Position numbers and translations under genes: made by a program. The notes below the pieces were generated by a model. It was not told the DNA's origin, did not search any database, and saw only the letters and a list, made by a program, of their open reading frames with translations. DNA of 64,000 bases, from positions 9,086 to 73,085 of the forward strand of contig JBBDJV010000020.1 in assembly GCA_040879725.1 (NCBI GenBank). Direction: 5' to 3'. This document shows, in pieces, positions 1 to 64,000 of this stretch. The first letter of the stretch is position 1, and every line of letters begins with the position of its first letter. This stretch comes from Minisyncoccota bacterium (GTDB lineage: Bacteria; Patescibacteriota; Minisyncoccia; Phycocordibacterales; GCA-2401445).

Positions 1-906
1 TCCGTCGAGAATACTGTTTGCAACATCACTCACTTCAGCACGAGTAGGAATTGGTGAGTTAATCATTGACTCAAGCATTTGTGTTGCTGTGATAACAAAT
101 TTTCCTGCAGTATTGCATCGCCAAATTAAATCTTTTTGAATCAGAGGCACCTTTGCAAACCCAACCTCTACCGCGAGATCTCCGCGTGCCACCATGATGC
201 CGTCAGACTTCTCTATTATTTCATCGAGATGTTGTAACACCTCAAGTGTTTCTATTTTTGCAACTATCTTCGCTGTGCTGTTGTTTTCTTTTAGAATTGC
301 TCGAAGCTCGTCTACATCCTCTGGCTTTCGCACAAATGAAAACGCAATATACTCAACTCCATTTTCAATTCCAAACAATACATCTTTCTTGTCTTTTTCT
401 GTTAGAGAGCGAATGGTCAAATTTGCCTCGGGAATATTTACCCCTCTTCGTCCTTTTGTTTCTCCTCCAACTTCGATAATAGTATGAACTTCGTTCCCTT
501 CAATGTGCGTTACTTTCAGTTTCTTTTTTCCATCATCAAGCAGAATCGCAGTGCCCACGGTTACTTCTTCGGGGAGCTTCGGATAGTTTATGTACGCGCG
601 ATGCTCATTCCCAATACACTCCTGTGTGGTAAGTACAAACATATCTCCTTCTTTAAGAACGACAACCGGCTGGTAGAAATCTCCAATGCGAATCTTCGGT
701 CCGCTTAAATCTTGGAGCATCTTTATTTCCTTTCCAGTGCCTTTTACTTCTTTAATTGCGTCTACAATTTTCTGATGTGTATCTAAATTACCGTGTGAAA
801 AATTCAACCGAGCGATAGTCATTCCTGCGTCGTACATCGCTTCAAGCATTTCTGGAGACTCTGATGCGGGACCGATAGTGGCTACTATATCTAATCTATG
901 TGACAT
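1..906 (-). CDS. pyk: Pyruvate kinase, N-terminal part; the gene continues past the window start
   Basis: Minus-strand translation from the ATG at 906 gives [39 protein letters not shown]...[10 protein letters not shown], the canonical pyruvate-kinase N-terminus. It is open to position 1, which is why no complete ORF appears in the track. Confidence 0.85.
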
Positions 907-955
907 AAATATTCTTAAACGTAAATAATTGAGCCAATTCTAACACAAAAGACTT

Positions 956-1729
956 TTAACGCACAGTGTAGGAACCGAGTGTGCTACGAGTAATTCTAAA
1001 AGCTATCGCCCCAACACCAAGCGCATCTCCAATATCACGAGCGAAGCCACGTACATACGTTCCACTCCCACACGTGACACAAACGCTTGCTCTGTAAAAA
1101 GTTTTATGTGCAATAACAGAAGAAAGGTTATCCCATGCTAATGAAATTTCATTTTGTCTAAAATCTCCACTAACAATCGAACATGCATGCTTCCCTGCTT
1201 TTATAATTTCATCTCCTCCAATAGTGTCGAGAGCAGTAAGTGTGTGCGAAAATACTGTAATGTCATGTGTTGGTAATTCATCGTAAGACACCGTTCCTTC
1301 TTTTGCATGCATAAAAAGTGGTTTCCCTTTGTACGGTTTTGAAGAAAATGCAGGATATGTTTGGGGGTGTGTTCCGATACTTTTTTCAAGAAATTGAACA
1401 ATATCTTTTTCTGTTACAGATTCAAGCGTGCCAACTGTCGGCATTCCTAAAACATCATGAGTATCTGTACGAATACCAAACACAATTTCATACTCATAGG
1501 TTTTTGGAAGCGCGACATACGTATCCCTCTCTTTATTCGCTTCACCAACGAGGATCAACAAAACACCCTCCGCAAGAGGATCAAGTCTTCCGGCATAGGA
1601 AAGTGGCACTTTTCCGTCTATCTGCTGTTTAGCTCGAAAACGCTCAAGAGCCTCCTTTGGGGTCTCTCCGTACCGCTTCCAAAATGGTTCTACCTTGTTC
1701 ATAGTTGTTATATTAGATAAAATGAGCAC
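956..1729 (-). CDS. truB: tRNA pseudouridine(55) synthase TruB, short form without a PUA domain
   Basis: The GRLDPLAEGVLLILVGEANK catalytic-Asp motif is typical of TruB. An alternative start at the MNKVEPF Met (1702) is possible. Confidence 0.7.
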   Translation of the reverse strand: MLILSNITTMNKVEPFWKRYGETPKEALERFRAKQQIDGKVPLSYAGRLDPLAEGVLLILVGEANKERDTYVALPKTYEYEIVFGIRTDTHDVLGMPTVGTLESVTEKDIVQFLEKSIGTHPQTYPAFSSKPYKGKPLFMHAKEGTVSYDELPTHDITVFSHTLTALDTIGGDEIIKAGKHACSIVSGDFRQNEISLAWDNLSSVIAHKTFYRASVCVTCGSGTYVRGFARDIGDALGVGAIAFRITRSTLGSYTVR

Positions 1730-1732
1730 ATT

Positions 1733-3010
1733 ATGGAAGAGAACAAAAAACTAAGCACCGAATCTTACAAAGGAGTACGAGACTTCTACCCCAAGGATAT
1801 GGCTGTACAGAAATACATATTTCAGATTATGCGAGAGACAGTTGAGTCATTCGGTTATGTTGAATACGGCGCTTCTATACTCGAACCCGCGGAGCTTTAT
1901 CGCTCTAAAACAAGCGATGAGATTGTAAACGAACAAACATACACTTTCACCGACCGCGGAGACAGAGAGGTCACGCTTCGCCCGGAAATGACACCCACTG
2001 TCGCTCGCATGGTTGCGCAAAAGCGCCGTGAGCTAGGTTTTCCTTTGCGTTGGTATTCTATCCCAAATGTATTTCGCTATGAGCGACCACAGCGAGGACG
2101 CCTTCGAGAGCACTGGCAGTTAAATGTAGATGTATTTGGAATGGATTCACTCGATGCGGATATTGAGCTTCTTACTATATCCCACACCTTGCTGAAAAAC
2201 TTTGGCCTATCACAAAATGATTTTGAAATACGTATAAATGACAGAGCGGCATTCGATACTTTTCTTAAGTCGCAAGGACTAACTGATGAAGAGGTGGCAA
2301 AAGCACGCAAACTTATCGACAAAAAAGATAAAGTAGAAAACTTTGATGCTCTCATGGAGGCAGAGCTCGGTAAAAAAATTAACCTTGAAATGCCTCAAAG
2401 TGAGGCCGTTGCCACAGTGATAAAAGAGCTATCTGATATAGGAATTACGAATGTCGTATTTACCCCGACACTTGTTCGTGGTTTTACGTACTATACCGGG
2501 ATAGTATTTGAGGTATTTGATACACATCCGGAAAACAACCGGTCCCTTTTTGGTGGCGGTAGATTTGATAACCTACTTTCACTCTTTGACAATGAACAAG
2601 TCCCGGCTGTTGGTTTCGGCATGGGAGATGTTACTATTCGAGACGCTCTTGATGCACGTGGAATACTCCAGAATACCGTAACTGGAGGAGTCGCGGATGT
2701 GGGAATTTTAACGCTCGATGATTGCAGTCGCTCATTTGTGCTCTCGCTTGCAAACGAGCTTCGTGCGAAAAACCTATCTGTTGAGACAGACTACACTAGT
2801 AGGAAAATTGGAGACAAAATCGCAAAAGCCGAGAAACGAGGAACGAAAACAATTATCTGTGTAGGAAAAACCGAGGAAGAAACAAACCTCTTTGCCTACT
2901 CATTCCTCTCTCCATCCGAAGGGTATGTAAAGAGTACCGAAAGTATGGACAGAGCGATGTTATTAGAATCAATTTCAAAAAAAGTTAGCGATGAAGAAAA
3001 TAACGTTTGA
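1733..3010 (+). CDS. hisS: Histidyl-tRNA synthetase
   Basis: Class II aaRS motifs (GVRDFYP, TLRPEMTPTVAR, RYERPQRGR, GGGRFD); 425 aa. Confidence 0.9.
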   Translation: MEENKKLSTESYKGVRDFYPKDMAVQKYIFQIMRETVESFGYVEYGASILEPAELYRSKTSDEIVNEQTYTFTDRGDREVTLRPEMTPTVARMVAQKRRELGFPLRWYSIPNVFRYERPQRGRLREHWQLNVDVFGMDSLDADIELLTISHTLLKNFGLSQNDFEIRINDRAAFDTFLKSQGLTDEEVAKARKLIDKKDKVENFDALMEAELGKKINLEMPQSEAVATVIKELSDIGITNVVFTPTLVRGFTYYTGIVFEVFDTHPENNRSLFGGGRFDNLLSLFDNEQVPAVGFGMGDVTIRDALDARGILQNTVTGGVADVGILTLDDCSRSFVLSLANELRAKNLSVETDYTSRKIGDKIAKAEKRGTKTIICVGKTEEETNLFAYSFLSPSEGYVKSTESMDRAMLLESISKKVSDEENNV

Positions 3011-3575
3011 TATAGAAACCTCCAACATATTCACTGAAGTTGGAAGTAACAACCCTGCAGATCTTGATATCTCAGTTGTGTGTATTCATGATTCTGAAAC
3101 TGACGAATACTCTTCTTACACAATAGAAGAGTTTCCGAAACTTTGGCCGATACTTGAAAAAGCAGACATGCTTATCGGTTTTAACTCAGACCACTTTGAT
3201 ATTCCTGTTCTTGATAAGTACTACCCTGGTGACCTTACCGCAATCAAAAGTCTTGATATTCTTAAAGAGGTTAAGAATTCTCTCGGTCGTAGAATTAAAC
3301 TCGACACCATAGCCGAAGCGACTTTGAAGAAAAAGAAAATAGGTAACGGACTTGAAGCGATTACCTGGTGGAGAAATGGCGAAAAAGAAAAAGTAATAAA
3401 GTATTGTTTGGAAGATGTTAAAATCACCAAACAGGTATACGACTATGCCAGAGAGCATAATTCACTGAAGTACGTAGACTTGGGTATTAAACGAAGTATT
3501 AAGTCTTTTCCTCTTGATACCAGTTCATGGGAGGAGCTTCATGACACAGCAATGACGCACACGCTACCCTTTTAG
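2991..3575 (+). CDS. DEDD-family 3'-5' exonuclease (DnaQ/RNase T-like fold)
   Basis: Exo I FDIETSN, Exo II GFNSDHFDIPVL and Exo III CLEDVKITKQVYDYA motifs. It overlaps the hisS 3' end by 20 bp. Confidence 0.6.
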   Translation: MKKITFDIETSNIFTEVGSNNPADLDISVVCIHDSETDEYSSYTIEEFPKLWPILEKADMLIGFNSDHFDIPVLDKYYPGDLTAIKSLDILKEVKNSLGRRIKLDTIAEATLKKKKIGNGLEAITWWRNGEKEKVIKYCLEDVKITKQVYDYAREHNSLKYVDLGIKRSIKSFPLDTSSWEELHDTAMTHTLPF

Positions 3576-3588
3576 CATAAACAAAAAG

Positions 3589-3626
3589 AGGCGCAGTCCA
3601 GAAGTGGACTGCGCCCGTTCTCTGCT
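3589..3626 (-). terminator. GC hairpin GGCGCAGTCC-loop-GGACTGCGCC followed by a T-run on the minus strand
   Basis: 10-bp stem. On the minus strand it is followed by CTCTTTTTGTTTATG. Same stem as the copy at 3755-3800. Confidence 0.4.
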
Positions 3627-3754
3627 ACCAGGGCGCGGAGGAACCATTATTGCGCCAGATACCAAAGAACACTACTAAATAGTAACCTTAACTATTAAAG
3701 ACAACAAACTACAGTGGTGATATAAAAACACCTATTCAAAAACTGGGTATAAAA

Positions 3755-3800
3755 AAGGCGCAGTCCGGCAAAGACAGAGGACTGCGCCCGATTTTGTGTT
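3755..3800 (-). terminator. Rho-independent terminator of rmuC, second copy of the GGCGCAGTCC/GGACTGCGCC hairpin
   Basis: 10-bp stem followed on the minus strand by CCTTTTTTATACCC. Lies 90 nt downstream of the rmuC stop. Confidence 0.55.
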
Positions 3801-3887
3801 ACTGTTAGAGTGTTGACCAGGGTGATTATCCTTTTCAGGAACTAATCTCCTTTATAAACAAACTACACAAAACCTACCCATAAAATA

Positions 3888-4958
3888 CTATTCCCTATCA
3901 ATTTTGTCAACTTCTATTACCTGCAACTGTGGAGTATCACCGGTAATGCGTGTTATATCCTTATCTATTTTTTTAAACTCCTTTCCTCCGAGATTATACT
4001 GATTTACCACTGTATCGAGCGCATTTCCCATCTTTGAATGATAATCCTCATACGTTTTTAAGTGTTTTGCGAGCTCACCTACTCGTTTTATGATTTCCGT
4101 CGCTCGTTCCTCAATTTGGAGGGCTTTTAGACCCTGTAGGACTGTCTGTAGGTACGCAAGAAATGACGTTGGGGAAACAATAATCACCTTATACTTACCC
4201 GCCGCTCTCTGTATTAAACTTTCAGTTTCTTCTCGCAGAGCGCCCACTTTATTTACGAGCAAGTCATAGTAAATAGCTTCATGCGGAATAAACATAAACG
4301 CAAAGTCCGTTGTTCCTCGTTCGGGTCGAATATACTTTGCCGTTTCGGTGATTCGGTTTTTTAGATCATTAACAAAAAGCTTCTCTAGCCGAACCCGCTC
4401 TCCATCATCTCTTGTTTCTGAAAGACGGTTATAGTTTTCAAGAGAAAACTTTGAATCAATAGGAATAATTTTATCTTTCACAAAGACAACTGCGTCTACA
4501 ATATCTCCTTCAGGGAAGGCATACTGCATTTTATAACTCTCGGGAGGAAGTACGTTTTTTAACAACGTTTCAAGATAGTACTCTCCCAGTATTCCTCTTT
4601 GCTTTGGGTTCTTTAGTAAGTCTTGCAAGTTTTGCAACTCTGAAGCAAAGCCAACCATTTGCTTTCCGGTTTCCTCTACCCGGGTTACTTTTTCTGTCAT
4701 AGATGACAACTCTTTAATGAAAGACTGAACGAGTTTCTGTGATTCACCAAACTGTAACCGCACCTCACTTTGCATTGCCCTGCTACTTTCATTCATTCGA
4801 GTATCCATTTGTCGAGAAAGTTCATTTACCTGATTGAGTAACAGCGTAACGGTCTGATCATCAGTACTTGTATTTTCCTTCTTTTTTATTTCACGCAGAA
4901 TAAGCGCTATTCCTCCTAAAATAACAATTATTCCTATTCCTATGAGTATTTCGGTCAT
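3888..4958 (-). CDS. rmuC: DNA recombination protein RmuC
   Basis: N-terminal TM helix, long coiled-coil and a C-terminal RmuC nuclease-like region (FAFMFIPHEAIYYDLL...VSPTSFLAYLQTV). Confidence 0.75.
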   Translation of the reverse strand: MTEILIGIGIIVILGGIALILREIKKKENTSTDDQTVTLLLNQVNELSRQMDTRMNESSRAMQSEVRLQFGESQKLVQSFIKELSSMTEKVTRVEETGKQMVGFASELQNLQDLLKNPKQRGILGEYYLETLLKNVLPPESYKMQYAFPEGDIVDAVVFVKDKIIPIDSKFSLENYNRLSETRDDGERVRLEKLFVNDLKNRITETAKYIRPERGTTDFAFMFIPHEAIYYDLLVNKVGALREETESLIQRAAGKYKVIIVSPTSFLAYLQTVLQGLKALQIEERATEIIKRVGELAKHLKTYEDYHSKMGNALDTVVNQYNLGGKEFKKIDKDITRITGDTPQLQVIEVDKIDRE

Positions 4959-4972
4959 ACAAGGCTATTGTA

Positions 4973-7627
4973 TCACTCAACATTCTTGCGCCCAAACAAA
5001 AGCGCTTTCATAATCTCAAGAACAGAAACAAAGAGCACCGTTGCTCCACCTATTACCATCCACGAGAATCCTGAAGGAACAGCGAGGTCAAGGAAAGAAC
5101 GAAGTGGTGGAACGTACAAAGTACATGCGAGTAGTACCGCGCTAAAGAGTACCGCCATAATCAAAAAGTGATTTGAGAAAAACCGTATCTTCCAAATTGG
5201 CAGTGACAAACTCTTAAGAGAGAAAACAAAGAAGAATGAGTTGGTAGAAAGCAAAATGAAGATAACTGTGTGTAATTCACTGATTGGTAATGTATTAGCG
5301 AGAAGTAGTAAGTACACTCCTATAAGAATAATTCCTGTTGTACATGCAGTAATGAGTGTTAATGCAATAAGTCGTTTTGAAAGTACTGATTTGCTTTCTT
5401 TATTGCGCGGACTACGCTTCATAATACCTTTTTCTTGTCCTTCAAACGCAAGTGCGACACTGATAAAGCTTCCACCAATAACATTTGTCCAGAGTATCTG
5501 AATTGGCAAAATAGGTAATGGCCCACCGATAATAAGTGCTCCACTTACAACAAACAGTTCACCAAATCCGGTAGTGAGAAGGAAGCTGACTATCTTTCGC
5601 AAATTATCGATAATCTTTCTCCCTTCCGCGATAGCAGACACAATAACTGAAAAACTATTATTTATAAGTACCAAGTCAGAAGCCTCTTTTGCCACTTCCG
5701 TTCCACTTCCAAGCGCAATACCGATATCAGCACTACGCAGTGCCGGAGCGTCATTCACGCCATCTCCGGTCATTGCAACCACCTCCCCTCTATTTTTCAG
5801 TATTCGAGAAATACGCAATTTCTGGTCAGGTAGCACACGCGCAAACACATCAGTATGTTCAATCATTTCACCCAGTTCAGCGTCAGTAAGTCCCACAGTG
5901 TCGTCCCCGGTATGTACAACACCCTCGGTGTCCTTTTTAATTATTCCAACCTCCTCGGCAATACTACGTGCCGTAGCAGGGTTATCACCTGTCACCATCA
6001 ACACTCGAGCTCCCGCACCACGTGCTGTTTCTATACTTTGAGACACATCTCCACGAATCGGATCAGAAAAGACAAACAGCGCCATAAAAATAGTTCCCTC
6101 GAGTAGTTCTGCGTCCTTTGCTGAGCCAAGAGAAAAATCTTTATCCTTAATCACCTTTCTGGCGATTGCGGTCATACGGTGTCCTACTGAGCTTTCCTTG
6201 AGCTGAAAATCAGTAAATATTTTTTTCACCTTCTCACTCATTTTCTTTACCGTTGTTCCGTCAACATACTGTGTTGCAGCTTCGAGCAAATGCTCCGGAG
6301 CTCCACTCAGGTACAGCACGAGCTCACCATCCTCCTCATGGACAGAAGCACCAAACCGTCGCTTTGATTCAAATTGTAAATAGTCTATGCGCTTAGACTT
6401 CTCTCGAAGTCTTTCTTGATTCAACTCCCTCGCAATTCCCGCATTTAAAATTGCACGTTCTATCGGTCTGCCATGTACGACAATATCTCCTTCCGGTGTG
6501 TGGTCTATAAAAGCGTCTGACGCAAGTATTCCCGCTCGCAGAGATGCCATTTCACCCTTTTCGTCTTCTTCTCCTTGTATTTTTTTATAGGTATTTACCC
6601 CACTGAGTGCCATATTTCCTTCCGTTAGCGTTCCTGTTTTATCTGTCATGATTACGGTGGTGCTTCCGAGCGTTTCCGCCGCAAGCAAATTTCTTACCAA
6701 TCCACCTTTTTTCAAAATGTTTTCCATTCCAACCGCAAGAACGACTGTTACCGCAGCAGGAAGCCCTTCAGGGACAAGCGCAACAGAAACAGCGATAATT
6801 ATCAAAAGAAGCTCAACGCCAGGAATACCTCTAAAGTAACCAATGATTGCTACGAGTGCTACAGAAATAGCGATAATTATCAAAAGTAAATTTGCCAAAG
6901 AGTGAATATATTTCTGAAGCGGTGTTGAACGCTGTCGAACACTTGCCAAACTCTCAGCGAGTTTACCGAACTCAGTGTCTGCGCCCGACGCAACCACCAC
7001 ACCCCGTCCGTATCCCTGCATCGCAAACGTTCCCATCCACGCCATGTTCCGTTGTTCAGCAAGCGGAAGCGCTCTCTCACTTCTGTCAGTTTCCTTTGAG
7101 ATGCCGACCCATTCTCCCGTAAGTGATGACTCATTTATTTCAAGGTTGTTTGCATCAAACAATCGAATATCAGCCGGCACATACGTACCGGACTCTAACC
7201 GAACCACGTCTCCTACCACCAAATCAGTCGAGGGAATAATTCTTTTCACTTCATCACGAATCACTGTTGCACTATGTGTTTGTGACTTAGAAAGTGTCGC
7301 GAAGGTGTTGTTCGCTCTTCCTTCTTGAAATGCTCCGATACCAACATTTACTAAAATAGTTATCAGAATAACAAGCGCATCGATATATTCTTTAATAAAA
7401 AAAGTAAGTATTCCGGCAAATATCAAAATGTAGATAATCGGACTTTTTAACTGCCGAAAGATAATTGAAAACAGCGTAACAACCTCCGGTGCGGGAAGTA
7501 CGTTTTTTCCTTGTATTTTGAGTCTGCGCTCTGCTTCTTTTGCTGATAATCCTTTGTGAATATCAACACCAAGATTTTGCGCAATTAACTCAACTTCTGT
7601 TGTATGCCATTCGGAGCGATTCATCAT
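4973..7627 (-). CDS. Cation-transporting P-type ATPase, P2-type (Ca2+-ATPase-like)
   Basis: DKTGTLT phosphorylation site, PEGLP, TGDN and GDGVNDAPAL motifs, and about 10 TM segments; 884 aa. Confidence 0.85.
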   Translation of the reverse strand: MMNRSEWHTTEVELIAQNLGVDIHKGLSAKEAERRLKIQGKNVLPAPEVVTLFSIIFRQLKSPIIYILIFAGILTFFIKEYIDALVILITILVNVGIGAFQEGRANNTFATLSKSQTHSATVIRDEVKRIIPSTDLVVGDVVRLESGTYVPADIRLFDANNLEINESSLTGEWVGISKETDRSERALPLAEQRNMAWMGTFAMQGYGRGVVVASGADTEFGKLAESLASVRQRSTPLQKYIHSLANLLLIIIAISVALVAIIGYFRGIPGVELLLIIIAVSVALVPEGLPAAVTVVLAVGMENILKKGGLVRNLLAAETLGSTTVIMTDKTGTLTEGNMALSGVNTYKKIQGEEDEKGEMASLRAGILASDAFIDHTPEGDIVVHGRPIERAILNAGIARELNQERLREKSKRIDYLQFESKRRFGASVHEEDGELVLYLSGAPEHLLEAATQYVDGTTVKKMSEKVKKIFTDFQLKESSVGHRMTAIARKVIKDKDFSLGSAKDAELLEGTIFMALFVFSDPIRGDVSQSIETARGAGARVLMVTGDNPATARSIAEEVGIIKKDTEGVVHTGDDTVGLTDAELGEMIEHTDVFARVLPDQKLRISRILKNRGEVVAMTGDGVNDAPALRSADIGIALGSGTEVAKEASDLVLINNSFSVIVSAIAEGRKIIDNLRKIVSFLLTTGFGELFVVSGALIIGGPLPILPIQILWTNVIGGSFISVALAFEGQEKGIMKRSPRNKESKSVLSKRLIALTLITACTTGIILIGVYLLLLANTLPISELHTVIFILLSTNSFFFVFSLKSLSLPIWKIRFFSNHFLIMAVLFSAVLLACTLYVPPLRSFLDLAVPSGFSWMVIGGATVLFVSVLEIMKALLFGRKNVE

Positions 7628-8331
7628 TCTTTTTTCTCAGCTTCAATTACTTTTTCTTGATACTGGTGTAAGCGAGCAAACCCAAACATCATAAATACAA
7701 TAATTGTTGCAAGGGTTATAGCAAAAAGATTACCGAAGAACAGCTCAAAACTGTTGAAAAACGTATCTGGGGAAATTCCCACGATCGCAATACCTACCGC
7801 GGATAGCGGTACTATCAACGCAACGGTTATTGCAATACTTGGAAGAGAAGCAGACATATTTTGCTTTACCCAAGTAAAAGCGGTTATTGTGCCGGCAAGA
7901 AATGCAACAACATACAGAAGAATATCGGGAGTTGAAGCAACTGAAAGTGAATTTGTTTCAACCGGACCAATAAAATATGCAGTAAAAGCAGAAATAAGTA
8001 CAACCACTCCAATAGATTCAATTATCGTAAATAGCGCACGGATTATTGCGGAAAGACTAAAGGTAACCATACCCATACCAAGAGCCATTATTGGAAATAG
8101 TAACGGAGCGAGAAGCATACCCGCAACAATAACTATGGCATTATCCCGAAGTAAGCCGATTGTAGTGATACATGTTGCGAATACTAGAAAAAGAAAAAAA
8201 TCAAAATCAGGTTTACTCTCTGCAGTGAGAGTTTCAATCGTTCTCCGCTGTCCAAAAACTGATGTACTTACATCCTTAAATAAAAATTCTGTTATTTTCA
8301 TTACCGTACAGTATAACATGTACAGCACCAC
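7624..8331 (-). CDS. Integral membrane protein of unknown function
   Basis: Six or more predicted TM helices. An alternative start at MKITEF (8301) is possible. Confidence 0.5.
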   Translation of the reverse strand: MVLYMLYCTVMKITEFLFKDVSTSVFGQRRTIETLTAESKPDFDFFLFLVFATCITTIGLLRDNAIVIVAGMLLAPLLFPIMALGMGMVTFSLSAIIRALFTIIESIGVVVLISAFTAYFIGPVETNSLSVASTPDILLYVVAFLAGTITAFTWVKQNMSASLPSIAITVALIVPLSAVGIAIVGISPDTFFNSFELFFGNLFAITLATIIVFMMFGFARLHQYQEKVIEAEKKE

Positions 8332-8369
8332 CCCTTCATGCTACTATGTGGTTAATAATACAAACATAT

Positions 8370-8822
8370 ATGACACTTCAAGAACAAATAAAAGCAGACA
8401 TGATTTCTGCAATGAAAGCAAAAAACCCAACCGCAACAACAGCACTTAAGAGTATGTTGTCTGCTTTTACAAACGAACTTGTGAATCTAAAACGAACTCC
8501 ACAGGACAAACTAACAGACGAAGAAGCTATTGTGGTAATAAAGCGTGGTATTAAGCAACGAAAAGATTCTGTTGCGCAGTATGAATCAGCAGGCAGACCG
8601 GAGTTAGCGGAAACAGAGAAGGTTGAAATTGAAGTACTTGAAAAATATCTTCCGGCTTCAATGAGTAAAGATGAAATAAAGAAAGTCGCTGTTGCGAAAA
8701 AAGAGGAACTCGGAGTAACCGATAAAGCGGGTATGGGAAAACTAATCGGCATTGTTATGAAGGAACTGCAAGGAAAAGCTGACGGTGGCGATGTAAAAGA
8801 AGTCGTAGAATCACTGTTCTAG
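8370..8822 (+). CDS. GatB/YqeY domain protein
   Basis: MTLQEQIKADMISAMKAK...KRG.KQRKDS...GKADGG is the characteristic YqeY pattern. The ORF is open from 8346, but 8370 is the likely start. Confidence 0.7.
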   Translation: MTLQEQIKADMISAMKAKNPTATTALKSMLSAFTNELVNLKRTPQDKLTDEEAIVVIKRGIKQRKDSVAQYESAGRPELAETEKVEIEVLEKYLPASMSKDEIKKVAVAKKEELGVTDKAGMGKLIGIVMKELQGKADGGDVKEVVESLF

Positions 8823-8825
8823 AAA

Positions 8826-8852
8826 ATCCGCCTTATAGGCGGTTTTTTATTT
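8826..8852 (+). terminator. Rho-independent terminator after the GatB/YqeY gene
   Basis: CCGCC-TTATA-GGCGG hairpin followed by TTTTTTATTT. Confidence 0.7.
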
Positions 8853-8895
8853 CTTAGTCTAATTTGGTATAGGTACAGAACGAACAATCTACCCA

Positions 8896-8916
8896 GTACA
8901 AGGGGTCCCCTTGTAC
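8896..8916. repeat. Perfect 10+1+10 palindrome GTACAAGGGG-T-CCCCTTGTAC
   Basis: Seen directly; lies 10 bp upstream of repeat copy 1. Confidence 0.8.
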
Positions 8917-8925
8917 TATGCAATT

Positions 8926-8955
8926 TAAGTGCGCACGCCGGCGTGCGCACTTAAA
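8926..8955. repeat. Interspersed GC-rich palindromic repeat, copy 1 (core GCGCACGCCGGCGTGCGC at 8931-8948)
   Basis: 30-bp perfect palindrome TTAAGTGCGCACGCCGGCGTGCGCACTTAA followed by ATGGCTT. The same core recurs at 24586-24603 and 59357-59374. Confidence 0.85.
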
Positions 8956-9032
8956 TGGCTTAAAATAAGGTTCAAAAAGAACCAATTAACCCCTTGAGAC
9001 ACATTTAGACCTCGAATAAAACACCAATAAAT

Positions 9033-9059
9033 TGACTTTTATACTAAAAATGATATAAT
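9033..9059 (+). promoter_or_regulatory. Sigma70-like promoter with an extended -10
   Basis: -35 TTGACT (9033-9038), 15-nt spacer, then TGaTATAAT (9051-9059). Predicted TSS is about 9066, some 60 nt upstream of the small ORF. Confidence 0.55.
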
Positions 9060-9129
9060 TATATTAGTGAATACCTTACAAAGACGAGTCTCCCTTCGAG
9101 ACAAAGTCCAAAGGGAGTGTTTCCAAATC

Positions 9130-9246
9130 ATGCATTCTGTGGTCGAAGGAAAGATTACAGAAGAACGGGCTGTGGAGCTCATTCGTAAGGCTCAACAGCG
9201 CAAGGAAAAATTTTTCGGAAAAAAAGAAAACCAACCAGTTTTCTGA
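9130..9246 (+). CDS. Small 38-aa protein (MHSVVEGKITEERAVELIRKAQQRKEKFFGKKENQPVF), function unknown
   Basis: AAGGGAG Shine-Dalgarno 12 nt upstream of the ATG, with a promoter upstream and an intrinsic terminator downstream. It is below the ORF-track size cutoff. Confidence 0.5.
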   Translation: MHSVVEGKITEERAVELIRKAQQRKEKFFGKKENQPVF

Positions 9247-9270
9247 CAATCCGAAAAACAAAAACAAGAA

Positions 9271-9296
9271 CGACCCAACAGTGGGTCGTTTTCTTT
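9271..9296 (+). terminator. Rho-independent terminator after the 38-aa ORF
   Basis: CGACCCA-ACAG-TGGGTCG hairpin followed by TTTTCTTT. Confidence 0.65.
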
Positions 9297-9541
9297 ACAC
9301 ACAAAACTGTCTCTGTTACACTTTATTTTGGAACCATTATGCTAAGCAACAACATCGTTCTCTCTCATTCGGACCAATCAGTTATACCGATTGGTATTCG
9401 CAGTGTTTACTGTGGTGGTATTGGAAAAGGTACTTCTACCCTTCCATTCAGACCATTCAAACAGGCACAAAGGAAAAACAAAGGGCGGAAGCGTTGGCCA
9501 TGTAAAACCCAACCCCAGAGTCAACACTGAGAAACTGAAGC

Positions 9542-9572
9542 AGTCCCGCGAGAAATCGCGGGACTTTTCTTA
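9542..9572 (+). terminator. Plus-strand intrinsic terminator overlapping the MYG1 stop codon
   Basis: AGTCCCGCGA-GAAA-TCGCGGGACT 10-bp stem followed by TTTTCTT. This implies a plus-strand transcript across 9297-9540. Confidence 0.5.
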
Positions 9573-10484
9573 TGCATCTAACGCAAGTTGTGCGAGAGCA
9601 AGCGCTCCTTCTTTTGTTTTTGTCGCCGCGATAAATAGCTTATTATGACAGAAGAATGCATCAGAAACTCCGGTTACTTCTGCCATCTCAGTATCACGCA
9701 GTCCTCCCCATGCTTCCGGTAGATTTTTTCTATTTTCAAAACCAGTATCATTTTTACGAACTGTATATACATGCCAGCCGTTTAGAGGGTTTCTGTCAGG
9801 AAGCACAACAAAAAGAATGTCCTTGTATTTTTCTGCCACTCTTTTCCATGGTATGAATTGATCAAGTACGAGCAGTCGTTTGTCTGACGCACTGGTGTAT
9901 GCGTCTTCTGCAATTCTATTCCCCTCAGACCTATCTTTACCAACAGAAATTTCTCGCTCAATCAAGCTCTCCGCAAAAGAAAGAAGTTCAAGAAATACGT
10001 CGTCCTCACTGTCTTCAACCTCTTTCCATGTGGGAACCTTAGAAGCAACATAGCTAGATATGGTATAGGGCGCAACACCACTGTACACCGAAGTGAAAAT
10101 ATCATCTCCGTTATCATCCGCATCTGTTGGAGCAACAAGTTTTTCATCTATCCTATTTGCAACCTCTTCAGATCCACAGAGTATTGTCCCGTATTCTTTC
10201 CATAGTAAACCAAACGAGGCGTAAGAAATACCGTTTTCTCTTTTACCCGCTCCACCGACTTGATGGTGGTCAAACCGTTTTCGCTTTGGATCATATTCAC
10301 CCCCGACATCAAGAACATAATCACCCTTCTCAATAACGCTCACGTCTCTGGTTCTTACTATATGTATCGCATCACGAGGTATTCCTTCACGTTTAAACGC
10401 AAGTAGTAGCACAGCTGTCCCGAATATATCGTCAGCATGGAACCCCCCGTTATGTGTCACTACTGTTATTGGTTTGTGTGTCAT
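9570..10484 (-). CDS. MYG1/UPF0160-family metal-dependent hydrolase
   Basis: N-terminal THNGGFHADD motif and the overall length are typical of the MYG1 family. Confidence 0.75.
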   Translation of the reverse strand: MTHKPITVVTHNGGFHADDIFGTAVLLLAFKREGIPRDAIHIVRTRDVSVIEKGDYVLDVGGEYDPKRKRFDHHQVGGAGKRENGISYASFGLLWKEYGTILCGSEEVANRIDEKLVAPTDADDNGDDIFTSVYSGVAPYTISSYVASKVPTWKEVEDSEDDVFLELLSFAESLIEREISVGKDRSEGNRIAEDAYTSASDKRLLVLDQFIPWKRVAEKYKDILFVVLPDRNPLNGWHVYTVRKNDTGFENRKNLPEAWGGLRDTEMAEVTGVSDAFFCHNKLFIAATKTKEGALALAQLALDA

Positions 10485-11175
10485 TTTTTCTTAAATATTT
10501 ATAGCTATAGAGCGTTATTCCAAATAGTAGCACACCTGCTAAAAGTACCACAACAAGGCCGGTAATGTCCCCTGAATAAGCGCTTTTTCCGGCATACGTA
10601 TATATAAACGAGAACGGTATAATTCCGATAAGCGTCGCGAGCATAAACTTCTTAAACGATATTGTACTTACTATACCGAGCGCGTAGGATAAAACATCGA
10701 CCGGTAGCATCATTCGAAGAAAAACAATTGCCCAGAATTCACCTTTTTCAGGAATTATCTTTTGGTACCACACAAGCAACTTATCAGACAAAAAATAGCG
10801 CACTGCCGGTCTTCCGTACTTTCGCGCGATAATAAACGCAATACCAGACCCTATTTCCCAAGCAATAATACTTGCTATACTGGCAACCAACGGACCAAAG
10901 ATTGCTCCCGCAACAGGAATTAGTGGCGCGAGGGTAATCGGCGCAACAACCGTCGCAACCACCATAAGAAACATATAAATCAGCAAACCTCCCCGAGTAT
11001 CATTCTCAACTAATGTTTTTAAGTAATTAAACGGCTCATGCCAGAACAATGGAATAACCATTATCCCTATAAGCAAAATTGAAAATAAACCGTATTTTAG
11101 AGATAGGAAATTTTTCGGCTGAGTATCCACAACTTCTCTATGAGTGGAGCTCTGGCTGTCGTCTTCCCGATTCAT
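10450..11175 (-). CDS. DedA/TVP38-family membrane protein
   Basis: Multi-pass membrane protein whose pattern resembles the TVP38/TMEM64 (SNARE-associated) domain. Confidence 0.45.
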   Translation of the reverse strand: MNREDDSQSSTHREVVDTQPKNFLSLKYGLFSILLIGIMVIPLFWHEPFNYLKTLVENDTRGGLLIYMFLMVVATVVAPITLAPLIPVAGAIFGPLVASIASIIAWEIGSGIAFIIARKYGRPAVRYFLSDKLLVWYQKIIPEKGEFWAIVFLRMMLPVDVLSYALGIVSTISFKKFMLATLIGIIPFSFIYTYAGKSAYSGDITGLVVVLLAGVLLFGITLYSYKYLRKNDTQTNNSSDT

Positions 11176-11518
11176 TCACTTTATCCAAAAACTTGTAAAG
11201 TAAGCCAGTTAGAAGAGAGAGGAGAAGCGACGCGACAAATGCGGAAAGGAATCCACTTACTGCGAACCCATCTACAAATGATGCAACGAACCAGAAAAGC
11301 AAGCCGTTTAGTACAAGCGAGAAAAGACCAAGGGTTACTATCGTTATTGGTAGCGTCAGAATAAAAAGAATCGGCTTTACCAATATGTTAATAACACCAA
11401 AAATAACAGACACTATTAGCGCGATGTAAAATGAACTAACCTCAAGACCGGGAAGAAACTCCGCCAATAGAAAGAGCGCGAGCGCTGAAAGTAGTAAACG
11501 TGCGACTAAATAAAACAT
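11138..11518 (-). CDS. DUF360 / phage-holin-family-4-like small membrane protein
   Basis: 126 aa with four TM segments and a hydrophobic-repeat pattern typical of PF04020. Confidence 0.4.
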   Translation of the reverse strand: MFYLVARLLLSALALFLLAEFLPGLEVSSFYIALIVSVIFGVINILVKPILFILTLPITIVTLGLFSLVLNGLLFWFVASFVDGFAVSGFLSAFVASLLLSLLTGLLYKFLDKVNESGRRQPELHS

Positions 11519-11556
11519 ATTTAGTTAGTATACCTAAAAATGATAAAAATACTACA

Positions 11557-13548
11557 CTACTCTTCCCTCACCGGATAACAAACACTACAAAAGCCCAGTT
11601 CCTCCATTTTTTCCAAATAGGCAATAATAGTAAGCACGTACTCAGCATGACTCCACGTAAGTGGAGCTACTGACATCGGATCACCGGTGTGTGGATTTAG
11701 CTGTTCAGAGAGCATTCCCGCAGATGTAGCACAAGACTTTGTCCATCCGAGCTTTTCTACTATTCTCTCCATATCCTCCTTATTTTTGGCACGAGCTATT
11801 TCATAGCGAACCATCCAAAGTGTGGTTACAAACCAAGGATTGCCCGGCGTGTCATCGCTTACTTTAAAATATTTATCACCTTCATATCGCACAATGCCTC
11901 CGATGCGAGTCTTGCATTGTAGTTTGTCATACACAATTGATGCTCCTTCTCTCATCTTCGGTTCATCAATATCGAGCACCCCAAAACGATACAAGCCGTA
12001 GAAACTACTTACATCGATAGTTGTGTCACGCTCTAACTCTCCGTTATCATTTACTCGAACTAGCTTATCAAAAAACTTTGTCTCAGGGTTATACAAATGC
12101 GTGAGTATTGCTTCTTTTAGTTCCCCTGCTCTATTTTCATACCGTAGTGCATCATCTTCTTTACCAAGCAGTCGTGCAAACTGCGCCGCTGAATTAAGGG
12201 CCCCGTATACCACACACGCAGTATATGTTGAGATACCATGCTTCTCTTCCCATAAATCATAGCTCGGTAACGGAAGACGCGTTTTCTCTTCTACGTACGT
12301 GCAGAAAAATTCTGTCGCATGTTTAATGAATGAATTATAGATTTCTTCTATAAACTCAAGGTCTTTACTCACGCGATAGTGGTCCCAGAGTGTTACAACC
12401 ACAAGCGCGGTTTCATCTTCCTGAATTGCCAACTGCTTTTTTCCATTTTTCCACCACGGATGCCAAGAGCTTCCCACAGAATGGTCTGGGCGATACTTAT
12501 GGAGTAAATATCCTTCAGGAGTAATTACCTTATTACAAAATTCATAAAACTTCTTAGCGGTGTAATTGTATCCCGCTTTATCAAGTGCGAGCGACACATA
12601 CGCTCCATCTCTTGGCCATGAGTACGCATACGCATCATGTCCATACTGCATAATGTCAGAATCTCCGGACGCAAGAATAGATCCTCTGTTATCTACGTGA
12701 GTACGGATAATAAACAAAGATTTTTTAAACAAATCAATCAAATCCGGGGTCAAACCTTCAAACGTGAAATTCCTTTTATGCGCCCACGCATACCAAAAAT
12801 CTATAGTTGTTTCTATGAGGTGTTGTGGTTTTTTATTAAGCACATACTCATTGAGTTCTATTGCTTCGTGAATAAGTTCTGTCGCGGTAAACCAATACAT
12901 TACCTCATCGGAAGCAAACCCTTCAATCTCGAGAGTAAAACCAACCGTTGAATCAACCGAACCATGCTCAATCGGGTTTTTGGTTAGTTCTCCATCTTCA
13001 GCATCTTTCCATGTTCCCTCTTTTCCGGAAACTCCGAGTAAACCAACGGTAAAATCATCGAACCCTTTTTCACCATGTCTTCCATTTACCAAAAACACTC
13101 TCCTTCCTTTGTAGTGAATAATCGCATGCGCGTCCGGGTCGTAATATGCGGTAGAGGCGTGGTTTACTTCAGAAATATTGAACTGCTGGTTAAAGAATAT
13201 TTTAACTGTTCTCTTTCTATCAAAGTTATTTTCAACACGGATATGACGAAGAAAAACATTTTTCTCATTATAAATAACATCTTCAAAGTAAAGCGTAATA
13301 CCTTCACGGGTGTTCTTTGCAACCATAGCTGATGCCATTGTGTCATGTTGATAATCAATGAAAATACTCCACGACTGGTCTGAGATCCACGACATGTGAC
13401 CATCAACAAAAATACCGAGCTTATGTACGTACTCTGCTCCGGTATGGTTTTCCAATCCAACGTAAGGGTAGTAGAAATCCTTTACTCTGCCGAACACATC
13501 AAGGCAGATGAGCATATTACCGTTTCCAAGTGCAAGTGACCGAGGCAT
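11557..13548 (-). CDS. GH15-family glycoside hydrolase (glucoamylase/glucodextranase/trehalase-like)
   Basis: YSWPRDGAY, DLWEEKHGISTYT (the GH15 catalytic WEE signature) and a C-terminal PLTWSHAEY; 663 aa. Confidence 0.75.
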   Translation of the reverse strand: MPRSLALGNGNMLICLDVFGRVKDFYYPYVGLENHTGAEYVHKLGIFVDGHMSWISDQSWSIFIDYQHDTMASAMVAKNTREGITLYFEDVIYNEKNVFLRHIRVENNFDRKRTVKIFFNQQFNISEVNHASTAYYDPDAHAIIHYKGRRVFLVNGRHGEKGFDDFTVGLLGVSGKEGTWKDAEDGELTKNPIEHGSVDSTVGFTLEIEGFASDEVMYWFTATELIHEAIELNEYVLNKKPQHLIETTIDFWYAWAHKRNFTFEGLTPDLIDLFKKSLFIIRTHVDNRGSILASGDSDIMQYGHDAYAYSWPRDGAYVSLALDKAGYNYTAKKFYEFCNKVITPEGYLLHKYRPDHSVGSSWHPWWKNGKKQLAIQEDETALVVVTLWDHYRVSKDLEFIEEIYNSFIKHATEFFCTYVEEKTRLPLPSYDLWEEKHGISTYTACVVYGALNSAAQFARLLGKEDDALRYENRAGELKEAILTHLYNPETKFFDKLVRVNDNGELERDTTIDVSSFYGLYRFGVLDIDEPKMREGASIVYDKLQCKTRIGGIVRYEGDKYFKVSDDTPGNPWFVTTLWMVRYEIARAKNKEDMERIVEKLGWTKSCATSAGMLSEQLNPHTGDPMSVAPLTWSHAEYVLTIIAYLEKMEELGFCSVCYPVREE

Positions 13549-14105
13549 TATTCTTCAATATGTTTACGCACAGCTTCAATCGCTTTTCCTCTATCGGTGA
13601 TATCGCAGAGACCATTTGCACACTCAGTATCCTCAAGGACTTCGTTTATCCATCTGACAAAGTCATTTCTCTTTCCCTCAACATGGTGATTAAACTGCTC
13701 ATCGCTGATTGCTTCAAGAGCATTTCTAAACTCCATAAGGTTTTTTACTGCTGGTCCGTTATTAAAATGAAACTTAGCTTCTTCTGGAGCTTCCTTGAGT
13801 GTTTTCTTTTTGCTTTTTGTGTGCTTTGAGTCCTTAGCAGGAGCATCGTCAGACTCTTCTCGTATTTTTAGTTTTACCGCCTCACTTTTTCCTTCCGTAT
13901 CTTTTGCATGGGTGTCTTTTGTTTCCGATTCGGTGTGTACGGCAACTTTTTTTGCGCGTGCACCAGCCTTTTCCACCACAGTTACGTGATGCATCATATC
14001 TTTTGTATGTGTTTCGGTTTCAGTGGATTCACTATTTTGCGCCTGTGTATTTCCTCCAACAATGCGCCCCGAAACTTTTATCGGTACAATTTTATATTTA
14101 CCCAT
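13548..14105 (-). CDS. Hypothetical protein with a charged Lys/Glu/Thr-rich N-terminus and a conserved-looking C-terminal domain
   Basis: No recognised motifs. Sits between the GH15 and GH57 genes with a 1-nt stop/start overlap. Confidence 0.4.
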   Translation of the reverse strand: MGKYKIVPIKVSGRIVGGNTQAQNSESTETETHTKDMMHHVTVVEKAGARAKKVAVHTESETKDTHAKDTEGKSEAVKLKIREESDDAPAKDSKHTKSKKKTLKEAPEEAKFHFNNGPAVKNLMEFRNALEAISDEQFNHHVEGKRNDFVRWINEVLEDTECANGLCDITDRGKAIEAVRKHIEE

Positions 14106-14123
14106 AGTATTTAGTATGTAAAA

Positions 14124-15404
14124 TTACGCTTCCGTAAACTGATTATATACTGCTTTGTAGTTTTCTCGAAGGCGACTTTTCCACTCTCGCACATCAAGTT
14201 GCTTTTCTTTTTTATCTCCAACTCTCAAACGCAAGTCTTTAAGTGCGTTCATGTACGCGATAAACGCTTCGTAGGGAGAATCATATGGACTAAAGTACGC
14301 ATGCACATCTCCATCAGCAAACCACTTTGTGCACATGTAATAAAAATGATCTGACGTGGTTAGTTTTCTCCATGTATCAAGTAGTGACATGTCTCCTGTG
14401 CTGTATACATCATCTCGCATTTCGTAAATTGCCTGAAGCGCGTCATGCTGAATTGAGTTTGATCTCCATGCGGAAAGGTCACGGTCTACGTCTGCCCACG
14501 AAACATAGTACGGAATATCAAGCTCGCCGACAGACTGATATCTCTCGATTGCCTCTGTTGGAGTAACGAAATTATTATCCGGATGTTTGTAAACTTCATT
14601 TGGAAGCGCGCGCAAGAAATTGAATATACCCGTATCCTCCCACTGATGTTCTCCGAATGTTTCGTAGTCCATGAAAAGATTTATCACATCACCCGATCCA
14701 TTGTGTCCCGCTACCCAATTTCCAAATTTTTCAGCAGTAAGAGGATACTCATCCCATTCCTTTGAACCGAATCGAAACGCAATATCATCAGACAGCTTAT
14801 AATTCTTAAGCATCAGTCCAAGTGACGTTGTTCCTTGTGGCCGATAGATAAAATTAGGACTTCTCCACCCAAGCACATGGTCCGCGCCTTCAGCGATAAT
14901 CCCTTTGTAACCCATTTTTTCAACTTCGTGCGCTATGTCATTGCGATATATTAGCTCGGTGTTTCTAAACACGGTTGGTGTAACTCCAAATACTTCACGC
15001 ACTTTATCACGGTGCATACGTACCTGTTCTCTAAACTCATCAAGAGAATATAAAAATGAAAGTGAATGGTAATACGTTTCTTGCAATATCTCAACCCGCC
15101 CTGTCGCAACAAGTTTTTTGAAAGATTCGAGAACCTCCGGATGATACTCTTCAAACTGCTCAAGTGCGGTACCTGAAATAGAGTAACTTATTTTAAACTC
15201 AGGATGCTCATTAAGAAGCTCAAGTAAAAGCTTATTTGTTGGCAGATAACATTTATCCGCAACCTTATGCATTATTTTTCTATTGTTTACTTTACTGTCT
15301 CCGTCATCATTAAAGTAATGAGGGTCACTACCAATATCAAATATACGATACCGCTTTACCCGGTATGGCTGGTGCACTTGAAAGTAGAAGCAGACTGATG
15401 TCAT
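14124..15404 (-). CDS. GH57-family alpha-amylase / 4-alpha-glucanotransferase-like
   Basis: N-terminal FQVHQPYR (the GH57 HQP motif), EGADHVLGWR, and a length appropriate for GH57. Confidence 0.7.
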   Translation of the reverse strand: MTSVCFYFQVHQPYRVKRYRIFDIGSDPHYFNDDGDSKVNNRKIMHKVADKCYLPTNKLLLELLNEHPEFKISYSISGTALEQFEEYHPEVLESFKKLVATGRVEILQETYYHSLSFLYSLDEFREQVRMHRDKVREVFGVTPTVFRNTELIYRNDIAHEVEKMGYKGIIAEGADHVLGWRSPNFIYRPQGTTSLGLMLKNYKLSDDIAFRFGSKEWDEYPLTAEKFGNWVAGHNGSGDVINLFMDYETFGEHQWEDTGIFNFLRALPNEVYKHPDNNFVTPTEAIERYQSVGELDIPYYVSWADVDRDLSAWRSNSIQHDALQAIYEMRDDVYSTGDMSLLDTWRKLTTSDHFYYMCTKWFADGDVHAYFSPYDSPYEAFIAYMNALKDLRLRVGDKKEKQLDVREWKSRLRENYKAVYNQFTEA

Positions 15405-16645
15405 ATTATTTGAATATTAGGGTGAGTAAGATTAGTATACACGTCTACACACTTTTTTGCCGCTCGCGACCACGAATACATGGCAACTTGCTTATTCCCA
15501 TGCTCCGCAAGTACTTCATGCAGTGACGGATGGTCAAGCAACGTAACGATTTTGTTTGTCATTTCATCAACATCCCAGAAATCAGCCTTAAGCGCGTGAG
15601 TAAGAATTTCTGAAACTCCGGATTGCTTTGATATAAGTACCGGTGTGCCATGAATAAGTGACTCGAGAGGCGTAATACCAAACGGTTCGGATACTGAAGG
15701 CATGACAAAGAGATCAGCGGATTTGTAGAGTGACTGAATTTCATTCGTATCTTTTACCCAACCGGTAAAAATAACTTTTTGTGAAATACCTCTGCGCGCC
15801 ACCTCTTGCATTATTTGTCCTTCCATATCTCCGGCTCCTGAAATAACAAAATAAGTATTCGGCCTAAACGCAAGTACACGCTCTGCAGTTTTTACAAAAT
15901 AATCAATTCCTTTTTGAAGTGTTATTCTCCCAAGTGAAAGTACAATTTTATTACCTTCCGCTTTTAGACGTGTCAGTGTTTCGTTTACCGTAACGCCGTG
16001 GTAGTCCTCCATATCAATTCCGTTATGAACCACTCGCACCTTTTCGGGTTGCGCTCCGTACTCTCGTTCAATAACTTGTTTCGTATATCCCGATACTGCG
16101 AGAACTACGTCGGCATTTTCAATACCTTTTTTCTCTATAGCGTACACTTTCTCATTTGCTCCATTACCACCTGATCTGTCGTACTCTGTTGCGTGTACGT
16201 GCAACACCAGTGGTTTATTTTTGAGTTTTGCCGCCACCATCCCAGCAGGAAATGAAAGCCAGTCATGCGCGTGTACGACATCGTACTCTTCTTTTTCTGC
16301 GAGTCTTTGAGCTCGGAGTGCGTACCTTTGAACTTCATCGAAAAGAGTCGCTCCGTAGAAATCTTTTTGCTCGCCACTTTCCTGAAGCATTTGCTGGTAC
16401 GATGCTGGGTTTGAATATCCGGAAAGCGCGGAATCGATTGTTCGTATTTTCAAATTTGGGAAATGGTCATCCGCAAAACGAAACTGCCAGTTACCCTGAG
16501 TACTCTCCATCCGTTTCGGCAATACAAAAGTTACTTCAGTCCCAGTTTGAGATAGAGCCCTAACAAGCCCGTGGCAAGCTACGCCAAGTCCACCATTTTT
16601 GTGTGGGGGAAACTCCCATCCAAACATGAGTACTTTCATGACCAA
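15401..16645 (-). CDS. Glycogen/alpha-glucan synthase-like GT-B glycosyltransferase (GT4/GT5, archaeal-type)
   Basis: N-terminal LMFGWEFPPHKNGGLG (the E-x-P...GGL motif of archaeal-type glycogen synthases) and a C-terminal GT-B motif PSVSEPFGITPLESL. Confidence 0.65.
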   Translation of the reverse strand: MVMKVLMFGWEFPPHKNGGLGVACHGLVRALSQTGTEVTFVLPKRMESTQGNWQFRFADDHFPNLKIRTIDSALSGYSNPASYQQMLQESGEQKDFYGATLFDEVQRYALRAQRLAEKEEYDVVHAHDWLSFPAGMVAAKLKNKPLVLHVHATEYDRSGGNGANEKVYAIEKKGIENADVVLAVSGYTKQVIEREYGAQPEKVRVVHNGIDMEDYHGVTVNETLTRLKAEGNKIVLSLGRITLQKGIDYFVKTAERVLAFRPNTYFVISGAGDMEGQIMQEVARRGISQKVIFTGWVKDTNEIQSLYKSADLFVMPSVSEPFGITPLESLIHGTPVLISKQSGVSEILTHALKADFWDVDEMTNKIVTLLDHPSLHEVLAEHGNKQVAMYSWSRAAKKCVDVYTNLTHPNIQII

Positions 16646-16688
16646 AAAAGTTTATTCACCACATAATTCACCTATATATTGTACAACG

Positions 16689-16725
16689 AAAAAACACACT
16701 GACCTGTGGAGAGTGTGTTTTTTCA
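16689..16725 (-). terminator. Bidirectional hairpin terminator downstream of secA
   Basis: AAAA-ACACACT-loop-AGTGTGT-TTTTTT. Confidence 0.6.
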
Positions 16726-16742
16726 AAGCTTCAAATAGAGAG

Positions 16743-19271
16743 CTACTTGGAGACAATAACCCACCCCTCGTTCTTGATGAGGTTTTCGGCTTTTTTATAC
16801 TTCATTGTTTCTTGTTTTCCGTCTTTTTCAATGGTCACAACATCATTTCGGCCATATTTTGAGTCACCTTTTTCAACCACACCACTGCGGGTTATCATCT
16901 TTGCATTTTTCACCACGCTATTGGCTACTTTTAACTCAAGTGAGTTTGGACCAGCTCCTCCGGGTGAAAAATGTTCAAGTACGCGCTCAATCTGCCCATC
17001 TACTGAGTCATTGAATTCTTTGAACAAGCGCAATCCTTCCTTTTTATACTCAACAAGAGGGTCTCTCTGTCCGTACGCACGCAAGTTTACACTACTTCGC
17101 ATATAATCCATTACCTCGAGGTGCTCAATCCAATACATGTCGATTGTCTGTAGGTAAAGCTGTCTAAATGCTGTCCAGAAACGTTCTGGCTCAATTTCTG
17201 CTTTTATTTTTTCAATGTGACTGCGTGCAATTTCATTTTGCTGAAGTCGCTCTTCGAGTAATTCTTCGAGCTTTTCCTGATCAGCTAACAATATAGTTCT
17301 TCGTTTCTCATACACACTTCTTCTTTGCTGATTCAATACGTCGTCGTACTGAAGTACGTGCTTTCTGCTATCAAAGTAATGTCCTTCGATTTTCGTTTGA
17401 GCACTTTCAAGCGTTCGAGTAATCATCTTGTTTTCAATCGGCTGATCCTCTGGAATACCGAAACTTCCCATTACGCGTTTGAGTGTATCAGACGCAAAAA
17501 CTCGCATTAGATGGTCCTCAAGTGATACAAAGAACTGCGTTTCGCCCGGGTCTCCCTGTCGTCCTGAGCGACCTCGAAGCTGGTTGTCTATTCTGCGCGC
17601 TTCGTGTCTCTCGGTTGCAATTACGAACAATCCTCCCAAACTTTTCACTTCCTCGTATTCTTCCTCCGACCCTGGGTTACCTCCCAGCTTAACGTCCACT
17701 CCTCGCCCTGCCATATTGGTAGCAATGGTAACTTTGCCTTTTGTTCCCGCCTGCGCGATGATCTCTCCTTCTCTTTCATGGTTTTTTGCGTTCAATACTT
17801 CATGCGGTACGCCTTCTTTAGTGAGGTACGCGGAAAGTAGTTCGTTCTTCTCGATTGAAACCGTTCCTATCAAAACAGGTTGTCCTTTTGAGTGGAGCTC
17901 TTTAACTTTTTTTGCTATAGCACTAAACTTCCCTTTTTCAGTTTGAAAAATGAGATCATTCCTATCAATACGAGCAACCGGCTTGTTTGTTGGAACAATA
18001 ATGGTAAGCAGGCCGTACACTTTAAGAAACTCTTCCGATGAAGTAACAGCAGTACCTGTCATACCCGCAAGCTTGTCGTACATACGGAAATAGTTTTGAT
18101 ACGTAATCGAAGCAAATGTTCGCGTCTCTTTTTGAATGGGAACATTTTCTTTTGCTTCTATTGCTTGGTGCAGACCCTCAGACCATCTTCGCCCTGGTTG
18201 CAAACGTCCGGTAAATGGATCAACAATTACCACTTCTCCATTACGCACTACATACTCGATATCCTTTTTGAAAAGTGCTTTCGCGCGAACTGCTGTCTCA
18301 AGATGATGAACATACTTTATTCCTTTATCAGTATAAATATTTTCAACTCCAAGACTCTTTTCTGCTTTCTCAATACCGGAATCAGTAAGAGTAATAGCCT
18401 TTAGCTTTTCATCCACTTCAAAATCTTCTCCCGTTTTAAGCGTACCGGCAATACGAGCGAATTGAGTGTAGAAATCTTCAGATTCTCCTGCTGGTGCTGA
18501 AATAATAAGCGGAGTTCTCGCTTCATCGATAAGAATGGAGTCTATTTCATCGACAATCGCAAGGTTGTGTCCTCTTTGGCGTATTTTATTTTTATCGTAT
18601 TCAATATTGTCACGCAGATAGTCAAAGCCAAACTGACTATTTGTTCCATATGTTATATCGGCAAGGTACGCTTCTTTTCGCGTACACGGACGAAGGTATT
18701 CATAGCGAACTTTAAACGATCCAAGTGTATCTCGAAGTTCATCTATCTCTTCTCCTTCAGGTATGGTGTGTTCCGGATCATAAATATATGATTCATCACC
18801 ACTGATTATTCCGACGCTTAATCCAAGGAAACTGTACACCTGGCCCATCCACACAGCGTCACGTCGAGCAAGGTAATCATTTACCGTTACCACATGCACA
18901 CCTTTTTCTGTTAGTGCGTTTAAGTATGCAGGAAGTGTTGCAACAAGAGTCTTACCTTCACCGGTTCGCATTTCTGCAATTCCTCTTTCATGCAAAATCA
19001 TTCCTCCAATAAGCTGAACATCGAAATGTCTCTGCTCAAGTGTTCGTTTGGAAGCTTCCCGGACAAGCGCAAACGCTTCCGCGAGAAGATCATCGAGTGT
19101 GCTTCCATCTTTAATCTTCTCCTTTAACTTCTCTGTTTCTTTTACAAAGTCCGCATCGGAAAGTGCACTAAAACGGCTTTCCAGAGCGTTAATTTGTTCC
19201 ACCTTTGGTTGAAGGCGTTTGAGAGCTTGTGAAGTTTCGTCACCAAATATTTTTGCGAATAAACCTGCCAT
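16743..19271 (-). CDS. secA: Preprotein translocase subunit SecA
   Basis: MAGLFAKIFGD...GEGKTLVATL...DEIDSILIDEARTPLIIS. The ATG at 19271 gives an 842-aa protein. The track's longer TTG-initiated ORF to 19460 runs through a terminator and another gene's repeats. Confidence 0.9.
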   Translation of the reverse strand: MAGLFAKIFGDETSQALKRLQPKVEQINALESRFSALSDADFVKETEKLKEKIKDGSTLDDLLAEAFALVREASKRTLEQRHFDVQLIGGMILHERGIAEMRTGEGKTLVATLPAYLNALTEKGVHVVTVNDYLARRDAVWMGQVYSFLGLSVGIISGDESYIYDPEHTIPEGEEIDELRDTLGSFKVRYEYLRPCTRKEAYLADITYGTNSQFGFDYLRDNIEYDKNKIRQRGHNLAIVDEIDSILIDEARTPLIISAPAGESEDFYTQFARIAGTLKTGEDFEVDEKLKAITLTDSGIEKAEKSLGVENIYTDKGIKYVHHLETAVRAKALFKKDIEYVVRNGEVVIVDPFTGRLQPGRRWSEGLHQAIEAKENVPIQKETRTFASITYQNYFRMYDKLAGMTGTAVTSSEEFLKVYGLLTIIVPTNKPVARIDRNDLIFQTEKGKFSAIAKKVKELHSKGQPVLIGTVSIEKNELLSAYLTKEGVPHEVLNAKNHEREGEIIAQAGTKGKVTIATNMAGRGVDVKLGGNPGSEEEYEEVKSLGGLFVIATERHEARRIDNQLRGRSGRQGDPGETQFFVSLEDHLMRVFASDTLKRVMGSFGIPEDQPIENKMITRTLESAQTKIEGHYFDSRKHVLQYDDVLNQQRRSVYEKRRTILLADQEKLEELLEERLQQNEIARSHIEKIKAEIEPERFWTAFRQLYLQTIDMYWIEHLEVMDYMRSSVNLRAYGQRDPLVEYKKEGLRLFKEFNDSVDGQIERVLEHFSPGGAGPNSLELKVANSVVKNAKMITRSGVVEKGDSKYGRNDVVTIEKDGKQETMKYKKAENLIKNEGWVIVSK

Positions 19272-19296
19272 AGAGCTGATATAGTAGCATAAATAT

Positions 19297-19334
19297 AAAA
19301 AACCTCCCAGACGTGAATCTGGGAGGTTTTTTTT
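19297..19334 (-). terminator. Hairpin terminator between the Lys-rich gene and secA
   Basis: AAAAAA-CCTCCCAG-ACGTGAAT-CTGGGAGG-TTTTTTTT: an 8-bp stem with A/T runs on both sides. Confidence 0.65.
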
Positions 19335-19341
19335 GAAAGAC

Positions 19342-19497
19342 CTATCGCTTCTTCTTAGCAGGCTTTCGCTTTGTTGTCTTCTTCGCAGCCTTCTTTTTTG
19401 CAGGCTTTCGCTTTGTTGTTTTCTTAGCCACCTTCTTCTTAGCTGGCTTTCGCTTAGCAACTTTCTTCTTAGTTGCCTTTTTCTTTTTTGCTGGCAT
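19342..19497 (-). CDS. Lys-rich histone-H1-like small basic protein (MPAKKKKATKKKVAKRKPAKKKVAKKTTKRKPAKKKAAKKTTKRKPAKKKR)
   Basis: ATG at 19497, stop at 19342-19344, and a terminator hairpin immediately downstream. It is built from about three imperfect tandem 45-bp DNA repeats encoding (T)KRKPAKKK units. It is in a different frame from the spurious SecA N-terminal extension. Confidence 0.5.
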   Translation of the reverse strand: MPAKKKKATKKKVAKRKPAKKKVAKKTTKRKPAKKKAAKKTTKRKPAKKKR

Positions 19498-19704
19498 GTT
19501 TATTTTTTATTATTGATAACGGAGTGTGTTTTTACTTGTCGACCCTCCTCACCTGAGAAGCCTAAAACGCAAGCAAGCACACTTCTGTATCCTTATTATC
19601 GTACACGGTTGTGTTTGCTTCAATACAAAAAAATATTTTTTTGTGGATAACTTTTTTTCAGAAAAAATTTTTAAAATATTTTTTTGTAAAAAATAAATTT
19701 AATT

Positions 19705-20733
19705 TTATTTTTTTTCTAAAATCACAACTTCTTTTTCAATGTGAATTCCAAAAGTTTCAAAAACTTTTTTCTCAACATGATCAATCAACTTTCGTACATC
19801 ACTTACGGGAGTATTTTTTTCTGCGACAATTACCAACGGTTGTCTTTCGTACAAACGAGCGCCACCAAATGAAAAACCTTTCATGCCAAGTACTTTATCA
19901 AGTAGCCACGCGAGCGACACTTTTACATCGCCATTTTCAAGTTTATATCCCACCATTTCAGGATACTTAGCTTTTAGTTTATTAAATACATCGCCAGAAA
20001 CTACTGGGTTTTTAAAGAAAGAACCAGCTGTACCAATAGTATTTACATCCGGTAGCTTATTTGTCCGAATTGCAATTACCGCATCACGAACCTCAGAGAG
20101 TGTTGGATTTTGTTTATTAAGAAAAAACTTTTCAAGATCAGGATAGGAAGTATTAACAACACCTTGTGAACTGAGTAAAAAAGTAACTTTTGTAACAATA
20201 TAATTTTTTCCTTCTTCTTTTTTAAAAATACTGCTTCGATATCCAAACTGACAATCACTGTTTTTTATTTTCTTTATTTTCTTATCACTTCTATCAAAAA
20301 CTTCAACACTTTCGATTACATCTTTTGCTTCAGCTCCATACGCACCAATGTTCTGCACCGGTGATGCTCCAACAGAACCCGGTATCAAGGAAAGAAGTTC
20401 AAGACCAAACAAATTTTGCTCTACCGTCATTGCTACAAGTGTGTCCCATTCGACACCCGCGCCGACAACTACTCTTTTTCTGTGTGTGTCGACATCTTCA
20501 AATTCAACACCTTGAATATCTATTTTTAAAACAAGCGCATTATATTCTCCATCATCAAAAAGTGTATTTGAACCTCCTCCAAGCAGAATGACCGGAACAC
20601 TCTTTTCTTCTGCAAAATCAAACACCTCCGACAACTCCTCTGTTTGGGTTACCGATACAAAAAAACGAGCAGTACCTCCCACCTTAAACGTAGTATATGT
20701 TGAGAGAGGGACATGCTCGTGTACGTGAATCAT
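19705..20733 (-). CDS. murB: UDP-N-acetylenolpyruvoylglucosamine reductase
   Basis: FAD-binding PCMH domain (FKVGGTARFF...LGGGSN), central SxxxG pattern and a MurB C-terminal domain; 342 aa. Confidence 0.8.
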   Translation of the reverse strand: MIHVHEHVPLSTYTTFKVGGTARFFVSVTQTEELSEVFDFAEEKSVPVILLGGGSNTLFDDGEYNALVLKIDIQGVEFEDVDTHRKRVVVGAGVEWDTLVAMTVEQNLFGLELLSLIPGSVGASPVQNIGAYGAEAKDVIESVEVFDRSDKKIKKIKNSDCQFGYRSSIFKKEEGKNYIVTKVTFLLSSQGVVNTSYPDLEKFFLNKQNPTLSEVRDAVIAIRTNKLPDVNTIGTAGSFFKNPVVSGDVFNKLKAKYPEMVGYKLENGDVKVSLAWLLDKVLGMKGFSFGGARLYERQPLVIVAEKNTPVSDVRKLIDHVEKKVFETFGIHIEKEVVILEKK

Positions 20734-20861
20734 AGTATGAGTATGTTACGTTGCGAAGCGGCCGACGAGGCAAACTCCAAAACAAATGTCTTATGTGAGC
20801 GCAGTCGCCGGCCACTTCGCAAAACAACGTAGATTTATAGTATCACAGCACTAGGAAACAC

Positions 20862-20886
20862 AAAACCCCGCTTGCGCGGGGGTTTA
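20862..20886 (-). terminator. Terminator of the upstream O-antigen-ligase-like gene
   Basis: CCCCGC-TTGC-GCGGGG hairpin followed by a minus-strand TTTTGTGTTT. Confidence 0.6.
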
Positions 20887-20991
20887 TGCAGACATTCGTT
20901 AAGTGTTTACTCTTTGTAAACGCTCACGAATGTATTATAGCAAATCAGATTTTTTTGTCAATAGAGCCGTATTCTCAGCGTTTACTCCCTA

Positions 20992-23232
20992 CTAACGCCG
21001 TAGTGGGTTTCGGCCAGCTTCGATTTCCTCGATGATAAACTCTCCTTCATTCTTGAAATTCGGGTTCAGCTCAACAGCTTTTCGAAGGTCAGCAATAGCG
21101 TTTTGGTTCTGGTCAGTTTCGAGATAACTTCCGGCACGGTACATGTACAACTGAGGGTTGTTAGGGTTCTTAGCAATCTCATTTTCCCAAATAGCAAATA
21201 CTTTGTCATACATTCCCTTCTGAGAATACGCGCGTATCAACCGCTGGTCATATACCAAGTCAGTACCGAAGTGTTCAGTAAGCACCTCTTCTGCTAGTGC
21301 AAACTCATCCGCATAGAGTGCTGAAACCGCATAAATTATTCGGGCAAGCTCATACTCTGGAGCTAGTTCGAATGCTTTTTTGAATTGCGCCAAAGCCTCA
21401 TCGTGCATTCCAGCATTGAGGTAGTTACTTCCCAACTCAAAGATCATTGTTTGCTTTCGTGGAGAGAGCTCAACTGCACGCTGTAGGTACCCGCGCGCTT
21501 CATCGAGAGACCCGAGTGTGTTTAGGTATGAACCGATGAAAATAAAATACCGTGCATCATTTGGTGTTCTCTCTGTTTGTTTTATAAGCTCATTTCGCGC
21601 GAGAGCAAGAAGATTGTTACGTGTATCTTCAGAAACTTGTGAAGACGAACGAACACGGAGCGCCGCTTGCGATATTTGTTCTCGTATCTCTGTTGTTCCG
21701 AAAGACTCATACGAAAGAGCTTTCTCAAAGTTCTCCAAACTTTCCTCTGCCGTGCCACTTTCTGGAGAAAGTGCATTGATAAGTGTCGCGCTCGCATTCA
21801 AAGCTGGAATATTCACAATGTAGAGTGTTGCAATACACGCGACACCGATAACACCCGTAAGTGCGTAGTATGTTTGGTTTTCTTTTATTTCCGGACTATC
21901 TACATGGACAAACTTTCGAGCCGATCCCGCATGTATAAATGCAAAGAGCCCAAAGAGCATCATGTAGCTCACCAAGTTATCAAACACAAAGAGGTTGTGG
22001 AAGAAGTATGCAGTGAGCAAGCCAGTTAGTATTGCACGCTCGTAGACATCGAAATAAAACGTCCTGTCTTCAAGATGTGCCAGTCGTGCAAATCGGTGAC
22101 GCAACCTTTCAAGAAAGTTTGCCGGGACCCATAAGTAGTAGAGCACCGCCACAAAAAGCGACAGGTACGCGAGGAGTCCGAGTATTCCTCCCGCGATCAA
22201 CCAATCAAGAAATACATTGTGTGTGCGGTCAAACCACTGCTCCTGAGCATACATTTGCGGGTGGTAGTATTTGTTGAATACATAATTAAAGTTTTCTTGT
22301 CCCCAGCCCAATACCGGTCGTTCGAGGAACCCTTGCCATGCCATGTTCCACACCAAGAAACGCGCCTTTGTAGTACTTTCTTCAAATGAAATATACGCAA
22401 ATCGGCTAAGTACCGGACTCTGACGTACAAAGTCTGTATTCTTTACCGCCAAAAATCCAAACACCAGCACCGCAGTTGCGACAATAGCACCTACCGAGAA
22501 GAGACGAATCTTTTTATTTGTCTGTCGTGAAATTGCCAAAAGTATAGCCGTCACTCCCACACCTCCTATTAAACCAAGTATCGAACCTCGTGTTGCTGTT
22601 TTGTACAAAATAAAACCTTGTGCAAGTATCGCAATACTATACGCAAAACGAGTCCATTTGACGTTCCAGTTTTGATACATTAAGTACCCGGCAACAAACA
22701 TGTGGAAGAGCATGTAGATAGCGAGATAGGTCGCATTTCCGAGTGTCGCGTCTAGTCGTACACCTCCTTGGTTTATTACGAACTCACCACCTAGCTGACC
22801 AAAGCCATAAAAAACAGTGATGATTGATGCCAAAAGCGACGTATGTAAAAACCTGTTCCACATCTTTTTGGTTTTAAGCATATTCCCCAATACTGTGAAG
22901 TATGCAAAAAGGTGAACAAGAGATACGAAGCCTTCCATACGTTCGTAGTTTGACCAAAAGCTCTTATACGGATATTCACCGAGCGCGTCCGCTACACCTA
23001 TTACCGCAATAAATACGCCAAACAGTACCCATATCCATGAAAACTTCGGTCGAACACTTTTGTCTGTCAGACACAGGATAAGCCAGAGAGCAAAAATAAT
23101 TTCGATTACAATTCTGAAAGTGAAATTCTTACCCGTAATGTACGGAAAGAAGTGCGACCCTGCGACAATTAAGGGAATAAACGGAAGAGCAAAGAGTCCA
23201 GTAAGAATAATAGGCCGAAGTGAATTTTTCAT
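20992..23232 (-). CDS. O-antigen ligase-like (Wzy_C/WaaL/PglL-type) polytopic membrane protein with a C-terminal TPR-repeat domain
   Basis: About 12 TM helices in the N-terminal 450 aa, then TPR-like repeats (AxxxYxxAGxY patterns); 746 aa. Confidence 0.6.
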   Translation of the reverse strand: MKNSLRPIILTGLFALPFIPLIVAGSHFFPYITGKNFTFRIVIEIIFALWLILCLTDKSVRPKFSWIWVLFGVFIAVIGVADALGEYPYKSFWSNYERMEGFVSLVHLFAYFTVLGNMLKTKKMWNRFLHTSLLASIITVFYGFGQLGGEFVINQGGVRLDATLGNATYLAIYMLFHMFVAGYLMYQNWNVKWTRFAYSIAILAQGFILYKTATRGSILGLIGGVGVTAILLAISRQTNKKIRLFSVGAIVATAVLVFGFLAVKNTDFVRQSPVLSRFAYISFEESTTKARFLVWNMAWQGFLERPVLGWGQENFNYVFNKYYHPQMYAQEQWFDRTHNVFLDWLIAGGILGLLAYLSLFVAVLYYLWVPANFLERLRHRFARLAHLEDRTFYFDVYERAILTGLLTAYFFHNLFVFDNLVSYMMLFGLFAFIHAGSARKFVHVDSPEIKENQTYYALTGVIGVACIATLYIVNIPALNASATLINALSPESGTAEESLENFEKALSYESFGTTEIREQISQAALRVRSSSQVSEDTRNNLLALARNELIKQTERTPNDARYFIFIGSYLNTLGSLDEARGYLQRAVELSPRKQTMIFELGSNYLNAGMHDEALAQFKKAFELAPEYELARIIYAVSALYADEFALAEEVLTEHFGTDLVYDQRLIRAYSQKGMYDKVFAIWENEIAKNPNNPQLYMYRAGSYLETDQNQNAIADLRKAVELNPNFKNEGEFIIEEIEAGRNPLRR

Positions 23233-23290
23233 AAAATACGTAAGAAATTAGTATGTGTACAATGGTACCAGAAAGTTTCCCGAAGGGAAA

Positions 23291-23330
23291 GAAATAACCC
23301 GCCAGTCATGTGACTGGCGGGTTATTTCTT
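23291..23330 (-). terminator. Terminator downstream of the neuB-type gene
   Basis: 13-bp stem AACCCGCCAGTCA-TG-TGACTGGCGGGTT followed by ATTTCTTTCC on the minus strand. Confidence 0.55.
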
Positions 23331-23349
23331 GATTAATAGTTTAGTTAAA

Positions 23350-24447
23350 CTACTTCTTCCACCCAAGAGCCTCAACAGGGACTATCACGTCTTCATCTAA
23401 ATCCTTTTCCGCAACCAAGCCATAAAGCTTTTCCATGTCTCGGGGCTTAATACCGGTCCCTGGACCTTTTATCGTAAACATATCTTTTGTGAGTACCTCT
23501 CCCTTTTTTATCACTCGCTTTGTCGCAACACTCTTTGCGAGCTTATCTCGTAGTGGCTTCAATTCTTCATGCATTGTTTTCCCTCCCTTTCCAAGAATTT
23601 TCTCAATACGGCGAATTGAATCAACGAGCTCTTTGAGTTCATGGGGTTCAAGAGACCCTGCATGGTCTGAACCTTTCATCTGCTTATCAAGCGTCAAATG
23701 TCGCTCCACTATAACCGCACCTCGTGATACCGCAGCAAGTGTCGGCAACAAATCTATTTCATGCCCGGAATACCCGACTGGCAGTGGATGAAAAGTCCTT
23801 TTCAGTGTATCCATAAATGCAAGCTCAATCATGTGCTCCGGAGACGGATAAAGTGAAAGACAGTGGAACACAACGACGCGGTTATTGTGCTTAAGTACGG
23901 TACTTACCGCATCTTGTATTTCGTCAAATGTATTCATCCCGGTAGAAATAAGTACCGGCTTATTCTTTTTGGCTATATATTCAAGAAGAGGAATATTTAT
24001 TGTATCGGCAGAAGGCACCTTGTAGGCATCTACATCAAATGACTCGAGAAAATCCGCGCTTCCCTTATCCCACGCACTTGCAAAAAAGAGTACTCCGTTT
24101 TTCTCAGCATACTTCTTCAATTCCCTGTACTGATCTTCATTAAACTCAAGTGCATCTCTGTGGGCTCCGTACGTAGGAGCAAATGCATTTGGAGATGTGT
24201 ATGGTTTATCGAGTCCTTCCTTGGTAAGAATTTCTTTCGTGGTACGCTTTTGAAACTTCACCGCGTCCGCGCCTGAATCACGCGCGACATCAATAAGTTT
24301 TTTTGCAATCTCCATATCGCCGTTGTGGTTAATACCCACTTCGGCAATAACAAACACGGGTTCCCCCGGTCCCACGTATTTTTTACCGATCTTTACTTTT
24401 TCAGGATGCCCGTTTAAAAACTGTTTAATTTTATCGAAAATATTCAT
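23350..24447 (-). CDS. neuB: NeuB-family nonulosonic acid synthase (Neu5Ac or KDN 9-phosphate synthase type) with a C-terminal SAF domain
   Basis: IAEVGINHNGD, KFQK and PSADTINIPLL motifs of the NeuB TIM barrel, plus a C-terminal antifreeze-like domain; 365 aa. Confidence 0.8.
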   Translation of the reverse strand: MNIFDKIKQFLNGHPEKVKIGKKYVGPGEPVFVIAEVGINHNGDMEIAKKLIDVARDSGADAVKFQKRTTKEILTKEGLDKPYTSPNAFAPTYGAHRDALEFNEDQYRELKKYAEKNGVLFFASAWDKGSADFLESFDVDAYKVPSADTINIPLLEYIAKKNKPVLISTGMNTFDEIQDAVSTVLKHNNRVVVFHCLSLYPSPEHMIELAFMDTLKRTFHPLPVGYSGHEIDLLPTLAAVSRGAVIVERHLTLDKQMKGSDHAGSLEPHELKELVDSIRRIEKILGKGGKTMHEELKPLRDKLAKSVATKRVIKKGEVLTKDMFTIKGPGTGIKPRDMEKLYGLVAEKDLDEDVIVPVEALGWKK

Positions 24448-24581
24448 GAATTTATACTACCAGAAACTACTTAAGTATGGAAGAAATATACATCCATACT
24501 CTCAAAATGAGTAGCAAATAATGCTTCTACACTGGAAATTTGAATACTACAGGGCAAATTCATGCCTTAACAAAGCCATTT

Positions 24582-24615
24582 AAATGCGCACGCCGGCGTG
24601 CGCATTTATTTTTAT
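24582..24615 (+). repeat. GC-rich palindromic repeat, copy 2 (core 24586-24603), with a T-run; terminator-like
   Basis: AAATGCGCACGCCGGCGTGCGCATTT followed by ATTTTTAT. The flanking 45 bp (24536-24581) match the flank of copy 3 in inverted orientation. Confidence 0.8.
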
Positions 24616-24703
24616 AGAGGTTTAACCTCGTTTGAAATAACTTAATTCAGAAGTCTTACTATATATCGTAAGAAATGCTTTTTGATCAAAGTAACTCAGT
24701 GGC

Positions 24704-25336
24704 TCAAAATAACCTTTGGTGTACCACTCTAAATTTTCTCCATAACCGATCGAAAAAAATGCGCACGTCCCACGTCCTACTGTTTAGCTTTTTAATGGAA
24801 AATTCTTTTGTCTCCGTATTGTATGTAAGGTGAGTAATTGAACACTCTTCCAATACCGGAAAATGATTTAACTGAAACTCGCGCTTCAAAAACGCACCGA
24901 ATGAAAGCGCGTGTCCGAAAATAATAACAGTCCCCTCTCCTTTTGAAATAGCATCAGCCAACACATTTCTAACTCTCATCCCCGCCATTTCCATTGACTC
25001 ACCAGATGGTGGAATAAAAACAAAGTCATCCATCACCTTCTTTTTCCACTCCTTAAACTCTTGCCCTGTATGACTTGTTGTAGGAGTATATTCGGAAAGC
25101 CTCTCATCTGTCTCAATACTCGCTTTTGGTAATGCAAAACGAGCAGTATCAAATGCGCGTGGAAACGGGCTACTTACTACTGTAGCCGGTAGAAGGTGTT
25201 TTATTCGTCTACCCACCACTTTCGCCTGATGCTTCCCAAGTGGGGACAAAGCTACCGCAGATGCTTCGGGGTACGGGAGATTTTCCCGAGACACTGTTTC
25301 TCCATGACGGATTAAATAGATATCAACTTTATTCAT
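24704..25336 (-). CDS. Histidine phosphatase family protein (phosphoglycerate-mutase-like)
   Basis: N-terminal IYLIRHGET catalytic motif. Confidence 0.65.
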   Translation of the reverse strand: MNKVDIYLIRHGETVSRENLPYPEASAVALSPLGKHQAKVVGRRIKHLLPATVVSSPFPRAFDTARFALPKASIETDERLSEYTPTTSHTGQEFKEWKKKVMDDFVFIPPSGESMEMAGMRVRNVLADAISKGEGTVIIFGHALSFGAFLKREFQLNHFPVLEECSITHLTYNTETKEFSIKKLNSRTWDVRIFFDRLWRKFRVVHQRLF

Positions 25337-25407
25337 ATCTATAGTATGAAGTAAAAATCAGAAAAAAACCACTTCGAATGAAGCTTAGCCCAGCAACACA
25401 AAACTCT

Positions 25408-25980
25408 TTACTTTCTAGAGAGGCTAAGTGGGTCTACGCCTTTTACCTCAAGAAGAATATTGCAAAAATCTCTTATCGCGCCGTCTCCGCCCCGCCTATC
25501 CGTAACAACATGCGCAATATCTTTAATTACCGTTTCCGCCTGCTGTGGAGCAACTGCTATGCCAACCTTTTTCATTATTTCCGCGTCACCCACATCGTCC
25601 CCCATGTACGCGCACTCATCCCAAGAAATACCATTTTCACTAAGCCACCCCTCTATCGCCTCTGTTTTGTTTTTTGCCTTGTCACCAGTAAATACGCCAA
25701 GCGGTTTCCAATCTCCATTAAGTACTGAAGGGAGGTTATTTAACTTCACCCCAAAAGAGTCCATGAGTCCGAGCTTCTCGGTACTTACCAATGCCACCAA
25801 AAGACCTGCGGATCGGATAAGTGAAATACCTTGTCCATCAATATGGCTTCGTGTTGCGGTATACTCTCCCTCCTTTGGTCGTATAGAAACAACTTCAGAA
25901 AAAAATACTCCGTAACTATCAAATACAACCGCTTTGAGGTTTTTGATCTTCTCTTTTACGCTAGGGACTACACTATCCAT
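25408..25980 (-). CDS. HAD-IIIA phosphatase of the KdsC type (candidate nonulosonate 9-phosphate phosphatase)
   Basis: VVFDSYGV (DxD-like motif I context), YMGDDVGD and GGDGAIRD are typical of KdsC/KDN-9-P phosphatases. It sits between the NeuB- and NeuA-type genes. Confidence 0.65.
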   Translation of the reverse strand: MDSVVPSVKEKIKNLKAVVFDSYGVFFSEVVSIRPKEGEYTATRSHIDGQGISLIRSAGLLVALVSTEKLGLMDSFGVKLNNLPSVLNGDWKPLGVFTGDKAKNKTEAIEGWLSENGISWDECAYMGDDVGDAEIMKKVGIAVAPQQAETVIKDIAHVVTDRRGGDGAIRDFCNILLEVKGVDPLSLSRK

Positions 25981-26701
25981 TGTTTTTCTTATTATGCTGA
26001 TCCATTAAATACTCATAGAGATCCCAGTCGTTTGGCTGGTTAATTCCGCTATATGCTTCATCCAACATCATCGGGACCATATTTCCACTCATAACTTTTT
26101 TCTCAAGAATTGTTTTTGCCCATATCGTATCAATGTAGCCAACATGCTTATACGCTTTTGGTAGTGACAACTCTTGTTTGTTATATGCTTCATCATTCCC
26201 TAGTTTTATTAATGGTTCAAGAAAGCCAGTTTCTTCATTTACAGTAAACATTTTATACGGGCTTTGCTCGGGACGAGTAACTGTCCGCACAGAGTCTGCT
26301 TCCGGATGCTTCACCAGTAATTCTATTGAGAGATCCACTTGAGCCACAGTTCTCATAGGAGAAGTCGGACGAAGCTGGACAATAATATCGGGCACATACC
26401 CTTCTCTCTCTTTTAGTTCAGTAAGTGCGTGAAAAAACGCATCGAAATCAGTCGAGCTATCCCCGGCTATTTCAGGTGGTCGCAAAAACGGAACTTCAGC
26501 ACCCAAAGTTTTTGATAATTCTGCAATCTCCTCTGAATCAGTAGAAACGATAGTTCGGTCTATATACTGCGAACCAAGCGCATGCTCTACTGAATACTGC
26601 ATAAGAGGCTTACCACAAAGTGGTTTAATATTTTTCTTCGGAATCCGCTTTGACCCCCCACGAGCGGGGATAATAGCGAGAACGTTTAATTCATTTATCA
26701 T
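25973..26701 (-). CDS. neuA: Acylneuraminate cytidylyltransferase (CMP-nonulosonate synthetase)
   Basis: The IPARGGSKRIPKKN motif is characteristic of the CMP-NeuAc/CMP-KDO synthetase family; 242 aa. Confidence 0.8.
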   Translation of the reverse strand: MINELNVLAIIPARGGSKRIPKKNIKPLCGKPLMQYSVEHALGSQYIDRTIVSTDSEEIAELSKTLGAEVPFLRPPEIAGDSSTDFDAFFHALTELKEREGYVPDIIVQLRPTSPMRTVAQVDLSIELLVKHPEADSVRTVTRPEQSPYKMFTVNEETGFLEPLIKLGNDEAYNKQELSLPKAYKHVGYIDTIWAKTILEKKVMSGNMVPMMLDEAYSGINQPNDWDLYEYLMDQHNKKNNG

Positions 26702-26737
26702 AGCATCACTATAGCATATGCAGTATAACCAAATAAT

Positions 26738-27964
26738 TTACCTATTTAATGCACTGATTTGATTCACAAGCTCTTGTCTACCTGCGTCAATCCGATCCTT
26801 ATCCCACACCTTCTCCTTAATTTCTTCTCGTTGTTTTTGGTACCCATCACTCCCCGCAAGAGTTTTTTCAAGCGCAACAAGTAATTCATCAAAAGTCATT
26901 ACCTTTTCCCCTGGTGTTATATCATCATACTCAAAATACATCTCGCGCATTTCACTCTTATACTTATCCAAATCATATGCAAAGAAAATTGTCGGCCTAT
27001 CCGCAAAAAGAAAATCAAAAAATACAGAAGAATAGTCGGTAATAAGAACATCTGTTTTTTTCATGATTGGGTAAGGATCTGTCGATGTATCCACGAAGTA
27101 AATTCGCTTAAATTCATGGTTACGTTTCTCCTCGTGGTGGAATTTAATAAATAAATAGGCATCGTTTGTTTCTAAAAAGTTTTCCAACTTGTCAAAATCA
27201 ATACCGCTGTCACGAAGTGGGTTTTGTGTACCATCTCTAAATGTCGGCATATAAAAAATAATCTTTGACCCTTTTTCTTTCAGAGAGACTGCCCGAGTAA
27301 GGTTCAACTCATCTGCCCCAACACTGTGCAAGGGATTATCTTCCAACCATATCGCATTTCTAGGGTAATCAGCTTTAATAATTCTATCCTCTGCAAGCCG
27401 TGACGCAGACATAAAGAGAGGATCCCATAACTTTCCTGGTGATAGGAAATAATTTCCAAAGAAAAACCTTTCTGGACTATAGAGAAAATAAATAAACCTT
27501 TTAAACCCTTTCGAAGCATATACAAAATTATCTTTCTTTGTTCTATGAGAGTCATACATAACCTTCTTGAGCATGATAGCATGCCAAAGATTAACTACCT
27601 TTGCGCCACCGGTAAGAAAATAATTTACACCCAATGGATGGCAGTCTGTAATTACAATTTCAGCGCGCATTGTTAACCACCAACCCTTAAGTGAATTCGC
27701 CTTTTCAGAATAAATGTTTAAATTTCGCAATTGAGATACAATTTTCTCTTCCCTACTCAACCATACAGCAGTAATACCTTCCTGTTCTTTAGCGTACAAA
27801 AAAAAGTATTTTGAGTTATCCGCAAACCGCACCCCTCTCCATGAATCAAATATCCATAATCCTTTTTTTCGAGGAATAAAGGTAAATACCCATCTCATTA
27901 TCAATAATGGAATATTGCGAATGGTAGACGGAATTGCTCTGGCCCAATTGATAATTTTTTTCAT
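26738..27964 (-). CDS. TagB/TagF-family CDP-alcohol (glycerol/ribitol)-phosphotransferase
   Basis: C-terminal signature VLITDYSSVFFDFLFADRPTIFFAYDLDKY matches the TagF catalytic region. Confidence 0.7.
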   Translation of the reverse strand: MKKIINWARAIPSTIRNIPLLIMRWVFTFIPRKKGLWIFDSWRGVRFADNSKYFFLYAKEQEGITAVWLSREEKIVSQLRNLNIYSEKANSLKGWWLTMRAEIVITDCHPLGVNYFLTGGAKVVNLWHAIMLKKVMYDSHRTKKDNFVYASKGFKRFIYFLYSPERFFFGNYFLSPGKLWDPLFMSASRLAEDRIIKADYPRNAIWLEDNPLHSVGADELNLTRAVSLKEKGSKIIFYMPTFRDGTQNPLRDSGIDFDKLENFLETNDAYLFIKFHHEEKRNHEFKRIYFVDTSTDPYPIMKKTDVLITDYSSVFFDFLFADRPTIFFAYDLDKYKSEMREMYFEYDDITPGEKVMTFDELLVALEKTLAGSDGYQKQREEIKEKVWDKDRIDAGRQELVNQISALNR

Positions 27965-28155
27965 GTCTACAGTGCAATGTTAACTCTTTTATATTCTCAA
28001 AACTATGGAGAATTGACACCCAATAAAGACTCTTCTGGACAATTATACTCTTGTGTTTGCTATTTGTATAATAAATGCTCGCAAGCAATTACCACCTCAT
28101 CCTATATTTTCAGCCCTTTTTCTACTTAAAAGTAAAGTGTCTCTTTTTATATTTT

Positions 28156-29535
28156 TTATAATCTCTCAACAAACAGTTGTGCTAATCGCTTTCCCGCATT
28201 TCCATCAAACGGCTCGATAAAACGCTCCACTATTTTCTTTCTCCCTTCAGCGTGTAGTTCTGGAGTTTCCATATACGCGCATACCGCCTTTCCTAATTCT
28301 TCCTGTGCATACGCTACCACCACCCCTTCTTGTTGTACCAGTTCCTCAAAGTGCGTGTATAAATCATAAAACCTCCTTACTGACTCCCAGTAGTTTACTT
28401 GTTCATAAGGAGTACTACCATCAAACGCAATACATACTATCGGACGATTAAGCACCGCTCCGTCTATGGCGATAGTGGAAGCACCTGTCAGCACTACATC
28501 ACTATAGTACAAAATGGAAACCAAATCTTCATTCTGATTCTTCTTTGATTGAGCTTCTTGTGTATTTACATACTTGCCTTTAGTATCCATGACAACGTGC
28601 TGAAGTCCGTCTGCAACATCGTCATTAATCATGAACTTCGGATGTGCACGATAAAGCACCTGGACATCTGGACCAAAGTCGCCTCGTGATACCATTCCTT
28701 CAAAGACTTCTGGGAGTTCAGCCTCGTGCATAAAAAGAAACGTACCCATTGCACCATACGAAAGTATTTTCTTTGCTGAATCTAGGCCTTTTCGTTTACA
28801 AAACTCATCTCGTGACTCCTGTGGTTTAGTAAATCCAAATAGTGCATCGTAGTGTGGTACGCCAAATAGTTCAATAGGTACTGACTCAGGAATAACTTGT
28901 ACTCCCCGCGCCATTTCCTTTAAAAAGGAGTTCTGGAGGAATAGTTTGTCAGGAAGGACGCGAAGCAATCCATGACTTGAGAGGTTGTCCCAGCTACGCA
29001 CACATCCGTATATTGGTATCTTTTTCTGCTTACACGTCTTTGCTATCGGCACATCAAATTCAAAATTAGTAAGTGATAAAGAAAGCAATGCGTCCGGTTT
29101 GTACTTATCAATCAACAGTAAAGCGTTTGTGTCGGAAGAGGTCTTTAGAATACTTTTTCGCAGAAGGTTCTTGTACCACCCAAACTGAGCAAGGGTTTTA
29201 GTATGAACTCTCTTGATATACGTATCGAAAAAACTTGAATCTCCGCGTTTGTATGAACGCATTTTAGACCACAAGTTTGTATGAGTATCCAGTCCACTCC
29301 GCGCAAGAGACATAAGCAGAGACTCAATTTTGGTCGCTCTGGAACGAGTAAAACCTTCCACAGATACATGTGAATATTCTTTATACTTTTCTTGGAAAAA
29401 AGAAACCTTATCGGGCTGAACCAAAAGCACTACTCTGTCATTAACAGTGGCACCGAAGAAAACAGATGCGAAGTCCGTATCAAGTATATTTCGCGCAACA
29501 ATATCTTCCCCGATGGTAACGAAAAAAGTGCTCAT
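28156..29535 (-). CDS. GT-B fold, TagF-like putative glycosyl-/glycerophosphotransferase
   Basis: C-terminal SDVVLTGASTIAIDGAVLNRPIVCIAFD resembles the TagF/GT-B donor-binding region. The assignment is tentative. Confidence 0.35.
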   Translation of the reverse strand: MSTFFVTIGEDIVARNILDTDFASVFFGATVNDRVVLLVQPDKVSFFQEKYKEYSHVSVEGFTRSRATKIESLLMSLARSGLDTHTNLWSKMRSYKRGDSSFFDTYIKRVHTKTLAQFGWYKNLLRKSILKTSSDTNALLLIDKYKPDALLSLSLTNFEFDVPIAKTCKQKKIPIYGCVRSWDNLSSHGLLRVLPDKLFLQNSFLKEMARGVQVIPESVPIELFGVPHYDALFGFTKPQESRDEFCKRKGLDSAKKILSYGAMGTFLFMHEAELPEVFEGMVSRGDFGPDVQVLYRAHPKFMINDDVADGLQHVVMDTKGKYVNTQEAQSKKNQNEDLVSILYYSDVVLTGASTIAIDGAVLNRPIVCIAFDGSTPYEQVNYWESVRRFYDLYTHFEELVQQEGVVVAYAQEELGKAVCAYMETPELHAEGRKKIVERFIEPFDGNAGKRLAQLFVERL

Positions 29536-30281
29536 TATTTATCCAATGGTTTTTCTACAACACCCAATATAGATACACCAAACGGAATGGAAACTATTCT
29601 CACAATATACTTCTCAAATGCAATCATGTTTCGCAAAATTACATTTAGCCACCCTGGTATTGGTACGAAGTCGTCTTTCTGTGTCTTAGTAAGACGTTTT
29701 AATTTTCTAAATATAAAGAGTGGAAAGAGAAATAGTGGTTCTATGTAGGTAATTTGTTTTGTAGTAAAACCAGCTTTCTCTAGTTTCCTTTTTATTTCTG
29801 TTTTTGTATAGCGTCGATAGTGGCCATACTGGTCATCGTGATGTCCCCACATGAACATATACGCAGGCAAGCTAAATACCAACTGCCCTCCTGGTTTTAG
29901 CACTCGATACGCCTCCTGTATAGACACAGCGTCATCCGGAGTGTGCTCAATAATATCAAGTACAATTATCGTATCAAACGTATTGTCAGGAAATGGAATA
30001 TTCTCAATTCCCGAAAGCTGTAGTGTGTTGTACCCCTTTCCTTTGGCAAGAGTCATTGCTTCGGGAGAAAAATCTATACCGTCTACCGTACCATACGGTT
30101 TAAGCAAATCTATCAAGTTACCCGGGCCACACCCCGCATCAAGAATTCTGCGTTCACCCTTTTTTGTTTTCATGTGAGCGCCATGTCGACGCATCAGGTC
30201 TATCACGATTGCATACTTGCCTCCGAGCCACCAATAGTCTGCTCCAAGCTCACCATAGTGCTCCTGCTCTTGTTTAAACAT
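29535..30281 (-). CDS. Class I SAM-dependent methyltransferase
   Basis: ILDAGCGPG motif I and a Methyltransf_11-like layout. Confidence 0.7.
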   Translation of the reverse strand: MFKQEQEHYGELGADYWWLGGKYAIVIDLMRRHGAHMKTKKGERRILDAGCGPGNLIDLLKPYGTVDGIDFSPEAMTLAKGKGYNTLQLSGIENIPFPDNTFDTIIVLDIIEHTPDDAVSIQEAYRVLKPGGQLVFSLPAYMFMWGHHDDQYGHYRRYTKTEIKRKLEKAGFTTKQITYIEPLFLFPLFIFRKLKRLTKTQKDDFVPIPGWLNVILRNMIAFEKYIVRIVSIPFGVSILGVVEKPLDK

Positions 30282-30283
30282 AA

Positions 30284-31216
30284 TTAAAATCCTTTCTTTT
30301 TACTAATAATATACGTGGGGCGTTGTTTCGTTTCGTCATAAATACGTCGTATATACTCCCCCACAACCCCCAAAGCAAGCAGTTGCGCACCTCCAAGACA
30401 GAGAACAAATATCGCAATTGATGCAAAACCGGGTATATCTTTTTCACCGAACAACTTGAAGTATAGCACAACAAATATACCAATGAATGCGACAACTGAA
30501 AAAAGAAAGCCTAGCATTGTTACAAGTAGTAACGGCATATACGAAAATGAGAATATTCCATCGTAGGCAAGCTTGAAGAGTTTCCAGTATGAATACTTAC
30601 TCTGCCCAGCAAACCTCTCTTGCCGTTCATACCGAATACCTGTTTGTTTAAAACCGGACCATGCACGCAACCCTCGCACATATCGGTTTCTCTCAGGAAG
30701 ACCTCGCAATACATCCGCAACATTTCTACCAATAAGCGCAAAATCCCCAGCATCATGTGGAAGTGATACCTCTGGAGTCATTCGAGTTATAAGTCTATAA
30801 AAGAGATAATAACTCAAACGTTTTATGATTGATTCTTTACGAGTGCCTCGCACCGCATACACAACATCAAAACCTTCTTCATATTTTTTTATAAAATCTG
30901 GAATTAATTCAGGTGGGTCTTGCAAGTCTGCATCCATCACCAAAACAGCATCGCCGGTAGCATGGTCTATGCCAGCAGTAACAGCGGACTGGTGACCAAA
31001 ATTTCTTGAAAAGTGAACCGCCCTTAAAGAAGAATTTTTCTCCAGAGCACGATCAAGAAGTTCTGCTGTTTTATCGGTTGAACCGTCATTAATAAAAATA
31101 ACCTCATACTGATACTTTACCCCAGATAGTACTGTAGTAAGGCGCTCCAAAAGCTCACCGAAAGTTTCTTCTTCATTATAAAGCGGTACGACGACGGATA
31201 TAGTAGGCATATACAT
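30284..31216 (-). CDS. GT2 polyprenyl-phosphate sugar transferase (ArnC/GtrB/DPM1-like)
   Basis: VVVPLYNEE, DGSTD and DADLQDPPE motifs with two C-terminal TM helices. Confidence 0.75.
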   Translation of the reverse strand: MYMPTISVVVPLYNEEETFGELLERLTTVLSGVKYQYEVIFINDGSTDKTAELLDRALEKNSSLRAVHFSRNFGHQSAVTAGIDHATGDAVLVMDADLQDPPELIPDFIKKYEEGFDVVYAVRGTRKESIIKRLSYYLFYRLITRMTPEVSLPHDAGDFALIGRNVADVLRGLPERNRYVRGLRAWSGFKQTGIRYERQERFAGQSKYSYWKLFKLAYDGIFSFSYMPLLLVTMLGFLFSVVAFIGIFVVLYFKLFGEKDIPGFASIAIFVLCLGGAQLLALGVVGEYIRRIYDETKQRPTYIISKKKGF

Positions 31217-32585
31217 AAGAGAGCATAGCAGAGAAATAAAGGAACAACAATGGATTAAGCGTGTAGCGGTGCCGCGCTTCTACTCCCATAGTGGTCTGAA
31301 GTAGAGTCGCACAAAAATAAAGAGTCACGATGCATGCCATAAAAGTAAACTCGTGTTTTCTAAATAACCACATGCCGATAAACGCGCCAACAGAAATTAA
31401 CACCCAGAATATCTTTCCGAACAAAGCAAGTCCGACATAAGGGGTAAATACGTGCTTTCCCAAGGTTTTAAGAACCGCAACAGGACCTTCATTTGAGAGA
31501 ATAAGTGAGAATGAGAGACCTCTCTGTGGTGCGTCAATAAGCCCGTGATGCTTTAATATTTGATGGTAATTACCGGAGAAGAAAAATGTATTGAGTCCTA
31601 TTAGGTACGCAGTAGTATAGGGAACAGGGTTATTAAGTATTACTTCTTTTGATACTGTATTGTAATATTCATTGTTCTTCATACTCCGGCGGTCGTTTTT
31701 GTCAGGCAATCCTCCCTCGTAACGAGTACGAAGCTCTTCAAGTGACTCATCGTATCCTATTCCCTTCGCAACTGCGTTTGTAAATGTCGCGCCATAGGTA
31801 AAGAAATTATACGCCCCGGCAGAGACAAAATCTGCAACACCAAAAACATTTAAGTTTCGTGCTTGCCAGGGCATCATAGCAAACATCATAACCACCACAA
31901 CAAACAAAAGTGCGCCGGTACGGATCCAGACTATTTTCCCCCTCCAATAATCGCGAAGCGTGTACGCCACCAACAAAAGCACACCGAGATAAAGAGCAAC
32001 GGGGCGAATATACAAACTGATTCCGAGTAACACTGCACCTATTCCTAAGTGCATCCAGTGTGTCTTTTCCAGAAATGAGAAAATATAGAGTAACCCTACA
32101 AGAAGTAGTACTGTGGTTAAAATATCAGGGAGCAATACAACACTGTAATACGCCTGCATTGGTTCAAGTACAGTAAGAAGTCCCGCAAAGGTGCTTGTCA
32201 GTACTCCAAAGTGAAGGTATTTACGTGCCAAGAAAAACACAAGCACGCCCACAAGTGTCGAGAGTAGTATTTGTGGAATAGACGCAACCCACAGAGGAAT
32301 GCCAAAATACACAAACGGCATTAGGTATGCAGGATATCCAGGAGGTCGGTATGCATTAGGAAGTCCATCAAACTTATCGTAGATATACCCATCACCCTCA
32401 ACTACATTTTGAGCTAAATTTAAATATTGTGCAGTGTCACCCCAGATAAGAGTATTAGTTCCTCCATATACCAAAAGAGATACCAACAATATTAGGCGAA
32501 TCCCTATTCCTAAACCAAGAATAATTAAAATTGCCTTTTTATTTTCTGTATAAAATTCTTTAATCGAGCTAACAATTTTTTTCAT
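31176..32585 (-). CDS. GT-C family glycosyltransferase (ArnT/PMT-like, GT39/GT83-type)
   Basis: About 11 TM helices and an N-terminal loop with a D-x-D-like YIYDKFDG motif. It is paired with the ArnC-like GT2 upstream, in the manner of GtrB/GtrC. Confidence 0.55.
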   Translation of the reverse strand: MKKIVSSIKEFYTENKKAILIILGLGIGIRLILLVSLLVYGGTNTLIWGDTAQYLNLAQNVVEGDGYIYDKFDGLPNAYRPPGYPAYLMPFVYFGIPLWVASIPQILLSTLVGVLVFFLARKYLHFGVLTSTFAGLLTVLEPMQAYYSVVLLPDILTTVLLLVGLLYIFSFLEKTHWMHLGIGAVLLGISLYIRPVALYLGVLLLVAYTLRDYWRGKIVWIRTGALLFVVVVMMFAMMPWQARNLNVFGVADFVSAGAYNFFTYGATFTNAVAKGIGYDESLEELRTRYEGGLPDKNDRRSMKNNEYYNTVSKEVILNNPVPYTTAYLIGLNTFFFSGNYHQILKHHGLIDAPQRGLSFSLILSNEGPVAVLKTLGKHVFTPYVGLALFGKIFWVLISVGAFIGMWLFRKHEFTFMACIVTLYFCATLLQTTMGVEARHRYTLNPLLFLYFSAMLSYVYAYYIRRRTAL

Positions 32586-32603
32586 ACCAAAGGATTTTTT
32601 GTT

Positions 32604-33302
32604 CTATCTTTTTCTCAATATAAACAGAACAGATCTTCCGAAGAATTTATTATTTGGTAAAAATCGATGCAAAAAAGAAAATTTTCCATATCCTAATTCA
32701 GGATCCATAAACCTGAGACCTTCTACCGAAAAATATTTCTTAATGGCATTTCTCATTAGTGCGTTATGTAAAAAAGTAATGTGATCATTACCTTCTAAAA
32801 AACGATAATATTCACCGTTTTTGAAAAAAGAAAATTTATTATATATATGATAAGGATTAGGAGTAGTAAATATCATTACCCCATCTTGCTTGAGAACTCT
32901 ATGACACTCTCTGAAAAAATGAAAAATATTTTCAAGATGCTCTATCACCTCCACAGAAGTAATTGCGTCTACTGAAGCATCTGGAAATGGAAACATATCC
33001 TTACTAAAATCAAACTCACTAAAACCCTCTTTTGGTTCTCCAACAGAGAGATATCGACTGATATCAGCCCCCATTGTATGGTTAAATCCAAGTGAATGTA
33101 GTAAATTAAAAATCTTTCCATTTGCTGAACCAAGGTCAAGAATATTCCTATCAGAAGAGAAAAAGGTTTTAAGAGTATCGCTAAACACGCTATGTTCTAG
33201 TATTTTAGTTGATGTACTTTTATACTTCTCAAAAATCTCCTGAGAGTGATCTTTCATTTCAGAAGGCGAAAAATACGGTATTGCTTTACTTTTTTTCTCC
33301 AT
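32604..33302 (-). CDS. Class I SAM-dependent methyltransferase
   Basis: ILDLGSANG motif I, an acidic motif II and VMIFTTPNP. Confidence 0.65.
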   Translation of the reverse strand: MEKKSKAIPYFSPSEMKDHSQEIFEKYKSTSTKILEHSVFSDTLKTFFSSDRNILDLGSANGKIFNLLHSLGFNHTMGADISRYLSVGEPKEGFSEFDFSKDMFPFPDASVDAITSVEVIEHLENIFHFFRECHRVLKQDGVMIFTTPNPYHIYNKFSFFKNGEYYRFLEGNDHITFLHNALMRNAIKKYFSVEGLRFMDPELGYGKFSFLHRFLPNNKFFGRSVLFILRKR

Positions 33303-33319
33303 ATGATTTAGGTTATGTC

Positions 33320-34678
33320 TTACTTATTCAAATAACCAATCAATTTTATCTTAATTCTATCGAGAATGACAGCATCCTCAGTGTCAAATTCAAAAAACCT
33401 TCTTATTCTTATTGAAAAACCAGGAAGTACCCTTTTCAACGCTCGATATCTCTCAAAAACAAATATCATTGTAGTAAGGAAAAATTCATACGCAACTCCC
33501 ATAATTCCAAAATAAAATAGTGAAACTGGAAGAAGTAGCAAAATCATGACAGTCTTAACAGAAATAGCCCAAAAGAGGCTTTTTTGAGCTTGTAGCGCGG
33601 CAAACATAGGAGTAAACACTGTGGCAAAGCCGAGAGATATAACCACAGGTAACATTGCTCTAAAAAGCGGAAGAGACTCCAGATAATTTGGAAACATCCA
33701 CGCTACAATAGGAACAAAGATAAAATACGCGACAATCGCCGTACAAACAAATGCGAATACTTGGTACTTAATTGCTTTCGTAGCAATACGAGCAAATCGT
33801 TCTTTGTCGTTTACATGTTGCGGTAAAATAGGACCTAACACCGAAGAAAGATTTACAAGAGACACAGTGTGCTGAAGTAAGCCGTTTGCAACAGCAAATA
33901 TCCCCACTGCCTCAGTACCAAGCATAACTTTTATAATCCATAGACGAATATTTTGCCCGAGACTATTGAAGTATGTTGCAAAAATACCCCACTTACCGTG
34001 ATCATAGAAAAGTGACCATGGAGCTTTTTTATTAACGAGTGTTACTGACCTAAAATAGCGCGTACATTTGAGCAGTGACAGTGCCATCGGTATCATTACC
34101 AAAAACTGTGACAATACCACTGACCAAATAACCGCAGAAACACGCAGTCCTACGAGATACAGTAATACCCATATTACAACCAACTTAAATATTTCTTCGA
34201 GCACTGAATACAGGGACCTATGAAAAAACTTTAGTTCAACACTGAACGCCACCATAAACAAACTACGAAACGGAGAAATAAGAAATGCAAAAGAAACTAT
34301 TTTAAAAAGCCCTCCAGCGTGCTCACTGAAATAATGCGCAATAATATCTGAGCCAAAAAACACAATCGCCCACGCTACAAAACCGAGTGAAATCTGAAGC
34401 AAAAAGAAATTAACAAACAGCTCTTTCATTGCTCGCAAATCCCTTTTTGCTTTCGCTATGCCCATGTCAGCTATAACAATCGGGCTTAAACCTGGGATTG
34501 AGAAGATACTCATTATACCCAAAATAGAAAGTACCAACTCCGCCAAACCATACTCATAGACATTGAGCTTGCGAAGCATGATAAAAATGGTTGCGAGTCC
34601 CACAACTTTTAATACAAGCGTACTCCCGCTAGTCCACGCCGTACCAACTCCTATTGTTCTTTTTAATGTTTCCGCCAC
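33320..34678 (-). CDS. Wzx-type oligosaccharide flippase (MOP superfamily polysaccharide biosynthesis protein)
   Basis: 452 aa with about 12-14 TM helices and a polysaccharide-biosynthesis-protein layout. Confidence 0.65.
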   Translation of the reverse strand: MAETLKRTIGVGTAWTSGSTLVLKVVGLATIFIMLRKLNVYEYGLAELVLSILGIMSIFSIPGLSPIVIADMGIAKAKRDLRAMKELFVNFFLLQISLGFVAWAIVFFGSDIIAHYFSEHAGGLFKIVSFAFLISPFRSLFMVAFSVELKFFHRSLYSVLEEIFKLVVIWVLLYLVGLRVSAVIWSVVLSQFLVMIPMALSLLKCTRYFRSVTLVNKKAPWSLFYDHGKWGIFATYFNSLGQNIRLWIIKVMLGTEAVGIFAVANGLLQHTVSLVNLSSVLGPILPQHVNDKERFARIATKAIKYQVFAFVCTAIVAYFIFVPIVAWMFPNYLESLPLFRAMLPVVISLGFATVFTPMFAALQAQKSLFWAISVKTVMILLLLPVSLFYFGIMGVAYEFFLTTMIFVFERYRALKRVLPGFSIRIRRFFEFDTEDAVILDRIKIKLIGYLNK

Positions 34679-34713
34679 GCTGTTGAGTATATACTATGCT
34701 AATGAAAAAAATA

Positions 34714-35580
34714 CTAGAATTCACTATTCTTAGCATGAATCATGAAATGACTGATCTTTGGTACGGAAGAATAGTATACACTCGAGTCGTTAGTATACAT
34801 ACTGAATCTAAATTTACTTTTTTCAAATATAGATACTATGGAAGATAAATTATTCTTTAGGTTTTTTTCATTATAATGATACTCAAATATAATAGTATTA
34901 ATTGAACCAATCTTTTTTGTTGAGTACAGATGTTCAATAACCACCCCTTCTGACCCTTCAATATCTATCTTCAGTACAGAAACTCTCCGAGTGATAAATG
35001 TGTCTAATGTAACTACAGGAACGGTAACTTCTCTATAATTCGCCATATGTTTTGATTCATATACCTCCCTTTCTCCAGTAGAACCTCCGGGGTAGAGTGT
35101 GTTCTCCCAAAATTTCATCACTCCTTCTCTACTCCCAACAGCAGACTCGACAATTCTTACTCCTGTAAGAGTATTATCAGAGACGTTCTTCTTAAGGTAA
35201 GATACATTCATTGGAGAAGGCTCGAACACAACAACCTCTGCATTAGGATAGAAATACTTCCAATATAAGACAGTAACCCCAACATTTCCTCCGCAATCAA
35301 TGATGAAAGGGGTTTTTTCATCAAGAGAAACCATATAGTCCTCGTAAATGAATACTTCCCTTATTATTGTTATAACGTTATTAATTGATGGTGCAGAGAT
35401 AACAAAACCAAGAAATGAAATTTCCTTTCTGCCCCAACGAGCCTGTATCTTTATCCATAGGTAAGAAAATAGTAATCTTATTCTATATGAAAGAGGATGA
35501 CGTTGGCCTATTATACGAATACTATCATCGAGAAATCTTAACATTTGCCGTAAATAACAATTTCTTGCAGTAATGTGCAA
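34714..35580 (-). CDS. FkbM-family methyltransferase
   Basis: IDCGGNVG and LKIDIEGSE motifs. Confidence 0.7.
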   Translation of the reverse strand: MHITARNCYLRQMLRFLDDSIRIIGQRHPLSYRIRLLFSYLWIKIQARWGRKEISFLGFVISAPSINNVITIIREVFIYEDYMVSLDEKTPFIIDCGGNVGVTVLYWKYFYPNAEVVVFEPSPMNVSYLKKNVSDNTLTGVRIVESAVGSREGVMKFWENTLYPGGSTGEREVYESKHMANYREVTVPVVTLDTFITRRVSVLKIDIEGSEGVVIEHLYSTKKIGSINTIIFEYHYNEKNLKNNLSSIVSIFEKSKFRFSMYTNDSSVYYSSVPKISHFMIHAKNSEF

Positions 35581-35652
35581 GAATCACTGAAACTATAAAC
35601 ATCAACATTATATCCCTTTGTTTACTATAAGTAAAAGCACCCTCATACTTAA

Positions 35653-36798
35653 TCAGGCAAACAAAAAAGAAAGTACTTTCTTCGCTCTTTCCTCCCAATC
35701 AAACTGCAAGGAGTGCTGTAATGCATTACGCGCCCTTATTTCCGCCTCCTCTCTATGAGAAAGTACGTAGGTAATTACATTCCTAAATGAATCCGGGTCA
35801 TCTGGGTGAGCAAAAAACACATCCTCTTCAGTTACTACCTCTTCGATAGAAGGAATGCGTGAAGCTATAACCGGCGTTCCACTTGCTATATATTCAAACA
35901 ACTTCATAGGAGAAGTATAGTGGGTGGAAATCTTTTCTTTCGCGGTATTTGGTAATACCAGAACATCACAAGCTTTCTGCCAAAGTGGCATACTATCGTG
36001 AGGTTGATGCCCTACAAAATGAATATTTTTGTATGAGGAAAAATTACTCTGATATTCCGACACATCCTCAGGGGTTCCTCCTACAAAATATCCGAGTACT
36101 GACGGTGTGGCAGTCAGAGCTTGTGCAAGAGTAGCTACTCCCTTCCATGAATACAAATGTCCTGTGTAGCACACAATGTTAGTATCGAGCGGAAGATTAA
36201 GTTTCTTTCGTGCTTCAGTGCGAGAAAGTACCGTGGTGTATTTCTCCCTATGAACACCATTTCGAACAAGGTGAACATGTTCTCTCTTAACACCAAATTT
36301 ATTTACAAGCTCATCTCGTTTCCATTCAGTGATAATGAGTACATGACGCACACGCAACAATACTTGCGTATAAAACCATTTTTTATTTTCTGGAAAATCG
36401 TGCACTTGGTACAACGTATTTTCTCTAAAGAAAGTCGCAAGTAGTATTGGTAGTGATTCGTTGGAGTAGATAACATCATTCTCTTTCGATTCCTTAAGAA
36501 GATAAAGTAGTGTAAAAAAACTAAACACCACAAAACTAATATGAAATGCAATTTTTTTCATGAACGGAACCTTGAACACATCAAGAGTTGGAAGGTACAC
36601 CACCTTAAAATTTTGAGGAACGGCGTAGTACTCTGTAATACTCTTTTCAGAACGACCTAGCCTACGAGGCGCAATGAGTACTACATCGCATCCGTGTTTT
36701 GCAAATGAGTGAGCTTCCTCCACAGCAAACAATGAACCCGCCTTCTCTGAAGGTAGTCTACCGTGAAATATCATGAATATACGTTTTTTATTCACCAT
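35653..36798 (-). CDS. GT4 glycosyltransferase
   Basis: C-terminal GT-B E-x7-E region (VLPNTAKEKISTHYTSPMKLFEYIASGTPVIAS). Start chosen at MVNKKR; the longer track ORF would overlap the upstream gene. Confidence 0.7.
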   Translation of the reverse strand: MVNKKRIFMIFHGRLPSEKAGSLFAVEEAHSFAKHGCDVVLIAPRRLGRSEKSITEYYAVPQNFKVVYLPTLDVFKVPFMKKIAFHISFVVFSFFTLLYLLKESKENDVIYSNESLPILLATFFRENTLYQVHDFPENKKWFYTQVLLRVRHVLIITEWKRDELVNKFGVKREHVHLVRNGVHREKYTTVLSRTEARKKLNLPLDTNIVCYTGHLYSWKGVATLAQALTATPSVLGYFVGGTPEDVSEYQSNFSSYKNIHFVGHQPHDSMPLWQKACDVLVLPNTAKEKISTHYTSPMKLFEYIASGTPVIASRIPSIEEVVTEEDVFFAHPDDPDSFRNVITYVLSHREEAEIRARNALQHSLQFDWEERAKKVLSFLFA

Positions 36799-37603
36799 CA
36801 ATAAGCAGTCTACCGTATCGTTTGCTTGTATGCCAGATAAGAACACAAGGAACATACAAACGGAACAATTCGTACTTAAGGGGAACATGAAATGCAAAAG
36901 GGTGAAATATGCGAGCAAGTAGAGGTTTAAGGATTCCTTTTACTATACGGACCACATTACCCACTATCACTCGATAGAAAAAGAGAAAAGGATTCCGCGA
37001 GCTCCATTTGCGGGCGAGTATTGGAAAACGAGCCTGTACCTTTCCTTTGTACACATGCCATGACAATTGTGAATCAAGTGGAACAAGCCACGGTGCATGA
37101 ATAATTCCAACTCTGTCTTTAGGTACTTCAAAGGATAACTTCTCATGCATCGGCTTTATAAAACGTGCACCTGTTTTCTTAATATTACAAAGTCTCACCT
37201 GATATACCGGTTTTAATTGGTAATACTCTCGCAGAGTTTCAGGATGCACTAGTGCATACCGTACACGGTATGCATCACAATGTTGCTGTGTCACCGCTGT
37301 TCGTGTTTCTTGCACTAATTCAGGCGTTGCCACCTCATCTGAATCTATGTAGAAAAACCAATCTTCATGTGCTGAATCAAGTAATATATTTCGTTCACGA
37401 GAAAAATTACTGATTGGATGCCCTGGGTTGCTCTGTGTTAGCACGCGCGCGCCGTAGGCGCGCGCTATAGCAAGTGTCCCATCACTACTCCCACCGTCCG
37501 CCACAACAATGTCGCTAAACTCTTTGACACTTTCAAGACACCGCGCAAGCGTTTGTTCTGAATTGTACGTCAATATTCCTATAGTACAGGGTATTTTTTC
37601 CAT
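36788..37603 (-). CDS. GT2 glycosyltransferase
   Basis: GILTYNSE, ADGGSSDGT and DSDE motifs. Confidence 0.7.
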   Translation of the reverse strand: MEKIPCTIGILTYNSEQTLARCLESVKEFSDIVVADGGSSDGTLAIARAYGARVLTQSNPGHPISNFSRERNILLDSAHEDWFFYIDSDEVATPELVQETRTAVTQQHCDAYRVRYALVHPETLREYYQLKPVYQVRLCNIKKTGARFIKPMHEKLSFEVPKDRVGIIHAPWLVPLDSQLSWHVYKGKVQARFPILARKWSSRNPFLFFYRVIVGNVVRIVKGILKPLLARIFHPFAFHVPLKYELFRLYVPCVLIWHTSKRYGRLLIDGE

Positions 37604-37604
37604 A

Positions 37605-38159
37605 TTATTTCTGTGCGAATTGCTTCCAATTTTTCACATATGTAAGTGCTGACTGGTACCCAAGTGCTAAGTGTGGATTATCACGCACATAATAATGCTT
37701 AAATAGCCCCTTATTATATAGTGATTGGACAGTAAACTTTGGATCATTCACTGCAACTATTATTTTTTTAGGTTTAAGTTCCTTTCTCAAATCTAGAATT
37801 CCATGAGAAAAATATGGACTATAAACAAGTGCCACATCGCCTCTTTTCCAATCCTCTACAATACCCTTCTTTATCAATTTAATAATTCCACTTGTATCAA
37901 TAGGCAAGTTGTAAAAACAAACATAGCGGTAAAATGATTCAGCTTCAAAGAAACGTTCAGTTACGCCAGTAGCATTCTGATGTGCATCAAAAATATCACA
38001 AAGCCACATAGTGCCTGAACGAGCAACAAGAGTACCTAGAATGAGCGTTTTGCCGTTCTGCAATCCTCTTTCATACTCATCATCAACCCTATCTAATTCA
38101 TCAGCGGTATACTTATGGCGCGAATCCCACGATAAGCAAAGTTTTCCAATTTTTCTCAT
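37605..38159 (-). CDS. Sulfotransferase-like protein (tentative)
   Basis: ILGTLVARSGTMWL resembles the 5'-PSB loop (PKSGTTW/RSGTxxL) of PAPS-dependent sulfotransferases. At 184 aa it is short for the family. Confidence 0.3.
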   Translation of the reverse strand: MRKIGKLCLSWDSRHKYTADELDRVDDEYERGLQNGKTLILGTLVARSGTMWLCDIFDAHQNATGVTERFFEAESFYRYVCFYNLPIDTSGIIKLIKKGIVEDWKRGDVALVYSPYFSHGILDLRKELKPKKIIVAVNDPKFTVQSLYNKGLFKHYYVRDNPHLALGYQSALTYVKNWKQFAQK

Positions 38160-38161
38160 AT

Positions 38162-39295
38162 CTATGCAATTTTATGTATTATCTCAACAATATCTTCAAC
38201 TGTTGCTAATCGAGGATTATTCATTGCTCTTTCTGCAGAATATTCATCCAGTATAGCATTTTTCGCATCAGCGATAGAAATACCATAATCACGCAAACGT
38301 GTTGAAACCTGAATTGATTCGAAAAACGATTTAAGGGAATCAGCATAGAGAGCATTTTTGCTTCCTGTTATAAAAGAACCCATCTGCTCTACTAAATTAC
38401 GGACATACAAATAACCCCTTGGGTCACTACATGAATTAAGGGTAACTCCTAGATTAAACATAAAAACCTCGGGAAGAAATAGCGCGACAGCTTTTCCGTG
38501 CGGAATTTTATATCGAGATGTTAAGGGATATGACAGTGCATGAGCTAATGTTGTTTTCGTAATATTGATCGCCTTTCCTGCACTATGTGAACCTTGTGCA
38601 ATATTTACTAAAGCATCTTTATCTCCACCACACGCAAGGTAAAGATTTTTATACAAAAGTTTAAACGCATTTTCTGACAACAAAAGAGATTCCTTACTAG
38701 AATTCACCGACCACCACGACTCAATAGACTGACAAAAAGCGTCCACTCCGCTAGCTGCAGTCACTTCCCACGGAGATGAAAAAAGAAACTGAGGATCAAC
38801 AATTGCGTACTCCGGCAACATTTTTTTATCTGCACAAGAGTATTTTTTACCTTTAATATATAAAACGGCAAAATGGGTTGATTCGCTACCCGAACCGGCT
38901 GTTGTTGGGACCGCAATAACTGGCACAGCACTTGTTTTTTCTATACTAGCACCATAACTCACCTCTGAGATTTGCTCTGGCTTATCAGCAAACAAACTAA
39001 TCAATTTCGCCACATCAATCACACTCCCCCCACCAACTGCAATAATTACAGACGAGGTATGTTCACGATATTTCATAACACCTTTCAAGAGATCATCTTC
39101 GGAAGGGTTGATTGAAAAATCATTAAATACTTCAACTTTATAAGGAGCTACGAGCGACATGATTATTTTACGTGCACCCGATGTCTCAAAAGAATTTTTG
39201 CTCGTGACTAAAAAAATATTTTTTACCTTCTGATCTAAAAGAATTTGCGATAAGTGTTCTGTTGAATTTACACCAAAATAACTTTTTTGATTCAT
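38162..39295 (-). CDS. Group III iron-containing alcohol dehydrogenase (candidate phosphonoacetaldehyde reductase)
   Basis: GGGSVIDVAK NAD motif and the Fe-ADH His/Asp pattern. It lies adjacent to ppd and ppm. Confidence 0.6.
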   Translation of the reverse strand: MNQKSYFGVNSTEHLSQILLDQKVKNIFLVTSKNSFETSGARKIIMSLVAPYKVEVFNDFSINPSEDDLLKGVMKYREHTSSVIIAVGGGSVIDVAKLISLFADKPEQISEVSYGASIEKTSAVPVIAVPTTAGSGSESTHFAVLYIKGKKYSCADKKMLPEYAIVDPQFLFSSPWEVTAASGVDAFCQSIESWWSVNSSKESLLLSENAFKLLYKNLYLACGGDKDALVNIAQGSHSAGKAINITKTTLAHALSYPLTSRYKIPHGKAVALFLPEVFMFNLGVTLNSCSDPRGYLYVRNLVEQMGSFITGSKNALYADSLKSFFESIQVSTRLRDYGISIADAKNAILDEYSAERAMNNPRLATVEDIVEIIHKIA

Positions 39296-39306
39296 CTTTT
39301 CAATAC

Positions 39307-40440
39307 TTATTTTTTATTGAGAAATTCCATCAAATCTTTCTTATTTTGATTGGGAGGAATTGTAGGACGACCTAAATCAGATCGTGCTCCTTTTTTAGTT
39401 CGTATTTCAATAAAAATAGGACCTGTGTTTGGTTTACTATCCTTAAAGATTTGTGAAATAGCACTATCAGTATCTGCGTAATATACTTCTTTATAACCAC
39501 ACGCTCTCGCAATTTCACAAAAATTTACAAAAAATCCAGCTGTTTTTTGACCCCCTACTGATTCATGCGCACCATTATTGAACACAATATGTACAAAATT
39601 ACTTGGATGAAATTGACCTATAGTTGCCATTCCACCCAAATGCATAATTGCAGCACCGTCACCATCAAAACAGTAAATATTTTTATTTGGCTTACTTAGT
39701 GCTAAGCCCAATGCGATTTGGGAAGCATGACCCATTGATCCAATAGTCAGAAAATCACAGGCATGACCCATAGATTTCGCATGTCGTATCTCAAACAATT
39801 CACGGGAAAGTTTTCCTGTTGTTGAAACAATCACAGAATTTTTTGGAATTTCCTCTACCACTGAAGTGAGAGCTTGTTCACGTGTAAGTGTGTATTTCTC
39901 CTCTGACTTTGGCTTTGCATGTTTCTCAGCTGAAAATGTGCCTTTGCGAACAAGCAAAGCATGAGGTCTGCATGTTTTCTTTATAGAATCCAACACAGCA
40001 AGTAACTCTTTCGCTGCTTTTTTTTCATCTGACGATAAAACGGTATGAGGTACATTAATTGCATTAAGCACTGCGGGAGTTACTTCACCCATAGTTATAT
40101 GTTGAGGTTCATCACTCACCCCAGGTTCTCCTCTCCAACCAATAAGTAGCAGTGCTGGCATACAATATACCTTCTCGTCCAGAAGCGAGGTTAGAGGGTT
40201 AACTGCATTTCCTAAACCAGAATTCTGCATATATATGAGAGGAACTTTCCCGGTCGCCAAATGATGTCCAGCAGCGATACCAAGTGCAGAGCCTTCATTC
40301 GCGGCTATGATATGTTGGGATGGGTCCAATGTTACATCTATATGCTCACAGAAATCCTTTAAGAGTGAATCCGGAACTCCGGTAAAAAGGTTTACATCAT
40401 TCTCCAAAAGCAATTTTAGAAAAAAATGGGAAGAAATCAT
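39307..40440 (-). CDS. ppd: Phosphonopyruvate decarboxylase (ThDP-dependent)
   Basis: N-terminal FTGVPDSLLKDFC is the Ppd/AepY signature, with a ThDP-binding GDGAA...NNG region; 377 aa. Confidence 0.75.
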   Translation of the reverse strand: MISSHFFLKLLLENDVNLFTGVPDSLLKDFCEHIDVTLDPSQHIIAANEGSALGIAAGHHLATGKVPLIYMQNSGLGNAVNPLTSLLDEKVYCMPALLLIGWRGEPGVSDEPQHITMGEVTPAVLNAINVPHTVLSSDEKKAAKELLAVLDSIKKTCRPHALLVRKGTFSAEKHAKPKSEEKYTLTREQALTSVVEEIPKNSVIVSTTGKLSRELFEIRHAKSMGHACDFLTIGSMGHASQIALGLALSKPNKNIYCFDGDGAAIMHLGGMATIGQFHPSNFVHIVFNNGAHESVGGQKTAGFFVNFCEIARACGYKEVYYADTDSAISQIFKDSKPNTGPIFIEIRTKKGARSDLGRPTIPPNQNKKDLMEFLNKK

Positions 40441-40445
40441 ACAAA

Positions 40446-41783
40446 TTATTTATTCTTTTCATGATTACCTTCAATCAAGGTCAATATTTCTTTGATAGAC
40501 ATGCAATATTTTTCTGAAGCCTCCTTTGACCTTCCATTTTCTAAAATAGCACGTGCGGTGTTAACCATTGCGGGGTAAGCACTTCGAAGTAAATGATTCG
40601 CATAAATAACTATCCTGAAGCCCATTTTCTCTAAATCTGTCTCGTTAAGATGGTTATATGTTGTAGGGACCGCAACAAGTGGAGTGTTGCTTCCAAACTC
40701 CTTATATTTCTTACAAAACTCTTCTATTTCATCAATTTTTTTATCTTTACTATGTATCATTATTCCATCAGCTCCAGCAGCTATATACGCCTTCGCACGC
40801 TTAAGAGCATCATCTACACCTTTACCTAAAATCAAACTTTCAATACGAGCAATGATCATGAAATCTTCAGAAATACGAGCATTCCGACCCACAGCGAGCT
40901 TCTCACAGAAATTTTTTATACTTTCCAATTCCTGTTTAACAGCAGTACCAAACAAGGAATTTCTCTTCAAACCTTTTTTATCTTCAATAATAACCGCAGA
41001 CACGCCCAGCCGTTCAAGTGTTTTTACTGTATAAGGAAAATGCTCAACTAAGCCACCTGTATCGCCATCGTAAATTACAGGCTTGGTAGTAATTTCCAAA
41101 ATATCATGCAGTGTACCAATACGAGATGTTAGATCTACCAATTCAATATCAGGCTTGCCTTTCATAGTCGAATCAGTAAGGCTACTTAACCACATAAAAT
41201 CAAATTCTCTCACAACACCCTTTTTCTCAATCTGCGTATGTTCAGCTATAAGTGCCGATAAACCACTATGAGCTTCAATACCTTTTACTATTGCCTTTGC
41301 GTCTAACAACCGTCTCAATCTTGATATCCTAACACTTGGTGTAACACCAACTTCTTTTAATGCCTTATTGAGCAATGATGACGAAATACCTTCAGTATAA
41401 TTTGGCTCAACCAATACCCCACCCCATTCTTTTAGTAACTTAACAACCTGTGCACGCACCTCTTTTTGAATCCCCTTTTTCCAATCATCACCATGCACAA
41501 CAACATCAGGTTTAACCTTTCTTAAATTTGAAGAATAGTCGAGTGTTTCTTGAGGGATCACTTCACTGACACCAACTATACTCGAAACAATCTCCTTCCT
41601 CTGTTCATATGATAAAAAAGGTAGTCTTTTGTAGCTTGCGATAGCTTTGTCTGTAAGTAGGCCGACAATAACTCTCCCATGTTTTGCACCCTCACGAATA
41701 ATTTTTAAATGGCCAGGATGTATTAAATCAGCACTCATTCCTATGTATACTATCTTTTCTCCCTTTTGTTTTATTTTATTCAT
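40446..41783 (-). CDS. ppm: Bifunctional cytidylyltransferase / phosphoenolpyruvate mutase fusion
   Basis: N-terminal cytidylyltransferase fold ([15 protein letters not shown] HxGH motif). The C-terminal PEP-mutase/ICL-superfamily barrel carries the PEP-mutase-specific [11 protein letters not shown] motif. Confidence 0.75.
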
Positions 41784-41877
41784 ATAATAGTATAGAATAC
41801 TTGTTTGTAAAGCTTGTACTAGAAACTAAGCATATCATTTACATGAAAATTATACAAAAACCAGTCACAGACCGCAG

Positions 41878-42657
41878 TTAGGCCATAATGTTTTTTAGTT
41901 TTTTCACATATGTAAGTGCTGAAGTCATGCGAAATATGAATTGAAAAAATGTGATACTTCTGTCTACTTGTATTCGTGGAATACGATAGACATTTGCGCC
42001 ACTGGTAACCAGCGCTTCAGTTATACAACACGCGCCACGAAAATGCCTTGCGATAACAGACTCCACTCGCTTATCCACCCTCCCAGCAGGATACGCGCAG
42101 AGTGTTGAGGTAGTTCCAGTCAATTGTGTGATGCGTTGTTTGGATGACTCAATCTCACGTACTAACTCCGAGTCAGACAATTCCGTAAAATTAGTATGAC
42201 TTTCACCGTGAACTTCAAATGTAACTACTCCTTCCTTTGCAATGCGTTGTACTCCCTCTTCTGTCGGTCGGGAAAGGTTTCCTAATTTCTCCATAGGAGC
42301 GAGATTGGTCGTGAGAAAAACAGTTGCGGGAATGCCATATTTTTTTAGCAGTGGAGCAACAAATGAAATGGTATCTTCATATCCATCATCTATTGTTATC
42401 GCCACACTCCTACGCGGAAGAATGCTCTTTCCTTCAATATGATTTACTACATCATGAAGCGAAACAGGATTCATATTACTTTTTATGTATTTCAGTTGCT
42501 GCTCGAAAGCTTTTTCTGAAACACCATATTTCCACGAAGTATTCTCGACCGAATGGTACATAAGCACCGCTATTTCTGGCCGTGCATCAAAAATACGAAA
42601 CAAACATCGTACAAGGAATGCAAAAAAATATACTATTGTTTTTATTAGTGACTGCAT
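41878..42657 (-). CDS. Polysaccharide deacetylase (CE4/NodB homology domain)
   Basis: AITIDDGYEDT and FEVHGESH motifs with an N-terminal TM helix. Confidence 0.7.
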   Translation of the reverse strand: MQSLIKTIVYFFAFLVRCLFRIFDARPEIAVLMYHSVENTSWKYGVSEKAFEQQLKYIKSNMNPVSLHDVVNHIEGKSILPRRSVAITIDDGYEDTISFVAPLLKKYGIPATVFLTTNLAPMEKLGNLSRPTEEGVQRIAKEGVVTFEVHGESHTNFTELSDSELVREIESSKQRITQLTGTTSTLCAYPAGRVDKRVESVIARHFRGACCITEALVTSGANVYRIPRIQVDRSITFFQFIFRMTSALTYVKKLKNIMA

Positions 42658-43253
42658 ACCATTTCAAGTATTCGCTCCTCATCTTCTCCTCCTTTGATAA
42701 AGTAACAGTTCTTATACACCTCTCTACTTTCATTCATAATAATTGAATGTACTTCCAAAACCACCTTTCTCCATTGTACTTCATATTGACTTCCCATAAA
42801 TGAACGCATTCCACGTGCGCGCTTTTTTTGTCTATAAAGCACAGTTTCCCACGGAAGATCAAACATAATATGCATATCAGCTTGAGGCGCAAGCATGAGC
42901 AATTTGCGTATACGCTCGGCAGAGGGAGTACGTTCAAATAATCCTATAATCTGCTGGAGCATACCTTCATCCAACACAATATTTCCCATATTTCTACGAG
43001 CCTCTTGCCACCGTGCAATTCTATTAAACAGCACCCTTAATTTCCACTGAATAAGAAAAAGACCTCTTCCTTCAGTAAGGCAAATCCAGACACAGGTGAT
43101 TGTAAATCTACTATGATTACACAAAAAATAAAAAAAATACCAACAGCGCATAAGGATGTTCTGGTGTCGAGGCGGAGCATACCCACACGCTTCTATTGCG
43201 CGTGCAAATGTGCTTTTCCCCGAGCCCGGTAGACCATACAACTCTATAATCAT
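42645..43253 (-). CDS. P-loop NTPase / small kinase-like protein
   Basis: Walker A YGLPGSGKST within the first 15 residues. Its specific family is unclear. Confidence 0.45.
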   Translation of the reverse strand: MIIELYGLPGSGKSTFARAIEACGYAPPRHQNILMRCWYFFYFLCNHSRFTITCVWICLTEGRGLFLIQWKLRVLFNRIARWQEARRNMGNIVLDEGMLQQIIGLFERTPSAERIRKLLMLAPQADMHIMFDLPWETVLYRQKKRARGMRSFMGSQYEVQWRKVVLEVHSIIMNESREVYKNCYFIKGGEDEERILEMVCSH

Positions 43254-44014
43254 CCTTTAAACGTTATTTTATACGACTCTGAAAAGAAACGAGTAATGAT
43301 ATTCATCTGCATCCACCCGAGTACAAAAAAAAGGAAACGGTCGGCAAAGGCAGAATGTAATCCTGGAAATACAAATGTTACCGGTCGCACCGAAAGTACA
43401 GAAAACCCAACCTCAGACAGTAACAACACAAAGTGTCTGTCATCAATCTGTAATGAGTGAAATTCACTCACATTCTTTTGTCTATTCCATGGACGGCGAT
43501 ACTGTGGTGTTTTGGTAATAATTGATCCTAACGAAGTGGTGTCCATTACTTCACGAACTTTTTTAACCAATGCTTCCTTGTCAGAGAAATATTCAACTGC
43601 ACGAGATGAGAAAAATACAGAAGCTTTTCTTGTTGCGGTATACTCAAGAAAATCAGAGACAATGTATTCAATACCACTTGCTCCCGACAAATTGTCTTTT
43701 GCAAGTTTTATCATCTCATCTGAAATATCAACCACCTGATAGTTCATATCGGGAAACTCATTCAAAAACTCTCTTGTCCAAGTGCCTGGACCTGGACCTA
43801 ACTCAAGATATGATTTAGGCACAGGATTTTTCTTTAGCTCAGAAATAAAATTACACACCGCATGACGAGTCATATCATAACCAGCCTTTCTCTGTGGAGT
43901 AGAAAACCAACGCTCCCTCTCGTACTCTCCTCTATACGTTCCAGGAATCATTGTATTGTATTTCCCTCGCACATCCTCATTTTTCATCACTCTATTGTAT
44001 GCGAAAGACACCAC
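43250..44014 (-). CDS. Class I SAM-dependent methyltransferase
   Basis: LELGPGPGTWT motif I. Confidence 0.65.
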   Translation of the reverse strand: MVSFAYNRVMKNEDVRGKYNTMIPGTYRGEYERERWFSTPQRKAGYDMTRHAVCNFISELKKNPVPKSYLELGPGPGTWTREFLNEFPDMNYQVVDISDEMIKLAKDNLSGASGIEYIVSDFLEYTATRKASVFFSSRAVEYFSDKEALVKKVREVMDTTSLGSIITKTPQYRRPWNRQKNVSEFHSLQIDDRHFVLLLSEVGFSVLSVRPVTFVFPGLHSAFADRFLFFVLGWMQMNIITRFFSESYKITFKG

Positions 44015-44184
44015 TCTCGCAATTTATTCGAGTACAATGTTTATATTATTCTTTGTGCACAGTTTATTAACTTTTAACTTCAGTATTACCTGTCGATTTG
44101 ATGTTATGATTTTATTATAAGATTTGTACCTTAATAGAGTTTATTAACAAGGTTTTTGTTCTATTATCATTTAGTGAAAAATTT

Positions 44185-46649
44185 ATGTATCCAAGTATTA
44201 ACAAACTTTTTTTATTTTCTTTTTGTTACTTACCATTCCGGGAAATCAAATTTATGCAGATAACACCCACTCAATTGAATTTGATGGTAGTAATGATTAC
44301 CTATACACTGCAGACAGCTCATCTCTATCAATCACCCAAGATTTAACAGCTGAAATGTGGGTTAATTTTGACTCCTTTAATACAGATCAAGGAATACTTA
44401 TTTCAAAATATGGGGGCGGTACAAATGAAAGAGCATATCAATTTGGATACTTTAAAAATACTTCTGATGGTAAACAATACTTTGAGAGTAGGATATCTGA
44501 TGATGGTACAGGAATAAACACTACAGTTGTTACACTAGAATATGATCTTGCCACAAGCACCTGGTACCACGTTTCCTTCATTTATAAATCAGCATCAGGG
44601 ACTGTTGATGTGTATCTTGCAACCACAAGTGCTGAGTCACACATACATGCAGGAACAATGTCTGGACATAAGAATTCAATTAAAGACAGCATTTCTCAAT
44701 TTAGAATTGCTTCATCTCACGGCGCAGGTAATGTGAATTATTTTGACGGAAAGATAGATGATGTAAGAATATGGAATAAAGCAAGAGAAGTGAGTAATAT
44801 TAATACCGACTTCAAATCTGAATTAGTTGGTACAGAAGCAAATCTGAAAGGATACTGGCGATTTAACGATACGCTAACTGACCAGACTGCTAATGGAAAT
44901 ACGCTTTCTGATTATGGTGGAACTATTTTTTCTGAATCAAAACCATTTCCAAACCCTCCCTCAGCAGCTACATCACCATACCCCTCTCACTCCTCAACAA
45001 CAGTTGCCACATCAACTAGCCTGTCTTGGAATCCCGGTTCAAATCTTACTCAACAAGGAATCTTTTTTGGCACATCATCTACTATTACAATAAATGACTA
45101 CCAAGGTACATACGGGACATCTACCACAAATTTTGATCCTGGAACATTATCTGCGTCTACTACCTATTACTGGAGAATTGATAGCAATAATCTAGAAGCA
45201 ACAACTACAGGAACTGTATGGGATTTTACAACTACGGCTGAACCAGAAAATACACATTCGATTGCTCTTGACGGTGTAGATGATTATCTTTCTGCACCAG
45301 ATAGCAACTCATTGTCAATAACTGGTGACCTTACTATTGAATTCTGGGTAAAATTCGACTCATTTAATATTGATGATCAAGGAATTCTTGTATCAAAGTG
45401 GGGAGATTATGGGGGAGGAAATAATCAACGTGCATATCAGTTTGGATACTACAAAACATCAGGTGGTATAGGATACTTTGACACCCTCACATCTGCAGAT
45501 GGAACCACTGTTGGCTCGGGGACTGTACAGTACGATCTGTCGACCGAAAAGTGGTACCATCTGGCATTTGTTTACACCGCCGCAAGTGGCACAGTAGACG
45601 TATATGTTGCAACCACGTCTGATTCTAACCATATATTAGCAGGAACTGTAAGTGGACACACAACATCTCTAAAGGATACTGTCTCTGATTTTCAAATTGG
45701 ATCTTCTGACGGATCTGGAAATATTGTTTATTTTGATGGCAACATGGATGAAATACGTGTATGGAATACTGCCAAATCAAAGGAGGAAATTGACTCTGAC
45801 TTTGACACAGAGTTCTTCGAAAGTATGTCTAACTTGCAAGCATACTGGAAACTGAATAATCATTACAGTGACCAGACATCAAACGATAATACGTTGTCCC
45901 AAAATAATGGAGCAAACTTCTCGACAATTGTCCCCTTTCCTGTCTCACCTAATTCCCATGCAATATCACTCAATGGAATTGACCAGTATCTTTCCGCTGT
46001 AGACAGTCACTCGCTTTCTATAACAAGTGACTTAACAGCAGAACTGTGGGTCAAATTCAATTCTTTTAACGAAGACAATCAAGGAGTACTGATATCAAAA
46101 TATGGAAACTATGGTGGTACCGACAACCAAAGATCGTATCAATTTGGTTACTACAAGGATACTTCGAAACTTGACTACAACTTCTTTAATACAAGGACAT
46201 CAACAGATGGAACCGACACAAGTGATCTAAACAGAGCGTATCCTATGGCAACGGGTACATGGTACCATCTTGCTTTTGTATATGATGCATCAGAAGGATG
46301 TGTAGATATATATCTTGCCAATGTTAATGACACTGAACATAGCTTTGTTGGTGCTGAATGCAGACATAAGACTTTACTGAAAGATACAGTGTCTTCATTC
46401 GAGATTGGTTCTTCTGATGGATCTGGCAATGTAGTATACCTTGATGGAGTTGTTGATGAAGTAAGAATATGGTCCAAAACTAGAAGTAAATCAGAGATGG
46501 ATGCTGATTATACTCTCGAATTGACGGGATCAGAAACAGATCTTGAAGCATATTGGAATTTCAACAACACACTCAGTGACATGACATCAAACGGAAATAC
46601 CTTAACAAACAATAACAGTGCAACGTTTATAACCTCTACACCATTCTAG
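44185..46649 (+). CDS. Secreted protein with three tandem LamG/concanavalin-A-like lectin domains; apparent frameshift in a T7 run near the 5' end
   Basis: Three approximately 270-aa repeats each carry the Laminin_G_3 pattern (DG.DDYL...SLS...T.E.WV.FDSF...YQFGY...WYH...D(D/E)VRIWN). The ATG at 44185, preceded by AGTGA, lies in frame +1 relative to the main ORF, which the track starts at TTG 44223. One extra T in the T7 run (44207-44213) would fuse them and create a canonical signal peptide MYPSINKLFFIFFLLLTIPGNQIYA|DNTHS. Confidence 0.6.
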
Positions 46650-46681
46650 TGCAGTTGAACAGAAAATACCCTGAGAAAAGG

Positions 46682-47344
46682 TTAGAAAAACTTGGTGGGA
46701 ACTTTTACAATGCCTTTTTCTCTATCTTCATATGTCGTATATAGTTTTGGCTCACCAGTCTTTCGAAGTACATAAATAATTTCATACGCAAATCCTGGAT
46801 ACTTTAGAGGATGAAAAGCAAACTTAGTCTTCACTAATCTAAAAGAAACACCAACCTCGTTTTCAAGAGTAAAACCAACCCTATCAGCAAGAGTACGGAC
46901 ATTGTACCGTGTGAAGCTTTGAAAATGTTCTACCCATTTTGCCTTACATACACGATGCTTGAAATGATGGAAAAAGATATTCAAAACATTCTCCCAGTAG
47001 TAATTAGGATTTGGAGTAGAAAAAACAAGTACTCCGTTAGGTTTCAATACTCTATAAAGCTCAGAGAGTAGTTGAATCGGATTGGCAACATGTGCAAGAA
47101 CACACCCCATAGTTACCGCATCAAAAAAACCATCATCATACGGAATATGTCCATCATTGAGATCAACCTGTCGCACCTCTTTATAACTAGCAGGATGGTT
47201 ATCTGTAACAATATCTATTCCATATATTTCCCCTCCCTTCAAATATAGACTTGGATTCTGTGCATACCCAACATCAAGAACCTTTTCGGCATCTGGATAT
47301 ACGGCATATAATGTTTCAGCAATTAACTGACCTTTGCTTTTCAT
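46682..47344 (-). CDS. Class I SAM-dependent methyltransferase
   Basis: VLDVGYAQN motif I and VLVFSTPNP. Confidence 0.6.
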   Translation of the reverse strand: MKSKGQLIAETLYAVYPDAEKVLDVGYAQNPSLYLKGGEIYGIDIVTDNHPASYKEVRQVDLNDGHIPYDDGFFDAVTMGCVLAHVANPIQLLSELYRVLKPNGVLVFSTPNPNYYWENVLNIFFHHFKHRVCKAKWVEHFQSFTRYNVRTLADRVGFTLENEVGVSFRLVKTKFAFHPLKYPGFAYEIIYVLRKTGEPKLYTTYEDREKGIVKVPTKFF

Positions 47345-47356
47345 GTGACAAGTATA

Positions 47357-47977
47357 CTACTTCTTCTCCAAAACAAAAAAGTGATGGTACTGATACCCAA
47401 ACGGCACAAAATGTTTTTTGATTGCTCCGTATTTTTTTAAGAGTGTTAGCAAGCGTTCTACTGAATACCCTTTCTTTCCTAATTCCCAGTAATGTTCACC
47501 ATTAAATGTGTGCTCTTTCGGATGTGGTATACGGAATGCAACAGCTATCTCTTTTACTAGTGGTATTTTGAGTAAAAACTTCAGTGGATGACTGAAGTGC
47601 GGAACACTCACTACAATACCCTTTTTTGATACACGCACCATCTCCCGAATAGCACCTTCCACCTGCTCAAATGGAATATGCTCCAGCACCTCAAATGCAC
47701 AGACTACATCAAATGTAGTATCGCCAAATGGAAGTGGCTTCGTAATATCTCCGACTATATCCGGGTGTAAGTCCTCCGCAGTATCGAAAGAAGTGTAGGA
47801 AATCGTTGTGTTATTTTTTATGTATGAACCAAATACCTTATCACCAACGCCTATTTCAAGAATTGAAGAAGGATTGCATAGAAGTACTTCTTTGAGCTGG
47901 TGATGATAACTCACCCACCTACCGACGTGTCCATACTTTTCAAAATTATAATGCTCCTTTTCAACCTGTGTTGTCAT
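47357..47977 (-). CDS. Class I SAM-dependent methyltransferase
   Basis: ILEIGVGDK motif I and AFEVLEHIP. Confidence 0.6.
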   Translation of the reverse strand: MTTQVEKEHYNFEKYGHVGRWVSYHHQLKEVLLCNPSSILEIGVGDKVFGSYIKNNTTISYTSFDTAEDLHPDIVGDITKPLPFGDTTFDVVCAFEVLEHIPFEQVEGAIREMVRVSKKGIVVSVPHFSHPLKFLLKIPLVKEIAVAFRIPHPKEHTFNGEHYWELGKKGYSVERLLTLLKKYGAIKKHFVPFGYQYHHFFVLEKK

Positions 47978-49011
47978 ATGCTCTTTAGTATACGCGGAAT
48001 AAGTGTGGAAAGCTCGTGTTTACGTACCACACTCATGTGTAGCGCCGTTTGTAATTCACGAATGTTGCTAACACCACGTACCCGCTCAAGCGCCTCCACT
48101 AATGACAGAGCGTTTCCTTCCATAAAACTGAGTAGTGATTGATACTCTCCTAATACCTCTCCGCACGCATTATTTGAGGTTATTGGTACCACGCCAACCG
48201 CAAGTGCTTCCAATACCACCTTGTCCAGACTACCGGTAGTACTTGCATGCAGTAGTATATCCATACCCGGAAGAAAATCCGCAAGCTTATTCTGGCTTTT
48301 ACTCCCAACAAAAGAAACTACTGAATGTAGCGCATTTTTCTCCACATACACTTCAAGCGCTTTCTGATATGTATAGTCACGAGGAGTAAGTGGTAAACCA
48401 ACAATAAAGAGATGAACGGGAATTTTTTTTTCTTTGCAGAGCGCCATAGCTTTGAGCAGTAAGAGCTGATCTTTTGCCGGTGAAATCCTGCCAACCGCTA
48501 CGAGATGAAGTGGTGTTGAAAAATCGTGTGGGTTAAAAGAAAAAAGAGTGGTGTCTATACCATGACCTGTTACCACGATTTTTTTACTTGGTATTCTAAA
48601 GCTCTCTTTTGATGCGGTAGTAATAGAGTGTGCGAGAAATGTCGCAACCCGGAGTGAAACAGTTACCGACTTGTGCGTATACCAGAGTACTATTTTCTTC
48701 CCAAGCAACCTCCACAACAGCCCGCCCAATACCACATACTCGGGGTTCATATGCACAAATACCACGTCGTATTCCTTTCGGAGTGTCCATGCGTATGCAT
48801 AGAAATTAAAAATCCTACGGAGTTTTCCCACACCACTTTCTTTTCCTAAACTTTTAACCACAACATTTTCAGGAAATGAATACTCTCCCACACCGAGCGC
48901 CACGACAGAAACTTGCTCCGCGTTCTTTGCGAATTCTTCAATCCACCTATGAAAGAACCCGAGGACAGAATCCTGTCTATTAACGGTTTGTGTCAGTATA
49001 AGAATGCGCAT
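47974..49011 (-). CDS. GT4 glycosyltransferase
   Basis: GT-B C-terminal domain with the E-x7-E region (GSLDKVVLEALAVGVVPI). Confidence 0.65.
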   Translation of the reverse strand: MRILILTQTVNRQDSVLGFFHRWIEEFAKNAEQVSVVALGVGEYSFPENVVVKSLGKESGVGKLRRIFNFYAYAWTLRKEYDVVFVHMNPEYVVLGGLLWRLLGKKIVLWYTHKSVTVSLRVATFLAHSITTASKESFRIPSKKIVVTGHGIDTTLFSFNPHDFSTPLHLVAVGRISPAKDQLLLLKAMALCKEKKIPVHLFIVGLPLTPRDYTYQKALEVYVEKNALHSVVSFVGSKSQNKLADFLPGMDILLHASTTGSLDKVVLEALAVGVVPITSNNACGEVLGEYQSLLSFMEGNALSLVEALERVRGVSNIRELQTALHMSVVRKHELSTLIPRILKSI

Positions 49012-49414
49012 GGTTTTTAAAGGTATGGTTTTTATTCAAAAGGAAGTTTATAACTGAAACAATACAAACCGCGATGGCTTGTGATATAAGTGGTACGAGG
49101 TGTATGCGTTCAATAAACACATGCAGAAGTGCTATGTTTGCAACCAAACCAAAAATAGCAACTCCGGTATACCACACGAACTCTCTTTTTATTTCACCAA
49201 GTATTTTGTGACCGAATGTCCAAAATTTCTGCATCAAAAAATTAACAAAAAGGGCTACAACAAACGCTCCTGTCGCGGCGAGCGGATACCACATTCCTGT
49301 TCGCTCCAACAACCAAAAAATTACAATGCTTAAAAACGCTCCAGTAAGACCCGAAATTCCGTAGCGAAAGAGCAACCTGCGATCTTTAAAATTATCTAAA
49401 AATTTACTGAGCAC
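48980..49414 (-). CDS. GtrA-family small membrane protein
   Basis: Four TM helices and a GtrA-like WTF motif (QKFWTFGHK). Confidence 0.55.
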   Translation of the reverse strand: MLSKFLDNFKDRRLLFRYGISGLTGAFLSIVIFWLLERTGMWYPLAATGAFVVALFVNFLMQKFWTFGHKILGEIKREFVWYTGVAIFGLVANIALLHVFIERIHLVPLISQAIAVCIVSVINFLLNKNHTFKNHAHSYTDTNR

Positions 49415-50273
49415 GTTTCTTTTGTCTTATATAATCCTCGCCGTATACGCCTGACAACTTTTCAATATCTTTGTTGCTCTTCAGAAGAAGCTCGATATTT
49501 TTATCGCGAAGTTCTTCAAGTAATTTCACCCCATGTTCATCTCCCACAAGTGAGCGATACATTTCAGAAAACGCAGAGAAATCTTTTATAAAACAGTTTC
49601 CGCCCGCGCCGCGTCCATTTTTATGAATAGGCGAAAGATGTGTATTGCCGATGCGAGGATCTGCTGAAAGTGCCTGTTCGAGCACCTCCCACTCAAGTCC
49701 TAGCGTAGCAGAAAGGTCGTAGAGCATATTCACAAAAACAACTTTCACAAAAAACCAATTATTTCCCGCGTATTTTATCATCTCCGCGGTTCGTGAATTT
49801 GTAACAAGAACGTACGGAGCATACGGAAGTGCGTCCATAATAGCTTCTGCACGTTCTTTAAATTCACCATTCTCAATCGCCATACCAACAATATTTCTGT
49901 CCGGATGTCCGGCATCGTATTCAGCTGTTGCTTCAGTAAGAAACTCAGGTGAGTGGAATAAAAAATATTCAGAGAATTTTGTTTGGAGTGTTTCGGTAGT
50001 TTTTGGCAACACGGTTGATTTAATAACCACAGATGCACCACGCCCTACGAGAGACAACACTTCTTCAACTGTACTGTAGTCAAAGCCATCCGGAGTACTT
50101 GGGGTAGGAACCGCTATAAAAACCAAGTCGCAGTGCTTTATTCTCTCTCTATTTCCTGCAAATTCAGGATCAAGTCCATAGCGAATAACTTCAAATCCTC
50201 TACTCTCAAAATCATCAGCGTAATTTTTTCCAATATACCCTTGTCCAATGAACCCAATTTTTTTGAATTTCAT
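49404..50273 (-). CDS. Nucleotide-sugar dehydrogenase family protein (UDP-glucose/GDP-mannose 6-dehydrogenase-like, short)
   Basis: N-terminal Rossmann motif IGFIGQGYIGK and the central FSPEFLTEATAEYD...DR motif. At 290 aa from MKFKK it is shorter than canonical UDP-glucose 6-dehydrogenases. Confidence 0.5.
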   Translation of the reverse strand: MKFKKIGFIGQGYIGKNYADDFESRGFEVIRYGLDPEFAGNRERIKHCDLVFIAVPTPSTPDGFDYSTVEEVLSLVGRGASVVIKSTVLPKTTETLQTKFSEYFLFHSPEFLTEATAEYDAGHPDRNIVGMAIENGEFKERAEAIMDALPYAPYVLVTNSRTAEMIKYAGNNWFFVKVVFVNMLYDLSATLGLEWEVLEQALSADPRIGNTHLSPIHKNGRGAGGNCFIKDFSAFSEMYRSLVGDEHGVKLLEELRDKNIELLLKSNKDIEKLSGVYGEDYIRQKKRAQ

Positions 50274-50299
50274 ATGTTTGTATATGAATAGTACTCGAT

Positions 50300-51451
50300 T
50301 TATGACATTTCTGCACGCACACTTTTCCACGCATCACGTGTTTTAAGCACCGCTTGTTCAAATGTTTCCGTTCGAGCAAGAGCCTCTCTTCCTCCCACGC
50401 CATACTTCCTACGAGCCTCAGAATCAGAAAGAGTTTCAACGAGCGCTTCCGCGAGAGCCTCTGCATCATGGCGGGGCACCACCCTGCCGTTTTCTCTGTC
50501 AGTTACCACCTCACCAGCGCATCCCACATCAGTCATAACTACCGACAGTCCACTTGCCAGAGCCTCGACAACCACCCGTGCCCAACCTTCATAGTTAGAA
50601 GAAAGCGCGTATACATCTGCTGTTTTATACAAAGAAGCAACATCGTCACTCCACGCATGCATAACTACGTATTCAGAAACACCAAGCTCTTTAGCACACC
50701 TGCTAATATTTTCTTTTTCATTTCCACTTCCCACGAGCACCAAACGCGCTTCGGGTATTTTTTTCCTAACTTCAACAAATGCCTTTAGAAGCAAAGGTAG
50801 ATTTTTCTGCTTCACCATGCGTCCCACCCACAGAATAAAAGGTCCTGATAAACCCGTCTGTTCACTGAGAGTTGTTTTAGGAGTAGTATTTTTAAAATCA
50901 TCAATATGTGTCACTACCGGAAACCGAACAATCTTTTCAGCCGGTACACCCATTGTCTTTACCGTTCCCTCAATCCTCTTGGAAACAACACGCACCTGGT
51001 TTGCTCGCGGAATAACCAATGTTCCCAGAAAATACCGCACGCGATTAAGCAGTGACTCACACTTCCAGTCTTGTGTGCTAAAGAAATCACCATGCTCCTG
51101 AACCTGAAGAGGAACTCGATACAACCGTGAAAGTAAAAGACCGAGCACACCCGCCTCAAAAGGATCTTGCGTGCTGATAACCCATTCTTTTTCCTTCTGC
51201 TCTTTCAGTATTCTTCGTGAAATTAAAAATGCTTTGAGTAGATGCGTAAACGGTGTTCGCGCATTTGTTGGATACACCACAAGAGAGTCGCTTATGCGCG
51301 TCTTTTGGTGTTTTAGTTTGGCATGAGAAAAAACAACAATATGCTGTTCGAATTCACTCCCTGCGTACGCAACCTGCCTGCGCGCAGAAACAGAATAAGA
51401 AGTAAATAAATCTTTATCGTTTCCTATAACAAGAATTCCTATTCTACTCAT
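50300..51451 (-). CDS. GT4 glycosyltransferase
   Basis: GT-B E-x7-E region (SSNYEGWARVVVEALASGLSVVMTDVG). Start at MSRIGIL gives an ATGA overlap with the upstream gene. Confidence 0.65.
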   Translation of the reverse strand: MSRIGILVIGNDKDLFTSYSVSARRQVAYAGSEFEQHIVVFSHAKLKHQKTRISDSLVVYPTNARTPFTHLLKAFLISRRILKEQKEKEWVISTQDPFEAGVLGLLLSRLYRVPLQVQEHGDFFSTQDWKCESLLNRVRYFLGTLVIPRANQVRVVSKRIEGTVKTMGVPAEKIVRFPVVTHIDDFKNTTPKTTLSEQTGLSGPFILWVGRMVKQKNLPLLLKAFVEVRKKIPEARLVLVGSGNEKENISRCAKELGVSEYVVMHAWSDDVASLYKTADVYALSSNYEGWARVVVEALASGLSVVMTDVGCAGEVVTDRENGRVVPRHDAEALAEALVETLSDSEARRKYGVGGREALARTETFEQAVLKTRDAWKSVRAEMS

Positions 51452-52446
51452 AGTAATGAAAGATATTCTGATAACACCATGTCCCATTCGCGAACTTTCT
51501 TAAATCCTCCCGCTTTCGCAACGTATGATTCATAGTATGCCGGGTAAGACAGAGAACGCATTGCCTCAGCAAGTGAGTCGGTATCAAATGGATCAATAAA
51601 AACACCAACGTCCTTTAGCTCTTCATACAAACCGCAATCTTGAGTTAGGATAAAGGGTTTGTTATAGCGCAAACCCTCAAGAACAATATTGGGAGCTACC
51701 TCTGAAAAAGAAGCAACCACTATCACTCCACATGATGCAATCTTTTTTTCGAGCACGTCAGGAGTAAACGTGCCGGTTACAAGCTCAATTCCACCTTTGG
51801 TTTGAGCTACATCAGTAAATGCGTGCTCGACCCTCTCTATATTTTTAAGAGCAATATTTCGCCCAACTGCAAGAAATGTCTTTTTTGCCTCCGGTTCAGA
51901 AGTTACCGGTATCTTTTCCCCGAAATAGTTTTCAATTACCGTAAATCGCTCGTGGTCAATGTTGTATGCAGGAACGGTAAAATCTCTTTGCCACTCCGTG
52001 GTAAATGCAACAACATCCGCTCTTTTATAGAGCATTTTAGTAAAAAATCGAATTGCTTTTTCTTTAAAAGTAAACTCTCTTTTAACAGAGTAAAAATCAC
52101 TCAGATGAACCATCTGCTTTATCCTCTCAACCCATGCCTCCCATAGAAAGTCACCGCCCACGCGGACAATTATTTTCTTGCGCATTACTTTCGCAGCTAA
52201 AAGCGAAGGTAGTCCCACACTCATAGTATCGAGCGCAATCACTCCCTTTGTTCCGATAAGCTTAAAACACATTTTTAGAAAGAAATAAAAATGACGTATT
52301 CCGCTTGGAAGTTTTCGCTCAAGCGTAAAGGTTGCCACTCGCGCGTGGTGTCCTTTTTCGTGCGCAGTGTGGGTAAGCATCGCGGCATATTTAGCGGGGC
52401 CTCCCACTTGTGGCGGATATACTCCTGTAGCTATTACAAATTTCAT
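51448..52446 (-). CDS. GT4 glycosyltransferase
   Basis: GT-B fold. Start at MKFVIATG gives an ATGA overlap with the upstream gene. Confidence 0.55.
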   Translation of the reverse strand: MKFVIATGVYPPQVGGPAKYAAMLTHTAHEKGHHARVATFTLERKLPSGIRHFYFFLKMCFKLIGTKGVIALDTMSVGLPSLLAAKVMRKKIIVRVGGDFLWEAWVERIKQMVHLSDFYSVKREFTFKEKAIRFFTKMLYKRADVVAFTTEWQRDFTVPAYNIDHERFTVIENYFGEKIPVTSEPEAKKTFLAVGRNIALKNIERVEHAFTDVAQTKGGIELVTGTFTPDVLEKKIASCGVIVVASFSEVAPNIVLEGLRYNKPFILTQDCGLYEELKDVGVFIDPFDTDSLAEAMRSLSYPAYYESYVAKAGGFKKVREWDMVLSEYLSLL

Positions 52447-53609
52447 ATTTTTTTGATTGAAAGACATAGTTCCATAAAATCTCCAGCAAGTCTATCCCAG
52501 CTATATGTTTCAACCGCAAGTCGTCTCCCTGCTTCGGTAATACTCTTTGCGTGTTCAGGTATTTGCATAAGTTCACTTACCGCGTGAGCAAGCGCCCCGG
52601 GATTATCCGGTTCCACCAAAATACCGGTAACTCGGTCCTCTATAAAATCAACTATCCCACCTACTGGTGTTCCGATAACCGGCAGTCCCGCAGACATTGC
52701 TTCAACAAAAGAATTTCCAAACCCTTCAGACCGGGACGTACGCACAAAAACATCGCTTGCGTGAAGATACTTTGGCAACTCATCTTGCGGAATAGTTGGC
52801 ACAAAATGAACCCTATCAAGTACACGCAACTCTCGCGCTAGCTGTGAAAGCGAGGTTCCCAACGGTCCACTTCCAACAATAAGTACGTGTACTTTTTTAT
52901 TCAGCAGAGGAAGAGTACGTACTAATGTATCAAGTCCGTTTTTATACACCAAACGCGACGTACTCACGAGCACATACGCGGAAGTGGGAATATGAAACTT
53001 CTGACGCAATGCATGCTTTTCCACCTCTGAAGCTCGCGCGGTAAACAGAGAAACATCAACTCCGTTTGGAAGTAGTGTAATAGGCGCTTTGGTGTCAGTC
53101 GCTTCCGCGCGCTTTTTTAAGTAGTTACTGATAACAGTAATGTGTGTTGCGGACCGTATAGGAAAATAGTGGAGCGGTCGAACTAAAAAGCGAAAAAGCA
53201 AATCATTGTTGAATACGTACCGTTTGAGATGTACTTCATCATCTCCCTCTTGCAGTGTGAGAATAAAACTTTTTTTATTTCTCATCCTGTGGAAAAGCGC
53301 TCCCGCAAGTCCTCCGAAACTTGCCATAATACCCCAAACACAATCATATGAAATGTGTCGCGAACGAATGAGAGCAACAAAAAAACCAGTCACCGGAAAT
53401 AGGTATTTATCGATAGGGTGTCCAATACCAACCCTTCGTACAGATACGGAACCGATTTGTTCATGCTTTGAGAGTGCTCGAGAATAGCGCGGAGTAAGCA
53501 TGTCAAAAGCAATACGTTCTTCGGGGATACGTTTTGTTAATTCATGAACCGCAATTTCCGCCCCACCTATGTGGGGAAGATAGTCCGTACTAAAAATTAA
53601 GATTTTCAT
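52443..53609 (-). CDS. GT4 glycosyltransferase
   Basis: N-terminal STDYLPHIGGAE and C-terminal RSEGFGNSFVEAMSAGLPVIGT. Confidence 0.7.
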   Translation of the reverse strand: MKILIFSTDYLPHIGGAEIAVHELTKRIPEERIAFDMLTPRYSRALSKHEQIGSVSVRRVGIGHPIDKYLFPVTGFFVALIRSRHISYDCVWGIMASFGGLAGALFHRMRNKKSFILTLQEGDDEVHLKRYVFNNDLLFRFLVRPLHYFPIRSATHITVISNYLKKRAEATDTKAPITLLPNGVDVSLFTARASEVEKHALRQKFHIPTSAYVLVSTSRLVYKNGLDTLVRTLPLLNKKVHVLIVGSGPLGTSLSQLARELRVLDRVHFVPTIPQDELPKYLHASDVFVRTSRSEGFGNSFVEAMSAGLPVIGTPVGGIVDFIEDRVTGILVEPDNPGALAHAVSELMQIPEHAKSITEAGRRLAVETYSWDRLAGDFMELCLSIKKI

Positions 53610-55117
53610 TCCTCTTCTATAATATCGTACTCTTCGGCTTCTTTCACCTCCTTATGTTTACTAAGTTGTAATGCAAAAACAGGAATAACCGACAGCGCCA
53701 CGAGTCCGATAATCCACCAGACTATACCACCCTCTCTACCCTCTGTCATACTATATGGAACTCCCGCAGTAAGAGTGCTCGTGGAGCCTGTATTTGTCTC
53801 TTCATCGGTTTCACTTATCTCACTATCAGTGTCTTCCTCTGCTTCTGTATTTTGGGGCGCAGGCGCGGAGCCTGCCTCCGCGCCCGCGCTTGGATCAACC
53901 ATTTTCGCAACTGCAACTTTTCTTTGAGTAGGAGCGCTTGCCTGAGGTCTGGAAGATATAGGAACTTCTTTTACCGCTCTGTATTCCGCAACAGGAACAC
54001 CTAGCGTGTCATGAAGCTGTACTGTTTTTCCTTGTGTTATCGGAAAACCAAAAACATATGAACCGAAAGGAGTTGATTGGTATGAAGAAAGAATACTCCT
54101 GGGAGGAAATGCGAACATTTGTTCACCTACATGAATACTCCATGAAGTAATGTCTATTGGATGCTGTGATTCGTTTTTCAACGTAACATACCCGTTAGTG
54201 CCGTACGTAACATCTTCAATAACAATCGTAGGACGCACTACTGTGACAATTACCTGATCCACAGCGTTGTATTCACCGGATGAAACAGAGAGAACGGCGG
54301 TATACTGACCAGGGTAGTGGTAGCGATACAGAATATTTTGTCCCTCAACAAACGTCCCATCTCCCAAATTCCATGTGTACCTAGCAGTTGTAAGTGCTTC
54401 ATTCTGAAACCCGTATCCACGTCCGTGAAAAGTTACCTCGCTTCCCACAAAAACTGTTTTTGAGCTTCCCGCATCTGCGGTTAATCTTTTATTTCCCGGT
54501 TGAAGCAGAGGAACGGAACCATTCCCTTCTCCAGAGTTTTCCTGTGAGCTGTTTTGATTTGTACTTCCTGAATTAGTCTCTTCGTCTGACTCTGTTGTTT
54601 CTTCCGGAAGAGCATGATGGCTATTTGCACTTCCAGGTGTCGGAGCACCCACTCCCCAAGTGCCTTGTAGCATCTGTAGTGTATTACCATCTCCATTTTC
54701 TCCAAGATTTGTGTCATACGTAACCTCGAAGAGAACTGTTTTATCGCCGTCTGCAAGTGAAAGAGTCTCTCCATCATTTTTTAATGAAAACGAACTATCG
54801 AACAACACACCACTCCACCCAGGATTATCACTAAGAAATGTTTGTGCGTCATCCGCAATAACAGCGTAGCTACCTGCTTCCATCTGTGTTCCACCTTGGA
54901 ATTCATGTATACCGTGATACACACCTCCTTCAAGAAAGGTGTACTCGGTAAGTGTGAGTGGTTCTGTTGTGTATACCTCTATCCATTCATGCTTCCCATC
55001 TCCTCCGGGGAAATCATACATAATTTCTGTTATCGAAAGAGACGCGTGAGAAAAAAGCGGAACGATGTACAGTGCGAAACTAAAAATTATTATAAAACTA
55101 TTGCGAGTCCTCACCAT
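53606..55117 (-). CDS. Cell-surface protein: signal peptide, lamin-tail domain, acidic linker, PKD domain, second LTD-like domain, C-terminal TM anchor
   Basis: SITEIMYDFPGGDGKHEWIEVYTTE is the lamin-tail-domain signature. YTWNLGDGT...YPGQYTAVLSVS is a classic PKD motif. The C-terminal WWIIGLVALSVIPVFAL helix is followed by a KHKE basic stop-transfer. Confidence 0.6.
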   Translation of the reverse strand: MVRTRNSFIIIFSFALYIVPLFSHASLSITEIMYDFPGGDGKHEWIEVYTTEPLTLTEYTFLEGGVYHGIHEFQGGTQMEAGSYAVIADDAQTFLSDNPGWSGVLFDSSFSLKNDGETLSLADGDKTVLFEVTYDTNLGENGDGNTLQMLQGTWGVGAPTPGSANSHHALPEETTESDEETNSGSTNQNSSQENSGEGNGSVPLLQPGNKRLTADAGSSKTVFVGSEVTFHGRGYGFQNEALTTARYTWNLGDGTFVEGQNILYRYHYPGQYTAVLSVSSGEYNAVDQVIVTVVRPTIVIEDVTYGTNGYVTLKNESQHPIDITSWSIHVGEQMFAFPPRSILSSYQSTPFGSYVFGFPITQGKTVQLHDTLGVPVAEYRAVKEVPISSRPQASAPTQRKVAVAKMVDPSAGAEAGSAPAPQNTEAEEDTDSEISETDEETNTGSTSTLTAGVPYSMTEGREGGIVWWIIGLVALSVIPVFALQLSKHKEVKEAEEYDIIEEE

Positions 55118-56993
55118 TGATCACTTTTTTCAAAGTTTCTTCTGATATTTCTCTCTTGGTAGTAGACGCTTCTTTATCTGATTCTTTTTTCCCTTGTTCT
55201 TTACCTATTTGTTCCGTTTGATTTGGTTCTTCACTGTTCTGTTCATTTGGAGTATTTTTTAGCAGTGACGCCAAAGCACTTCTTAACTCATTCTTCTTTT
55301 CTTCACTTGGACCTTTAGTGTCTTGGAAGACACGCTGTTTCTCTTTCTTCTGAAGAATTGTAAGCGACAAAGGTTTGTCTTGTTGCTCTGGTGTGGCAAC
55401 ATTTTCTTGTGTGTGCTCGGTGGTATTTTGATTTGAAGAATGTTCTGAAAAATGTTGCGAAGAGTGTTCTGGATCCTGCGCAAACGTCAGTGGTGTTGCG
55501 GGAGTTTTGGGCATATTTTGCTTGCGAATGAAGTTGTTTTTACTCCCAGTATCTTTTTGATCATATCGAGGGCGAGCGGTGTTTGGTGCACTCTCGCTAC
55601 CGTGCTGTCGGTTATTTCTGTCGTTTTGTACTCGACGGTCCTGGCCATTTCCTTGCGAAGATTTTGCGGGAGCGGACGTAGGAGCAAGAAGTACTCGAAC
55701 CTCATTTTCAACAATCGCTCGAGGTCGAGAAAACGCTTTTCGCGATATCTCAATTATTTCTTCTTTCTGGCTTATTTCAGGTCGAGGGATCGGAGGAATG
55801 GTTCGCGCTGAAAATGGCTGAGAACCCACACCGTCAATCATGAGTTTTAGATATATTTGAGCAAAATTGAGATTTACCAAATCTTCTGCGAGGAACGTAG
55901 GTGAAAATTCTTTTTCGAGTGTTTCCGCATCGTATGCACCCACACGAAAGGTTATCATTGTACCCACGTTTCCAAAAACCGCAGCGCGAACCTCTTCGGA
56001 CATCTGCTCAATGTACTGATGCGCCATTGTGAGATTGAGTTTATATTTTCGAGCTTCAGATAGAATGTCTGCAAATGACTCGTTTGCAAAAGACTGAAAC
56101 TCATCCACGTAGAGATAGAAATTAGGAAGATCTTTTTTCAGCACACCTTCATCAATATCCGCTCGAGACATTGCTGCTAGGTATATTTTAGTAATAAGCA
56201 TTGAGCCAATAAGGTTTGCATTCGCTTCACCCACTCGCCCCTTTGAAAGGTTTACGATAATTATTTTTTTCTCGTCCATCATTTTTCTCAGATCAAATGA
56301 TGACTTTGGCTGTCCGATAATATTCCTGATAAGCGGGTTTGAGGTAAACTGTCCTACTTTGTTTTGGATAGCAGGTGTTGCTTCCGCAGTAAAACGGTCA
56401 GTATAGTTTGCAAACTCATCTACCCAAAAAGCTCGGACAGACGCGTCTTGTATATTATCTACCACTTTTTTTCTAAAGTGTTTATCCGAGAGCATCCTGT
56501 TTACCGAAAGAAGAGTGGCGTTTGGATATTCCAGAAGTGCTAAGAGCGTATTGTTTAAAATGTATTCCATGCGGGCGCTCCACGCATCAGCCCAAATCTT
56601 CTTAAACGTTGACATAAGACCAGAGACAACCAAATGGCGCTTGTCATACCCTACGTCTTCCATAATGTTAAATGAAATAGGGTTTTCCAAATCAAAAGGA
56701 GCGAAATACATAACATCCTGTCTTCGCTCTTGCGGAACATAGTCGAGTAAAAGATCAGCAGTCTGACCGTGCGGGTCGATAAATGCCATACCTTCACCAT
56801 TTTTCATGTCCTGCACTGCCATGTTTTCAAGCAGTGTGGATTTACCCATGCCCGTTTTCCCTATCACATAGACATGACGGGTTCGGTCTTTTGCTTTAAT
56901 GCCAAAGGGAATGCATTTGTTACGTGCATCTGTCTCGGCAAAATAGGTTACTCGCTCTTCGTTATACATTAGGTTTAGTATATCACTATACAA
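55098..56993 (-). CDS. VirD4/TraD/TraG-type (type IV coupling protein-like) P-loop ATPase, soluble, with a 220-aa disordered polar C-terminal tail
   Basis: Walker A VIGKTGMGKST and Walker B FYLYVDEFQSF. The LTMAHQYIEQM...FGNVGTMITFRVG block matches the T4CP C-terminal (TraG-D_C-like) pattern. TTG start at 56993, with an alternative ATG at 56969. Confidence 0.5.
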   Translation of the reverse strand: MYSDILNLMYNEERVTYFAETDARNKCIPFGIKAKDRTRHVYVIGKTGMGKSTLLENMAVQDMKNGEGMAFIDPHGQTADLLLDYVPQERRQDVMYFAPFDLENPISFNIMEDVGYDKRHLVVSGLMSTFKKIWADAWSARMEYILNNTLLALLEYPNATLLSVNRMLSDKHFRKKVVDNIQDASVRAFWVDEFANYTDRFTAEATPAIQNKVGQFTSNPLIRNIIGQPKSSFDLRKMMDEKKIIIVNLSKGRVGEANANLIGSMLITKIYLAAMSRADIDEGVLKKDLPNFYLYVDEFQSFANESFADILSEARKYKLNLTMAHQYIEQMSEEVRAAVFGNVGTMITFRVGAYDAETLEKEFSPTFLAEDLVNLNFAQIYLKLMIDGVGSQPFSARTIPPIPRPEISQKEEIIEISRKAFSRPRAIVENEVRVLLAPTSAPAKSSQGNGQDRRVQNDRNNRQHGSESAPNTARPRYDQKDTGSKNNFIRKQNMPKTPATPLTFAQDPEHSSQHFSEHSSNQNTTEHTQENVATPEQQDKPLSLTILQKKEKQRVFQDTKGPSEEKKNELRSALASLLKNTPNEQNSEEPNQTEQIGKEQGKKESDKEASTTKREISEETLKKVINGEDSQ

Positions 56994-57010
56994 ATATTAT
57001 TTTTGTGTAC

Positions 57011-57036
57011 AAAAACCCCCCGCATGCGCGAGGGGC
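57011..57036 (-). terminator. GC-rich hairpin terminator (minus orientation)
   Basis: CCCCCCGC-ATGC-GCGAGGGG with an A-run upstream on the plus strand, which reads as a T-run after the hairpin on the minus strand. Confidence 0.5.
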
Positions 57037-57054
57037 TTCGAGGAAGGTTAGGAG

Positions 57055-57237
57055 TTACGAAGGTTTTTCGATTTGAGAGTGCTGGACCAGCACATCCAGG
57101 TGACGAAAATCAATTCGTCTTGGATAGGGATCACTCGCAGTGGTCATTGTGGGTGGGTTCTGAGATCCCCAACCGAGAATTTGGGCCACCGTTGCAGGTC
57201 CGCGCACTTTTTTTGCTGCCTTTGCTGTCTTTGCCAT
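57055..57237 (-). CDS. Small basic hypothetical protein, 60 aa (MAKTAKAAKKVRGPATVAQILGWG...)
   Basis: AGGAAG Shine-Dalgarno 12 nt upstream of the ATG at 57237, with a terminator hairpin downstream. The segment is noticeably GC-richer than its flanks. No family recognised. Confidence 0.3.
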   Translation of the reverse strand: MAKTAKAAKKVRGPATVAQILGWGSQNPPTMTTASDPYPRRIDFRHLDVLVQHSQIEKPS

Positions 57238-57329
57238 AACACTGACTTTCTTCCTAACGTTTGGTTTCCGAGTAGAACCGTGAGTACGCACCAACGCACT
57301 CTTTACTCTGAGAAAAAGTATACACAATA

Positions 57330-58505
57330 CTATTGTACATAGTCAAGAGCACTGGTGGTATAGCGGTTAGATGGTGACCAGATATAGTAGCTTGTAAGTC
57401 CCACATCCTCAACAGCCTTTATCTGTGCACGTATTTTCGCTTCATCGTACGTTGCTCCCAAATTAAAATCTTGTATCCACGGGCGAAGTTTAAGCGGGGT
57501 TGTAGATGCCCTCTCTACTGCTTTAGTCATTGAATAGTGAATAACCTCGTACGGATGCTCTGCCGGGTTTGCTAAGCCGATAAATGTTGGTGGGTAGTGA
57601 GACGGGTAAATCATAGGTGCGATGTAATCAACAAAAGGTAGTGCGTCTTCAAGTACTTGTCCGATGTTCAAATCGTCAGTGTTGGTTGTAGTCATACCAA
57701 AGAGATCGACCGATACCGCCGGACCACTTGTGCCATATGCCCCGCCGATGTATTCAAAGAAAGACCGCATCACTTCACGCTTTACCTTTCCTTCACTAAA
57801 CGGATACACAATGTCTCTCATATTTCCGTCTGACGGAAAACGAACATAGTCAAAATTAAGTTCATCAAAACCAATAGCTCGCGCATGTACTCCCAAGTCA
57901 TAGATATACTCCCATGCTTCTCTGCTTCCCGCGTCTATCCAGCTAATTCCTTTTCTGTCTTTCCATATTTCTCCATCACTCTCTCTGCGTACTGCCCACT
58001 CGGGATGAGTCTTAACCAAATGAGGATCTTGGAATACCGGTATACGCCCTATTACATAAATACCTTTATCATGGAGTGTGCCTATAAACTCCTTTAAGTC
58101 AGAAACAAAACAGTCGTGGTTTGTCGCTTTATCAAAACGCTCCTCGCCCGTTTCGAAGGAAATTTTCCCGTACTCATCTTTTACATTAATAATAATTGCA
58201 TTGAGTGTTGTTTGTTCAACTAGCTCTACCAACTGTGCTCGGAAAGACGGAGTAGCTGCGACACATGCTGTCATGTAAATAGCTCTCATCGGCTCAGGTG
58301 TTTCTATATAGGTTACGATGAACTGCGGTTCCTCTGGTTCCTCATTTATCAAAGCTACTTCTTTCTCCTTTACTTCTTCATCTAGTTCATCAGTGTATAC
58401 CACCGACGCTTGCTCTGGCAGAAAAAAGAAAAATGCGTACACGAGAGCGAGAACGACCAAAAAGCCTGTGAGTGCGTGAGTAAGTTTGCGAGAGCGACCG
58501 GACAT
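57330..58505 (-). CDS. Membrane-anchored TIM-barrel glycoside-hydrolase-like protein (GHL/DUF4015-type, tentative)
   Basis: N-terminal TM helix followed by an acidic linker. The GFDELNFDYVRFP pattern resembles the putative-glycosyl-hydrolase DUF4015/GHL families. Confidence 0.4.
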   Translation of the reverse strand: MSGRSRKLTHALTGFLVVLALVYAFFFFLPEQASVVYTDELDEEVKEKEVALINEEPEEPQFIVTYIETPEPMRAIYMTACVAATPSFRAQLVELVEQTTLNAIIINVKDEYGKISFETGEERFDKATNHDCFVSDLKEFIGTLHDKGIYVIGRIPVFQDPHLVKTHPEWAVRRESDGEIWKDRKGISWIDAGSREAWEYIYDLGVHARAIGFDELNFDYVRFPSDGNMRDIVYPFSEGKVKREVMRSFFEYIGGAYGTSGPAVSVDLFGMTTTNTDDLNIGQVLEDALPFVDYIAPMIYPSHYPPTFIGLANPAEHPYEVIHYSMTKAVERASTTPLKLRPWIQDFNLGATYDEAKIRAQIKAVEDVGLTSYYIWSPSNRYTTSALDYVQ

Positions 58506-58518
58506 AATCTATGTGTTA

Positions 58519-58794
58519 CTAGAGCGATGAAGAGGTATCATCAGATAAATGTGTTTTCTCTTCTTCATACTCTTCCTCAGGTTCGGGAGAAGTATCTTTT
58601 GTGTCAGTATCTTGTGAATTTTCTACTTCATAAAACTCTTCAAAGTCATTTTTAAGTGAGAAAGAAAGAATTACGATAAGTGCACCAATTACTACAAAGG
58701 CAATTGTTTTCCATTCACTATACACCCCAAGCAATGGGATCAGTACCACAAAAATTCCAAGCCAAATAAGTATAGTGAGTTTTTTCATACGCAA
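58519..58794 (-). CDS. Small membrane protein with two TM helices and an acidic C-terminal tail
   Basis: ORF only; hydrophobic N-terminal half followed by a D/E-rich C-terminus. Confidence 0.35.
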   Translation of the reverse strand: MRMKKLTILIWLGIFVVLIPLLGVYSEWKTIAFVVIGALIVILSFSLKNDFEEFYEVENSQDTDTKDTSPEPEEEYEEEKTHLSDDTSSSL

Positions 58795-58878
58795 ATATTA
58801 TATCGAAAATAGTTAGAAGAACCTAATATTGACCTGAATGCTATCTAGGGTAAAGTATAGGAGGAAGGAAAATTAGTT

Positions 58879-59154
58879 ATGACAAAACCACTAGCACTAA
58901 GCGAGGACATGTTCGTCCCTCTCGTCGACTGGTGGTTTGAGCTCAAATCACCAGTCGCGGGAACATTCCGCGGCAAAGTAACAAAGTATGAACTTCTCTC
59001 ACCTCACCAGGTTAATATCTCTTGGGTTGAAGAAGGAAACTCAAAAATCGTTACCCTTACGTTTTCCGTTTGGAAGGAGGAAGTTGGAAAAATCACCTTC
59101 AAAACGGACATGTTCGGAGAAACCGGAATTTTTACAAAGACCCTGATCGCGTAA
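58879..59154 (+). CDS. Hypothetical 91-aa protein
   Basis: Strong Shine-Dalgarno AGGAGGAAGGAAA 10 nt upstream of the ATG at 58879. Confidence 0.5.
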   Translation: MTKPLALSEDMFVPLVDWWFELKSPVAGTFRGKVTKYELLSPHQVNISWVEEGNSKIVTLTFSVWKEEVGKITFKTDMFGETGIFTKTLIA

Positions 59155-59575
59155 TGCGGTTGGGGTTTCTTTTTTAAAAAATTAAATAAGTTTTTAAACG
59201 AGATTTTCTGAACGAAATTTAACCTCGTTCAAAAAAATCCTGAGGTTTAACCTCAGGAAAAAAACCTCATGAGAAAAGTAACAGATATGACAACCACCAT
59301 AGATGCAAAAAACCCCAGGTGTACCGATATATCGGTACACCTTTATAAAAATAAATGCGCACGCCGGCGTGCGCATTTAAATGGCTTTGTTTAGCCATGT
59401 ATTTACCCTGTAGTATTCAATTTCCTACTGAACGAGATTAAACCTCGTTCAGAATTAGCTATATATAGCAACGTATTTTTCTCCCGAGGTTTAACCTCGC
59501 TGAAAAGTTTAACCTCGCTGAAAAGTTTCCTGAGGTTTAACCTCAGGAGAGAACCTTGGAGAATACGTATTCGTA
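59155..59575. repeat. Repeat- and hairpin-dense convergent intergenic region, including GC-palindrome repeat copy 3 (core 59357-59374)
   Basis: Contains several GAGGTTTAACCTC-type inverted repeats: 59209-59231, 59239-59257, 59428-59452, 59486-59498 and 59539-59557. Also contains tandem 18-mers GTTTAACCTCGCTGAAAA (59489-59524), the palindromes CTCATGAG and GAATACGTATTC, and two stacked minus-strand terminators (59357-59374 with a T-run; 59317-59342 followed by GGGGTTTTTT). Confidence 0.8.
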
Positions 59576-60253
59576 TTACGGTGCGATGATTACCGCAAAC
59601 TCTCCACGAAGCTTGTCTGTATTGTTTGCAAAGTATTCTATAACCTTCGCGGGTGTGCCCGACACTATTTCCTCATAAATTTTTGTTAGCTCTCTTGCTA
59701 TTGCGATAGTCCTCTCTGGAACGTATTCATTCAAAGACGCTAAAGTCTTTTCTATTCTGTGTGGAGATTCGTAAAACACAACAGTTCGTTTTGTCTCGGC
59801 TATCTCTTTAAAAAGTGTTTCTCTCCCCTTTTTATGGGGAATAAATCCAAAAAAAGTAAACTCATGCGCGGGCAATCCGGCAATCGAAAGTGCGGCAACA
59901 AGAGCTGAAGGTCCAGGAACCGCAACTATGTTTGCAGTTGGTAGTTTGGTGCGTATGTGGGACACAAGTACAACCCCGGGATCTGAAATACCAGGAGTTC
60001 CCGCATCTGACACAAGCGCAAGATTCTTCCCTTCGGAAAGCATTGCTACAATACTGTCTTCTTTGCCTTCCGTGCTGTGTGTGTGGTACGACATTGTTCG
60101 TGTCGGCACTCCGTATGTATCAAGAAGCCGTTTTGTCATACGCGTATCCTCACAAAGAATAATATCCACTTCCTTGAGCACTCGTAGTGCACGAAGTGTA
60201 ATATCCTCTAAGTTTCCTATAGGTGTACCTATAACATGTAATGTTCCGGTCAT
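59576..60253 (-). CDS. rsmI: 16S rRNA (cytidine1402-2'-O)-methyltransferase
   Basis: N-terminal LHVIGTPIGNLEDIT, GEFAVII and the tetrapyrrole-methylase fold; 225 aa. Confidence 0.8.
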   Translation of the reverse strand: MTGTLHVIGTPIGNLEDITLRALRVLKEVDIILCEDTRMTKRLLDTYGVPTRTMSYHTHSTEGKEDSIVAMLSEGKNLALVSDAGTPGISDPGVVLVSHIRTKLPTANIVAVPGPSALVAALSIAGLPAHEFTFFGFIPHKKGRETLFKEIAETKRTVVFYESPHRIEKTLASLNEYVPERTIAIARELTKIYEEIVSGTPAKVIEYFANNTDKLRGEFAVIIAP

Positions 60254-61539
60254 AGCTCTGTGTGTTGAGTTAGTAAATGTGCAAGTTGATATATCGTTCC
60301 AGCACCAAGTGTTAAAATAACGCAGTCATCACCTTTCTCTTTAAGACATTCTTGCGCTTCAGGAAAAGAAACAATACTTTTTGTCTGCTGAACTGTTACC
60401 CCTATCTCCTTTGCTAACATAGATGAAGTGATACTTCCGTCATCTTTTTCTCGAGCAGGATAAATAGGAAGCAGGTATACCTCATCTGCTCCTTGAAGCG
60501 CTTCCACAAAACCATCGAAAAGCTGTTTTGTTCGAGAAAACAAATGTGGTTCAAAGACCACAATAATTTTTTTATCCGGGAATAGCTCACGAGCACCCTG
60601 AAGTGTTGCGGATATTTCAGTTGGATGGTGCGCATAGTCATCATACACCTTCGCGCCACCTAAGGAGAGACCTTTGTATTCAAACCTACGCCACGTTCCC
60701 GAAAATGTTTCTAATTCTTTTTCAATATCACTCTGCGAAAACCCAAGTTTTGTAAGTAATGCAACTACAGCCCCCGCGTTTTTTCGATTATGGTCACCTG
60801 GTGAACGAAGCGAAACATCCGCACTACGGTACGGAACAACTGTCGCAGAAACGCTCTCAAGTATTTTCTTTACCTGATCATCTGTTGTATCCGCAACCAC
60901 GAACCCCTCTTTGGGCACGCGATTGGCGAGTTCAGAAAATGCATTTGAAATATCATCAATATCTTTATAGTAATCAAGGTGATCCGGCTCAATGTTCGTA
61001 ATAATCAAATGATTTGGGTTAAGTGCGAGAAAAGAACGTTTGTATTCGCACGCCTCAAGAACGACATATTTTCCATTTCCGTGAATATAGTTTGTTCCTG
61101 TTTCAGACAGTAGCGACCCCACTACAACAGTCGGAGAGGCACCGAGCCCTTTGAGCACGTGCCCTACCATAGCGGTTGTTGTTGTCTTTCCGTGAGTTCC
61201 TGATATCGCGATGACCTCTTTTCCTTCAGTCACATTTGCAAGAGCTTCAGAATACGTAAACAAAGGTACCTCCATTTTTTTTGCTTCTTGGTATTCCGGA
61301 TTTGTATCAGACAGTGCAACAGTATAAACAACTGCATCAATATTTTCAGGAAGTACTCCTTCATTTTGGGTATAGGAAATAGGAATACCTAACGCCTCAA
61401 GATCCAGAGTTATTCTGCTCGTGCTTATATCAGAGCCACTTACTAGAACACCCTCTTCAAGCAATAGCCGAGCAACAGCGGACATTCCGATCCCACCTAT
61501 GCCGATAAAGTGAACATGCTTTGCCTCTTTTAGTTTCAT
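60250..61539 (-). CDS. murC: UDP-N-acetylmuramate--L-alanine ligase
   Basis: HFIGIGGIGMSAVA, ISGTHGKTTTTAM and a Mur ligase C-terminal domain. ATG at 61539; the track ORF extends to 61620. Confidence 0.85.
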   Translation of the reverse strand: MKLKEAKHVHFIGIGGIGMSAVARLLLEEGVLVSGSDISTSRITLDLEALGIPISYTQNEGVLPENIDAVVYTVALSDTNPEYQEAKKMEVPLFTYSEALANVTEGKEVIAISGTHGKTTTTAMVGHVLKGLGASPTVVVGSLLSETGTNYIHGNGKYVVLEACEYKRSFLALNPNHLIITNIEPDHLDYYKDIDDISNAFSELANRVPKEGFVVADTTDDQVKKILESVSATVVPYRSADVSLRSPGDHNRKNAGAVVALLTKLGFSQSDIEKELETFSGTWRRFEYKGLSLGGAKVYDDYAHHPTEISATLQGARELFPDKKIIVVFEPHLFSRTKQLFDGFVEALQGADEVYLLPIYPAREKDDGSITSSMLAKEIGVTVQQTKSIVSFPEAQECLKEKGDDCVILTLGAGTIYQLAHLLTQHTEL

Positions 61540-61628
61540 TTGAACAGCATACCATGCAATACAAAATATTGACAATACAGAAAAATACGACATAATAGCG
61601 ACAGTTCTGAACCTCAACAACTGAATAC

Positions 61629-62546
61629 ATGATAACCTTCACTGATACTAGCTATCTGACTCACAAGTATATTTTACCGAACAGATTCAAACCTCAAGTA
61701 ACAGTTCTATTGTATAGTGGACCTCATGACTGGAGACTGCGGAAAAATCCGCGGAATGATTGTAAATTTGATAGCGAAAACACGACTTACATCTGTAATC
61801 GCATCATGGAAAAGTACCAAATTCATGATCTCTACATACCCTGCACAAGGGAGTGCGGAAGCAAGAGTGCTCCTCAAGAAGATTTCATCACCAGAGAAAC
61901 TTATCCATCTCCCAAGAATGAATCCGCCACGGAAAAGTTTCCCTTTTTTGTTAATCTCAAGCTATCTCGCGGACCAGCAGATGCATTCTTGCTACCACCG
62001 AAATCAGCCGGGGTAATATTCCCCGCTGATTGTAGAACAGTTGTTCTCATGAACCGTGCGACTGGCGAAGTTGCAATGGCACACGCATCCCTCTCCGGAC
62101 TACTTGAAGAAAGCAAGCTGTGTGAGGATACAAGTAAACACTACCCTTTGGGGCGAGAAGTGGTAGAAGAAGAGAGTGTCGTGCTTGAAGCGCTTCGTAT
62201 CATTCTCCAAAAAGGCGGAACCCCAAAAGATGTTCACGCATATTCATTCCTCGGTATTTCACCGAAAGGGATGAAGTACCCGATAGACCACCCCACATTC
62301 GGGGACAAAAACAGACGGGTACTCAAGTACCTCCGCTGGCTGGAAAGTGATGCTGGACGTGTTGGAAGTTGTGTAGTTGACGACTGTAATATCAACCTAA
62401 GAGGTATCATCTATGCACAACTATCACTCGCCGGTGTTACTGAGTTTTTCCAGGATGAAATCCACACAGACTTTGATAGTCACTGGCATAGCTTTCGTCG
62501 AAACCGGACCAAGGAGCGCAACATGGTGCTAGTGGCACATCACTGA
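61629..62546 (+). CDS. PgeF/YfiH-like (DUF152, laccase-domain) protein, candidate peptidoglycan editing factor
   Basis: VIFPADCRTVVLMNRATGEVAMAHASLSG aligns with YfiH [26 protein letters not shown]. An alternative start at MEKYQ (61806) would give a more typical 246-aa length. Lies in a murC/murD context. Confidence 0.5.
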   Translation: MITFTDTSYLTHKYILPNRFKPQVTVLLYSGPHDWRLRKNPRNDCKFDSENTTYICNRIMEKYQIHDLYIPCTRECGSKSAPQEDFITRETYPSPKNESATEKFPFFVNLKLSRGPADAFLLPPKSAGVIFPADCRTVVLMNRATGEVAMAHASLSGLLEESKLCEDTSKHYPLGREVVEEESVVLEALRIILQKGGTPKDVHAYSFLGISPKGMKYPIDHPTFGDKNRRVLKYLRWLESDAGRVGSCVVDDCNINLRGIIYAQLSLAGVTEFFQDEIHTDFDSHWHSFRRNRTKERNMVLVAHH

Positions 62547-62573
62547 GTCATTTGTCGGTAAGGAGTTTCAACG

Positions 62574-62605
62574 GCGGTCTGAACGAAGTTCAGACCGCTT
62601 TTTTT
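62574..62605 (+). terminator. Rho-independent terminator after the PgeF-like gene; the murD stop codon lies within the hairpin
   Basis: GCGGTCTGAACGAAGTTCAGACCGC followed by TTTTTTTATT. Confidence 0.7.
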
Positions 62606-63915
62606 ATTGCCTCAACCTCAGAAACAAATACATCATTTCGTTCATACTCATTTTTAAACTCATGACTAAATGAAGCAAATCCCGGACTAAAAAGTATAGC
62701 CCCTCCCTTCTCTGTCTGTCTGAATGCTTCTGCAATACATTCTGAAAGTGTTTTGTATTCTGAATAAGGAATAGAAATGCCAACTTTTAAACGCTCTGTT
62801 CCTGTACCAGATAATAGAGTAAGTTTGGAAACTTTATTTTGAATCTCATCAAAAAGTTTATCAAGAGAAAGTCCTTTGTCAGTCCCTCCTATGATAAGAG
62901 TAACAGAGCTATTTTGAATGGCTTTCAACCCCGCAATAACCGCATCGGGTGTCGTGGAATTATTATCATTTATAACCAACACACCGGAAACCTCCCCCAT
63001 CACCTCAAGCCTTCCTGGCACACCAGCAAATGTTTGTATATGTTTGAGCGCATTCTCTTTTTCAATACCAAATGCAAGCAAGCTGGAAAGCGCACACGCT
63101 ACATTCTGTTTGTTGTGATCCCCGATAAGTTTTACAGGTATATTCAAAACATCCTCTTTTTTTGCAACAACCGCTCTTTGTTTCGCGTCTTCATATGTAC
63201 CGGTAAGAAATGTAGCTACTTGAGGAGAAATAACCAACGTATCTGAACTAGATTGATAAGCAAAAATTGCAGACTTATCATGTAAATACGTTTGCATGTC
63301 GTTCTGGTAATAGTTCATATGATCCGGCATAAAACTGGTAAAGACTGCAATGTGCGGACTTATCTTCTCTTCATGAAAACCTTGCAATTGCCACGAATCA
63401 AGCTCCAGCACTGCGCAATCATACTGTGAAATATCAGACAATAACCTCAGTGTAGATACTCCACGAACGTTACCACCAAGCAGTGGCTTTTTCCCAACTC
63501 CCGTAAGTACATGATGTATGATATGCGTCACGGTTGATTTTCCTCTTGTTCCTGTTACTCCGATAATAGGAATACCTGCGAACCGAGCAAACAGCGCGGT
63601 ACTCATTGATACCGGAATATTGTTTTTCTTAGCTTCAGTTATAAATACAGAATCTAGAGGTACATTTGCACCTTTTATTATTAAATCCCTCCCTATAAAA
63701 TCTTCTACCCTATGTCCTCCCAGGTGAAGCGTGATATTTTTCTTCTCTTTCAACTGCTTCACGGAAGATTCAAGCTCAGCTTCTGTTTTTGTATCAGTCA
63801 CGATAACCTCCGCTCCACACTCAGAAAGAAAAAGTGCGTCACCAACTCCACGACCAAGAACACCCAGTCCCATGAGTGTTATTTTTTTCCCTTTAAAGTA
63901 ATCCCGCCAATCCAT
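62590..63915 (-). CDS. murD: UDP-N-acetylmuramoylalanine--D-glutamate ligase
   Basis: N-terminal KITLMGLGVLGRG Rossmann motif, GTRGKSTVTHII P-loop and a Mur ligase C-terminus; 441 aa. Confidence 0.85.
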   Translation of the reverse strand: MDWRDYFKGKKITLMGLGVLGRGVGDALFLSECGAEVIVTDTKTEAELESSVKQLKEKKNITLHLGGHRVEDFIGRDLIIKGANVPLDSVFITEAKKNNIPVSMSTALFARFAGIPIIGVTGTRGKSTVTHIIHHVLTGVGKKPLLGGNVRGVSTLRLLSDISQYDCAVLELDSWQLQGFHEEKISPHIAVFTSFMPDHMNYYQNDMQTYLHDKSAIFAYQSSSDTLVISPQVATFLTGTYEDAKQRAVVAKKEDVLNIPVKLIGDHNKQNVACALSSLLAFGIEKENALKHIQTFAGVPGRLEVMGEVSGVLVINDNNSTTPDAVIAGLKAIQNSSVTLIIGGTDKGLSLDKLFDEIQNKVSKLTLLSGTGTERLKVGISIPYSEYKTLSECIAEAFRQTEKGGAILFSPGFASFSHEFKNEYERNDVFVSEVEAIKKAV

Positions 63916-63944
63916 ATATGATAATACTAGCGTATTTTAGAAAA

Positions 63945-63978
63945 TAAAAAAGCGCGACAACCTGTCAGTTGTCGCGCT
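63945..63978 (-). terminator. Terminator for a minus-strand gene lying beyond the window end
   Basis: AGCGCGACAAC-CTGTC-AGTTGTCGCGCT hairpin with a plus-strand A-run upstream, which reads as TTTTTTATTTT after the hairpin on the minus strand. Confidence 0.55.
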
Positions 63979-64000
63979 TGCCAAATGTACCAATCCTCAA

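Follow-up and report, generated by a model that had tools for sequence, protein, structure and literature searches.

Genomic islands of marine bacteria harbour phosphonate cassettes, for which a role in decorating surface glycoproteins has been proposed (PMC8931226). Fom1 makes CMP-2-hydroxyethylphosphonate (CMP-HEP), and fusions of PF01467 with Ppm represent 23.6% of Ppm enzymes (PMC6697681). For nonulosonic acids, BFO_1060 is a member of a Pse/Leg transferase family of Tannerella forsythia (PMC5420450). The phosphonate cassette described here has a genomic-island setting like that of the marine cassettes (PMC8931226). It is located in a 64,000-nucleotide stretch of DNA (hereafter the window) of a MAG of Candidatus Paceibacterota (CPR), an ultra-small bacterium, in which positions 23350-53609 constitute a real, dense 30-kb cluster for a decorated cell-surface glycan. 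The assignment to Candidatus Paceibacterota is based on the NCBI name of the 184-aa ORF and on SecA relatives. Most of this locus is of an ordinary type, but one of its ORFs belongs to an uncharacterised sulfotransferase-shaped protein family (X) that is nearly always found within phosphonate cassettes. In our view, the region is probably a variable cell-surface glycan locus, whose product would be a methylated, nonulosonic-acid-capped heteroglycan of the Wzx/Wzy_C type, probably bearing HEP.

Gene classes were assigned by Pfam and NCBIfam profile searches, with the NCBIfam equivalog cut-offs applied (Table 1). Of the 30 ORFs of the island (coding density 96.5%), 29 lie on the minus strand, and neighbouring ORFs overlap at 12 junctions, in several cases by 4 nt as ATGA, in agreement with the tight packing and small spacers reported in the preliminary description, the widest spacers being 256, 208 and 191 bp. 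The strand bias spans nearly the whole window (3888-61620) and is thus not peculiar to the island. The minus-strand run had been called uninterrupted, but it is broken by the gene of an 808-aa LamG protein, the sole plus-strand ORF of the island. This gene has a 208-bp divergent spacer, which indicates that the island consists of at least two transcription units. Nearly every gene class named earlier was recovered, a His_Phos_1 gene had been overlooked, and homology searches left the methyltransferases and transferases in glycan-type rather than housekeeping families. None of NeuB, the CMP-synthetase, the HAD protein, the Fe-ADH, TagF1 and TagF2 reaches an NCBIfam equivalog cut-off, and the substrates given for them are therefore predictions.

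Table 1. Features of the glycan island and its immediate flanks, with the matches on which the assignments are based
Feature	Position	Strand	Basis
Wzy_C (O-antigen ligase/polymerase family) membrane protein with C-terminal TPR repeats	20992..23232	-	Pfam Wzy_C 74.5 bits, TPR
NeuB-family nonulosonic acid synthase (NeuB and SAF domains)	23350..24447	-	Pfam NeuB 269.7 bits
Histidine-phosphatase superfamily protein	24704..25336	-	Pfam His_Phos_1 87.9 bits
KdsC/YrbI-type HAD phosphatase (sugar-acid phosphate phosphatase)	25408..25980	-	NCBIfam and PDB matches
CMP-nonulosonate synthetase (CTP_transf_3)	25973..26701	-	Pfam 86.7 bits
TagF1, PF04464 CDP-alcohol-type phosphotransferase	26738..27964	-	Pfam Glyphos_transf 194 bits
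TagF2, TagB-like GT-B protein	28156..29535	-	Pfam PF04464 43 bits, confined to the C-terminal half
Class-I SAM methyltransferase	29535..30281	-	Pfam Methyltransf_11 74.9 bits; 91% identity in L082
GT2 polyprenyl-phosphate sugar synthase (PgfS/ArnC-like)	30284..31216	-	Pfam GT2 113 bits
GT-C fold membrane glycosyltransferase (PMT_2)	31176..32585	-	Pfam PMT_2 33.3 bits; 7 hydrophobic segments; L082 76% identity
Class-I SAM methyltransferase	32604..33302	-	Pfam Methyltransf_11 58 bits
Wzx/MOP-family flippase	33320..34678	-	Pfam Polysacc_synt 60.6 bits; NCBIfam MOP flippase; 10 hydrophobic segments
FkbM-family methyltransferase	34714..35580	-	Pfam Methyltransf_21 58.5 bits; TIGR01444 94 bits, above cut-off 37.7
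GT4 glycosyltransferase, core gene in related loci	35653..36918	-	Pfam Glycos_transf_1 69 bits
GT2 glycosyltransferase	36788..37603	-	Pfam Glycos_transf_2 58 bits; L082 73% identity
X, truncated sulfotransferase-fold family member (184 of ~300 aa)	37605..38159	-	No significant Pfam match (Sulfotransfer_1 E=0.074)
Fe-dependent alcohol dehydrogenase (Fe-ADH)	38162..39295	-	Pfam Fe-ADH 137 bits
Phosphonopyruvate decarboxylase (Ppd)	39307..40440	-	NCBIfam TIGR03297 498.5 bits, above cut-off 312.5
Fom1-like bifunctional fusion of a PF01467 cytidylyltransferase (N-terminal) and a PEP mutase (C-terminal)	40446..41783	-	TIGR02320, structure match
CE4 polysaccharide deacetylase	41878..42657	-	Pfam Polysacc_deac_1 90 bits
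P-loop protein (Walker A GLPGSGKS)	42645..43253	-	Pfam AAA_33 27.4 bits, confined to N-terminal residues
Class-I SAM methyltransferase	43250..44014	-	Pfam Methyltransf_25 42.8 bits; L082 72% identity
LamG protein, 808 aa, three Laminin_G_3 (concanavalin-like) domains	44223..46649	+	Pfam Laminin_G_3 202 bits, 3 stretches
Class-I SAM methyltransferase	46682..47344	-	Pfam Methyltransf_23 55 bits; L082 87% identity
Class-I SAM methyltransferase, core gene in related loci	47357..47977	-	Pfam Methyltransf_11 38.6 bits
GT4 glycosyltransferase, core gene in related loci	47974..49011	-	Pfam Glycos_transf_1 63 bits
GtrA-family small membrane protein	48980..49414	-	Pfam GtrA_DPMS_TM 82.7 bits; 4 hydrophobic segments
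Short nucleotide-sugar-dehydrogenase-like protein, 308 aa	49404..50330	-	Pfam UDPG_MGDP_dh_N 66.6 bits, central domain 55.5 bits
GT4 glycosyltransferase	50300..51487	-	Pfam Glycos_transf_1 133.8 bits
GT4 glycosyltransferase	51448..52467	-	Pfam Glycos_transf_1 34 bits
GT4 glycosyltransferase, first gene of the island	52443..53609	-	Pfam Glycos_transf_1 132 bits
Surface protein (LTD and PKD), backbone gene just outside the island	53606..55117	-	Pfam LTD 60 bits, PKD 42.7 bits

The island is bracketed by a TraG-like ATPase gene and the Wzy_C/TPR gene and occupies a fixed chromosomal site upstream of Wzy_C/TPR-MurB-SecA; a Wzy_C/TPR homologue adjoins SecA in 47 of 80 related loci (designated by L numbers). 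In L003 a single Gmd gene separates the two flanking genes, which shows that the island boundaries had been placed exactly, and in L044 and L026, too, the flanks are almost adjacent and glycan genes nearly absent. Different glycan genes fill the same site in L053, L017, L018, L025 and L021, whereas L082 is colinear with the island over ~20 kb (44-91% amino acid identity), its genes being syntenic and not scattered. The suspected variability of the island is thus real among the relatives compared, which share only ~60-67% SecA identity. L096, L097, L098, L100 and L101 share a core of GT4, methyltransferase, short dehydrogenase, Wzx, TagF2, CMP-synthetase, NeuB and Wzy_C/TPR genes; in L096, L098 and L100 the glycan genes are followed by the Wzy_C/TPR gene, and among the five loci MurB-SecA was seen downstream only in L096. 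The locus is a mosaic, in which a NulO/Wzx/GT4 core common to relatives is combined with an accessory phosphonate cassette, LamG gene and some methyltransferases. GC3 is low in the phosphonate cassette (0.25-0.29, compared with 0.43 in the Wzy_C gene) and also in genes swapped relative to L082.

Such a mosaic could be taken for several independent glycan systems lying side by side, namely a core for a NulO glycan, a cassette for phosphonate decoration, and a GT2/GtrA/GT-C side-chain system whose substrate would be a different polymer. The modules indeed come and go independently among relatives, GC3 differs module by module, there are two transcription directions, and the GT2/GtrA/GT-C triad is a known modifier of pre-existing polymers. 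However, the locus contains a single Wzx and a single Wzy_C gene, tight packing and translational overlaps span the module boundaries, and the entire arrangement is colinear in L082, so that we regard separate systems as unlikely and treat the island as one glycan locus.

The NeuB/HAD/NeuA module recognized earlier is genuine, and Pfam and NCBIfam family matches support a nonulosonic acid. The synthase, which is 74% identical to the L096 copy, remains below the cut-offs of both NeuB_NnaB (336.6 versus 399.65 bits) and PseI (230 versus 340 bits), and its top PDB matches are SpsE and NeuB/SiaC (E~1e-51). Similarly, the HAD protein scores 71 bits with KdsC and 70 bits with KDN-9-P phosphatase, both below cut-off, and its PDB matches are YrbI/KdsC phosphatases, 3e81 (a KDN-9-P phosphatase of BT1713 type) and 3ewi (the C-domain of CMP-Neu5Ac synthetase). 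A phosphatase of this type implies a phosphorylated nonulosonate intermediate, and since NeuC and Pse/Leg precursor genes are absent, a 9-phosphate route (Kdn- or Neu5Ac-9-P-type) is probable. For the CMP-synthetase, PseF is the nearest NCBIfam model (143 bits, below the cut-off of 205.7). The histidine phosphatase has only sub-threshold NCBIfam matches; as L100 likewise carries a His_Phos_1 gene between CTP_transf_3 and NeuB, it appears to be a recurrent member of the module.

Both TagF-like proteins had been considered polymerases. Their match to PF04464 was confirmed; they are only distantly related to each other. TagF2 has BFO_1060 as its top NCBIfam match (43 bits, cut-off 200), and its predicted structure (AF2 pLDDT 92) is a generic GT-B fold for which the fold search was non-discriminating. 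NeuB and/or CTP_transf_3 genes adjoin it in seven of eight contexts, CMP-synthetase copies (58-62% identity) coming after its homologues in L096, L097 and L100. Because it travels with these genes, TagF2 is probably a nonulosonic-acid (CMP-nonulosonate) transferase and not a polymerase.

TagF1 has homologues in L082 (61% identity), L100 (42%), L101 (39%) and L083 (29%), of which those in L100, where the gene adjoins Wzy_C, and L101 occur without phosphonate genes; its GC content is low (0.367). It might be a transferase for CMP-HEP or a CDP-polyol. In a teichoic-acid-like polymer, the two PF04464 proteins would be a TagF-type primase and polymerase making a poly(glycerol/ribitol-phosphate) chain, which the other enzymes glycosylate and methylate. 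The strong Glyphos_transf match of TagF1, with TarF as nearest NCBIfam model, would fit, as would the stand-alone PF01467 (TagD-like) cytidylyltransferase beside its L101 homologue and the pairing of a TagF1-like gene with an NTP-transferase in L083. Nevertheless, TagF1 reaches only 106, 76 and 48 bits with TarF, TarL and TarB (cut-offs 550, 1000 and 500, respectively). The window contains no CDP-polyol supply genes (stand-alone TagD or TarIJ), no TagGH ABC exporter and neither TagO nor TagA, export relying on Wzx. TagF2 follows NulO rather than polyol genes, and the sole PF01467 domain is far closer to Fom1 (structure 5x3d, E 2e-51) than to TagD (1coz, 1.7e-8). A teichoic-acid-like product is thus quite unlikely, and a heteroglycan remains our preferred explanation.

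The same PF01467 domain belongs to the phosphonate module, whose authenticity is established by PEP mutase (TIGR02320, 381 bits, cut-off 319.55) and phosphonopyruvate decarboxylase, both exceeding their NCBIfam equivalog cut-offs. The Fe-ADH scores 179 bits with Phn_Fe-ADH (cut-off 423.7), tied with lactaldehyde reductase; its position after Ppd is kept in 9 related cassettes, and we suggest that it acts as a phosphonoacetaldehyde reductase making HEP. The glycan thus probably also carries HEP, activated as CMP-HEP by the Fom1-like fusion.

Next to the Fe-ADH lies X, the sulfotransferase-like protein because of which the glycan had been described as possibly sulfated. X does belong to a sulfotransferase-fold family, but the copy here lacks the C-terminal ~120 residues, including the invariant or nearly invariant G200, K201 and W204, and has no significant Pfam match (Sulfotransfer_1 E=0.074; 12.9 bits, cut-off 22); it is probably inactive in the present genome. 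Sulfation by X with PAPS as donor would be consistent with the invariant RSGT loop of the family, which is of the 5'-phosphosulfate-binding type, with distant members attaining the Sulfotransfer_3 gathering score, and with a bona fide Sulfotransfer_1 gene in the related locus L098. On the other hand, the expected 3'-phosphate-binding Arg position (register inferred) is not conserved, sulfate-activation genes are missing from the window, and the full-length family tracks phosphonate genes instead: among 11 contexts, the X gene comes after that of Fe-ADH in 9 and after a phosphonate importer in one, which indicates phosphonate chemistry. Sulfation is therefore highly improbable. As X is the protein most tightly tied to the phosphonate cassette, its truncation may mean that phosphonate transfer is impaired here.

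The six methyltransferases (five class I, one FkbM) and five GT4 genes were upheld, whereas the ArnC-like GT2 is accompanied by one further GT2 gene and not by two. The methyltransferase gene at 32604..33302 is very low in GC (0.316; GC3 0.236), has no L082 counterpart and is 44% identical to an L101 copy; the FkbM gene is replaced by TylF and PhyH in L082. Copies of the core methyltransferase are found in L096, L097 and L101 (49-61% identity), of the core GT4 at 35653..36918 in L096, L097, L098 and L101 (42-48%), and of that at 47974..49011 in L082, L096, L097, L101, L091 and L092. The former GT4 probably starts downstream of the listed TTG; in L001 it was called as 373 aa. The nucleotide-sugar dehydrogenase retains its N-terminal and central domains but not the C-terminal UDP-binding domain (TIGR03026 142 bits, cut-off 190), and this short form also occurs in L097, L101, L033 and L051. 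The P-loop protein, without an NCBIfam match, is 44% identical to an L082 copy and absent from other cassettes.

In the pathway we propose, the gene families come from the sequence, while step order and enzyme activities are what we infer. Cytoplasmic GT4 and GT2 enzymes would assemble a polyprenyl-linked oligosaccharide; no gene for the initiating phosphoglycosyltransferase was found within the window, and this enzyme would be encoded outside it. The six SAM methyltransferases would O-methylate the sugars. NeuB, the KdsC-type phosphatase and the CMP-synthetase would provide CMP-nonulosonic acid, probably via a 9-phosphate intermediate, for transfer by TagF2, and the fusion protein, Ppd and Fe-ADH would supply HEP as CMP-HEP, the phosphonyl group of which may be esterified onto the glycan by TagF1 or, in relatives, by X. 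After flipping by Wzx, the unit would be modified outside the membrane by the GT2/GtrA/GT-C triad, with the PMT_2 protein as likely extracytoplasmic partner of the GT2/GtrA pair, and by the CE4 deacetylase, which appears to be extracytoplasmic (residues 4-23 form an N-terminal hydrophobic segment; the 80-bit match to an IcaB-like model is below cut-off). Finally, the Wzy_C/TPR protein (at least 8 hydrophobic segments), a conserved anchor gene product and candidate polymerase, ligase or O-oligosaccharyltransferase, would polymerise the unit or ligate it to the final acceptor; the product may be either capsule-like or a protein-linked glycan.

Only in this acceptor does general protein O-glycosylation differ, in which the lipid-linked, Wzx-flipped glycan would be moved by a PglL/PilO-type Wzy_C/TPR enzyme onto surface proteins, with the LTD-PKD and LamG proteins and pilins as candidates. 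PglL/PilO O-oligosaccharyltransferases belong to the Wzy_C family, and PgfS, to which the GT2 at 30284..31216 is nearest (265 bits, ArnC 201 bits, both below cut-off; two C-terminal hydrophobic segments), is part of a streptococcal protein-glycosylation system. TagF2 resembles a T. forsythia protein O-glycan transferase, and glycoproteins have been proposed to carry the marine phosphonates (PMC8931226). However, all these matches are below equivalog cut-offs, no N-terminal hydrophobic segment or signal peptide was seen in the LamG protein, and the Wzy_C/TPR gene is kept in L003 despite the near absence of glycan genes; protein O-glycosylation is possible, though less likely. The LamG protein has a weak match to the fimbrial TafC (NCBIfam), and in L082 its gene has the same place and orientation (70% identity). 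The LTD-PKD protein, the gene of which overlaps the first GT4 gene by 4 nt, might be a glycan acceptor; it has an acidic Ser/Thr-rich stalk, hydrophobic segments at residues 6-29 (N-terminal signal/TM) and 462-487 (C-terminal TM anchor), and a weak counterpart in L026.

The island is a real and well delimited glycan locus, which we interpret as a Wzx/Wzy_C-type heteroglycan locus joining a predicted nonulosonic acid (NulO) cap, a putative Fom1-type 2-hydroxyethylphosphonate (HEP) cassette and heavy methylation in a CPR bacterium. The ORF listing gives 30 ORFs, 29 of them on the minus strand, at a coding density of 96.5%; neighbouring genes overlap at 12 junctions, and the largest spacers measure 256, 208 and 191 bp. 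The preliminary description spoke of an uninterrupted minus-strand run, but this run is broken by a plus-strand gene for an 808-aa LamG protein, which splits the island into at least two transcription units. Co-orientation is also not specific for the island, because nearly the whole window is minus-strand oriented and has a negative GC skew.

The gene inventory proposed earlier agrees almost item by item with Pfam, which recognizes NeuB plus SAF, a HAD phosphatase and CTP_transf_3 in the NulO part; two PF04464 proteins (TagF1 and TagF2), GT2, PMT_2 (GT-C), five GT4 and GtrA among the transferases, as well as Wzx; five class-I methyltransferases and FkbM; a PF01467-PEP_mutase fusion, a TPP decarboxylase and an Fe-ADH in the phosphonate part; and, in addition, CE4, a Walker-A protein and UDPG_MGDP_dh. 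GT2 genes are present as described, but the number given did not hold, as there are two in total. Likewise, the nucleotide-sugar dehydrogenase matches UDPG_MGDP_dh, but with 308 aa and no C-terminal UDP-binding domain it is not the full form. Similarly short forms (280-303 aa, 46-52% identity) occur in L097, L101, L033 and L051 (L numbers denote loci from other genomes used for comparison), and because the same short form recurs in the glycan loci of relatives, the protein represents a distinct short family and not a pseudogene.

Coordinates of the features discussed
Feature	Sequence	Position	Strand	Remark
Alpha-glucan cluster	window	11557-16645		
Wzy_C/TPR gene	window	20992-23232	-	
Island	window	23350-53609		
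His_Phos_1 gene	window	24704-25336		absent from the preliminary list
TagF1	window	26738-27964		
TagF2	window	28156-29535		
GT2 (PgfS/ArnC-like)	window	30284-31216		
Low-GC methyltransferase	window	32604-33302		
FkbM methyltransferase	window	34714-35580		
X family copy	window	37605-38159	-	
LamG gene	window	44223-46649	+	sole plus-strand exception in the island
GT4 at the end of the stretch colinear with L082	window	47974		
Short dehydrogenase	window	49404-50330		
TraG/VirD4-like ATPase and LTD-PKD genes	window	53606-56993		
ORF-poor interval	window	58506-59575		
91-aa ORF	window	58519-58794		
TagF1 homologue with adjoining genes	L101	6186-11233		
394-aa ORF	L083	12339-13523		
X gene with adjoining genes	L085	6202-12214		

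The flanks of the island encode SecA, MurB and Mur ligases, which marks the source as a bacterium, and a tblastn comparison of all window proteins with 80 SecA-anchored loci found MurB beside SecA in 38 and the Wzy_C/TPR gene in 47 of them. The window SecA itself is at most 65-67% identical to those of other Paceibacteria/Patescibacteria MAGs; the window sequence was also assembled from run SRR27977663. In L003 the gene order is MurC, TP-methylase, DUF4015, TraG-like ATPase, GDP-mannose 4,6-dehydratase (Gmd), Wzy_C/TPR and SecA, and since Gmd alone separates the ATPase from Wzy_C/TPR, the two flanks of the island are almost adjacent there. L044 and L026 are arranged in a similar way, while L053, L017, L018, L025 and L021 carry other glycan genes at the same site. 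The island boundaries are thus exact, and the content of the site varies between lineages, as had been suspected. No tRNA, integrase-like Pfam match or significant flanking repeat was detected at the island borders by tRNA scan, Pfam and repeat search, and insertion of a mobile element was therefore dropped as an explanation; Rfam matches were absent from the entire window. The only compositional signal is mild and consists of a GC content of 0.396 in the island versus 0.414 and 0.425 in the flanks, together with the low GC3 of some modules (0.25-0.29 in the phosphonate cassette versus 0.43 for Wzy_C).

Comparison with related loci shows a conserved Paceibacteria glycan locus in which a NulO core is combined with swappable accessory modules. 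The window stretch from the GT4 gene through TagF1 is colinear in L082 (GCA_964436015.1) at 44-91% amino acid identity, the opposite-strand LamG gene included. L082 differs in having a full-length X gene (302 aa; X is the sulfotransferase-fold family discussed below), and TylF and PhyH in place of the window's low-GC methyltransferase and FkbM. A core of GT4, methyltransferase, short dehydrogenase, Wzx, TagF2, CMP-synthetase and NeuB is common to L096, L097, L098, L100 and L101, and none of these five loci contains phosphonate genes. Wzy_C/TPR follows the core in L096, L098 and L100, and MurB-SecA was seen downstream in L096. The methyltransferase and FkbM genes have the lowest GC content of the island (0.316 and 0.344; GC3 0.236 and 0.294) and are without counterpart in L082, where TylF and PhyH lie between Wzx and GT-C, which suggests that cassettes were swapped recently. 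Prochlorococcus and SAR11 carry phosphonate cassettes in genomic islands; these are comparable in that a horizontally mobile phosphonate module lies in a variable surface-glycan region and that a phosphonylated surface glycoconjugate has been proposed as the product (PMC8931226). They differ in hosts and habitat, and the window cassette has a Fom1-type fusion and the X family.

For the NulO module, the expected NeuB-family synthase and CMP-nonulosonate synthetase were recovered at the Pfam family level (NeuB, 269.7 bits; CTP_transf_3, 86.7 bits). Among the equivalog models, NeuB_NnaB is nearest to the synthase (337 bits, cut-off 400; PseI 230 bits, cut-off 340) and PseF to the synthetase (143 bits, cut-off 205.7). 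The HAD protein belongs to the KdsC / KDN-9-P phosphatase family (KDN-9-P phosphatase 70 bits, cut-off 180; PDB match 3e81). Genes for NeuC, PseB/C/H/G or LegB/C/H/G were not detected, as no window ORF of at least 120 aa matches Epimerase_2, DegT aminotransferase or Polysacc_synt_2 dehydratase. Because a KdsC-type phosphatase is present and these precursor enzymes are absent from the window, we favour a route via a 9-phosphate intermediate, either Kdn-like or Neu5Ac-9-P-like (sugar-6-phosphate route), and the absence of PseB/C and LegB/C indicates that the NulO is probably neither Pse nor Leg. In Bacteroides thetaiotaomicron, Kdn is made and activated by a KDN-9-P synthase, the KDN-9-P phosphatase BT1713 and a CMP-Kdn synthetase. 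The island shares with this pathway the set of NeuB-family synthase, KdsC-type HAD phosphatase and cytidylyltransferase without a UDP-GlcNAc 2-epimerase, and differs from it by an additional His_Phos_1 gene and by the phosphatase score below cut-off.

TagF1 and TagF2 had been described as TagF-like polymerases of a possibly teichoic-acid-like polymer, a reading that the scores and the gene context do not bear out. TagF2 reaches 43 bits with PF04464 over its C-terminal half only and 17 bits with TarF/TarL/TarB-type models; its best NCBIfam family is BFO_1060 (NF046086; 43.4 bits, cut-off 200). BFO_1060 comes from Tannerella forsythia and is homologous to Tanf_01245, which resembles TagB and is needed for addition of the terminal Pse/Leg residue (PMC5420450). 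Homologues of TagF2 directly adjoin CTP_transf_3 and/or NeuB in 7 out of 8 independent contexts, whether phosphonate genes are present or not; the adjacency is seen in the window and in L082, L096, L097, L098, L100, L053/L017 and L101, but not in L099. The AF2 model (pLDDT 92) has a generic GT-B fold. On the strength of its best family and this adjacency, TagF2 is probably a CMP-nonulosonate transferase and not a polyol-phosphate polymerase. The protein O-glycosylation locus of T. forsythia (PMC5420450) resembles the island in its TagB-like GT-B protein beside NulO biosynthesis genes, its methyltransferases and flippase, and NulO as the terminal sugar (predicted for the island); it differs in phylum and cell envelope, and the BFO_1060 score of TagF2 remains far from the cut-off. 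We also considered TagF2 as a cryptic NeuC-type epimerase, given that its top Foldseek matches are UDP-GlcNAc 2-epimerases. This candidate was rejected, as the similarity is that of GT-B folds in general, sequence profiles lead to PF04464/BFO_1060, and L101 has a TagF2 homologue plus a true Epimerase_2 gene.

TagF1 represents a subfamily distinct from that of TagF2 and matches PF04464 over its full length (194 bits), but its scores with TarF, TarL and TarB (106, 76 and 48 bits) are far below the respective cut-offs of 550, 1000 and 500. Stand-alone TagD, TarIJ, TagO/TagA and a TagGH exporter are all absent from the window, in which PF01467 is represented by the Fom1-like domain only and export by Wzx. 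In L101 the TagF1 homologue has a stand-alone PF01467 cytidylyltransferase as its partner, in L083 an NTP-transferase; in L100 no such partner is in view. As the window has no PF01467 domain other than the Fom1-like one, CMP-HEP is a plausible donor for TagF1. In L101 a B12-binding radical-SAM gene also adjoins the TagF1 homologue, and the glycan locus there additionally includes NeuC, NeuB and a CMP-synthetase.

The phosphonate module is well founded, with both the PEP mutase (Ppm; TIGR02320, 381.1 bits, cut-off 319.55; E 7e-44 against PDB PEP mutases) and the phosphonopyruvate decarboxylase (Ppd; TIGR03297, 498.5 bits, cut-off 312.5) above their equivalog cut-offs. The Fe-ADH is assigned at the family level only (Pfam Fe-ADH, 137 bits), as its 179 bits with TIGR03405 (Phn_Fe-ADH; cut-off 423.7) tie with lactaldehyde reductase; since the order Ppm-Ppd-FeADH is conserved in 9 cassettes, with Fe-ADH in third position, we infer a putative phosphonoacetaldehyde reductase of the PhpC/FomC type. 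At its N-terminus the mutase carries a domain that fits the Fom1 CyTase structure 5x3d (E 2e-51, 178 bits) much better than TagD (37 bits). HEP would thus be made, cytidylylated and then esterified to the glycan. HEP-bearing, O-methylated phosphonoglycans were reportedly described from Glycomyces sp. and Stackebrandtia nassauensis by Yu et al. in 2014. The island shares with these actinomycete systems the Ppm/Ppd/Fe-ADH route to HEP, the location of the cassette among glycosyltransferases and SAM methyltransferases and, as predicted for the island, a methylated glycan with HEP esters; unlike them, it is found in a CPR bacterium and adds a NulO module, Wzx/Wzy_C, a GT2/GtrA/GT-C triad and the X gene.

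Fom1 converts HEP and CTP to CMP-HEP, and 23.6% of Ppm enzymes are fusions with PF01467 (PMC6697681). Among ppm neighbourhoods, 8.5% encode HEP pathways, for only two of which the product is known, the methylphosphonate adduct of N. maritimus and the HEP exopolysaccharide of S. nassauensis (PMC8942020). With the fosfomycin enzymes Fom1/Fom2/FomC (Cho et al. 2017; PMC6697681) the cassette has in common a bifunctional PF01467 cytidylyltransferase-PEP mutase, a decarboxylase, an Fe-ADH and CMP-HEP as the (here predicted) activated intermediate. In contrast to fosfomycin biosynthesis, however, the window lacks the radical-SAM methyltransferase Fom3 and the epoxidase Fom4/HppE; for this reason, and because the cassette lies among glycan genes, a fosfomycin-like small-molecule cluster was rejected. 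As the context of the cassette is glycan assembly, CMP-HEP is more likely a transfer donor than a transient intermediate. Within a Ppd-FeADH-X-CyTase/Ppm cassette of L083 (GCA_018061905.1, Candidatus Pacebacteria) lies a 394-aa HTH plus cupin ORF, which is more similar to methylphosphonate synthase (PDB 6b9s, E 3e-57) than to HEP dioxygenase (6b9r, E 2e-42). Methylphosphonate or hydroxymethylphosphonate may therefore be produced by some CPR bacteria.

The putative sulfation of the glycan was not upheld, as the window X copy is cut to 184 aa and below the Pfam cut-off and the family follows phosphonate genes. Comparison with PAPS-sulfotransferases shows that the sulfotransferase fold is present, but the window copy (identical to NCBI protein WDZ88_04190 from a 'Candidatus Paceibacterota bacterium' MAG) has no significant family match (12.9 bits, Pfam cut-off 22; Sulfotransfer_1, E=0.074), and no Pfam or NCBIfam model exists for the family. 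All 42 other homologues found in a word-indexed search have 289-317 aa; relative to L082, about 360 bp are deleted in the window copy, which is probably nonfunctional. The family is rare (263 representatives at E <= 1e-3 among 1.84 billion proteins; 5 loci in a metagenome scan). The gathering score of Sulfotransfer_3 is attained by some of the distant fused members. Fusion partners of the domain in distant members are a pyruvate-kinase-barrel-like domain in P0159 and GT4 domains in P0082 and P0119.

In 9 out of 11 contexts X directly follows the Fe-ADH gene of the Ppm/Ppd/Fe-ADH cassette (window, L082, L083/84, L087, L089/90, L091, L092, L094 and L095). On the short contig L093 it lies behind Wzm/Wzt, and in L085/86 (Tara Oceans) it comes after PhnD-PhnC-PhnE and an HTH + NTP_transf_3 gene. 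X in L085 thus lies near a phosphonate ABC importer and a PntC-like nucleotidyltransferase, with no Ppm nearby; behind it come a DUF1574-like gene and an FkbH/ACP/MBOAT/carbamoyltransferase set, and the whole resembles a system that imports exogenous phosphonate, activates it and attaches it. The RSGT loop of X is invariant, as are P140 and S146 in an 'xDPxFTVQS' motif, whereas the presumed 3'-phosphate-binding Arg position is variable (N/S/H/G/A/T). The register with TPST2 is supported at the 5'-PSB loop only, which is also the only part aligned by hhalign (probability 11%), and a profile search of PDB sequences found no sulfotransferase.

The step that joins phosphonates to glycans once they have been cytidylylated is still being sought (PMC6697681), and we tentatively raise the possibility that full-length X moves a nucleotide-activated phosphonate (HEP or methylphosphonate, from a CMP-phosphonate donor) onto surface glycans. 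X would then be a repurposed sulfotransferase scaffold that attacks a nucleoside-5'-phospho-phosphonate anhydride instead of the phosphosulfate of PAPS. Consistent with this are the near-obligate place of X after the phosphonoacetaldehyde reductase gene, its position in L085, the methylphosphonate-synthase homologue in the L083 cassette, whose product has no hydroxyl to sulfate, and the invariance of the 5'-phosphate-binding loop alongside the unconserved Arg position. The family is a concrete candidate for the attachment step and the most valuable by-product of our analysis.

Assembly of the glycan is represented by Wzx (Polysacc_synt, 60.6 bits; 10 hydrophobic segments) and the Wzy_C protein (74.5 bits; at least 8 hydrophobic segments). 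An initiating phosphoglycosyltransferase of the WbaP/PglC or WecA/MraY type was not found, no window ORF matching Bac_transf or Glycos_transf_4; its gene may be located in another part of the genome. The PgfS/ArnC-like GT2 has C-terminal membrane segments and forms, with GtrA and GT-C, the familiar three-component set for extracytoplasmic glycosylation; CE4 carries an N-terminal membrane segment. Upstream of the island, the LTD-PKD gene shares 4 nt with the first GT4 gene and encodes a protein that has a signal/TM segment, is anchored at its C-terminus and bears an acidic stalk rich in Ser and Thr, features that make it a candidate glycan acceptor.

[quoted passage not shown] On the basis of the locus, some Paceibacteria are predicted to invest PEP in two surface components, a sialic-acid-like sugar and a C-P compound. 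The locus also shows that this surface is remodelled through module swapping at one fixed site. In addition, the methylphosphonate-synthase homologue in a Pacebacteria cassette bears on non-ocean sources of methylphosphonate, a methane precursor.

Three features of the flanking regions may be added. Directly upstream of the island a gene for a TraG/VirD4-like coupling ATPase is followed by the LTD-PKD surface-protein gene; the ATPase is 78% identical in L003, and its position near Wzy_C/TPR-SecA is kept in several relatives. An interval of about 1 kb contains no ORF of at least 120 aa and no Rfam or tRNA match, its only notable ORF encoding 91 aa, hydrophobic at the N-terminus and acidic in the tail. 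Just downstream of SecA, genes for a GH15 glucoamylase-like protein, a 185-aa ORF, GH57 and a GT4/starch-synthase-like protein form a small alpha-glucan cluster, which is kept in L041 and L042 at 45-70% identity.

Follow-up and report, generated by a model that had tools for sequence, protein, structure and literature searches.

We analysed a window of 64,000 nucleotides (the whole stretch of DNA considered here) from the MAG of a Candidatus Paceibacterota bacterium, a member of the CPR, in which a set of sugar-activation genes forms part of a large surface-glycan locus. A reading made from the sequence alone had placed four genes here, for a synthase, a histidine phosphatase, a HAD phosphatase and a cytidylyltransferase. 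In the sequence of the whole window all four open reading frames (ORFs) were present, on the minus strand, and the same gene set was found again in related genomes. Domain E-values of 1e-24 to 1e-80 for the genes of the locus exclude chance matches. What we observed directly comprises the gene content, the families and clades to which the proteins belong, the state of their motifs and the synteny statistics; the features are as follows.

20992–23232, minus strand: Wzy_C (O-antigen ligase/polymerase-like) membrane protein with C-terminal TPR repeats (Wzy_C 74.5 bits, plus TPRs)
23350–24447, minus strand: predicted NANS/KDN-9-phosphate-type nonulosonate-9-phosphate synthase (365 aa; NeuB TIM barrel 269.7 bits, SAF 23 bits)
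24581–24608, no strand assigned: perfect palindrome with a 12-bp stem (terminator scan and sequence)
24704–25336, minus strand: histidine phosphatase, branch 1 (210 aa; His_Phos_1 87.9 bits)
25408–25980, minus strand: KdsC-fold (C0) HAD protein (190 aa; HAD Hydrolase_3)
25973–26701, minus strand: predicted CMP-nonulosonate synthetase, the cytidylyltransferase (242 aa; CTP_transf_3 86.7 bits)
26738–27964, minus strand: TagF/TagB-like transferase 1 (Glyphos_transf; PF04464 194 bits)
28156–29535, minus strand: TagF/TagB-like transferase 2 (PF04464 43 bits)

The Wzy_C protein is the syntenic partner downstream of the synthase, and its gene also follows the synthase in L088, L089, L006, L009, L094, L095, L097, L106 and L179. 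The palindrome, possibly an orphan terminator, sits inside the 256-nt gap that separates the histidine phosphatase from the synthase. An opposite-strand gene occupies this gap in relatives, and in L088 it holds a bidirectional terminator.

The synthase matches the NeuB TIM-barrel profile PF03102 over its full length (profile positions 1–240 of 241) and scores under the equivalog cut-offs for both NeuB (336.6 against 399.65) and PseI (230.3 against 340.25). It is 44–46% identical to fish NANS, 38% to LegI, 32% to Neisseria meningitidis NeuB and 26% to PseI; raw identity to the characterised Kdn-9-P synthetase of Prymnesium parvum, at 35%, is no higher than that to LegI. Phylogenetic placement gave no grouping with PseI or LegI: in a simple NJ tree, from which Bacteroides thetaiotaomicron BT1714 was left out, a bipartition with 94% bootstrap support put the synthase with fish NANS and the P. 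parvum enzyme, opposite NeuB, LegI, PseI and SpsE. A larger sequence set left this topology unchanged. The nearest sisters of the window clade are synthases that adjoin BT1713-like phosphatases (41–44% identical to BT1713).

Class-specific residues were then compared, covering KFQKR, TYGxHR in the alpha2–beta2 region, E134D, SGHE, K302 and the absent SAF-domain Arg314. The synthase carries 11/11 residues of a phosphosugar signature (K67, R68, T92, Y93, G94, H96, R97, W126, D148, G228 and K302) that scores 0/11 in the NeuB, LegI, PseI and SpsE reference enzymes, which use unphosphorylated sugars; the signature was derived in the present analysis, with only E134D, a change reported for NANS and located at D148 of the synthase, coming from the literature (PMC8208679). 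Arg314 of the NeuB SAF domain is replaced by Gly, and it is present in all NeuB, LegI, PseI and SpsE references that have a natural residue at that column (the NmNeuB reference, the 4ipi chain, has Ala there). Among the 150 clusters (50% identity) nearest to the synthase, about half share the phosphosugar signature. Judged by tree and residues, the synthase belongs with the NANS/KDN-9-phosphate enzymes and not with NeuB, LegI or PseI, and would condense PEP with Man-6-P or ManNAc-6-P.

In family scans that covered nearly every ORF of 150 aa or more in the 64-kb window, no NeuC/Epimerase_2, NanE, NanK, PseB/C/G/H or LegB/C was found, and NeuC, NanE, NanK and Pse/Leg genes are absent from the close-clade loci too. 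The absence of NeuC and Pse/Leg genes, originally claimed for the locus, thus extends to the whole window. Together with the class of the synthase, it supports a phosphosugar route, as the sequence-only reading had preferred over the NeuC/NeuB route.

[quoted passage not shown] Its best NCBIfam matches are KdsC (71, cut-off 208) and the Bacteroides KDN-9-phosphatase model KDN-9-PPhBT (70.3, cut-off 180); the KdsC subfamily TIGR01670 gives 65.5 (cut-off 106.95). With scores so far under the cut-offs, and with the protein in a clade separate from KdsC and BT1713 (96% bootstrap; the members here are only CPR MAG sequences), we rejected it as an equivalog of KdsC or of the Bacteroides KDN-9-phosphatase. 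It also carries an insertion of about 14 aa between motifs II and III that is absent from KdsC and BT1713.

Motif I of the HAD reads D21-S22-Y23, with TAC as the Tyr codon, against DVD or DID in KdsC and BT1713 (vfDSYgv against vfDVDgv in the alignment to KdsC structures). HAD phosphatases use Asp+2 as their general acid/base; here this residue has been lost, replaced by Tyr in the window and by Phe, Leu, Val or Ile in homologues. Among 65 homologues in the database, DxD is kept in 47, Asp+2 is lost in 15, the nucleophile is also lost in one and two could not be aligned; those lacking Asp+2 are essentially one subclade. The window HAD retains the nucleophile Asp21, the Mg-binding acids, the motif II Ser/Thr, the motif III Lys and the motif IV DDxxD, and it has evolved about as slowly as the cytidylyltransferase. 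Because the nucleophile, the Mg-binding acids and the motif III Lys are kept and evolution is slow, residual catalysis is possible. The HAD and cytidylyltransferase genes overlap by 8 nt, and the two genes also overlap in L001, L003, L005, L006, L176 and L179. We read the HAD as a partner of the cytidylyltransferase that is probably non-catalytic or impaired; given the loss of Asp+2 and the family scores, the role first assigned to it, that of the 9-phosphatase of the pathway, is not supported.

The cytidylyltransferase, which matches PF02348 (CTP_transf_3), lies under the PseF equivalog cut-off (143.2 against 205.7) and matches KdsB models weakly. Its structural matches are to the bacterial CMP-Neu5Ac synthetases 6ifd (102 bits) and 1eyr (70 bits) and to mouse CMAS 1qwj (55 bits). 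By these matches it is generic for CMP-nonulosonate synthetases, and the sugar cannot be read from it. In most related loci the gene immediately upstream of it is TagF-like, and both TagF/TagB-like proteins of the window, the second of which is 76% identical in the sister locus L088, are candidate CMP-nonulosonate transferases.

The histidine phosphatase (PF00300, 87.9 bits) has R10, H11, R60, E82 and H142 invariant among its homologues, every full-length one of which contains the RHG, SPxxR, E and GHAL catalytic residues. Its model (pLDDT 82) is nearest to small-molecule phosphatases (phosphoserine phosphatase, glucosyl-3-phosphoglycerate phosphatase and PhoE) and not to cofactor-dependent mutases. 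The enzyme occurs in 11 related nonulosonate loci, lies between the cytidylyltransferase and the synthase wherever both flanks are visible, and was not found outside nonulosonate modules among the fetched loci. At these 11 loci the HAD lacks Asp+2 in five, is missing in four (the sister locus L088, with a synthase 89% identical, and L094, L096 and L100) and is ambiguous in two. The histidine phosphatase accompanies 5/9 Asp+2-less HADs and 0/21 intact-only HAD loci (Fisher p = 0.0009, which overstates independence because the Asp+2-less HADs are nearly one subclade, so that the association may reflect one or few evolutionary events). Three Asp+2-less HAD loci (L006, L177 and L002) have no histidine phosphatase, and three close loci (L089, L091 and L097) have neither phosphatase. 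Its synteny in the 11 loci and its complementarity with the state of the HAD are the two observations suggesting that the histidine phosphatase is probably the working KDN/Neu5Ac-9-phosphate phosphatase. Of the synthase, phosphatase and CMP-transferase trio proposed earlier, the phosphosugar class of the synthase is therefore supported and the phosphatase role of the HAD is not; the neighbouring histidine phosphatase, mentioned there in passing, is now the better candidate.

We propose, with a probability of about 60%, that the locus serves a cell-surface glycan cluster as its sugar-activation module and makes a CMP-nonulosonic acid through the 9-phosphate route. The NANS-type synthase would join PEP to a hexose 6-phosphate, most likely converting Man-6-P to KDN-9-P and less likely ManNAc-6-P to Neu5Ac-9-P; the 9-phosphate would be removed, most probably by the histidine phosphatase; the cytidylyltransferase would form the CMP-sugar; and the two adjacent TagB/TagF-like proteins would transfer the sugar onto a glycan. 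The HAD has probably been kept as a partner of the cytidylyltransferase, either non-catalytic or very slow, a role like that of the HAD-like C-domain in vertebrate CMP-sialic acid synthetase. All enzymatic activities, which sugar is made and how the two phosphatases share the work are what we infer from the genes and their arrangement.

KDN is favoured over Neu5Ac as the product because related loci, seven in number, carry stand-alone type-II phosphomannose-isomerase cupins (PF01050). The same architecture might instead yield Neu5Ac by the eukaryote-like route, with ManNAc-6-P supplied by genes elsewhere in the genome or by the host, a reading that we hold to be rather unlikely. Outside the CPR MAGs the synthase has its closest named relative in vertebrate NANS, an enzyme whose Km values show a preference for ManNAc-6-P (PMC6200933). 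Also in keeping with Neu5Ac, the 64-kb window has no phosphomannose isomerase, and in L178, a more distant CPR locus, a Kdn-9-P-synthetase-like enzyme occurs together with an APH-family kinase and a protein that matches Epimerase_2 weakly, an arrangement reminiscent of GNE. By contrast, NeuC, GNE, NanE and NanK are absent from the window and from every close-clade locus, and, in addition to the cupins, the position of the nearest sister synthases beside BT1713-like KDN-9-phosphatases speaks for KDN.

Alternatively, the HAD could be the working KDN/Neu5Ac-9-phosphate phosphatase despite the loss of Asp+2, with the histidine phosphatase serving another step (another sugar phosphate, a phosphonate or teichoic-like intermediate, or housekeeping). 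The retained Asp21, motif II, III and IV residues would fit this, as would a conservation rate close to that of the cytidylyltransferase, the three Asp+2-less loci that lack a histidine phosphatase, and the intact members of the HAD clade that are the sole phosphatase candidates in most CPR loci. We nonetheless judge it unlikely: neither Tyr nor the Phe, Leu, Val or Ile of homologues offers an equivalent group at Asp+2, a sister genome has deleted the HAD and retained the histidine phosphatase in the same slot, and the latter keeps strictly to nonulosonate modules in the fetched loci.

Far less probable is a canonical NeuB, LegI or PseI pathway acting on an unphosphorylated sugar, in which the epimerase and tailoring genes would lie elsewhere and both phosphatases would be unrelated passengers. 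The highest-scoring NCBIfam match of the synthase is indeed NeuB_NnaB, at 336.6 bits, and the CPR loci L001, L014 and L111 hold separate Leg-type sets with a second synthase. Yet that score, like the one for PseI, is below its cut-off, the 94% split and the 0/11 signature separate the synthase from NeuB, LegI and PseI, Arg314 is missing, and a phosphatase gene adjoins the synthase in many independent loci. A role for the HAD as KDO-8-phosphate phosphatase in an LPS pathway, which its best structural and sequence neighbours KdsC/YrbI might suggest, is effectively refuted by its score of 71 bits against the KdsC cut-off of 208, its place in a CPR MAG clade apart from KdsC (96%), the lack of any kdsA/kdsB-type gene in the window, where KdsB models match the cytidylyltransferase weakly, and the constant linkage of its gene to a NANS-type synthase and a cytidylyltransferase; Patescibacteria are generally regarded as having no LPS.

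Animals, Bacteroides and some algae are the best-known users of the 9-phosphate route. If our proposal of a 9-phosphate pathway is correct, the route would also be common among ultra-small CPR bacteria, whose hardly known surface chemistry probably serves in attaching to hosts. In humans and Prymnesium a dedicated 9-phosphatase is dispensable or unidentified; to this missing-phosphatase puzzle the locus adds a concrete candidate, as a histidine phosphatase may do the job. Related loci form a series, from an intact HAD, through a crippled HAD with a histidine phosphatase, to a histidine phosphatase alone. We tentatively suggest, with somewhat less than even confidence, that the branch-1 histidine phosphatase adds a third class to the nonulosonate-9-phosphate phosphatases, not homologous to the NANP-type and KdsC-type HADs known before it, and displaced the ancestral KdsC-type enzyme in one Paceibacterota lineage. 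The window and four other loci would then represent an intermediate state, with the HAD a pseudo-phosphatase under purifying selection, and the sister genomes the end state, with the HAD deleted. If true, bacteria would have arrived independently at a counterpart of the C-domain of vertebrate CMP-sialic acid synthetase, which is catalytically silent. The series itself offers a way to follow the change of a pseudo-enzyme domain into a structural partner, a change proposed for that C-domain.

Among known systems, the canonical NeuC/NeuB/NeuA, LegB/C/G/I/F and PseB/C/F/G/H/I pathways share with the window the NeuB TIM-barrel fold and the CTP_transf_3 family of the cytidylyltransferase; they differ in lying on the opposite side of the synthase tree, in the 0/11 signature and in the epimerase and tailoring genes that the window lacks, whereas the window has phosphatases. 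Tannerella forsythia has known TagB-like nonulosonate transferases (PMC5420450), which the two Glyphos_transf proteins directly upstream of the cytidylyltransferase resemble in a weak match of transferase 2 to the BFO_1060 family glycosyltransferase, at 43.4 bits against a cut-off of 200; both window proteins have the HP motif, and no D/E-D/E-G motif was found in them. [quoted passage not shown] Unlike the window enzyme, the algal synthase has no SAF domain, and its close relatives are the short CPR synthases of L005 and L178.

Closer is the KDN pathway of B. thetaiotaomicron (BT1714 KDN-9-P synthase, BT1713 KDN-9-P phosphatase and CMP-KDN synthetase), which likewise combines a phosphosugar-class NeuB-family synthase, a C0 KdsC-fold HAD and a cytidylyltransferase without NeuC, and whose phosphatase has counterparts beside the nearest sisters of the window clade. 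By contrast, the window HAD shares only 28% identity with BT1713, belongs to a clade of its own and lacks Asp+2, and a histidine phosphatase is added. The vertebrate pathway (GNE, NANS, NANP and a two-domain CMP-sialic acid synthetase) differs in having GNE and a NANP-type HAD where the window has a histidine phosphatase as its candidate, in fusing what are separate proteins here, and in a CMAS (55 bits) to which the window cytidylyltransferase is less close than to bacterial 6ifd (102 bits). With the vertebrate NANS the synthase shares, beyond 44–46% identity to the fish enzymes, D148 (the E134D change), G228, K67, TYGxH and K302, and Arg314 is missing in both. The overlapping cytidylyltransferase and KdsC-like HAD genes, moreover, mirror the N-domain/C-domain order of the vertebrate CSS, the C-domain of which has no phosphatase activity in the mouse enzyme (PMC8636478).

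The sequence-only reading had placed four genes here, and each was found exactly where it had been placed, on the minus strand. Together with two transferase genes of the adjoining glycan run, they are:

23350-24447, minus strand: synthase, 365 aa; NeuB domain (269.7 bits) and a weak SAF domain
24704-25336, minus strand: histidine phosphatase, 210 aa; His_Phos_1 (87.9 bits)
25408-25980, minus strand: HAD protein of KdsC fold, 190 aa; matches to KdsC (71 bits) and Bacteroides KDN-9-phosphatase (70.3 bits), both far under the curated cut-offs
25973-26701, minus strand: cytidylyltransferase, 242 aa; CTP_transf_3 (86.7 bits)
26738-27964: TagF/TagB-like transferase 1
28156-29535: TagF/TagB-like transferase 2

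The cytidylyltransferase gene shares 8 nt with the HAD gene, and the four genes sit within a one-strand stretch of surface-glycan genes that further holds methyltransferases, a GT2, a PMT_2-like protein, a flippase, GT4s and a phosphonate module, with murB, secA and a Wzy_C-TPR protein gene as flanks. Family scans covering nearly every ORF of 150 aa or longer in the 64-kb window found no NeuC/Epimerase_2, NanE or NanK and no Pse/Leg dehydratase, aminotransferase or acetyltransferase, and the absence of NeuC and Pse/Leg tailoring genes that had been claimed for the locus therefore holds across this span. A promoter scan returned sites no commoner than expected by chance.

The synthase scores below the curated thresholds for both NeuB (336.6 against 399.65) and PseI (230.3 against 340.25). 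Its close relatives (59–89% identity) all come from Patescibacteria or metagenome contigs, the first named relative beyond Patescibacteria MAGs is a fish NANS (46% identity), and all 165 plasmid-borne matches of neuB, legI or pseI type fall below 41% identity. We placed it in a tree built by neighbour joining only (349 trimmed columns), with references that included fish NANS, the Prymnesium parvum Kdn-9-P synthetase (sequence as given with PMC6200933), a LegI encoded in a legB-legC-neuC-neuB operon, a PseI encoded in a pseG-pseH-pseI operon and, from solved structures, N. meningitidis NeuB and B. subtilis SpsE, among others. The Prymnesium enzyme accepts Man-6-P as its sole substrate (PMC6200933). 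Bacteroides-type synthases were represented by metagenome loci adjoining relatives of BT1713, the B. thetaiotaomicron KDN-9-P phosphatase, with its partner synthase BT1714 itself left out. A single bipartition (94% bootstrap) put the window clade, every HAD-adjoining CPR synthase, fish NANS, the Prymnesium enzyme and an E. coli KE47 ORF on one side, and NeuB, LegI, PseI and SpsE on the other; phylogenetic placement, the check proposed for the sequence-only reading, thus sets the synthase on the NANS side, apart from NeuB, LegI and PseI. When further metagenome sequences were added, the window clade had as its immediate sisters synthases that precede HADs with 41–44% identity to BT1713. Raw identity to the Prymnesium enzyme (35%) is no greater than to LegI (38%). 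The KE47 ORF, unannotated and sitting on a long branch, encodes 514 aa with a NeuB-like C-terminal part (related locus L084, 3287-4831; NZ_CP141089.1, a chromosome filed as a plasmid).

Eleven columns divide the two sides of the tree (K67, R68, T92, Y93, G94, H96, R97, W126, D148, G228 and K302). The window synthase matches all 11, the Prymnesium enzyme 10, fish NANS 8, and NeuB, LegI, PseI and SpsE none. D148 corresponds to the E134D substitution already described as characteristic of NANS, and the TYGxHR block falls in the α2–β2 region that has been tied to the substrate phosphate (PMC8208679); the additional basic residues of the signature are plausible phosphate ligands. Arg314 is present in all references for unphosphorylated substrates with a natural residue at that column (the N. 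meningitidis NeuB reference, a 4ipi chain, has Ala there), and the window clade has Gly or Ser at this position throughout, fish NANS Gly. Across the representatives of the 150 nearest 50%-identity clusters, signature matches follow a bimodal distribution (around 67 of phosphosugar type and around 65 of Leg/Neu type), indicating that the phosphosugar class, as judged by signature in these nearest clusters, is common in metagenomes. Taken together, tree and signature make the window synthase a predicted member of the phosphosugar (NANS/KDN-9-P) class, in line with the phosphosugar route first proposed for the locus.

The cytidylyltransferase is predicted to be a generic CMP-nonulosonate synthetase, with bacterial CMP-Neu5Ac synthetases as its best structure matches and a score under the cut-off of the PseF model. 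Most related loci place a TagB/TagF-like gene ahead of it, genetic evidence supports TagB-like proteins as the Pse/Leg transferases in Tannerella forsythia (PMC5420450), and the second TagF/TagB-like window protein weakly matches the Tannerella transferase family; on these grounds, both TagF/TagB-like proteins are candidate CMP-sugar transferases.

The HAD protein had been given the part of the KdsC/KDN-9-phosphatase in the triad, and this is not supported: it shares the fold of those enzymes but differs from them in motif I and in its curated scores. Its model (pLDDT 93.3) matches E. coli YrbI/KdsC at TM 0.80–0.88 and the C-domain of mouse CMP-sialic acid synthetase at TM 0.86, its identity to BT1713 and KdsC proteins is 28–34%, and it falls in a clade of CPR MAG and metagenome sequences (96% bootstrap). 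That clade conserves an insertion of around 14 residues (NNLPSVxxGxWxP) between motifs II and III, which KdsC and BT1713 do not have. A KDO/LPS role for the protein is effectively excluded. Motif I reads V-V-F-D-S-Y-G-V, against D-V/I-D-G-V in KdsC and BT1713, with the Tyr at Asp+2 encoded by TAC; the nucleophile Asp, the motif II Ser/Thr, the motif III Lys and the motif IV DDxxD are retained. Because Asp+2 is the general acid/base of HAD phosphatases, ordinary phosphatase turnover by this protein is unlikely.

The same loss is seen in relatives. DxD is kept in 47 of 65 database homologues and Asp+2 is replaced by Tyr, Phe, Leu, Val or Ile in 15, with one further sequence lacking the nucleophile too and two too truncated for alignment; the Asp+2-less proteins make up essentially one subclade. 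Their mean identity is 56%, beside 67% for the neighbouring synthases and around 60% for the cytidylyltransferases, a degree of conservation that points to functional proteins and not to decaying genes. The ratio of HAD to synthase divergence (1.38 for Asp+2-less, 1.18 for intact proteins) differs too little, and too heterogeneously, to support relaxed selection, and this relative-rate comparison shows that the crippled HAD remains under constraint. A precedent is vertebrate CMP-sialic acid synthetase, whose C-domain, like the HAD protein here, is homologous to sugar phosphatases; that domain has undetectable phosphatase activity and provides the catalytic N-domain with a platform for oligomerization (PMC8636478, citing Oschlies et al. 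2009). Its domain order is mirrored, as two separate proteins, by the order of cytidylyltransferase and HAD genes, which run in this sequence with overlapping stop and start codons in the window and in related loci L001, L003, L005, L006, L176 and L179.

The histidine phosphatase, by its distribution, would belong to the nonulosonate module and complement the state of the HAD protein. A word-indexed homologue search returned three relatives, and iterative HMM searching of the fetched loci located the gene in 11 (the window, its sister locus L088, L009, L092, L094, L096, L100, L174, L175, L176 and L179), every one a nonulosonate module whose synthase falls in the same subclade as that of the window. 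It lies between cytidylyltransferase and synthase wherever both flanking genes are visible, and RH[GA], SPxxR, Glu and [SG]HAL are intact in all full-length members. In structure, the model (pLDDT 82) comes nearest to small-molecule phosphatases, not to true mutases, its best matches being phosphoserine phosphatase, mycobacterial glucosyl-3-phosphoglycerate phosphatase, PhoE and CobC; a literature search found no histidine phosphatase acting on Neu5Ac-9-P. When six Asp+2-less HAD loci were looked up blind to their neighbours, four had an adjoining histidine phosphatase (L174, L175, L176 and L179), and L179 shows the exact synteny of the window (TagF, cytidylyltransferase, HAD with DSL, histidine phosphatase, synthase, Wzy-TPR, murB, secA). 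Overall, the gene is present in five of nine Asp+2-less HAD loci, in none of 21 intact-HAD-only loci and in the one ambiguous locus, L009, which has one intact and one N-terminally truncated HAD (Fisher p = 0.0009, or 0.004 with L009 counted against the association; both overstate independence, because the Asp+2-less HADs form one subclade). A second HAD is intact in L174 and L178 and amounts to a weak 48-bit match (DADGV) in L176. Four loci carry the histidine phosphatase without any HAD, among them L088, whose synthase is 89% identical to that of the window and which is collinear with it apart from the missing HAD. A strict rule that the histidine phosphatase always compensates for a crippled HAD is broken by L006, L177 and L002, which are Asp+2-less and do not have it, and neither phosphatase occurs in L089, L091 and L097.

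The simplest reading of these sequences is non-orthologous displacement of the HAD protein by the histidine phosphatase. In one Paceibacterota lineage, the latter would have assumed the task of removing the 9-phosphate; the HAD protein would thereafter have lost its acid/base residue, and would then have been either deleted or retained as a non-catalytic partner of the cytidylyltransferase. The phosphatase-free loci fit cases known elsewhere, those of human NANP and Prymnesium. Human NANP is reportedly non-essential. In Prymnesium, a dedicated phosphatase was not found (PMC6200933).

The slot between cytidylyltransferase and synthase varies in other ways. A palindrome with a perfect 12-bp stem (24581-24608, T-run on the plus strand) lies in the 256-nt gap from histidine phosphatase to synthase, which in L088, L096 and L176 is filled by an opposite-strand gene, followed in L088 by a bidirectional terminator; a gene since deleted may have left this hairpin behind as an orphan terminator. 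The opposite-strand protein family (350–394 aa; L088 10826-11962, L096 2725-3768, L176 8929-10113, L002 1-947) is conserved between histidine phosphatase and synthase in relatives and absent from the window; it has no Pfam match and is faintly similar (23% over 352 aa) to a weak Epimerase_2 protein of L178. The phosphatase slot is taken by a methyltransferase of 380–405 aa in L089 (8790-9938), L006 (10544-11710) and L097 (3548-4765).

The window encodes nothing that would make ManNAc or ManNAc-6-P, and the close-clade loci have no match to NeuC, NanE, NanK or ManA. A stand-alone cupin of 110–125 aa (155 aa in L100) lies beside the nonulosonate modules of seven related CPR loci (L009 6808-7185, L094 3360-3692, L096 939-1283, L097 2470-2829, L098 1126-1494, L100 6812-7279 and L106 4529-4906). 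All seven align with E. coli ManC residues 365–478, and the three that were scanned match PF01050, the phosphomannose-isomerase domain of type-II PMI/GMP enzymes, at 61–73 bits (cut-off 23.6). The cupins are a likely source of Man-6-P, from fructose-6-P, which favours KDN; the window has no PF01050-type cupin gene. We put the probability that the product is KDN at about 0.55. Neu5Ac is the second candidate, and a rather improbable one. That a GNE-like Neu5Ac route also exists within the CPR group is suggested by L178 (2491-7801), a more distant CPR locus with a short Prymnesium-like synthase, a cytidylyltransferase, an Asp+2-less and an intact HAD, an APH-family kinase and the weak Epimerase_2 protein, which may amount to a GNE-like epimerase and kinase route to ManNAc-6-P. 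A product other than KDN or Neu5Ac ranks last, as unlikely.

The same glycan locus carries the phosphonate module (38162-41783, minus strand):

38162-39295, minus strand: Fe-alcohol dehydrogenase
39307-40440, minus strand: phosphonopyruvate decarboxylase
40446-41783, minus strand: PEP mutase with an N-terminal cytidylyltransferase domain

An AEP transaminase was not found among these genes, and the module as it stands suggests a decoration of 2-hydroxyethylphosphonate type. In L174 (1667-4168) and L176 (4108-4911, 11305-12972), a sulfotransferase and a fused ATP sulfurylase/APS kinase adjoin the nonulosonate module, in the position held by the phosphonate genes in the window, and the relatives appear to share one locus frame with interchangeable anionic decorations. 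A TraD-like coupling-protein homologue (55098-56993, minus strand) and a Lamin-tail and PKD-domain surface protein (53606-55117, minus strand) stand side by side at 53606-56993, where they mark the edge of the glycan locus.

A literature search found nothing on CPR nonulosonate pathways and no description of a histidine phosphatase together with a pseudo-phosphatase HAD; one synthase relative is already labelled N-acylneuraminate-9-phosphate synthase in a public record. Read, like every function assigned here, from sequence, structure prediction and synteny, the module would resemble the Bacteroides, Prymnesium and vertebrate 9-phosphate pathways, all three, in its mode of working. The Paceibacterota 9-phosphate pathway is a further case of this known pathway type, and what is new in it is that a histidine phosphatase and a pseudo-phosphatase HAD occur together.

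What the first reader, a model, noticed from the sequence alone, without database searches (positions are those of the whole stretch)
38162..41783. Complete phosphonate biosynthesis module inside a surface-glycan locus: cytidylyltransferase-PEP mutase fusion, phosphonopyruvate decarboxylase, Fe-alcohol dehydrogenase
Three consecutive minus-strand genes encode the full route from PEP to a C-P compound.
- 40446-41783: PEP mutase (specific EDKxxxKRNS motif) fused to an N-terminal HxGH cytidylyltransferase.
- 39307-40440: Ppd (FTGVPDSLLKDFC).
- 38162-39295: group III Fe-ADH.

With no AEP transaminase visible, the ADH points to 2-hydroxyethylphosphonate rather than 2-aminoethylphosphonate. The fused cytidylyltransferase points to a CMP-activated phosphonate (or phospho-alcohol) donor for decorating a glycan or teichoic-acid-like polymer. 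Ppm-nucleotidyltransferase fusions are known from genome surveys as markers of phosphonoglycan or phosphonolipid synthesis. Finding one inside a minimal AT-rich (possibly CPR-type) genome next to a nonulosonic-acid module is unusual.
Basis: partly seen in the sequence, partly recalled or inferred. Interest (0 to 1): 0.85.

Follow-up and report, generated by a model that had tools for sequence, protein, structure and literature searches.

The report
Hydroxyethylphosphonate cassette in a CPR glycan locus

Summary
ORF 40446-41783 is a cytidylyltransferase-PEP mutase fusion. It passes the curated PEP mutase model (381 bits, cutoff 319.55) and has [10 protein letters not shown]. Its N-terminal domain is 60% identical to the Fom1 cytidylyltransferase domain (PDB 5x3d), which makes CMP-HEP. 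ORF 39307-40440 passes the phosphonopyruvate decarboxylase model (498.5 bits, cutoff 312.5). ORF 38162-39295 is a group III alcohol dehydrogenase carrying the PhpC-type tyrosine. NCBI already names it phosphonoacetaldehyde reductase.

No AEP transaminase, MpnS/HepD-type or Fom3-type gene is in the window. HEP activated as CMP-HEP is therefore the best reading.

The cassette is common. The order Ppm-Ppd-(NTase)-ADH recurs in 22 of 35 related loci from many bacterial and archaeal phyla. Published surveys put this fusion at 23.6% of Ppm enzymes and the HEP branch at 8.5% of neighbourhoods.

The window comes from a Candidatus Paceibacterota MAG, and related Patescibacteria carry the same locus.

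Two things were less expected:
- The next ORF (37605-38159) is a truncated member of an unannotated sulfotransferase-fold family that is often embedded in this cassette.
- TagF-like transferases recur beside the cassette and are the only candidate CMP-HEP transferases in the window.

Verdict: a new member of a known kind, of modest interest.

The parts
40446..41783 (-). Bifunctional protein. The N-terminal HxGH cytidylyltransferase (residues ~10-145) is of the Fom1 type and is predicted to act as a CTP:2-hydroxyethylphosphonate cytidylyltransferase. The C-terminal PEP mutase (residues ~152-440) converts PEP to phosphonopyruvate.
   Evidence: PF01467 plus PF13714. TIGR02320 scores 381.1 bits against a cutoff of 319.55. 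PDB 5x3d (Fom1 N-terminal domain) E = 2e-51 with 81/135 identical; PDB 5unc PEP mutase E = 7e-44. Motifs: HPGH 22-25, YTEGISS 129-135, DGDTG 239, [10 protein letters not shown] 267-276, ARIE 312, IHSK 343.
39307..40440 (-). Phosphonopyruvate decarboxylase (Ppd/AepY/Fom2 type). It is TPP-dependent, makes phosphonoacetaldehyde and pulls the unfavourable mutase equilibrium forward.
   Evidence: TIGR03297 scores 498.5 bits against a cutoff of 312.5. PF02776 plus PF02775. GDG-X26-NN at 260-289. Best PDB matches are the phosphonopyruvate decarboxylase alpha/beta subunits of 9iz3. A Ppd homologue is present in 30 of 35 related loci.
38162..39295 (-). PhpC/FomC-type group III alcohol dehydrogenase. 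Predicted phosphonoacetaldehyde reductase that makes 2-hydroxyethylphosphonate.
   Evidence: PF00465 plus PF25137. No NCBIfam equivalog is passed; TIGR03405 reaches 179 of 423.7 bits. GGGS at 88-91. D185/Q189/H252/H266 form the metal site. K151, T248, Y256 and R356 are invariant or nearly so in 120 homologues. By spacing they match PhpC Lys157/Thr256/Tyr264/Arg349 (PMC13576164). The identical protein is named 'phosphonoacetaldehyde reductase' by NCBI. An ADH homologue follows Ppd in 22 of 35 related loci.
37605..38159 (-). C-terminally truncated copy (184 aa) of a roughly 300-aa sulfotransferase-fold family with no Pfam or NCBIfam model. It is probably inactive here. Full-length copies lie inside or beside the same cassette in other genomes.
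26738..27964 (-). TagF/TarF-like CDP-alcohol phosphotransferase. Candidate (inferred) CMP-HEP:glycan phosphonyl transferase.
   Evidence: PF04464 scores 194 bits over the full length. The best NCBIfam match, TarF, reaches only 105.7 of 550 bits. Homologues lie beside the cassette in L006, L037, L038, L039 and L042. Other TagF-like genes directly follow the ADH in L003 and L005.
28156..29535 (-). Second, more divergent TagF-like protein. Alternative candidate transferase.
   Evidence: PF04464 scores 43 bits over residues 224-454. It is 76% identical to the syntenic gene in L037.
33320..37603 (-). Glycan-assembly genes directly downstream in the same array: GT2 (36788-37603), GT4 (35653-36918), FkbM methyltransferase (34714-35580) and a Wzx/MOP flippase (33320-34678).
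   Evidence: Pfam results; NCBIfam results. The genes are syntenic with L037.
41878..44014 (-). Genes directly upstream in the same array: polysaccharide deacetylase (41878-42657), a P-loop AAA_33-like protein (42645-43253) and a SAM methyltransferase (43250-44014).
   Evidence: Pfam results. The deacetylase and methyltransferases also accompany the cassette in L037, L038 and L042.

Best explanation
This is a four-activity, three-gene cassette that makes CMP-activated 2-hydroxyethylphosphonate (HEP) for surface-glycan tailoring.

1. The PEP mutase domain rearranges PEP to phosphonopyruvate. Family membership is shown; activity is inferred.
2. Ppd decarboxylates phosphonopyruvate to phosphonoacetaldehyde, which drives the unfavourable equilibrium forward. 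Family membership is shown.
3. The PhpC-type ADH reduces phosphonoacetaldehyde to HEP with NAD(P)H. This is inferred from conserved gene order and PhpC-type active-site residues.
4. The N-terminal Fom1-type cytidylyltransferase domain condenses HEP with CTP to give CMP-HEP. This is inferred from 60% identity to the characterised Fom1 domain.
5. CMP-HEP then serves as a CDP-alcohol-like donor. A transferase moves the hydroxyethylphosphonyl group onto a sugar hydroxyl of a lipid-linked glycan and releases CMP. The glycan is built by the neighbouring glycosyltransferases and exported by the Wzx flippase. This step is inferred. The only CDP-alcohol-type transferases in the window are the two TagF-like proteins at 26738-29535.

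The organism is a Paceibacterota (CPR) bacterium, and the whole locus is conserved in a related MAG.
For: Curated HMM passes for Ppm and Ppd.

EDKxxxxxNS, HxGH, DxDTG and TPP motifs are present.

The N-terminal domain matches the Fom1 cytidylyltransferase domain structure 5x3d at E = 2e-51 with 60% identity. By contrast, the TagD-type glycerol-3-phosphate cytidylyltransferase model reaches only 49.5 of 165.4 bits. Fom1 CyTase is reported to make CMP-HEP (PMC6697681).

ADH:
- It follows Ppd in 22 of 35 related loci across many phyla.
- Its closest homologues are named phosphonoacetaldehyde reductase.
- K151/T248/Y256/R356 and D185/H252/H266 are conserved. The Tyr is reported as strictly conserved in PhpC and replaced by Phe in sulfoacetaldehyde reductases (PMC13576164).

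Absences in the window:
- No aminotransferase, LicD, PntC or sulfatase-type gene.
- No radical-SAM or cupin domain (same calls).

Glycan context: GT2, GT4, Wzx, GT-C/PMT_2, GtrA and a Wzy_C/ligase-like gene are all on the same strand.

TagF-like genes sit directly after the ADH in L003 and L005, and near the cassette in L006, L018, L025, L033, L037, L038 and L042. LicD-like genes occupy that position in L007 and L013.

HEP-decorated exopolysaccharide is a known product class, e.g. in Stackebrandtia nassauensis (cited in PMC8942020).
Against: No biochemical data exist for this organism.

The ADH passes no curated NCBIfam equivalog; TIGR03405 reaches 179 of 423.7 bits. Its residue equivalences to PhpC were set by spacing from the metal ligands, not by a formal alignment to a characterised PhpC.

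The same PF01467-Ppm fusion also occurs with an AEP transaminase (L011; GCF 743 in PMC8942020). The fused domain alone therefore does not fix HEP as its substrate.

The TagF-like genes lie 9-12 kb from the cassette and could instead use CDP-glycerol made elsewhere in the genome.

The window covers only 64 kb of the genome, so absent genes may lie elsewhere.
Confidence: 0.72

Rival explanations
1. The end product is a phosphonolipid or a small diffusible phosphonate (fosfomycin-like logic), not a glycan decoration. CMP-HEP would then be a transient intermediate or a donor to a lipid head group.
For: In fosfomycin biosynthesis the Fom1 cytidylylation is transient (PMC6697681). A related locus, L018, couples the cassette to a radical-SAM/CyTase protein. 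Phosphonolipid clusters also carry fused cytidylyltransferases (PMC8942020).
Against: The window has no radical-SAM (Fom3), HppE, FomD, CDP-alcohol phosphatidyltransferase or NRPS/ATP-grasp gene. The cassette is embedded, with gaps of 1-11 nt between the Ppm fusion and the GT2 start, in an array of glycosyltransferases, a flippase and polymer-tailoring genes. That array is conserved in L037.
Confidence: 0.12
2. The pathway makes 2-aminoethylphosphonate using a transaminase encoded elsewhere. The ADH is then a side activity or unrelated, and the fused domain makes CMP-AEP.
For: AEP is by far the commonest product, at 56% of neighbourhoods (PMC8942020). PF01467-Ppm fusions occur in AEP clusters (L011).
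Against: There is no aminotransferase domain in the window and no tblastn hit with AEP transaminases from L011 or L014. The ADH has PhpC-type substrate residues and a conserved position after Ppd. In L011 the transaminase occupies the slot that the ADH occupies here.
Confidence: 0.06
3. The fused cytidylyltransferase domain activates a non-phosphonate alcohol phosphate, such as glycerol-3-phosphate to give CDP-glycerol for the two TagF-like enzymes. HEP would then be attached or used by some other route.
For: PF01467 includes TagD and CCT/ECT enzymes. TagF-like proteins normally use CDP-glycerol or CDP-ribitol. The window has no separate TagD or TarI.
Against: The domain scores 178 bits with 60% identity against the Fom1 HEP cytidylyltransferase, but only 37 bits against TagD (1coz). 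It fails the TIGR01518 cutoff at 49.5 of 165.4 bits. The fusion to Ppm is conserved over 35 loci.
Confidence: 0.06
4. The ADH works catabolically, oxidising HEP to phosphonoacetaldehyde, as reported for some PhpC homologues.
For: PhpC-type enzymes are reversible and some sit in degradative clusters (PMC13576164).
Against: Degradative clusters pair phpC with phnX or phnY-phnA. None of these is in the window, whereas the biosynthetic ppm and ppd are adjacent.
Confidence: 0.02

Closest known systems
Fom1 / Fom2 / FomC of Streptomyces wedmorensis fosfomycin biosynthesis (CyTase-Ppm fusion, Ppd, Fe-ADH)
   Same: The three-protein architecture and the predicted chemistry up to CMP-HEP are identical. 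The N-terminal domain is 60% identical to the crystallised Fom1 CyTase domain (5x3d).
   Different: The window has no Fom3 (B12 radical-SAM methylase), Fom4 (HppE) or FomD. CMP-HEP is therefore not an intermediate to an epoxide antibiotic. The context is a glycan locus in a CPR bacterium.
Phosphonyl tailoring (Pnt) pathways with PntC cytidylyltransferases (Rice et al. 2019, PMC6697681)
   Same: The logic matches: make a phosphonate, activate it as a CMP conjugate, and hand it to a cell-surface acceptor. In both, the nucleotidyltransferase is fused to Ppm.
   Different: The characterised PntC enzymes belong to PF12804 (LicC-like) and prefer AEP. Here the domain is PF01467 (HxGH) and the predicted substrate is HEP. 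The window has no LicD-like transferase.
HEP-type phosphonoglycan and methylphosphonate clusters (Stackebrandtia nassauensis HEP-exopolysaccharide; Nitrosopumilus maritimus / SAR11 MPn clusters), as inventoried in PMC8942020
   Same: They share the Ppm-Ppd-PhpC core leading to HEP, next to polysaccharide genes. SAR11 and Marinimicrobia loci with the same fused Ppm were recovered here.
   Different: The window has no MpnS or HepD-type oxygenase, so HEP itself is the likely end group. The related MAG L037 carries a PhyH-family oxygenase that the window lacks.
Wall teichoic acid TagD/TagF system
   Same: A CTP-dependent HxGH cytidylyltransferase is paired with TagF-family transferases that move an alcohol-phosphoryl group from a CDP/CMP donor to a glycan.
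   Different: The donor would carry a C-P phosphonate rather than glycerol phosphate. The TagF-like proteins fail every curated TarB/TarF/TarL model. Their use of CMP-HEP is untested.

Membership tests
PEP mutase (Ppm, TIGR02320) | Score above the curated equivalog cutoff, and above sister families (methylisocitrate lyase, phosphonopyruvate hydrolase, CPEP mutase) | tested here: met
   381.1 bits against a cutoff of 319.55. Sister models all fall below their cutoffs: 145/374, 103/354 and 57/420.
PEP mutase (Ppm, TIGR02320) | Ppm-specific EDKxxxxxNS motif and active-site DxDTG, R (ARIE) and H (IHSK) | tested here: met
   [10 protein letters not shown] 267-276, DGDTG 239-243, ARIE 312 and IHSK 343 are present. 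They align with the same motifs in PDB 5unc. The motif definition comes from PMC6697681.
PEP mutase (Ppm, TIGR02320) | Catalyses PEP to phosphonopyruvate | not testable with these tools
   Needs an enzyme assay.
Fom1-type cytidylyltransferase domain fused to Ppm (PF01467) | PF01467 domain with HxGH and RTxGIS-type motifs, N-terminal to Ppm in one polypeptide | tested here: met
   PF01467 scores 55.3 bits against a cutoff of 21 over residues 17-138. HPGH 22-25 and YTEGISS 129-135 are present. It is a single 445-aa ORF.
Fom1-type cytidylyltransferase domain fused to Ppm (PF01467) | Close similarity to the characterised Fom1 CyTase domain rather than to TagD, CCT or RfaE | tested here: met
   5x3d scores 178 bits with 81/135 identical. 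TagD 1coz scores 37 bits and ECT 3elb 52 bits.
Fom1-type cytidylyltransferase domain fused to Ppm (PF01467) | Uses HEP plus CTP to form CMP-HEP | not testable with these tools
   Inferred from homology and the adjacent ADH. The same fusion occurs with an AEP transaminase in L011, so the substrate is not fixed by the domain alone.
Phosphonopyruvate decarboxylase (Ppd, TIGR03297) | Score above the curated cutoff and above sulfopyruvate decarboxylase; TPP-binding motif | tested here: met
   498.5 bits against a cutoff of 312.5. ComDE-type models reach 108/221 and 92/148. GDG-X26-NN lies at 260-289.
PhpC/FomC-type phosphonoacetaldehyde reductase (PF00465 clade) | Group III ADH fold with a NAD-binding GGGS motif and Asp/His/His metal ligands | tested here: met
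   PF00465 plus PF25137. GGGS at 88-91. D185, H252 and H266 are invariant in 120 homologues, and the fourth ligand position is Gln189 in 117 of 120.
PhpC/FomC-type phosphonoacetaldehyde reductase (PF00465 clade) | Phosphonate-binding Lys/Thr/Tyr/Arg set. The Tyr four residues after the first metal His is strictly conserved in PhpC and is Phe in sulfoacetaldehyde reductase (PMC13576164). | tested here: inconclusive
   K151, T248, Y256 and R356 are conserved in 118-120 of 120 homologues at the expected spacing. The equivalence was set by spacing, not by alignment to a characterised PhpC sequence.
PhpC/FomC-type phosphonoacetaldehyde reductase (PF00465 clade) | Passes a curated phosphonate-ADH model (TIGR03405 Phn_Fe-ADH/PsrA) | tested here: not met
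   179 bits against a cutoff of 423.7. Lactaldehyde reductase scores similarly at 184.6 of 537. That model describes one subfamily only. NCBI nevertheless names the identical protein phosphonoacetaldehyde reductase.
PhpC/FomC-type phosphonoacetaldehyde reductase (PF00465 clade) | Clustered with ppm and ppd (biosynthetic context) | tested here: met
   It is adjacent here. The order Ppm-Ppd-(NTase)-ADH occurs in 22 of 35 related loci.
Fosfomycin (Fom) pathway | Fom3 B12/radical-SAM methylase, Fom4 HppE epoxidase and FomD hydrolase | tested here: not met
   No radical-SAM, cupin/HppE or DUF402 domain was found in any window ORF scanned.
AEP (Ppm-Ppd-AEPT) pathway | Class V aminotransferase (PhnW/AepZ) next to Ppd | tested here: not met
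   No aminotransferase domain is in the window. tblastn with AEPT sequences from L011 and L014 gives no hit.
Sulfotransferase superfamily (for ORF 37605-38159 and its full-length relatives) | Sulfotransferase fold with a 5'-PSB-type RSGT loop | tested here: met
   [not shown]
Sulfotransferase superfamily (for ORF 37605-38159 and its full-length relatives) | Match to a sulfotransferase sequence model; intact full-length protein in the window | tested here: not met
   There is no Pfam, NCBIfam or PDB sequence hit even at E <= 1-10. The window copy lacks the C-terminal ~120 residues because of a roughly 360-nt deletion.
TagF/TarF CDP-glycerol glycerophosphotransferases (for 26738-27964 and 28156-29535) | PF04464 domain; passes a curated TarB/TarF/TarL equivalog | tested here: inconclusive
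   PF04464 is present at 194 and 43 bits. The best equivalog, TarF, reaches only 105.7 of 550 bits. The donor substrate is unknown.

The most novel reading that the evidence does not exclude
Patescibacteria (CPR) routinely decorate a surface glycan with 2-hydroxyethylphosphonate. The missing phosphonyl-transfer or tailoring step would be carried out by enzymes not yet linked to phosphonates:
- TagF-like transferases that take CMP-HEP in place of CDP-glycerol.
- And/or the unannotated sulfotransferase-fold family found inside the cassette. This family might use the CMP-phosphonate anhydride as an analogue of the phosphosulfate donor, or might sulfate HEP or the phosphonoglycan.

In this particular window the sulfotransferase-fold gene is truncated. 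The window would therefore be a natural knockout of that step.
Probability: 0.15. Interest if true: 0.6.

Novelty: new member of a known kind. Interest (0 to 1): 0.3.

Why it matters
The cassette adds little to phosphonate biochemistry. The enzymes, the fusion and the HEP branch are all described, and automated annotation already names them.

What it does contribute:
- A tiny-genome, probably episymbiotic Paceibacterota lineage spends PEP, TPP chemistry and CTP on a hydrolysis-resistant C-P decoration of its envelope glycan, and it does so recurrently. No paper in the library searched links CPR/Patescibacteria to phosphonate synthesis.
- It gives comparative leads for the still unidentified transferases that attach CMP-phosphonates to glycans. 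TagF-like and LicD-like genes recur in the slot after the ADH.
- It reveals a small, unannotated sulfotransferase-fold family that travels with the cassette.

Tried and rejected
Leads that gave nothing:
- Rfam and tRNA scans of the window found nothing.
- The promoter/terminator scan found no more sites than shuffled sequence does. The promoter-like site at 41811-41784 is therefore given no weight.
- Profile search of the sulfotransferase-fold family against PDB sequences and Pfam gave only noise. hhalign against a bona fide Sulfotransfer_3 neighbour was uninformative, at probability 0.3. Only fold comparison identified the family.
- The afdb50 fold library was unavailable.
- The window's own genome was not among the 35 GTDB loci; the best hit was 65% identical. 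Its origin came instead from the exact-match protein names and a Logan contig.

Ideas considered and rejected:
- MpnS/HepD-type processing of HEP. The locus has no unassigned large ORF and no cupin domain.
- LicD, PntC or sulfatase-type transferases in the window. tblastn with representatives from related loci found none.
- The sulfotransferase-fold family being strictly phosphonate-specific. Four of 11 contexts examined have no phosphonate genes in the flank.
- A catabolic role for the ADH. There is no phnX, phnY or phnA.

Full report
**Observation**

The three minus-strand ORFs exist exactly as described.

ORF 40446-41783 (445 aa) carries PF01467 (cytidylyltransferase-like, residues 17-138) and PF13714 (PEP mutase, residues 157-414).
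- It passes the curated PEP mutase equivalog TIGR02320 with 381.1 bits against a cutoff of 319.55.
- The sister models all fail: phosphonopyruvate hydrolase 145/374, methylisocitrate lyase 103/354 and carboxy-PEP mutase 57/420.
- The translation shows HPGH (22-25), YTEGISS (129-135), DGDTG (239-243), [10 protein letters not shown] (267-276), ARIE (312) and IHSK (343).

ORF 39307-40440 (377 aa) passes the phosphonopyruvate decarboxylase equivalog TIGR03297.
- It scores 498.5 bits against a cutoff of 312.5, while the sulfopyruvate decarboxylase subunits reach 108 and 92 bits.
- It has the TPP motif GDG-X26-NN at 260-289.

ORF 38162-39295 (377 aa) is a group III alcohol dehydrogenase with PF00465 plus PF25137.

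Gaps between the three genes are 5 and 11 nt.

**Origin**

The identical 184-aa and 377-aa proteins are held by NCBI under 'MAG: Candidatus Paceibacterota bacterium' on a 75,467-bp contig. The ADH is already named 'phosphonoacetaldehyde reductase' there.

The window has SecA, MurB, a Mur ligase, TruB and HisRS, so it is bacterial. The CPR guess was right. GC is 36-44%, which is not strikingly AT-rich.

**The cytidylyltransferase domain**

Against PDB sequences, residues 10-145 match 5x3d at E = 2e-51 with 81/135 identical residues. 5x3d is the N-terminal domain of the Fom1 'phosphoenolpyruvate phosphomutase'.

Rice et al. 2019 (PMC6697681) state three relevant points:
- The Fom1 N-terminal CyTase transfers CMP from CTP to HEP to give CMP-HEP.
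- 59.5% of true Ppm enzymes are fused to other domains.
- PF01467, exemplified by Fom1, is fused to 23.6% of Ppm enzymes.

The TagD-type model fails at 49.5 of 165.4 bits. TagD structure 1coz scores only 37 bits.

**The alcohol dehydrogenase**

No NCBIfam equivalog is passed. Lactaldehyde reductase reaches 184.6/537, TIGR03405 Phn_Fe-ADH 179/423.7 and sulfoacetaldehyde reductase 134.7/700. Three lines nevertheless support a PhpC-type phosphonoacetaldehyde reductase.
1. Among 35 related loci from GTDB genomes, an ADH homologue follows Ppd directly in 18 loci. In 4 more it follows after an inserted NTP_transf_3 domain.
2. The closest homologues come from the same phyla as the fused Ppm relatives and are repeatedly named phosphonoacetaldehyde reductase.
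3. In an alignment of 120 homologues, D185, H252 and H266 are invariant and position 189 is Gln in 117. K151, T248, Y256 and R356 are conserved in 118-120.

A 2026 study of PhpC enzymes (PMC13576164) describes metal ligands Asp191/His195/His260/His274. It also describes a phosphonate clamp of Lys157, Thr256, Tyr264 and Arg349. The Tyr is strictly conserved in PhpC and replaced by Phe in sulfoacetaldehyde reductases, which use Gln at the second ligand position. By spacing from the metal ligands, K151, T248 and Y256 are the exact counterparts, and R356 is the likely one. This equivalence is an inference from spacing, not a formal alignment.

**What is absent**

About 50 window ORFs were scanned against Pfam. 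None has an aminotransferase, radical-SAM, cupin/HppE, LicD, NTP_transf_3, sulfatase or CDP-alcohol phosphatidyltransferase domain. tblastn with AEP transaminase, LicD, PntC-like and sulfatase-like proteins from related loci finds nothing. HEP, not AEP, methylphosphonate or a fosfomycin-type product, is therefore the best-supported end group. The caveat is that only 64 kb of the genome is visible.

**Context**

The cassette lies in a long minus-strand array.
- Upstream are a methyltransferase, a P-loop protein and a polysaccharide deacetylase.
- Downstream are a 184-aa ORF, GT2, GT4, an FkbM methyltransferase and a Wzx-type flippase.
- Further downstream are more methyltransferases, a GT-C/PMT_2 protein, another GT2 and two TagF-like proteins.
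- The array ends with a NeuB / KdsC-like phosphatase / CMP-sugar synthetase trio and a Wzy_C-TPR protein.

The nonulosonic-acid genes all score below their curated cutoffs.

A second Patescibacteria MAG (L037, GCA_964436015.1) is syntenic with window 26738-49011 at 44-91% amino-acid identity. Other Patescibacteria MAGs (L038/L039, L042) carry a rearranged cassette in the order Ppd-ADH-X-Ppm inside glycosyltransferase-rich loci. The JGI metagenome contig L047 (taxon not established) has the window's order Ppm-Ppd-ADH-X.

**How the phosphonate might be attached**

The slot after the ADH in related loci is occupied by different proteins:
- TagF-like Glyphos_transf proteins in L003 and L005. Members of the same cluster occur elsewhere in the L018, L025 and L033 loci.
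- LicD-like proteins in L007, with the same cluster also present in L013.
- Extra LicC/PntC-type nucleotidyltransferases in L009, L012 and L014.
- Sulfatase-superfamily proteins in L023 (after the ADH) and L002 (after Ppd).
- An AEP transaminase takes the slot after Ppd in L011.

TagF-like genes also lie within a few kb of the cassette in L006, L037, L038 and L042.

In the window, the only enzymes that normally use CDP-alcohol-type donors are the two TagF-like proteins at 26738-27964 and 28156-29535. They fail all curated TarB/TarF/TarL models. Assigning them as CMP-HEP:glycan transferases is a hypothesis, not a result.

**The 184-aa ORF (37605-38159)**

This ORF has no Pfam or NCBIfam hit. 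Its homologues (124 proteins at E <= 1e-3 in 5.8 billion clusters) are mostly 290-317 aa. Those that carry a source name come mainly from Patescibacteria (Paceibacterota, Harrisonbacteria), with two from Elusimicrobiota.

The window copy stops at about residue 172 of the family. DNA alignment to L037 shows a roughly 360-nt deletion, so the window copy is probably inactive.

Eleven distinct contexts were examined:
- Six have the CyTase-Ppm/Ppd/ADH cassette: the window, L037, L038/39, L042, L043 and L047.
- One has a phosphonate ABC importer plus an HTH-NTP_transf_3 protein (L040/41).
- Four have no phosphonate genes in the flank (L044, L045, L046, L048).
- A canonical Sulfotransfer_3 gene is adjacent in L046 and L047 and lies one to four genes away in L048 and L043.

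The family is thus frequently, but not exclusively, linked to phosphonates. Its substrate is unknown.

**Comparison with known systems and verdict**

The module is architecturally the Fom1/Fom2/FomC trio without the downstream fosfomycin enzymes. It follows the 'phosphonyl tailoring' logic of CMP activation described by Rice et al., and it belongs to the HEP branch, which accounts for 8.5% of Ppm neighbourhoods (PMC8942020). That branch includes an HEP-decorated exopolysaccharide.

It is a new member of a known kind, already recognisable by standard annotation. Searches of the paper library found no report linking CPR/Patescibacteria to PEP mutase. That is only absence of evidence.

Interest is modest. 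The recurrent presence in CPR glycan loci and the two transferase leads are the only points beyond the textbook picture.

Noticed in passing
[not shown]
   Followed up: partly
window 38162-39295 (-), residue 189: In the phosphonoacetaldehyde-reductase-like clade, the second canonical metal ligand (His in most group III ADHs) is Gln in 117 of 120 homologues. Gln is also reported at this position for sulfoacetaldehyde reductase. The PhpC-diagnostic Tyr (Y256) is retained.
   Followed up: partly
window 26738-27964 and 28156-29535 (-): There are two TagF-like (PF04464) genes, but no TagD or TarI cytidylyltransferase is in the window. TagF-like genes recur next to the Ppm-Ppd-ADH cassette in unrelated phyla (L003, L005, L006, L018, L025, L033).
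   Followed up: partly
window 23350-26701 (-): A nonulosonic-acid-type trio is present, together with a histidine phosphatase at 24704-25336. All three score below their curated NCBIfam cutoffs: NeuB-like 336.6/399.65, KdsC/KDN-9-P-phosphatase-like 70-71 bits against cutoffs of 180-208, and PseF-like CMP-sugar synthetase 143/205.7. No aminotransferase or dehydratase of the Pse/Leg routes is present, so the sugar is undefined.
   Followed up: partly
window 44223-46649 (+): An 808-aa protein with three Laminin_G_3/ConA-like lectin domains is the only plus-strand gene interrupting the minus-strand glycan locus. It has a weak TafC fimbrial-protein similarity. A 588-aa counterpart sits at the same place in L037.
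   Followed up: no
window 29535-30281, 32604-33302, 34714-35580, 43250-44014, 46682-47344, 47357-47977 (-): The locus holds six SAM-dependent methyltransferases, one of them of the FkbM type. Their targets (sugar, phosphonate O-methylation or other) are unknown.
   Followed up: no
L037 14947-15816 (-): The syntenic Patescibacteria locus carries a PhyH-family Fe/2-oxoglutarate oxygenase and a TylF methyltransferase where the window has other methyltransferases. This could point to a hydroxylated HEP derivative in that relative.
   Followed up: no
window 53606-56993 (-): A VirD4/TraG-like coupling ATPase (631 aa) is followed by a secreted-looking protein with lamin-tail and PKD domains (503 aa), directly upstream of the glycosyltransferase block.
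   Followed up: no
window 35653-36918 vs 36788-37603 (-): The listed GT4 ORF, with a TTG start at 36918, overlaps the GT2 gene by 131 nt. The L037 orthologue is 380 aa rather than 421, so the true start is probably further downstream.
   Followed up: no
L018 11323-12750; L020 6656-8179; L031 12969-14078: Further PF01467 cytidylyltransferase fusions occur next to the cassette in other phyla. They are fused to a radical-SAM domain, to a PfkB kinase domain, and to an unassigned domain.
   Followed up: no
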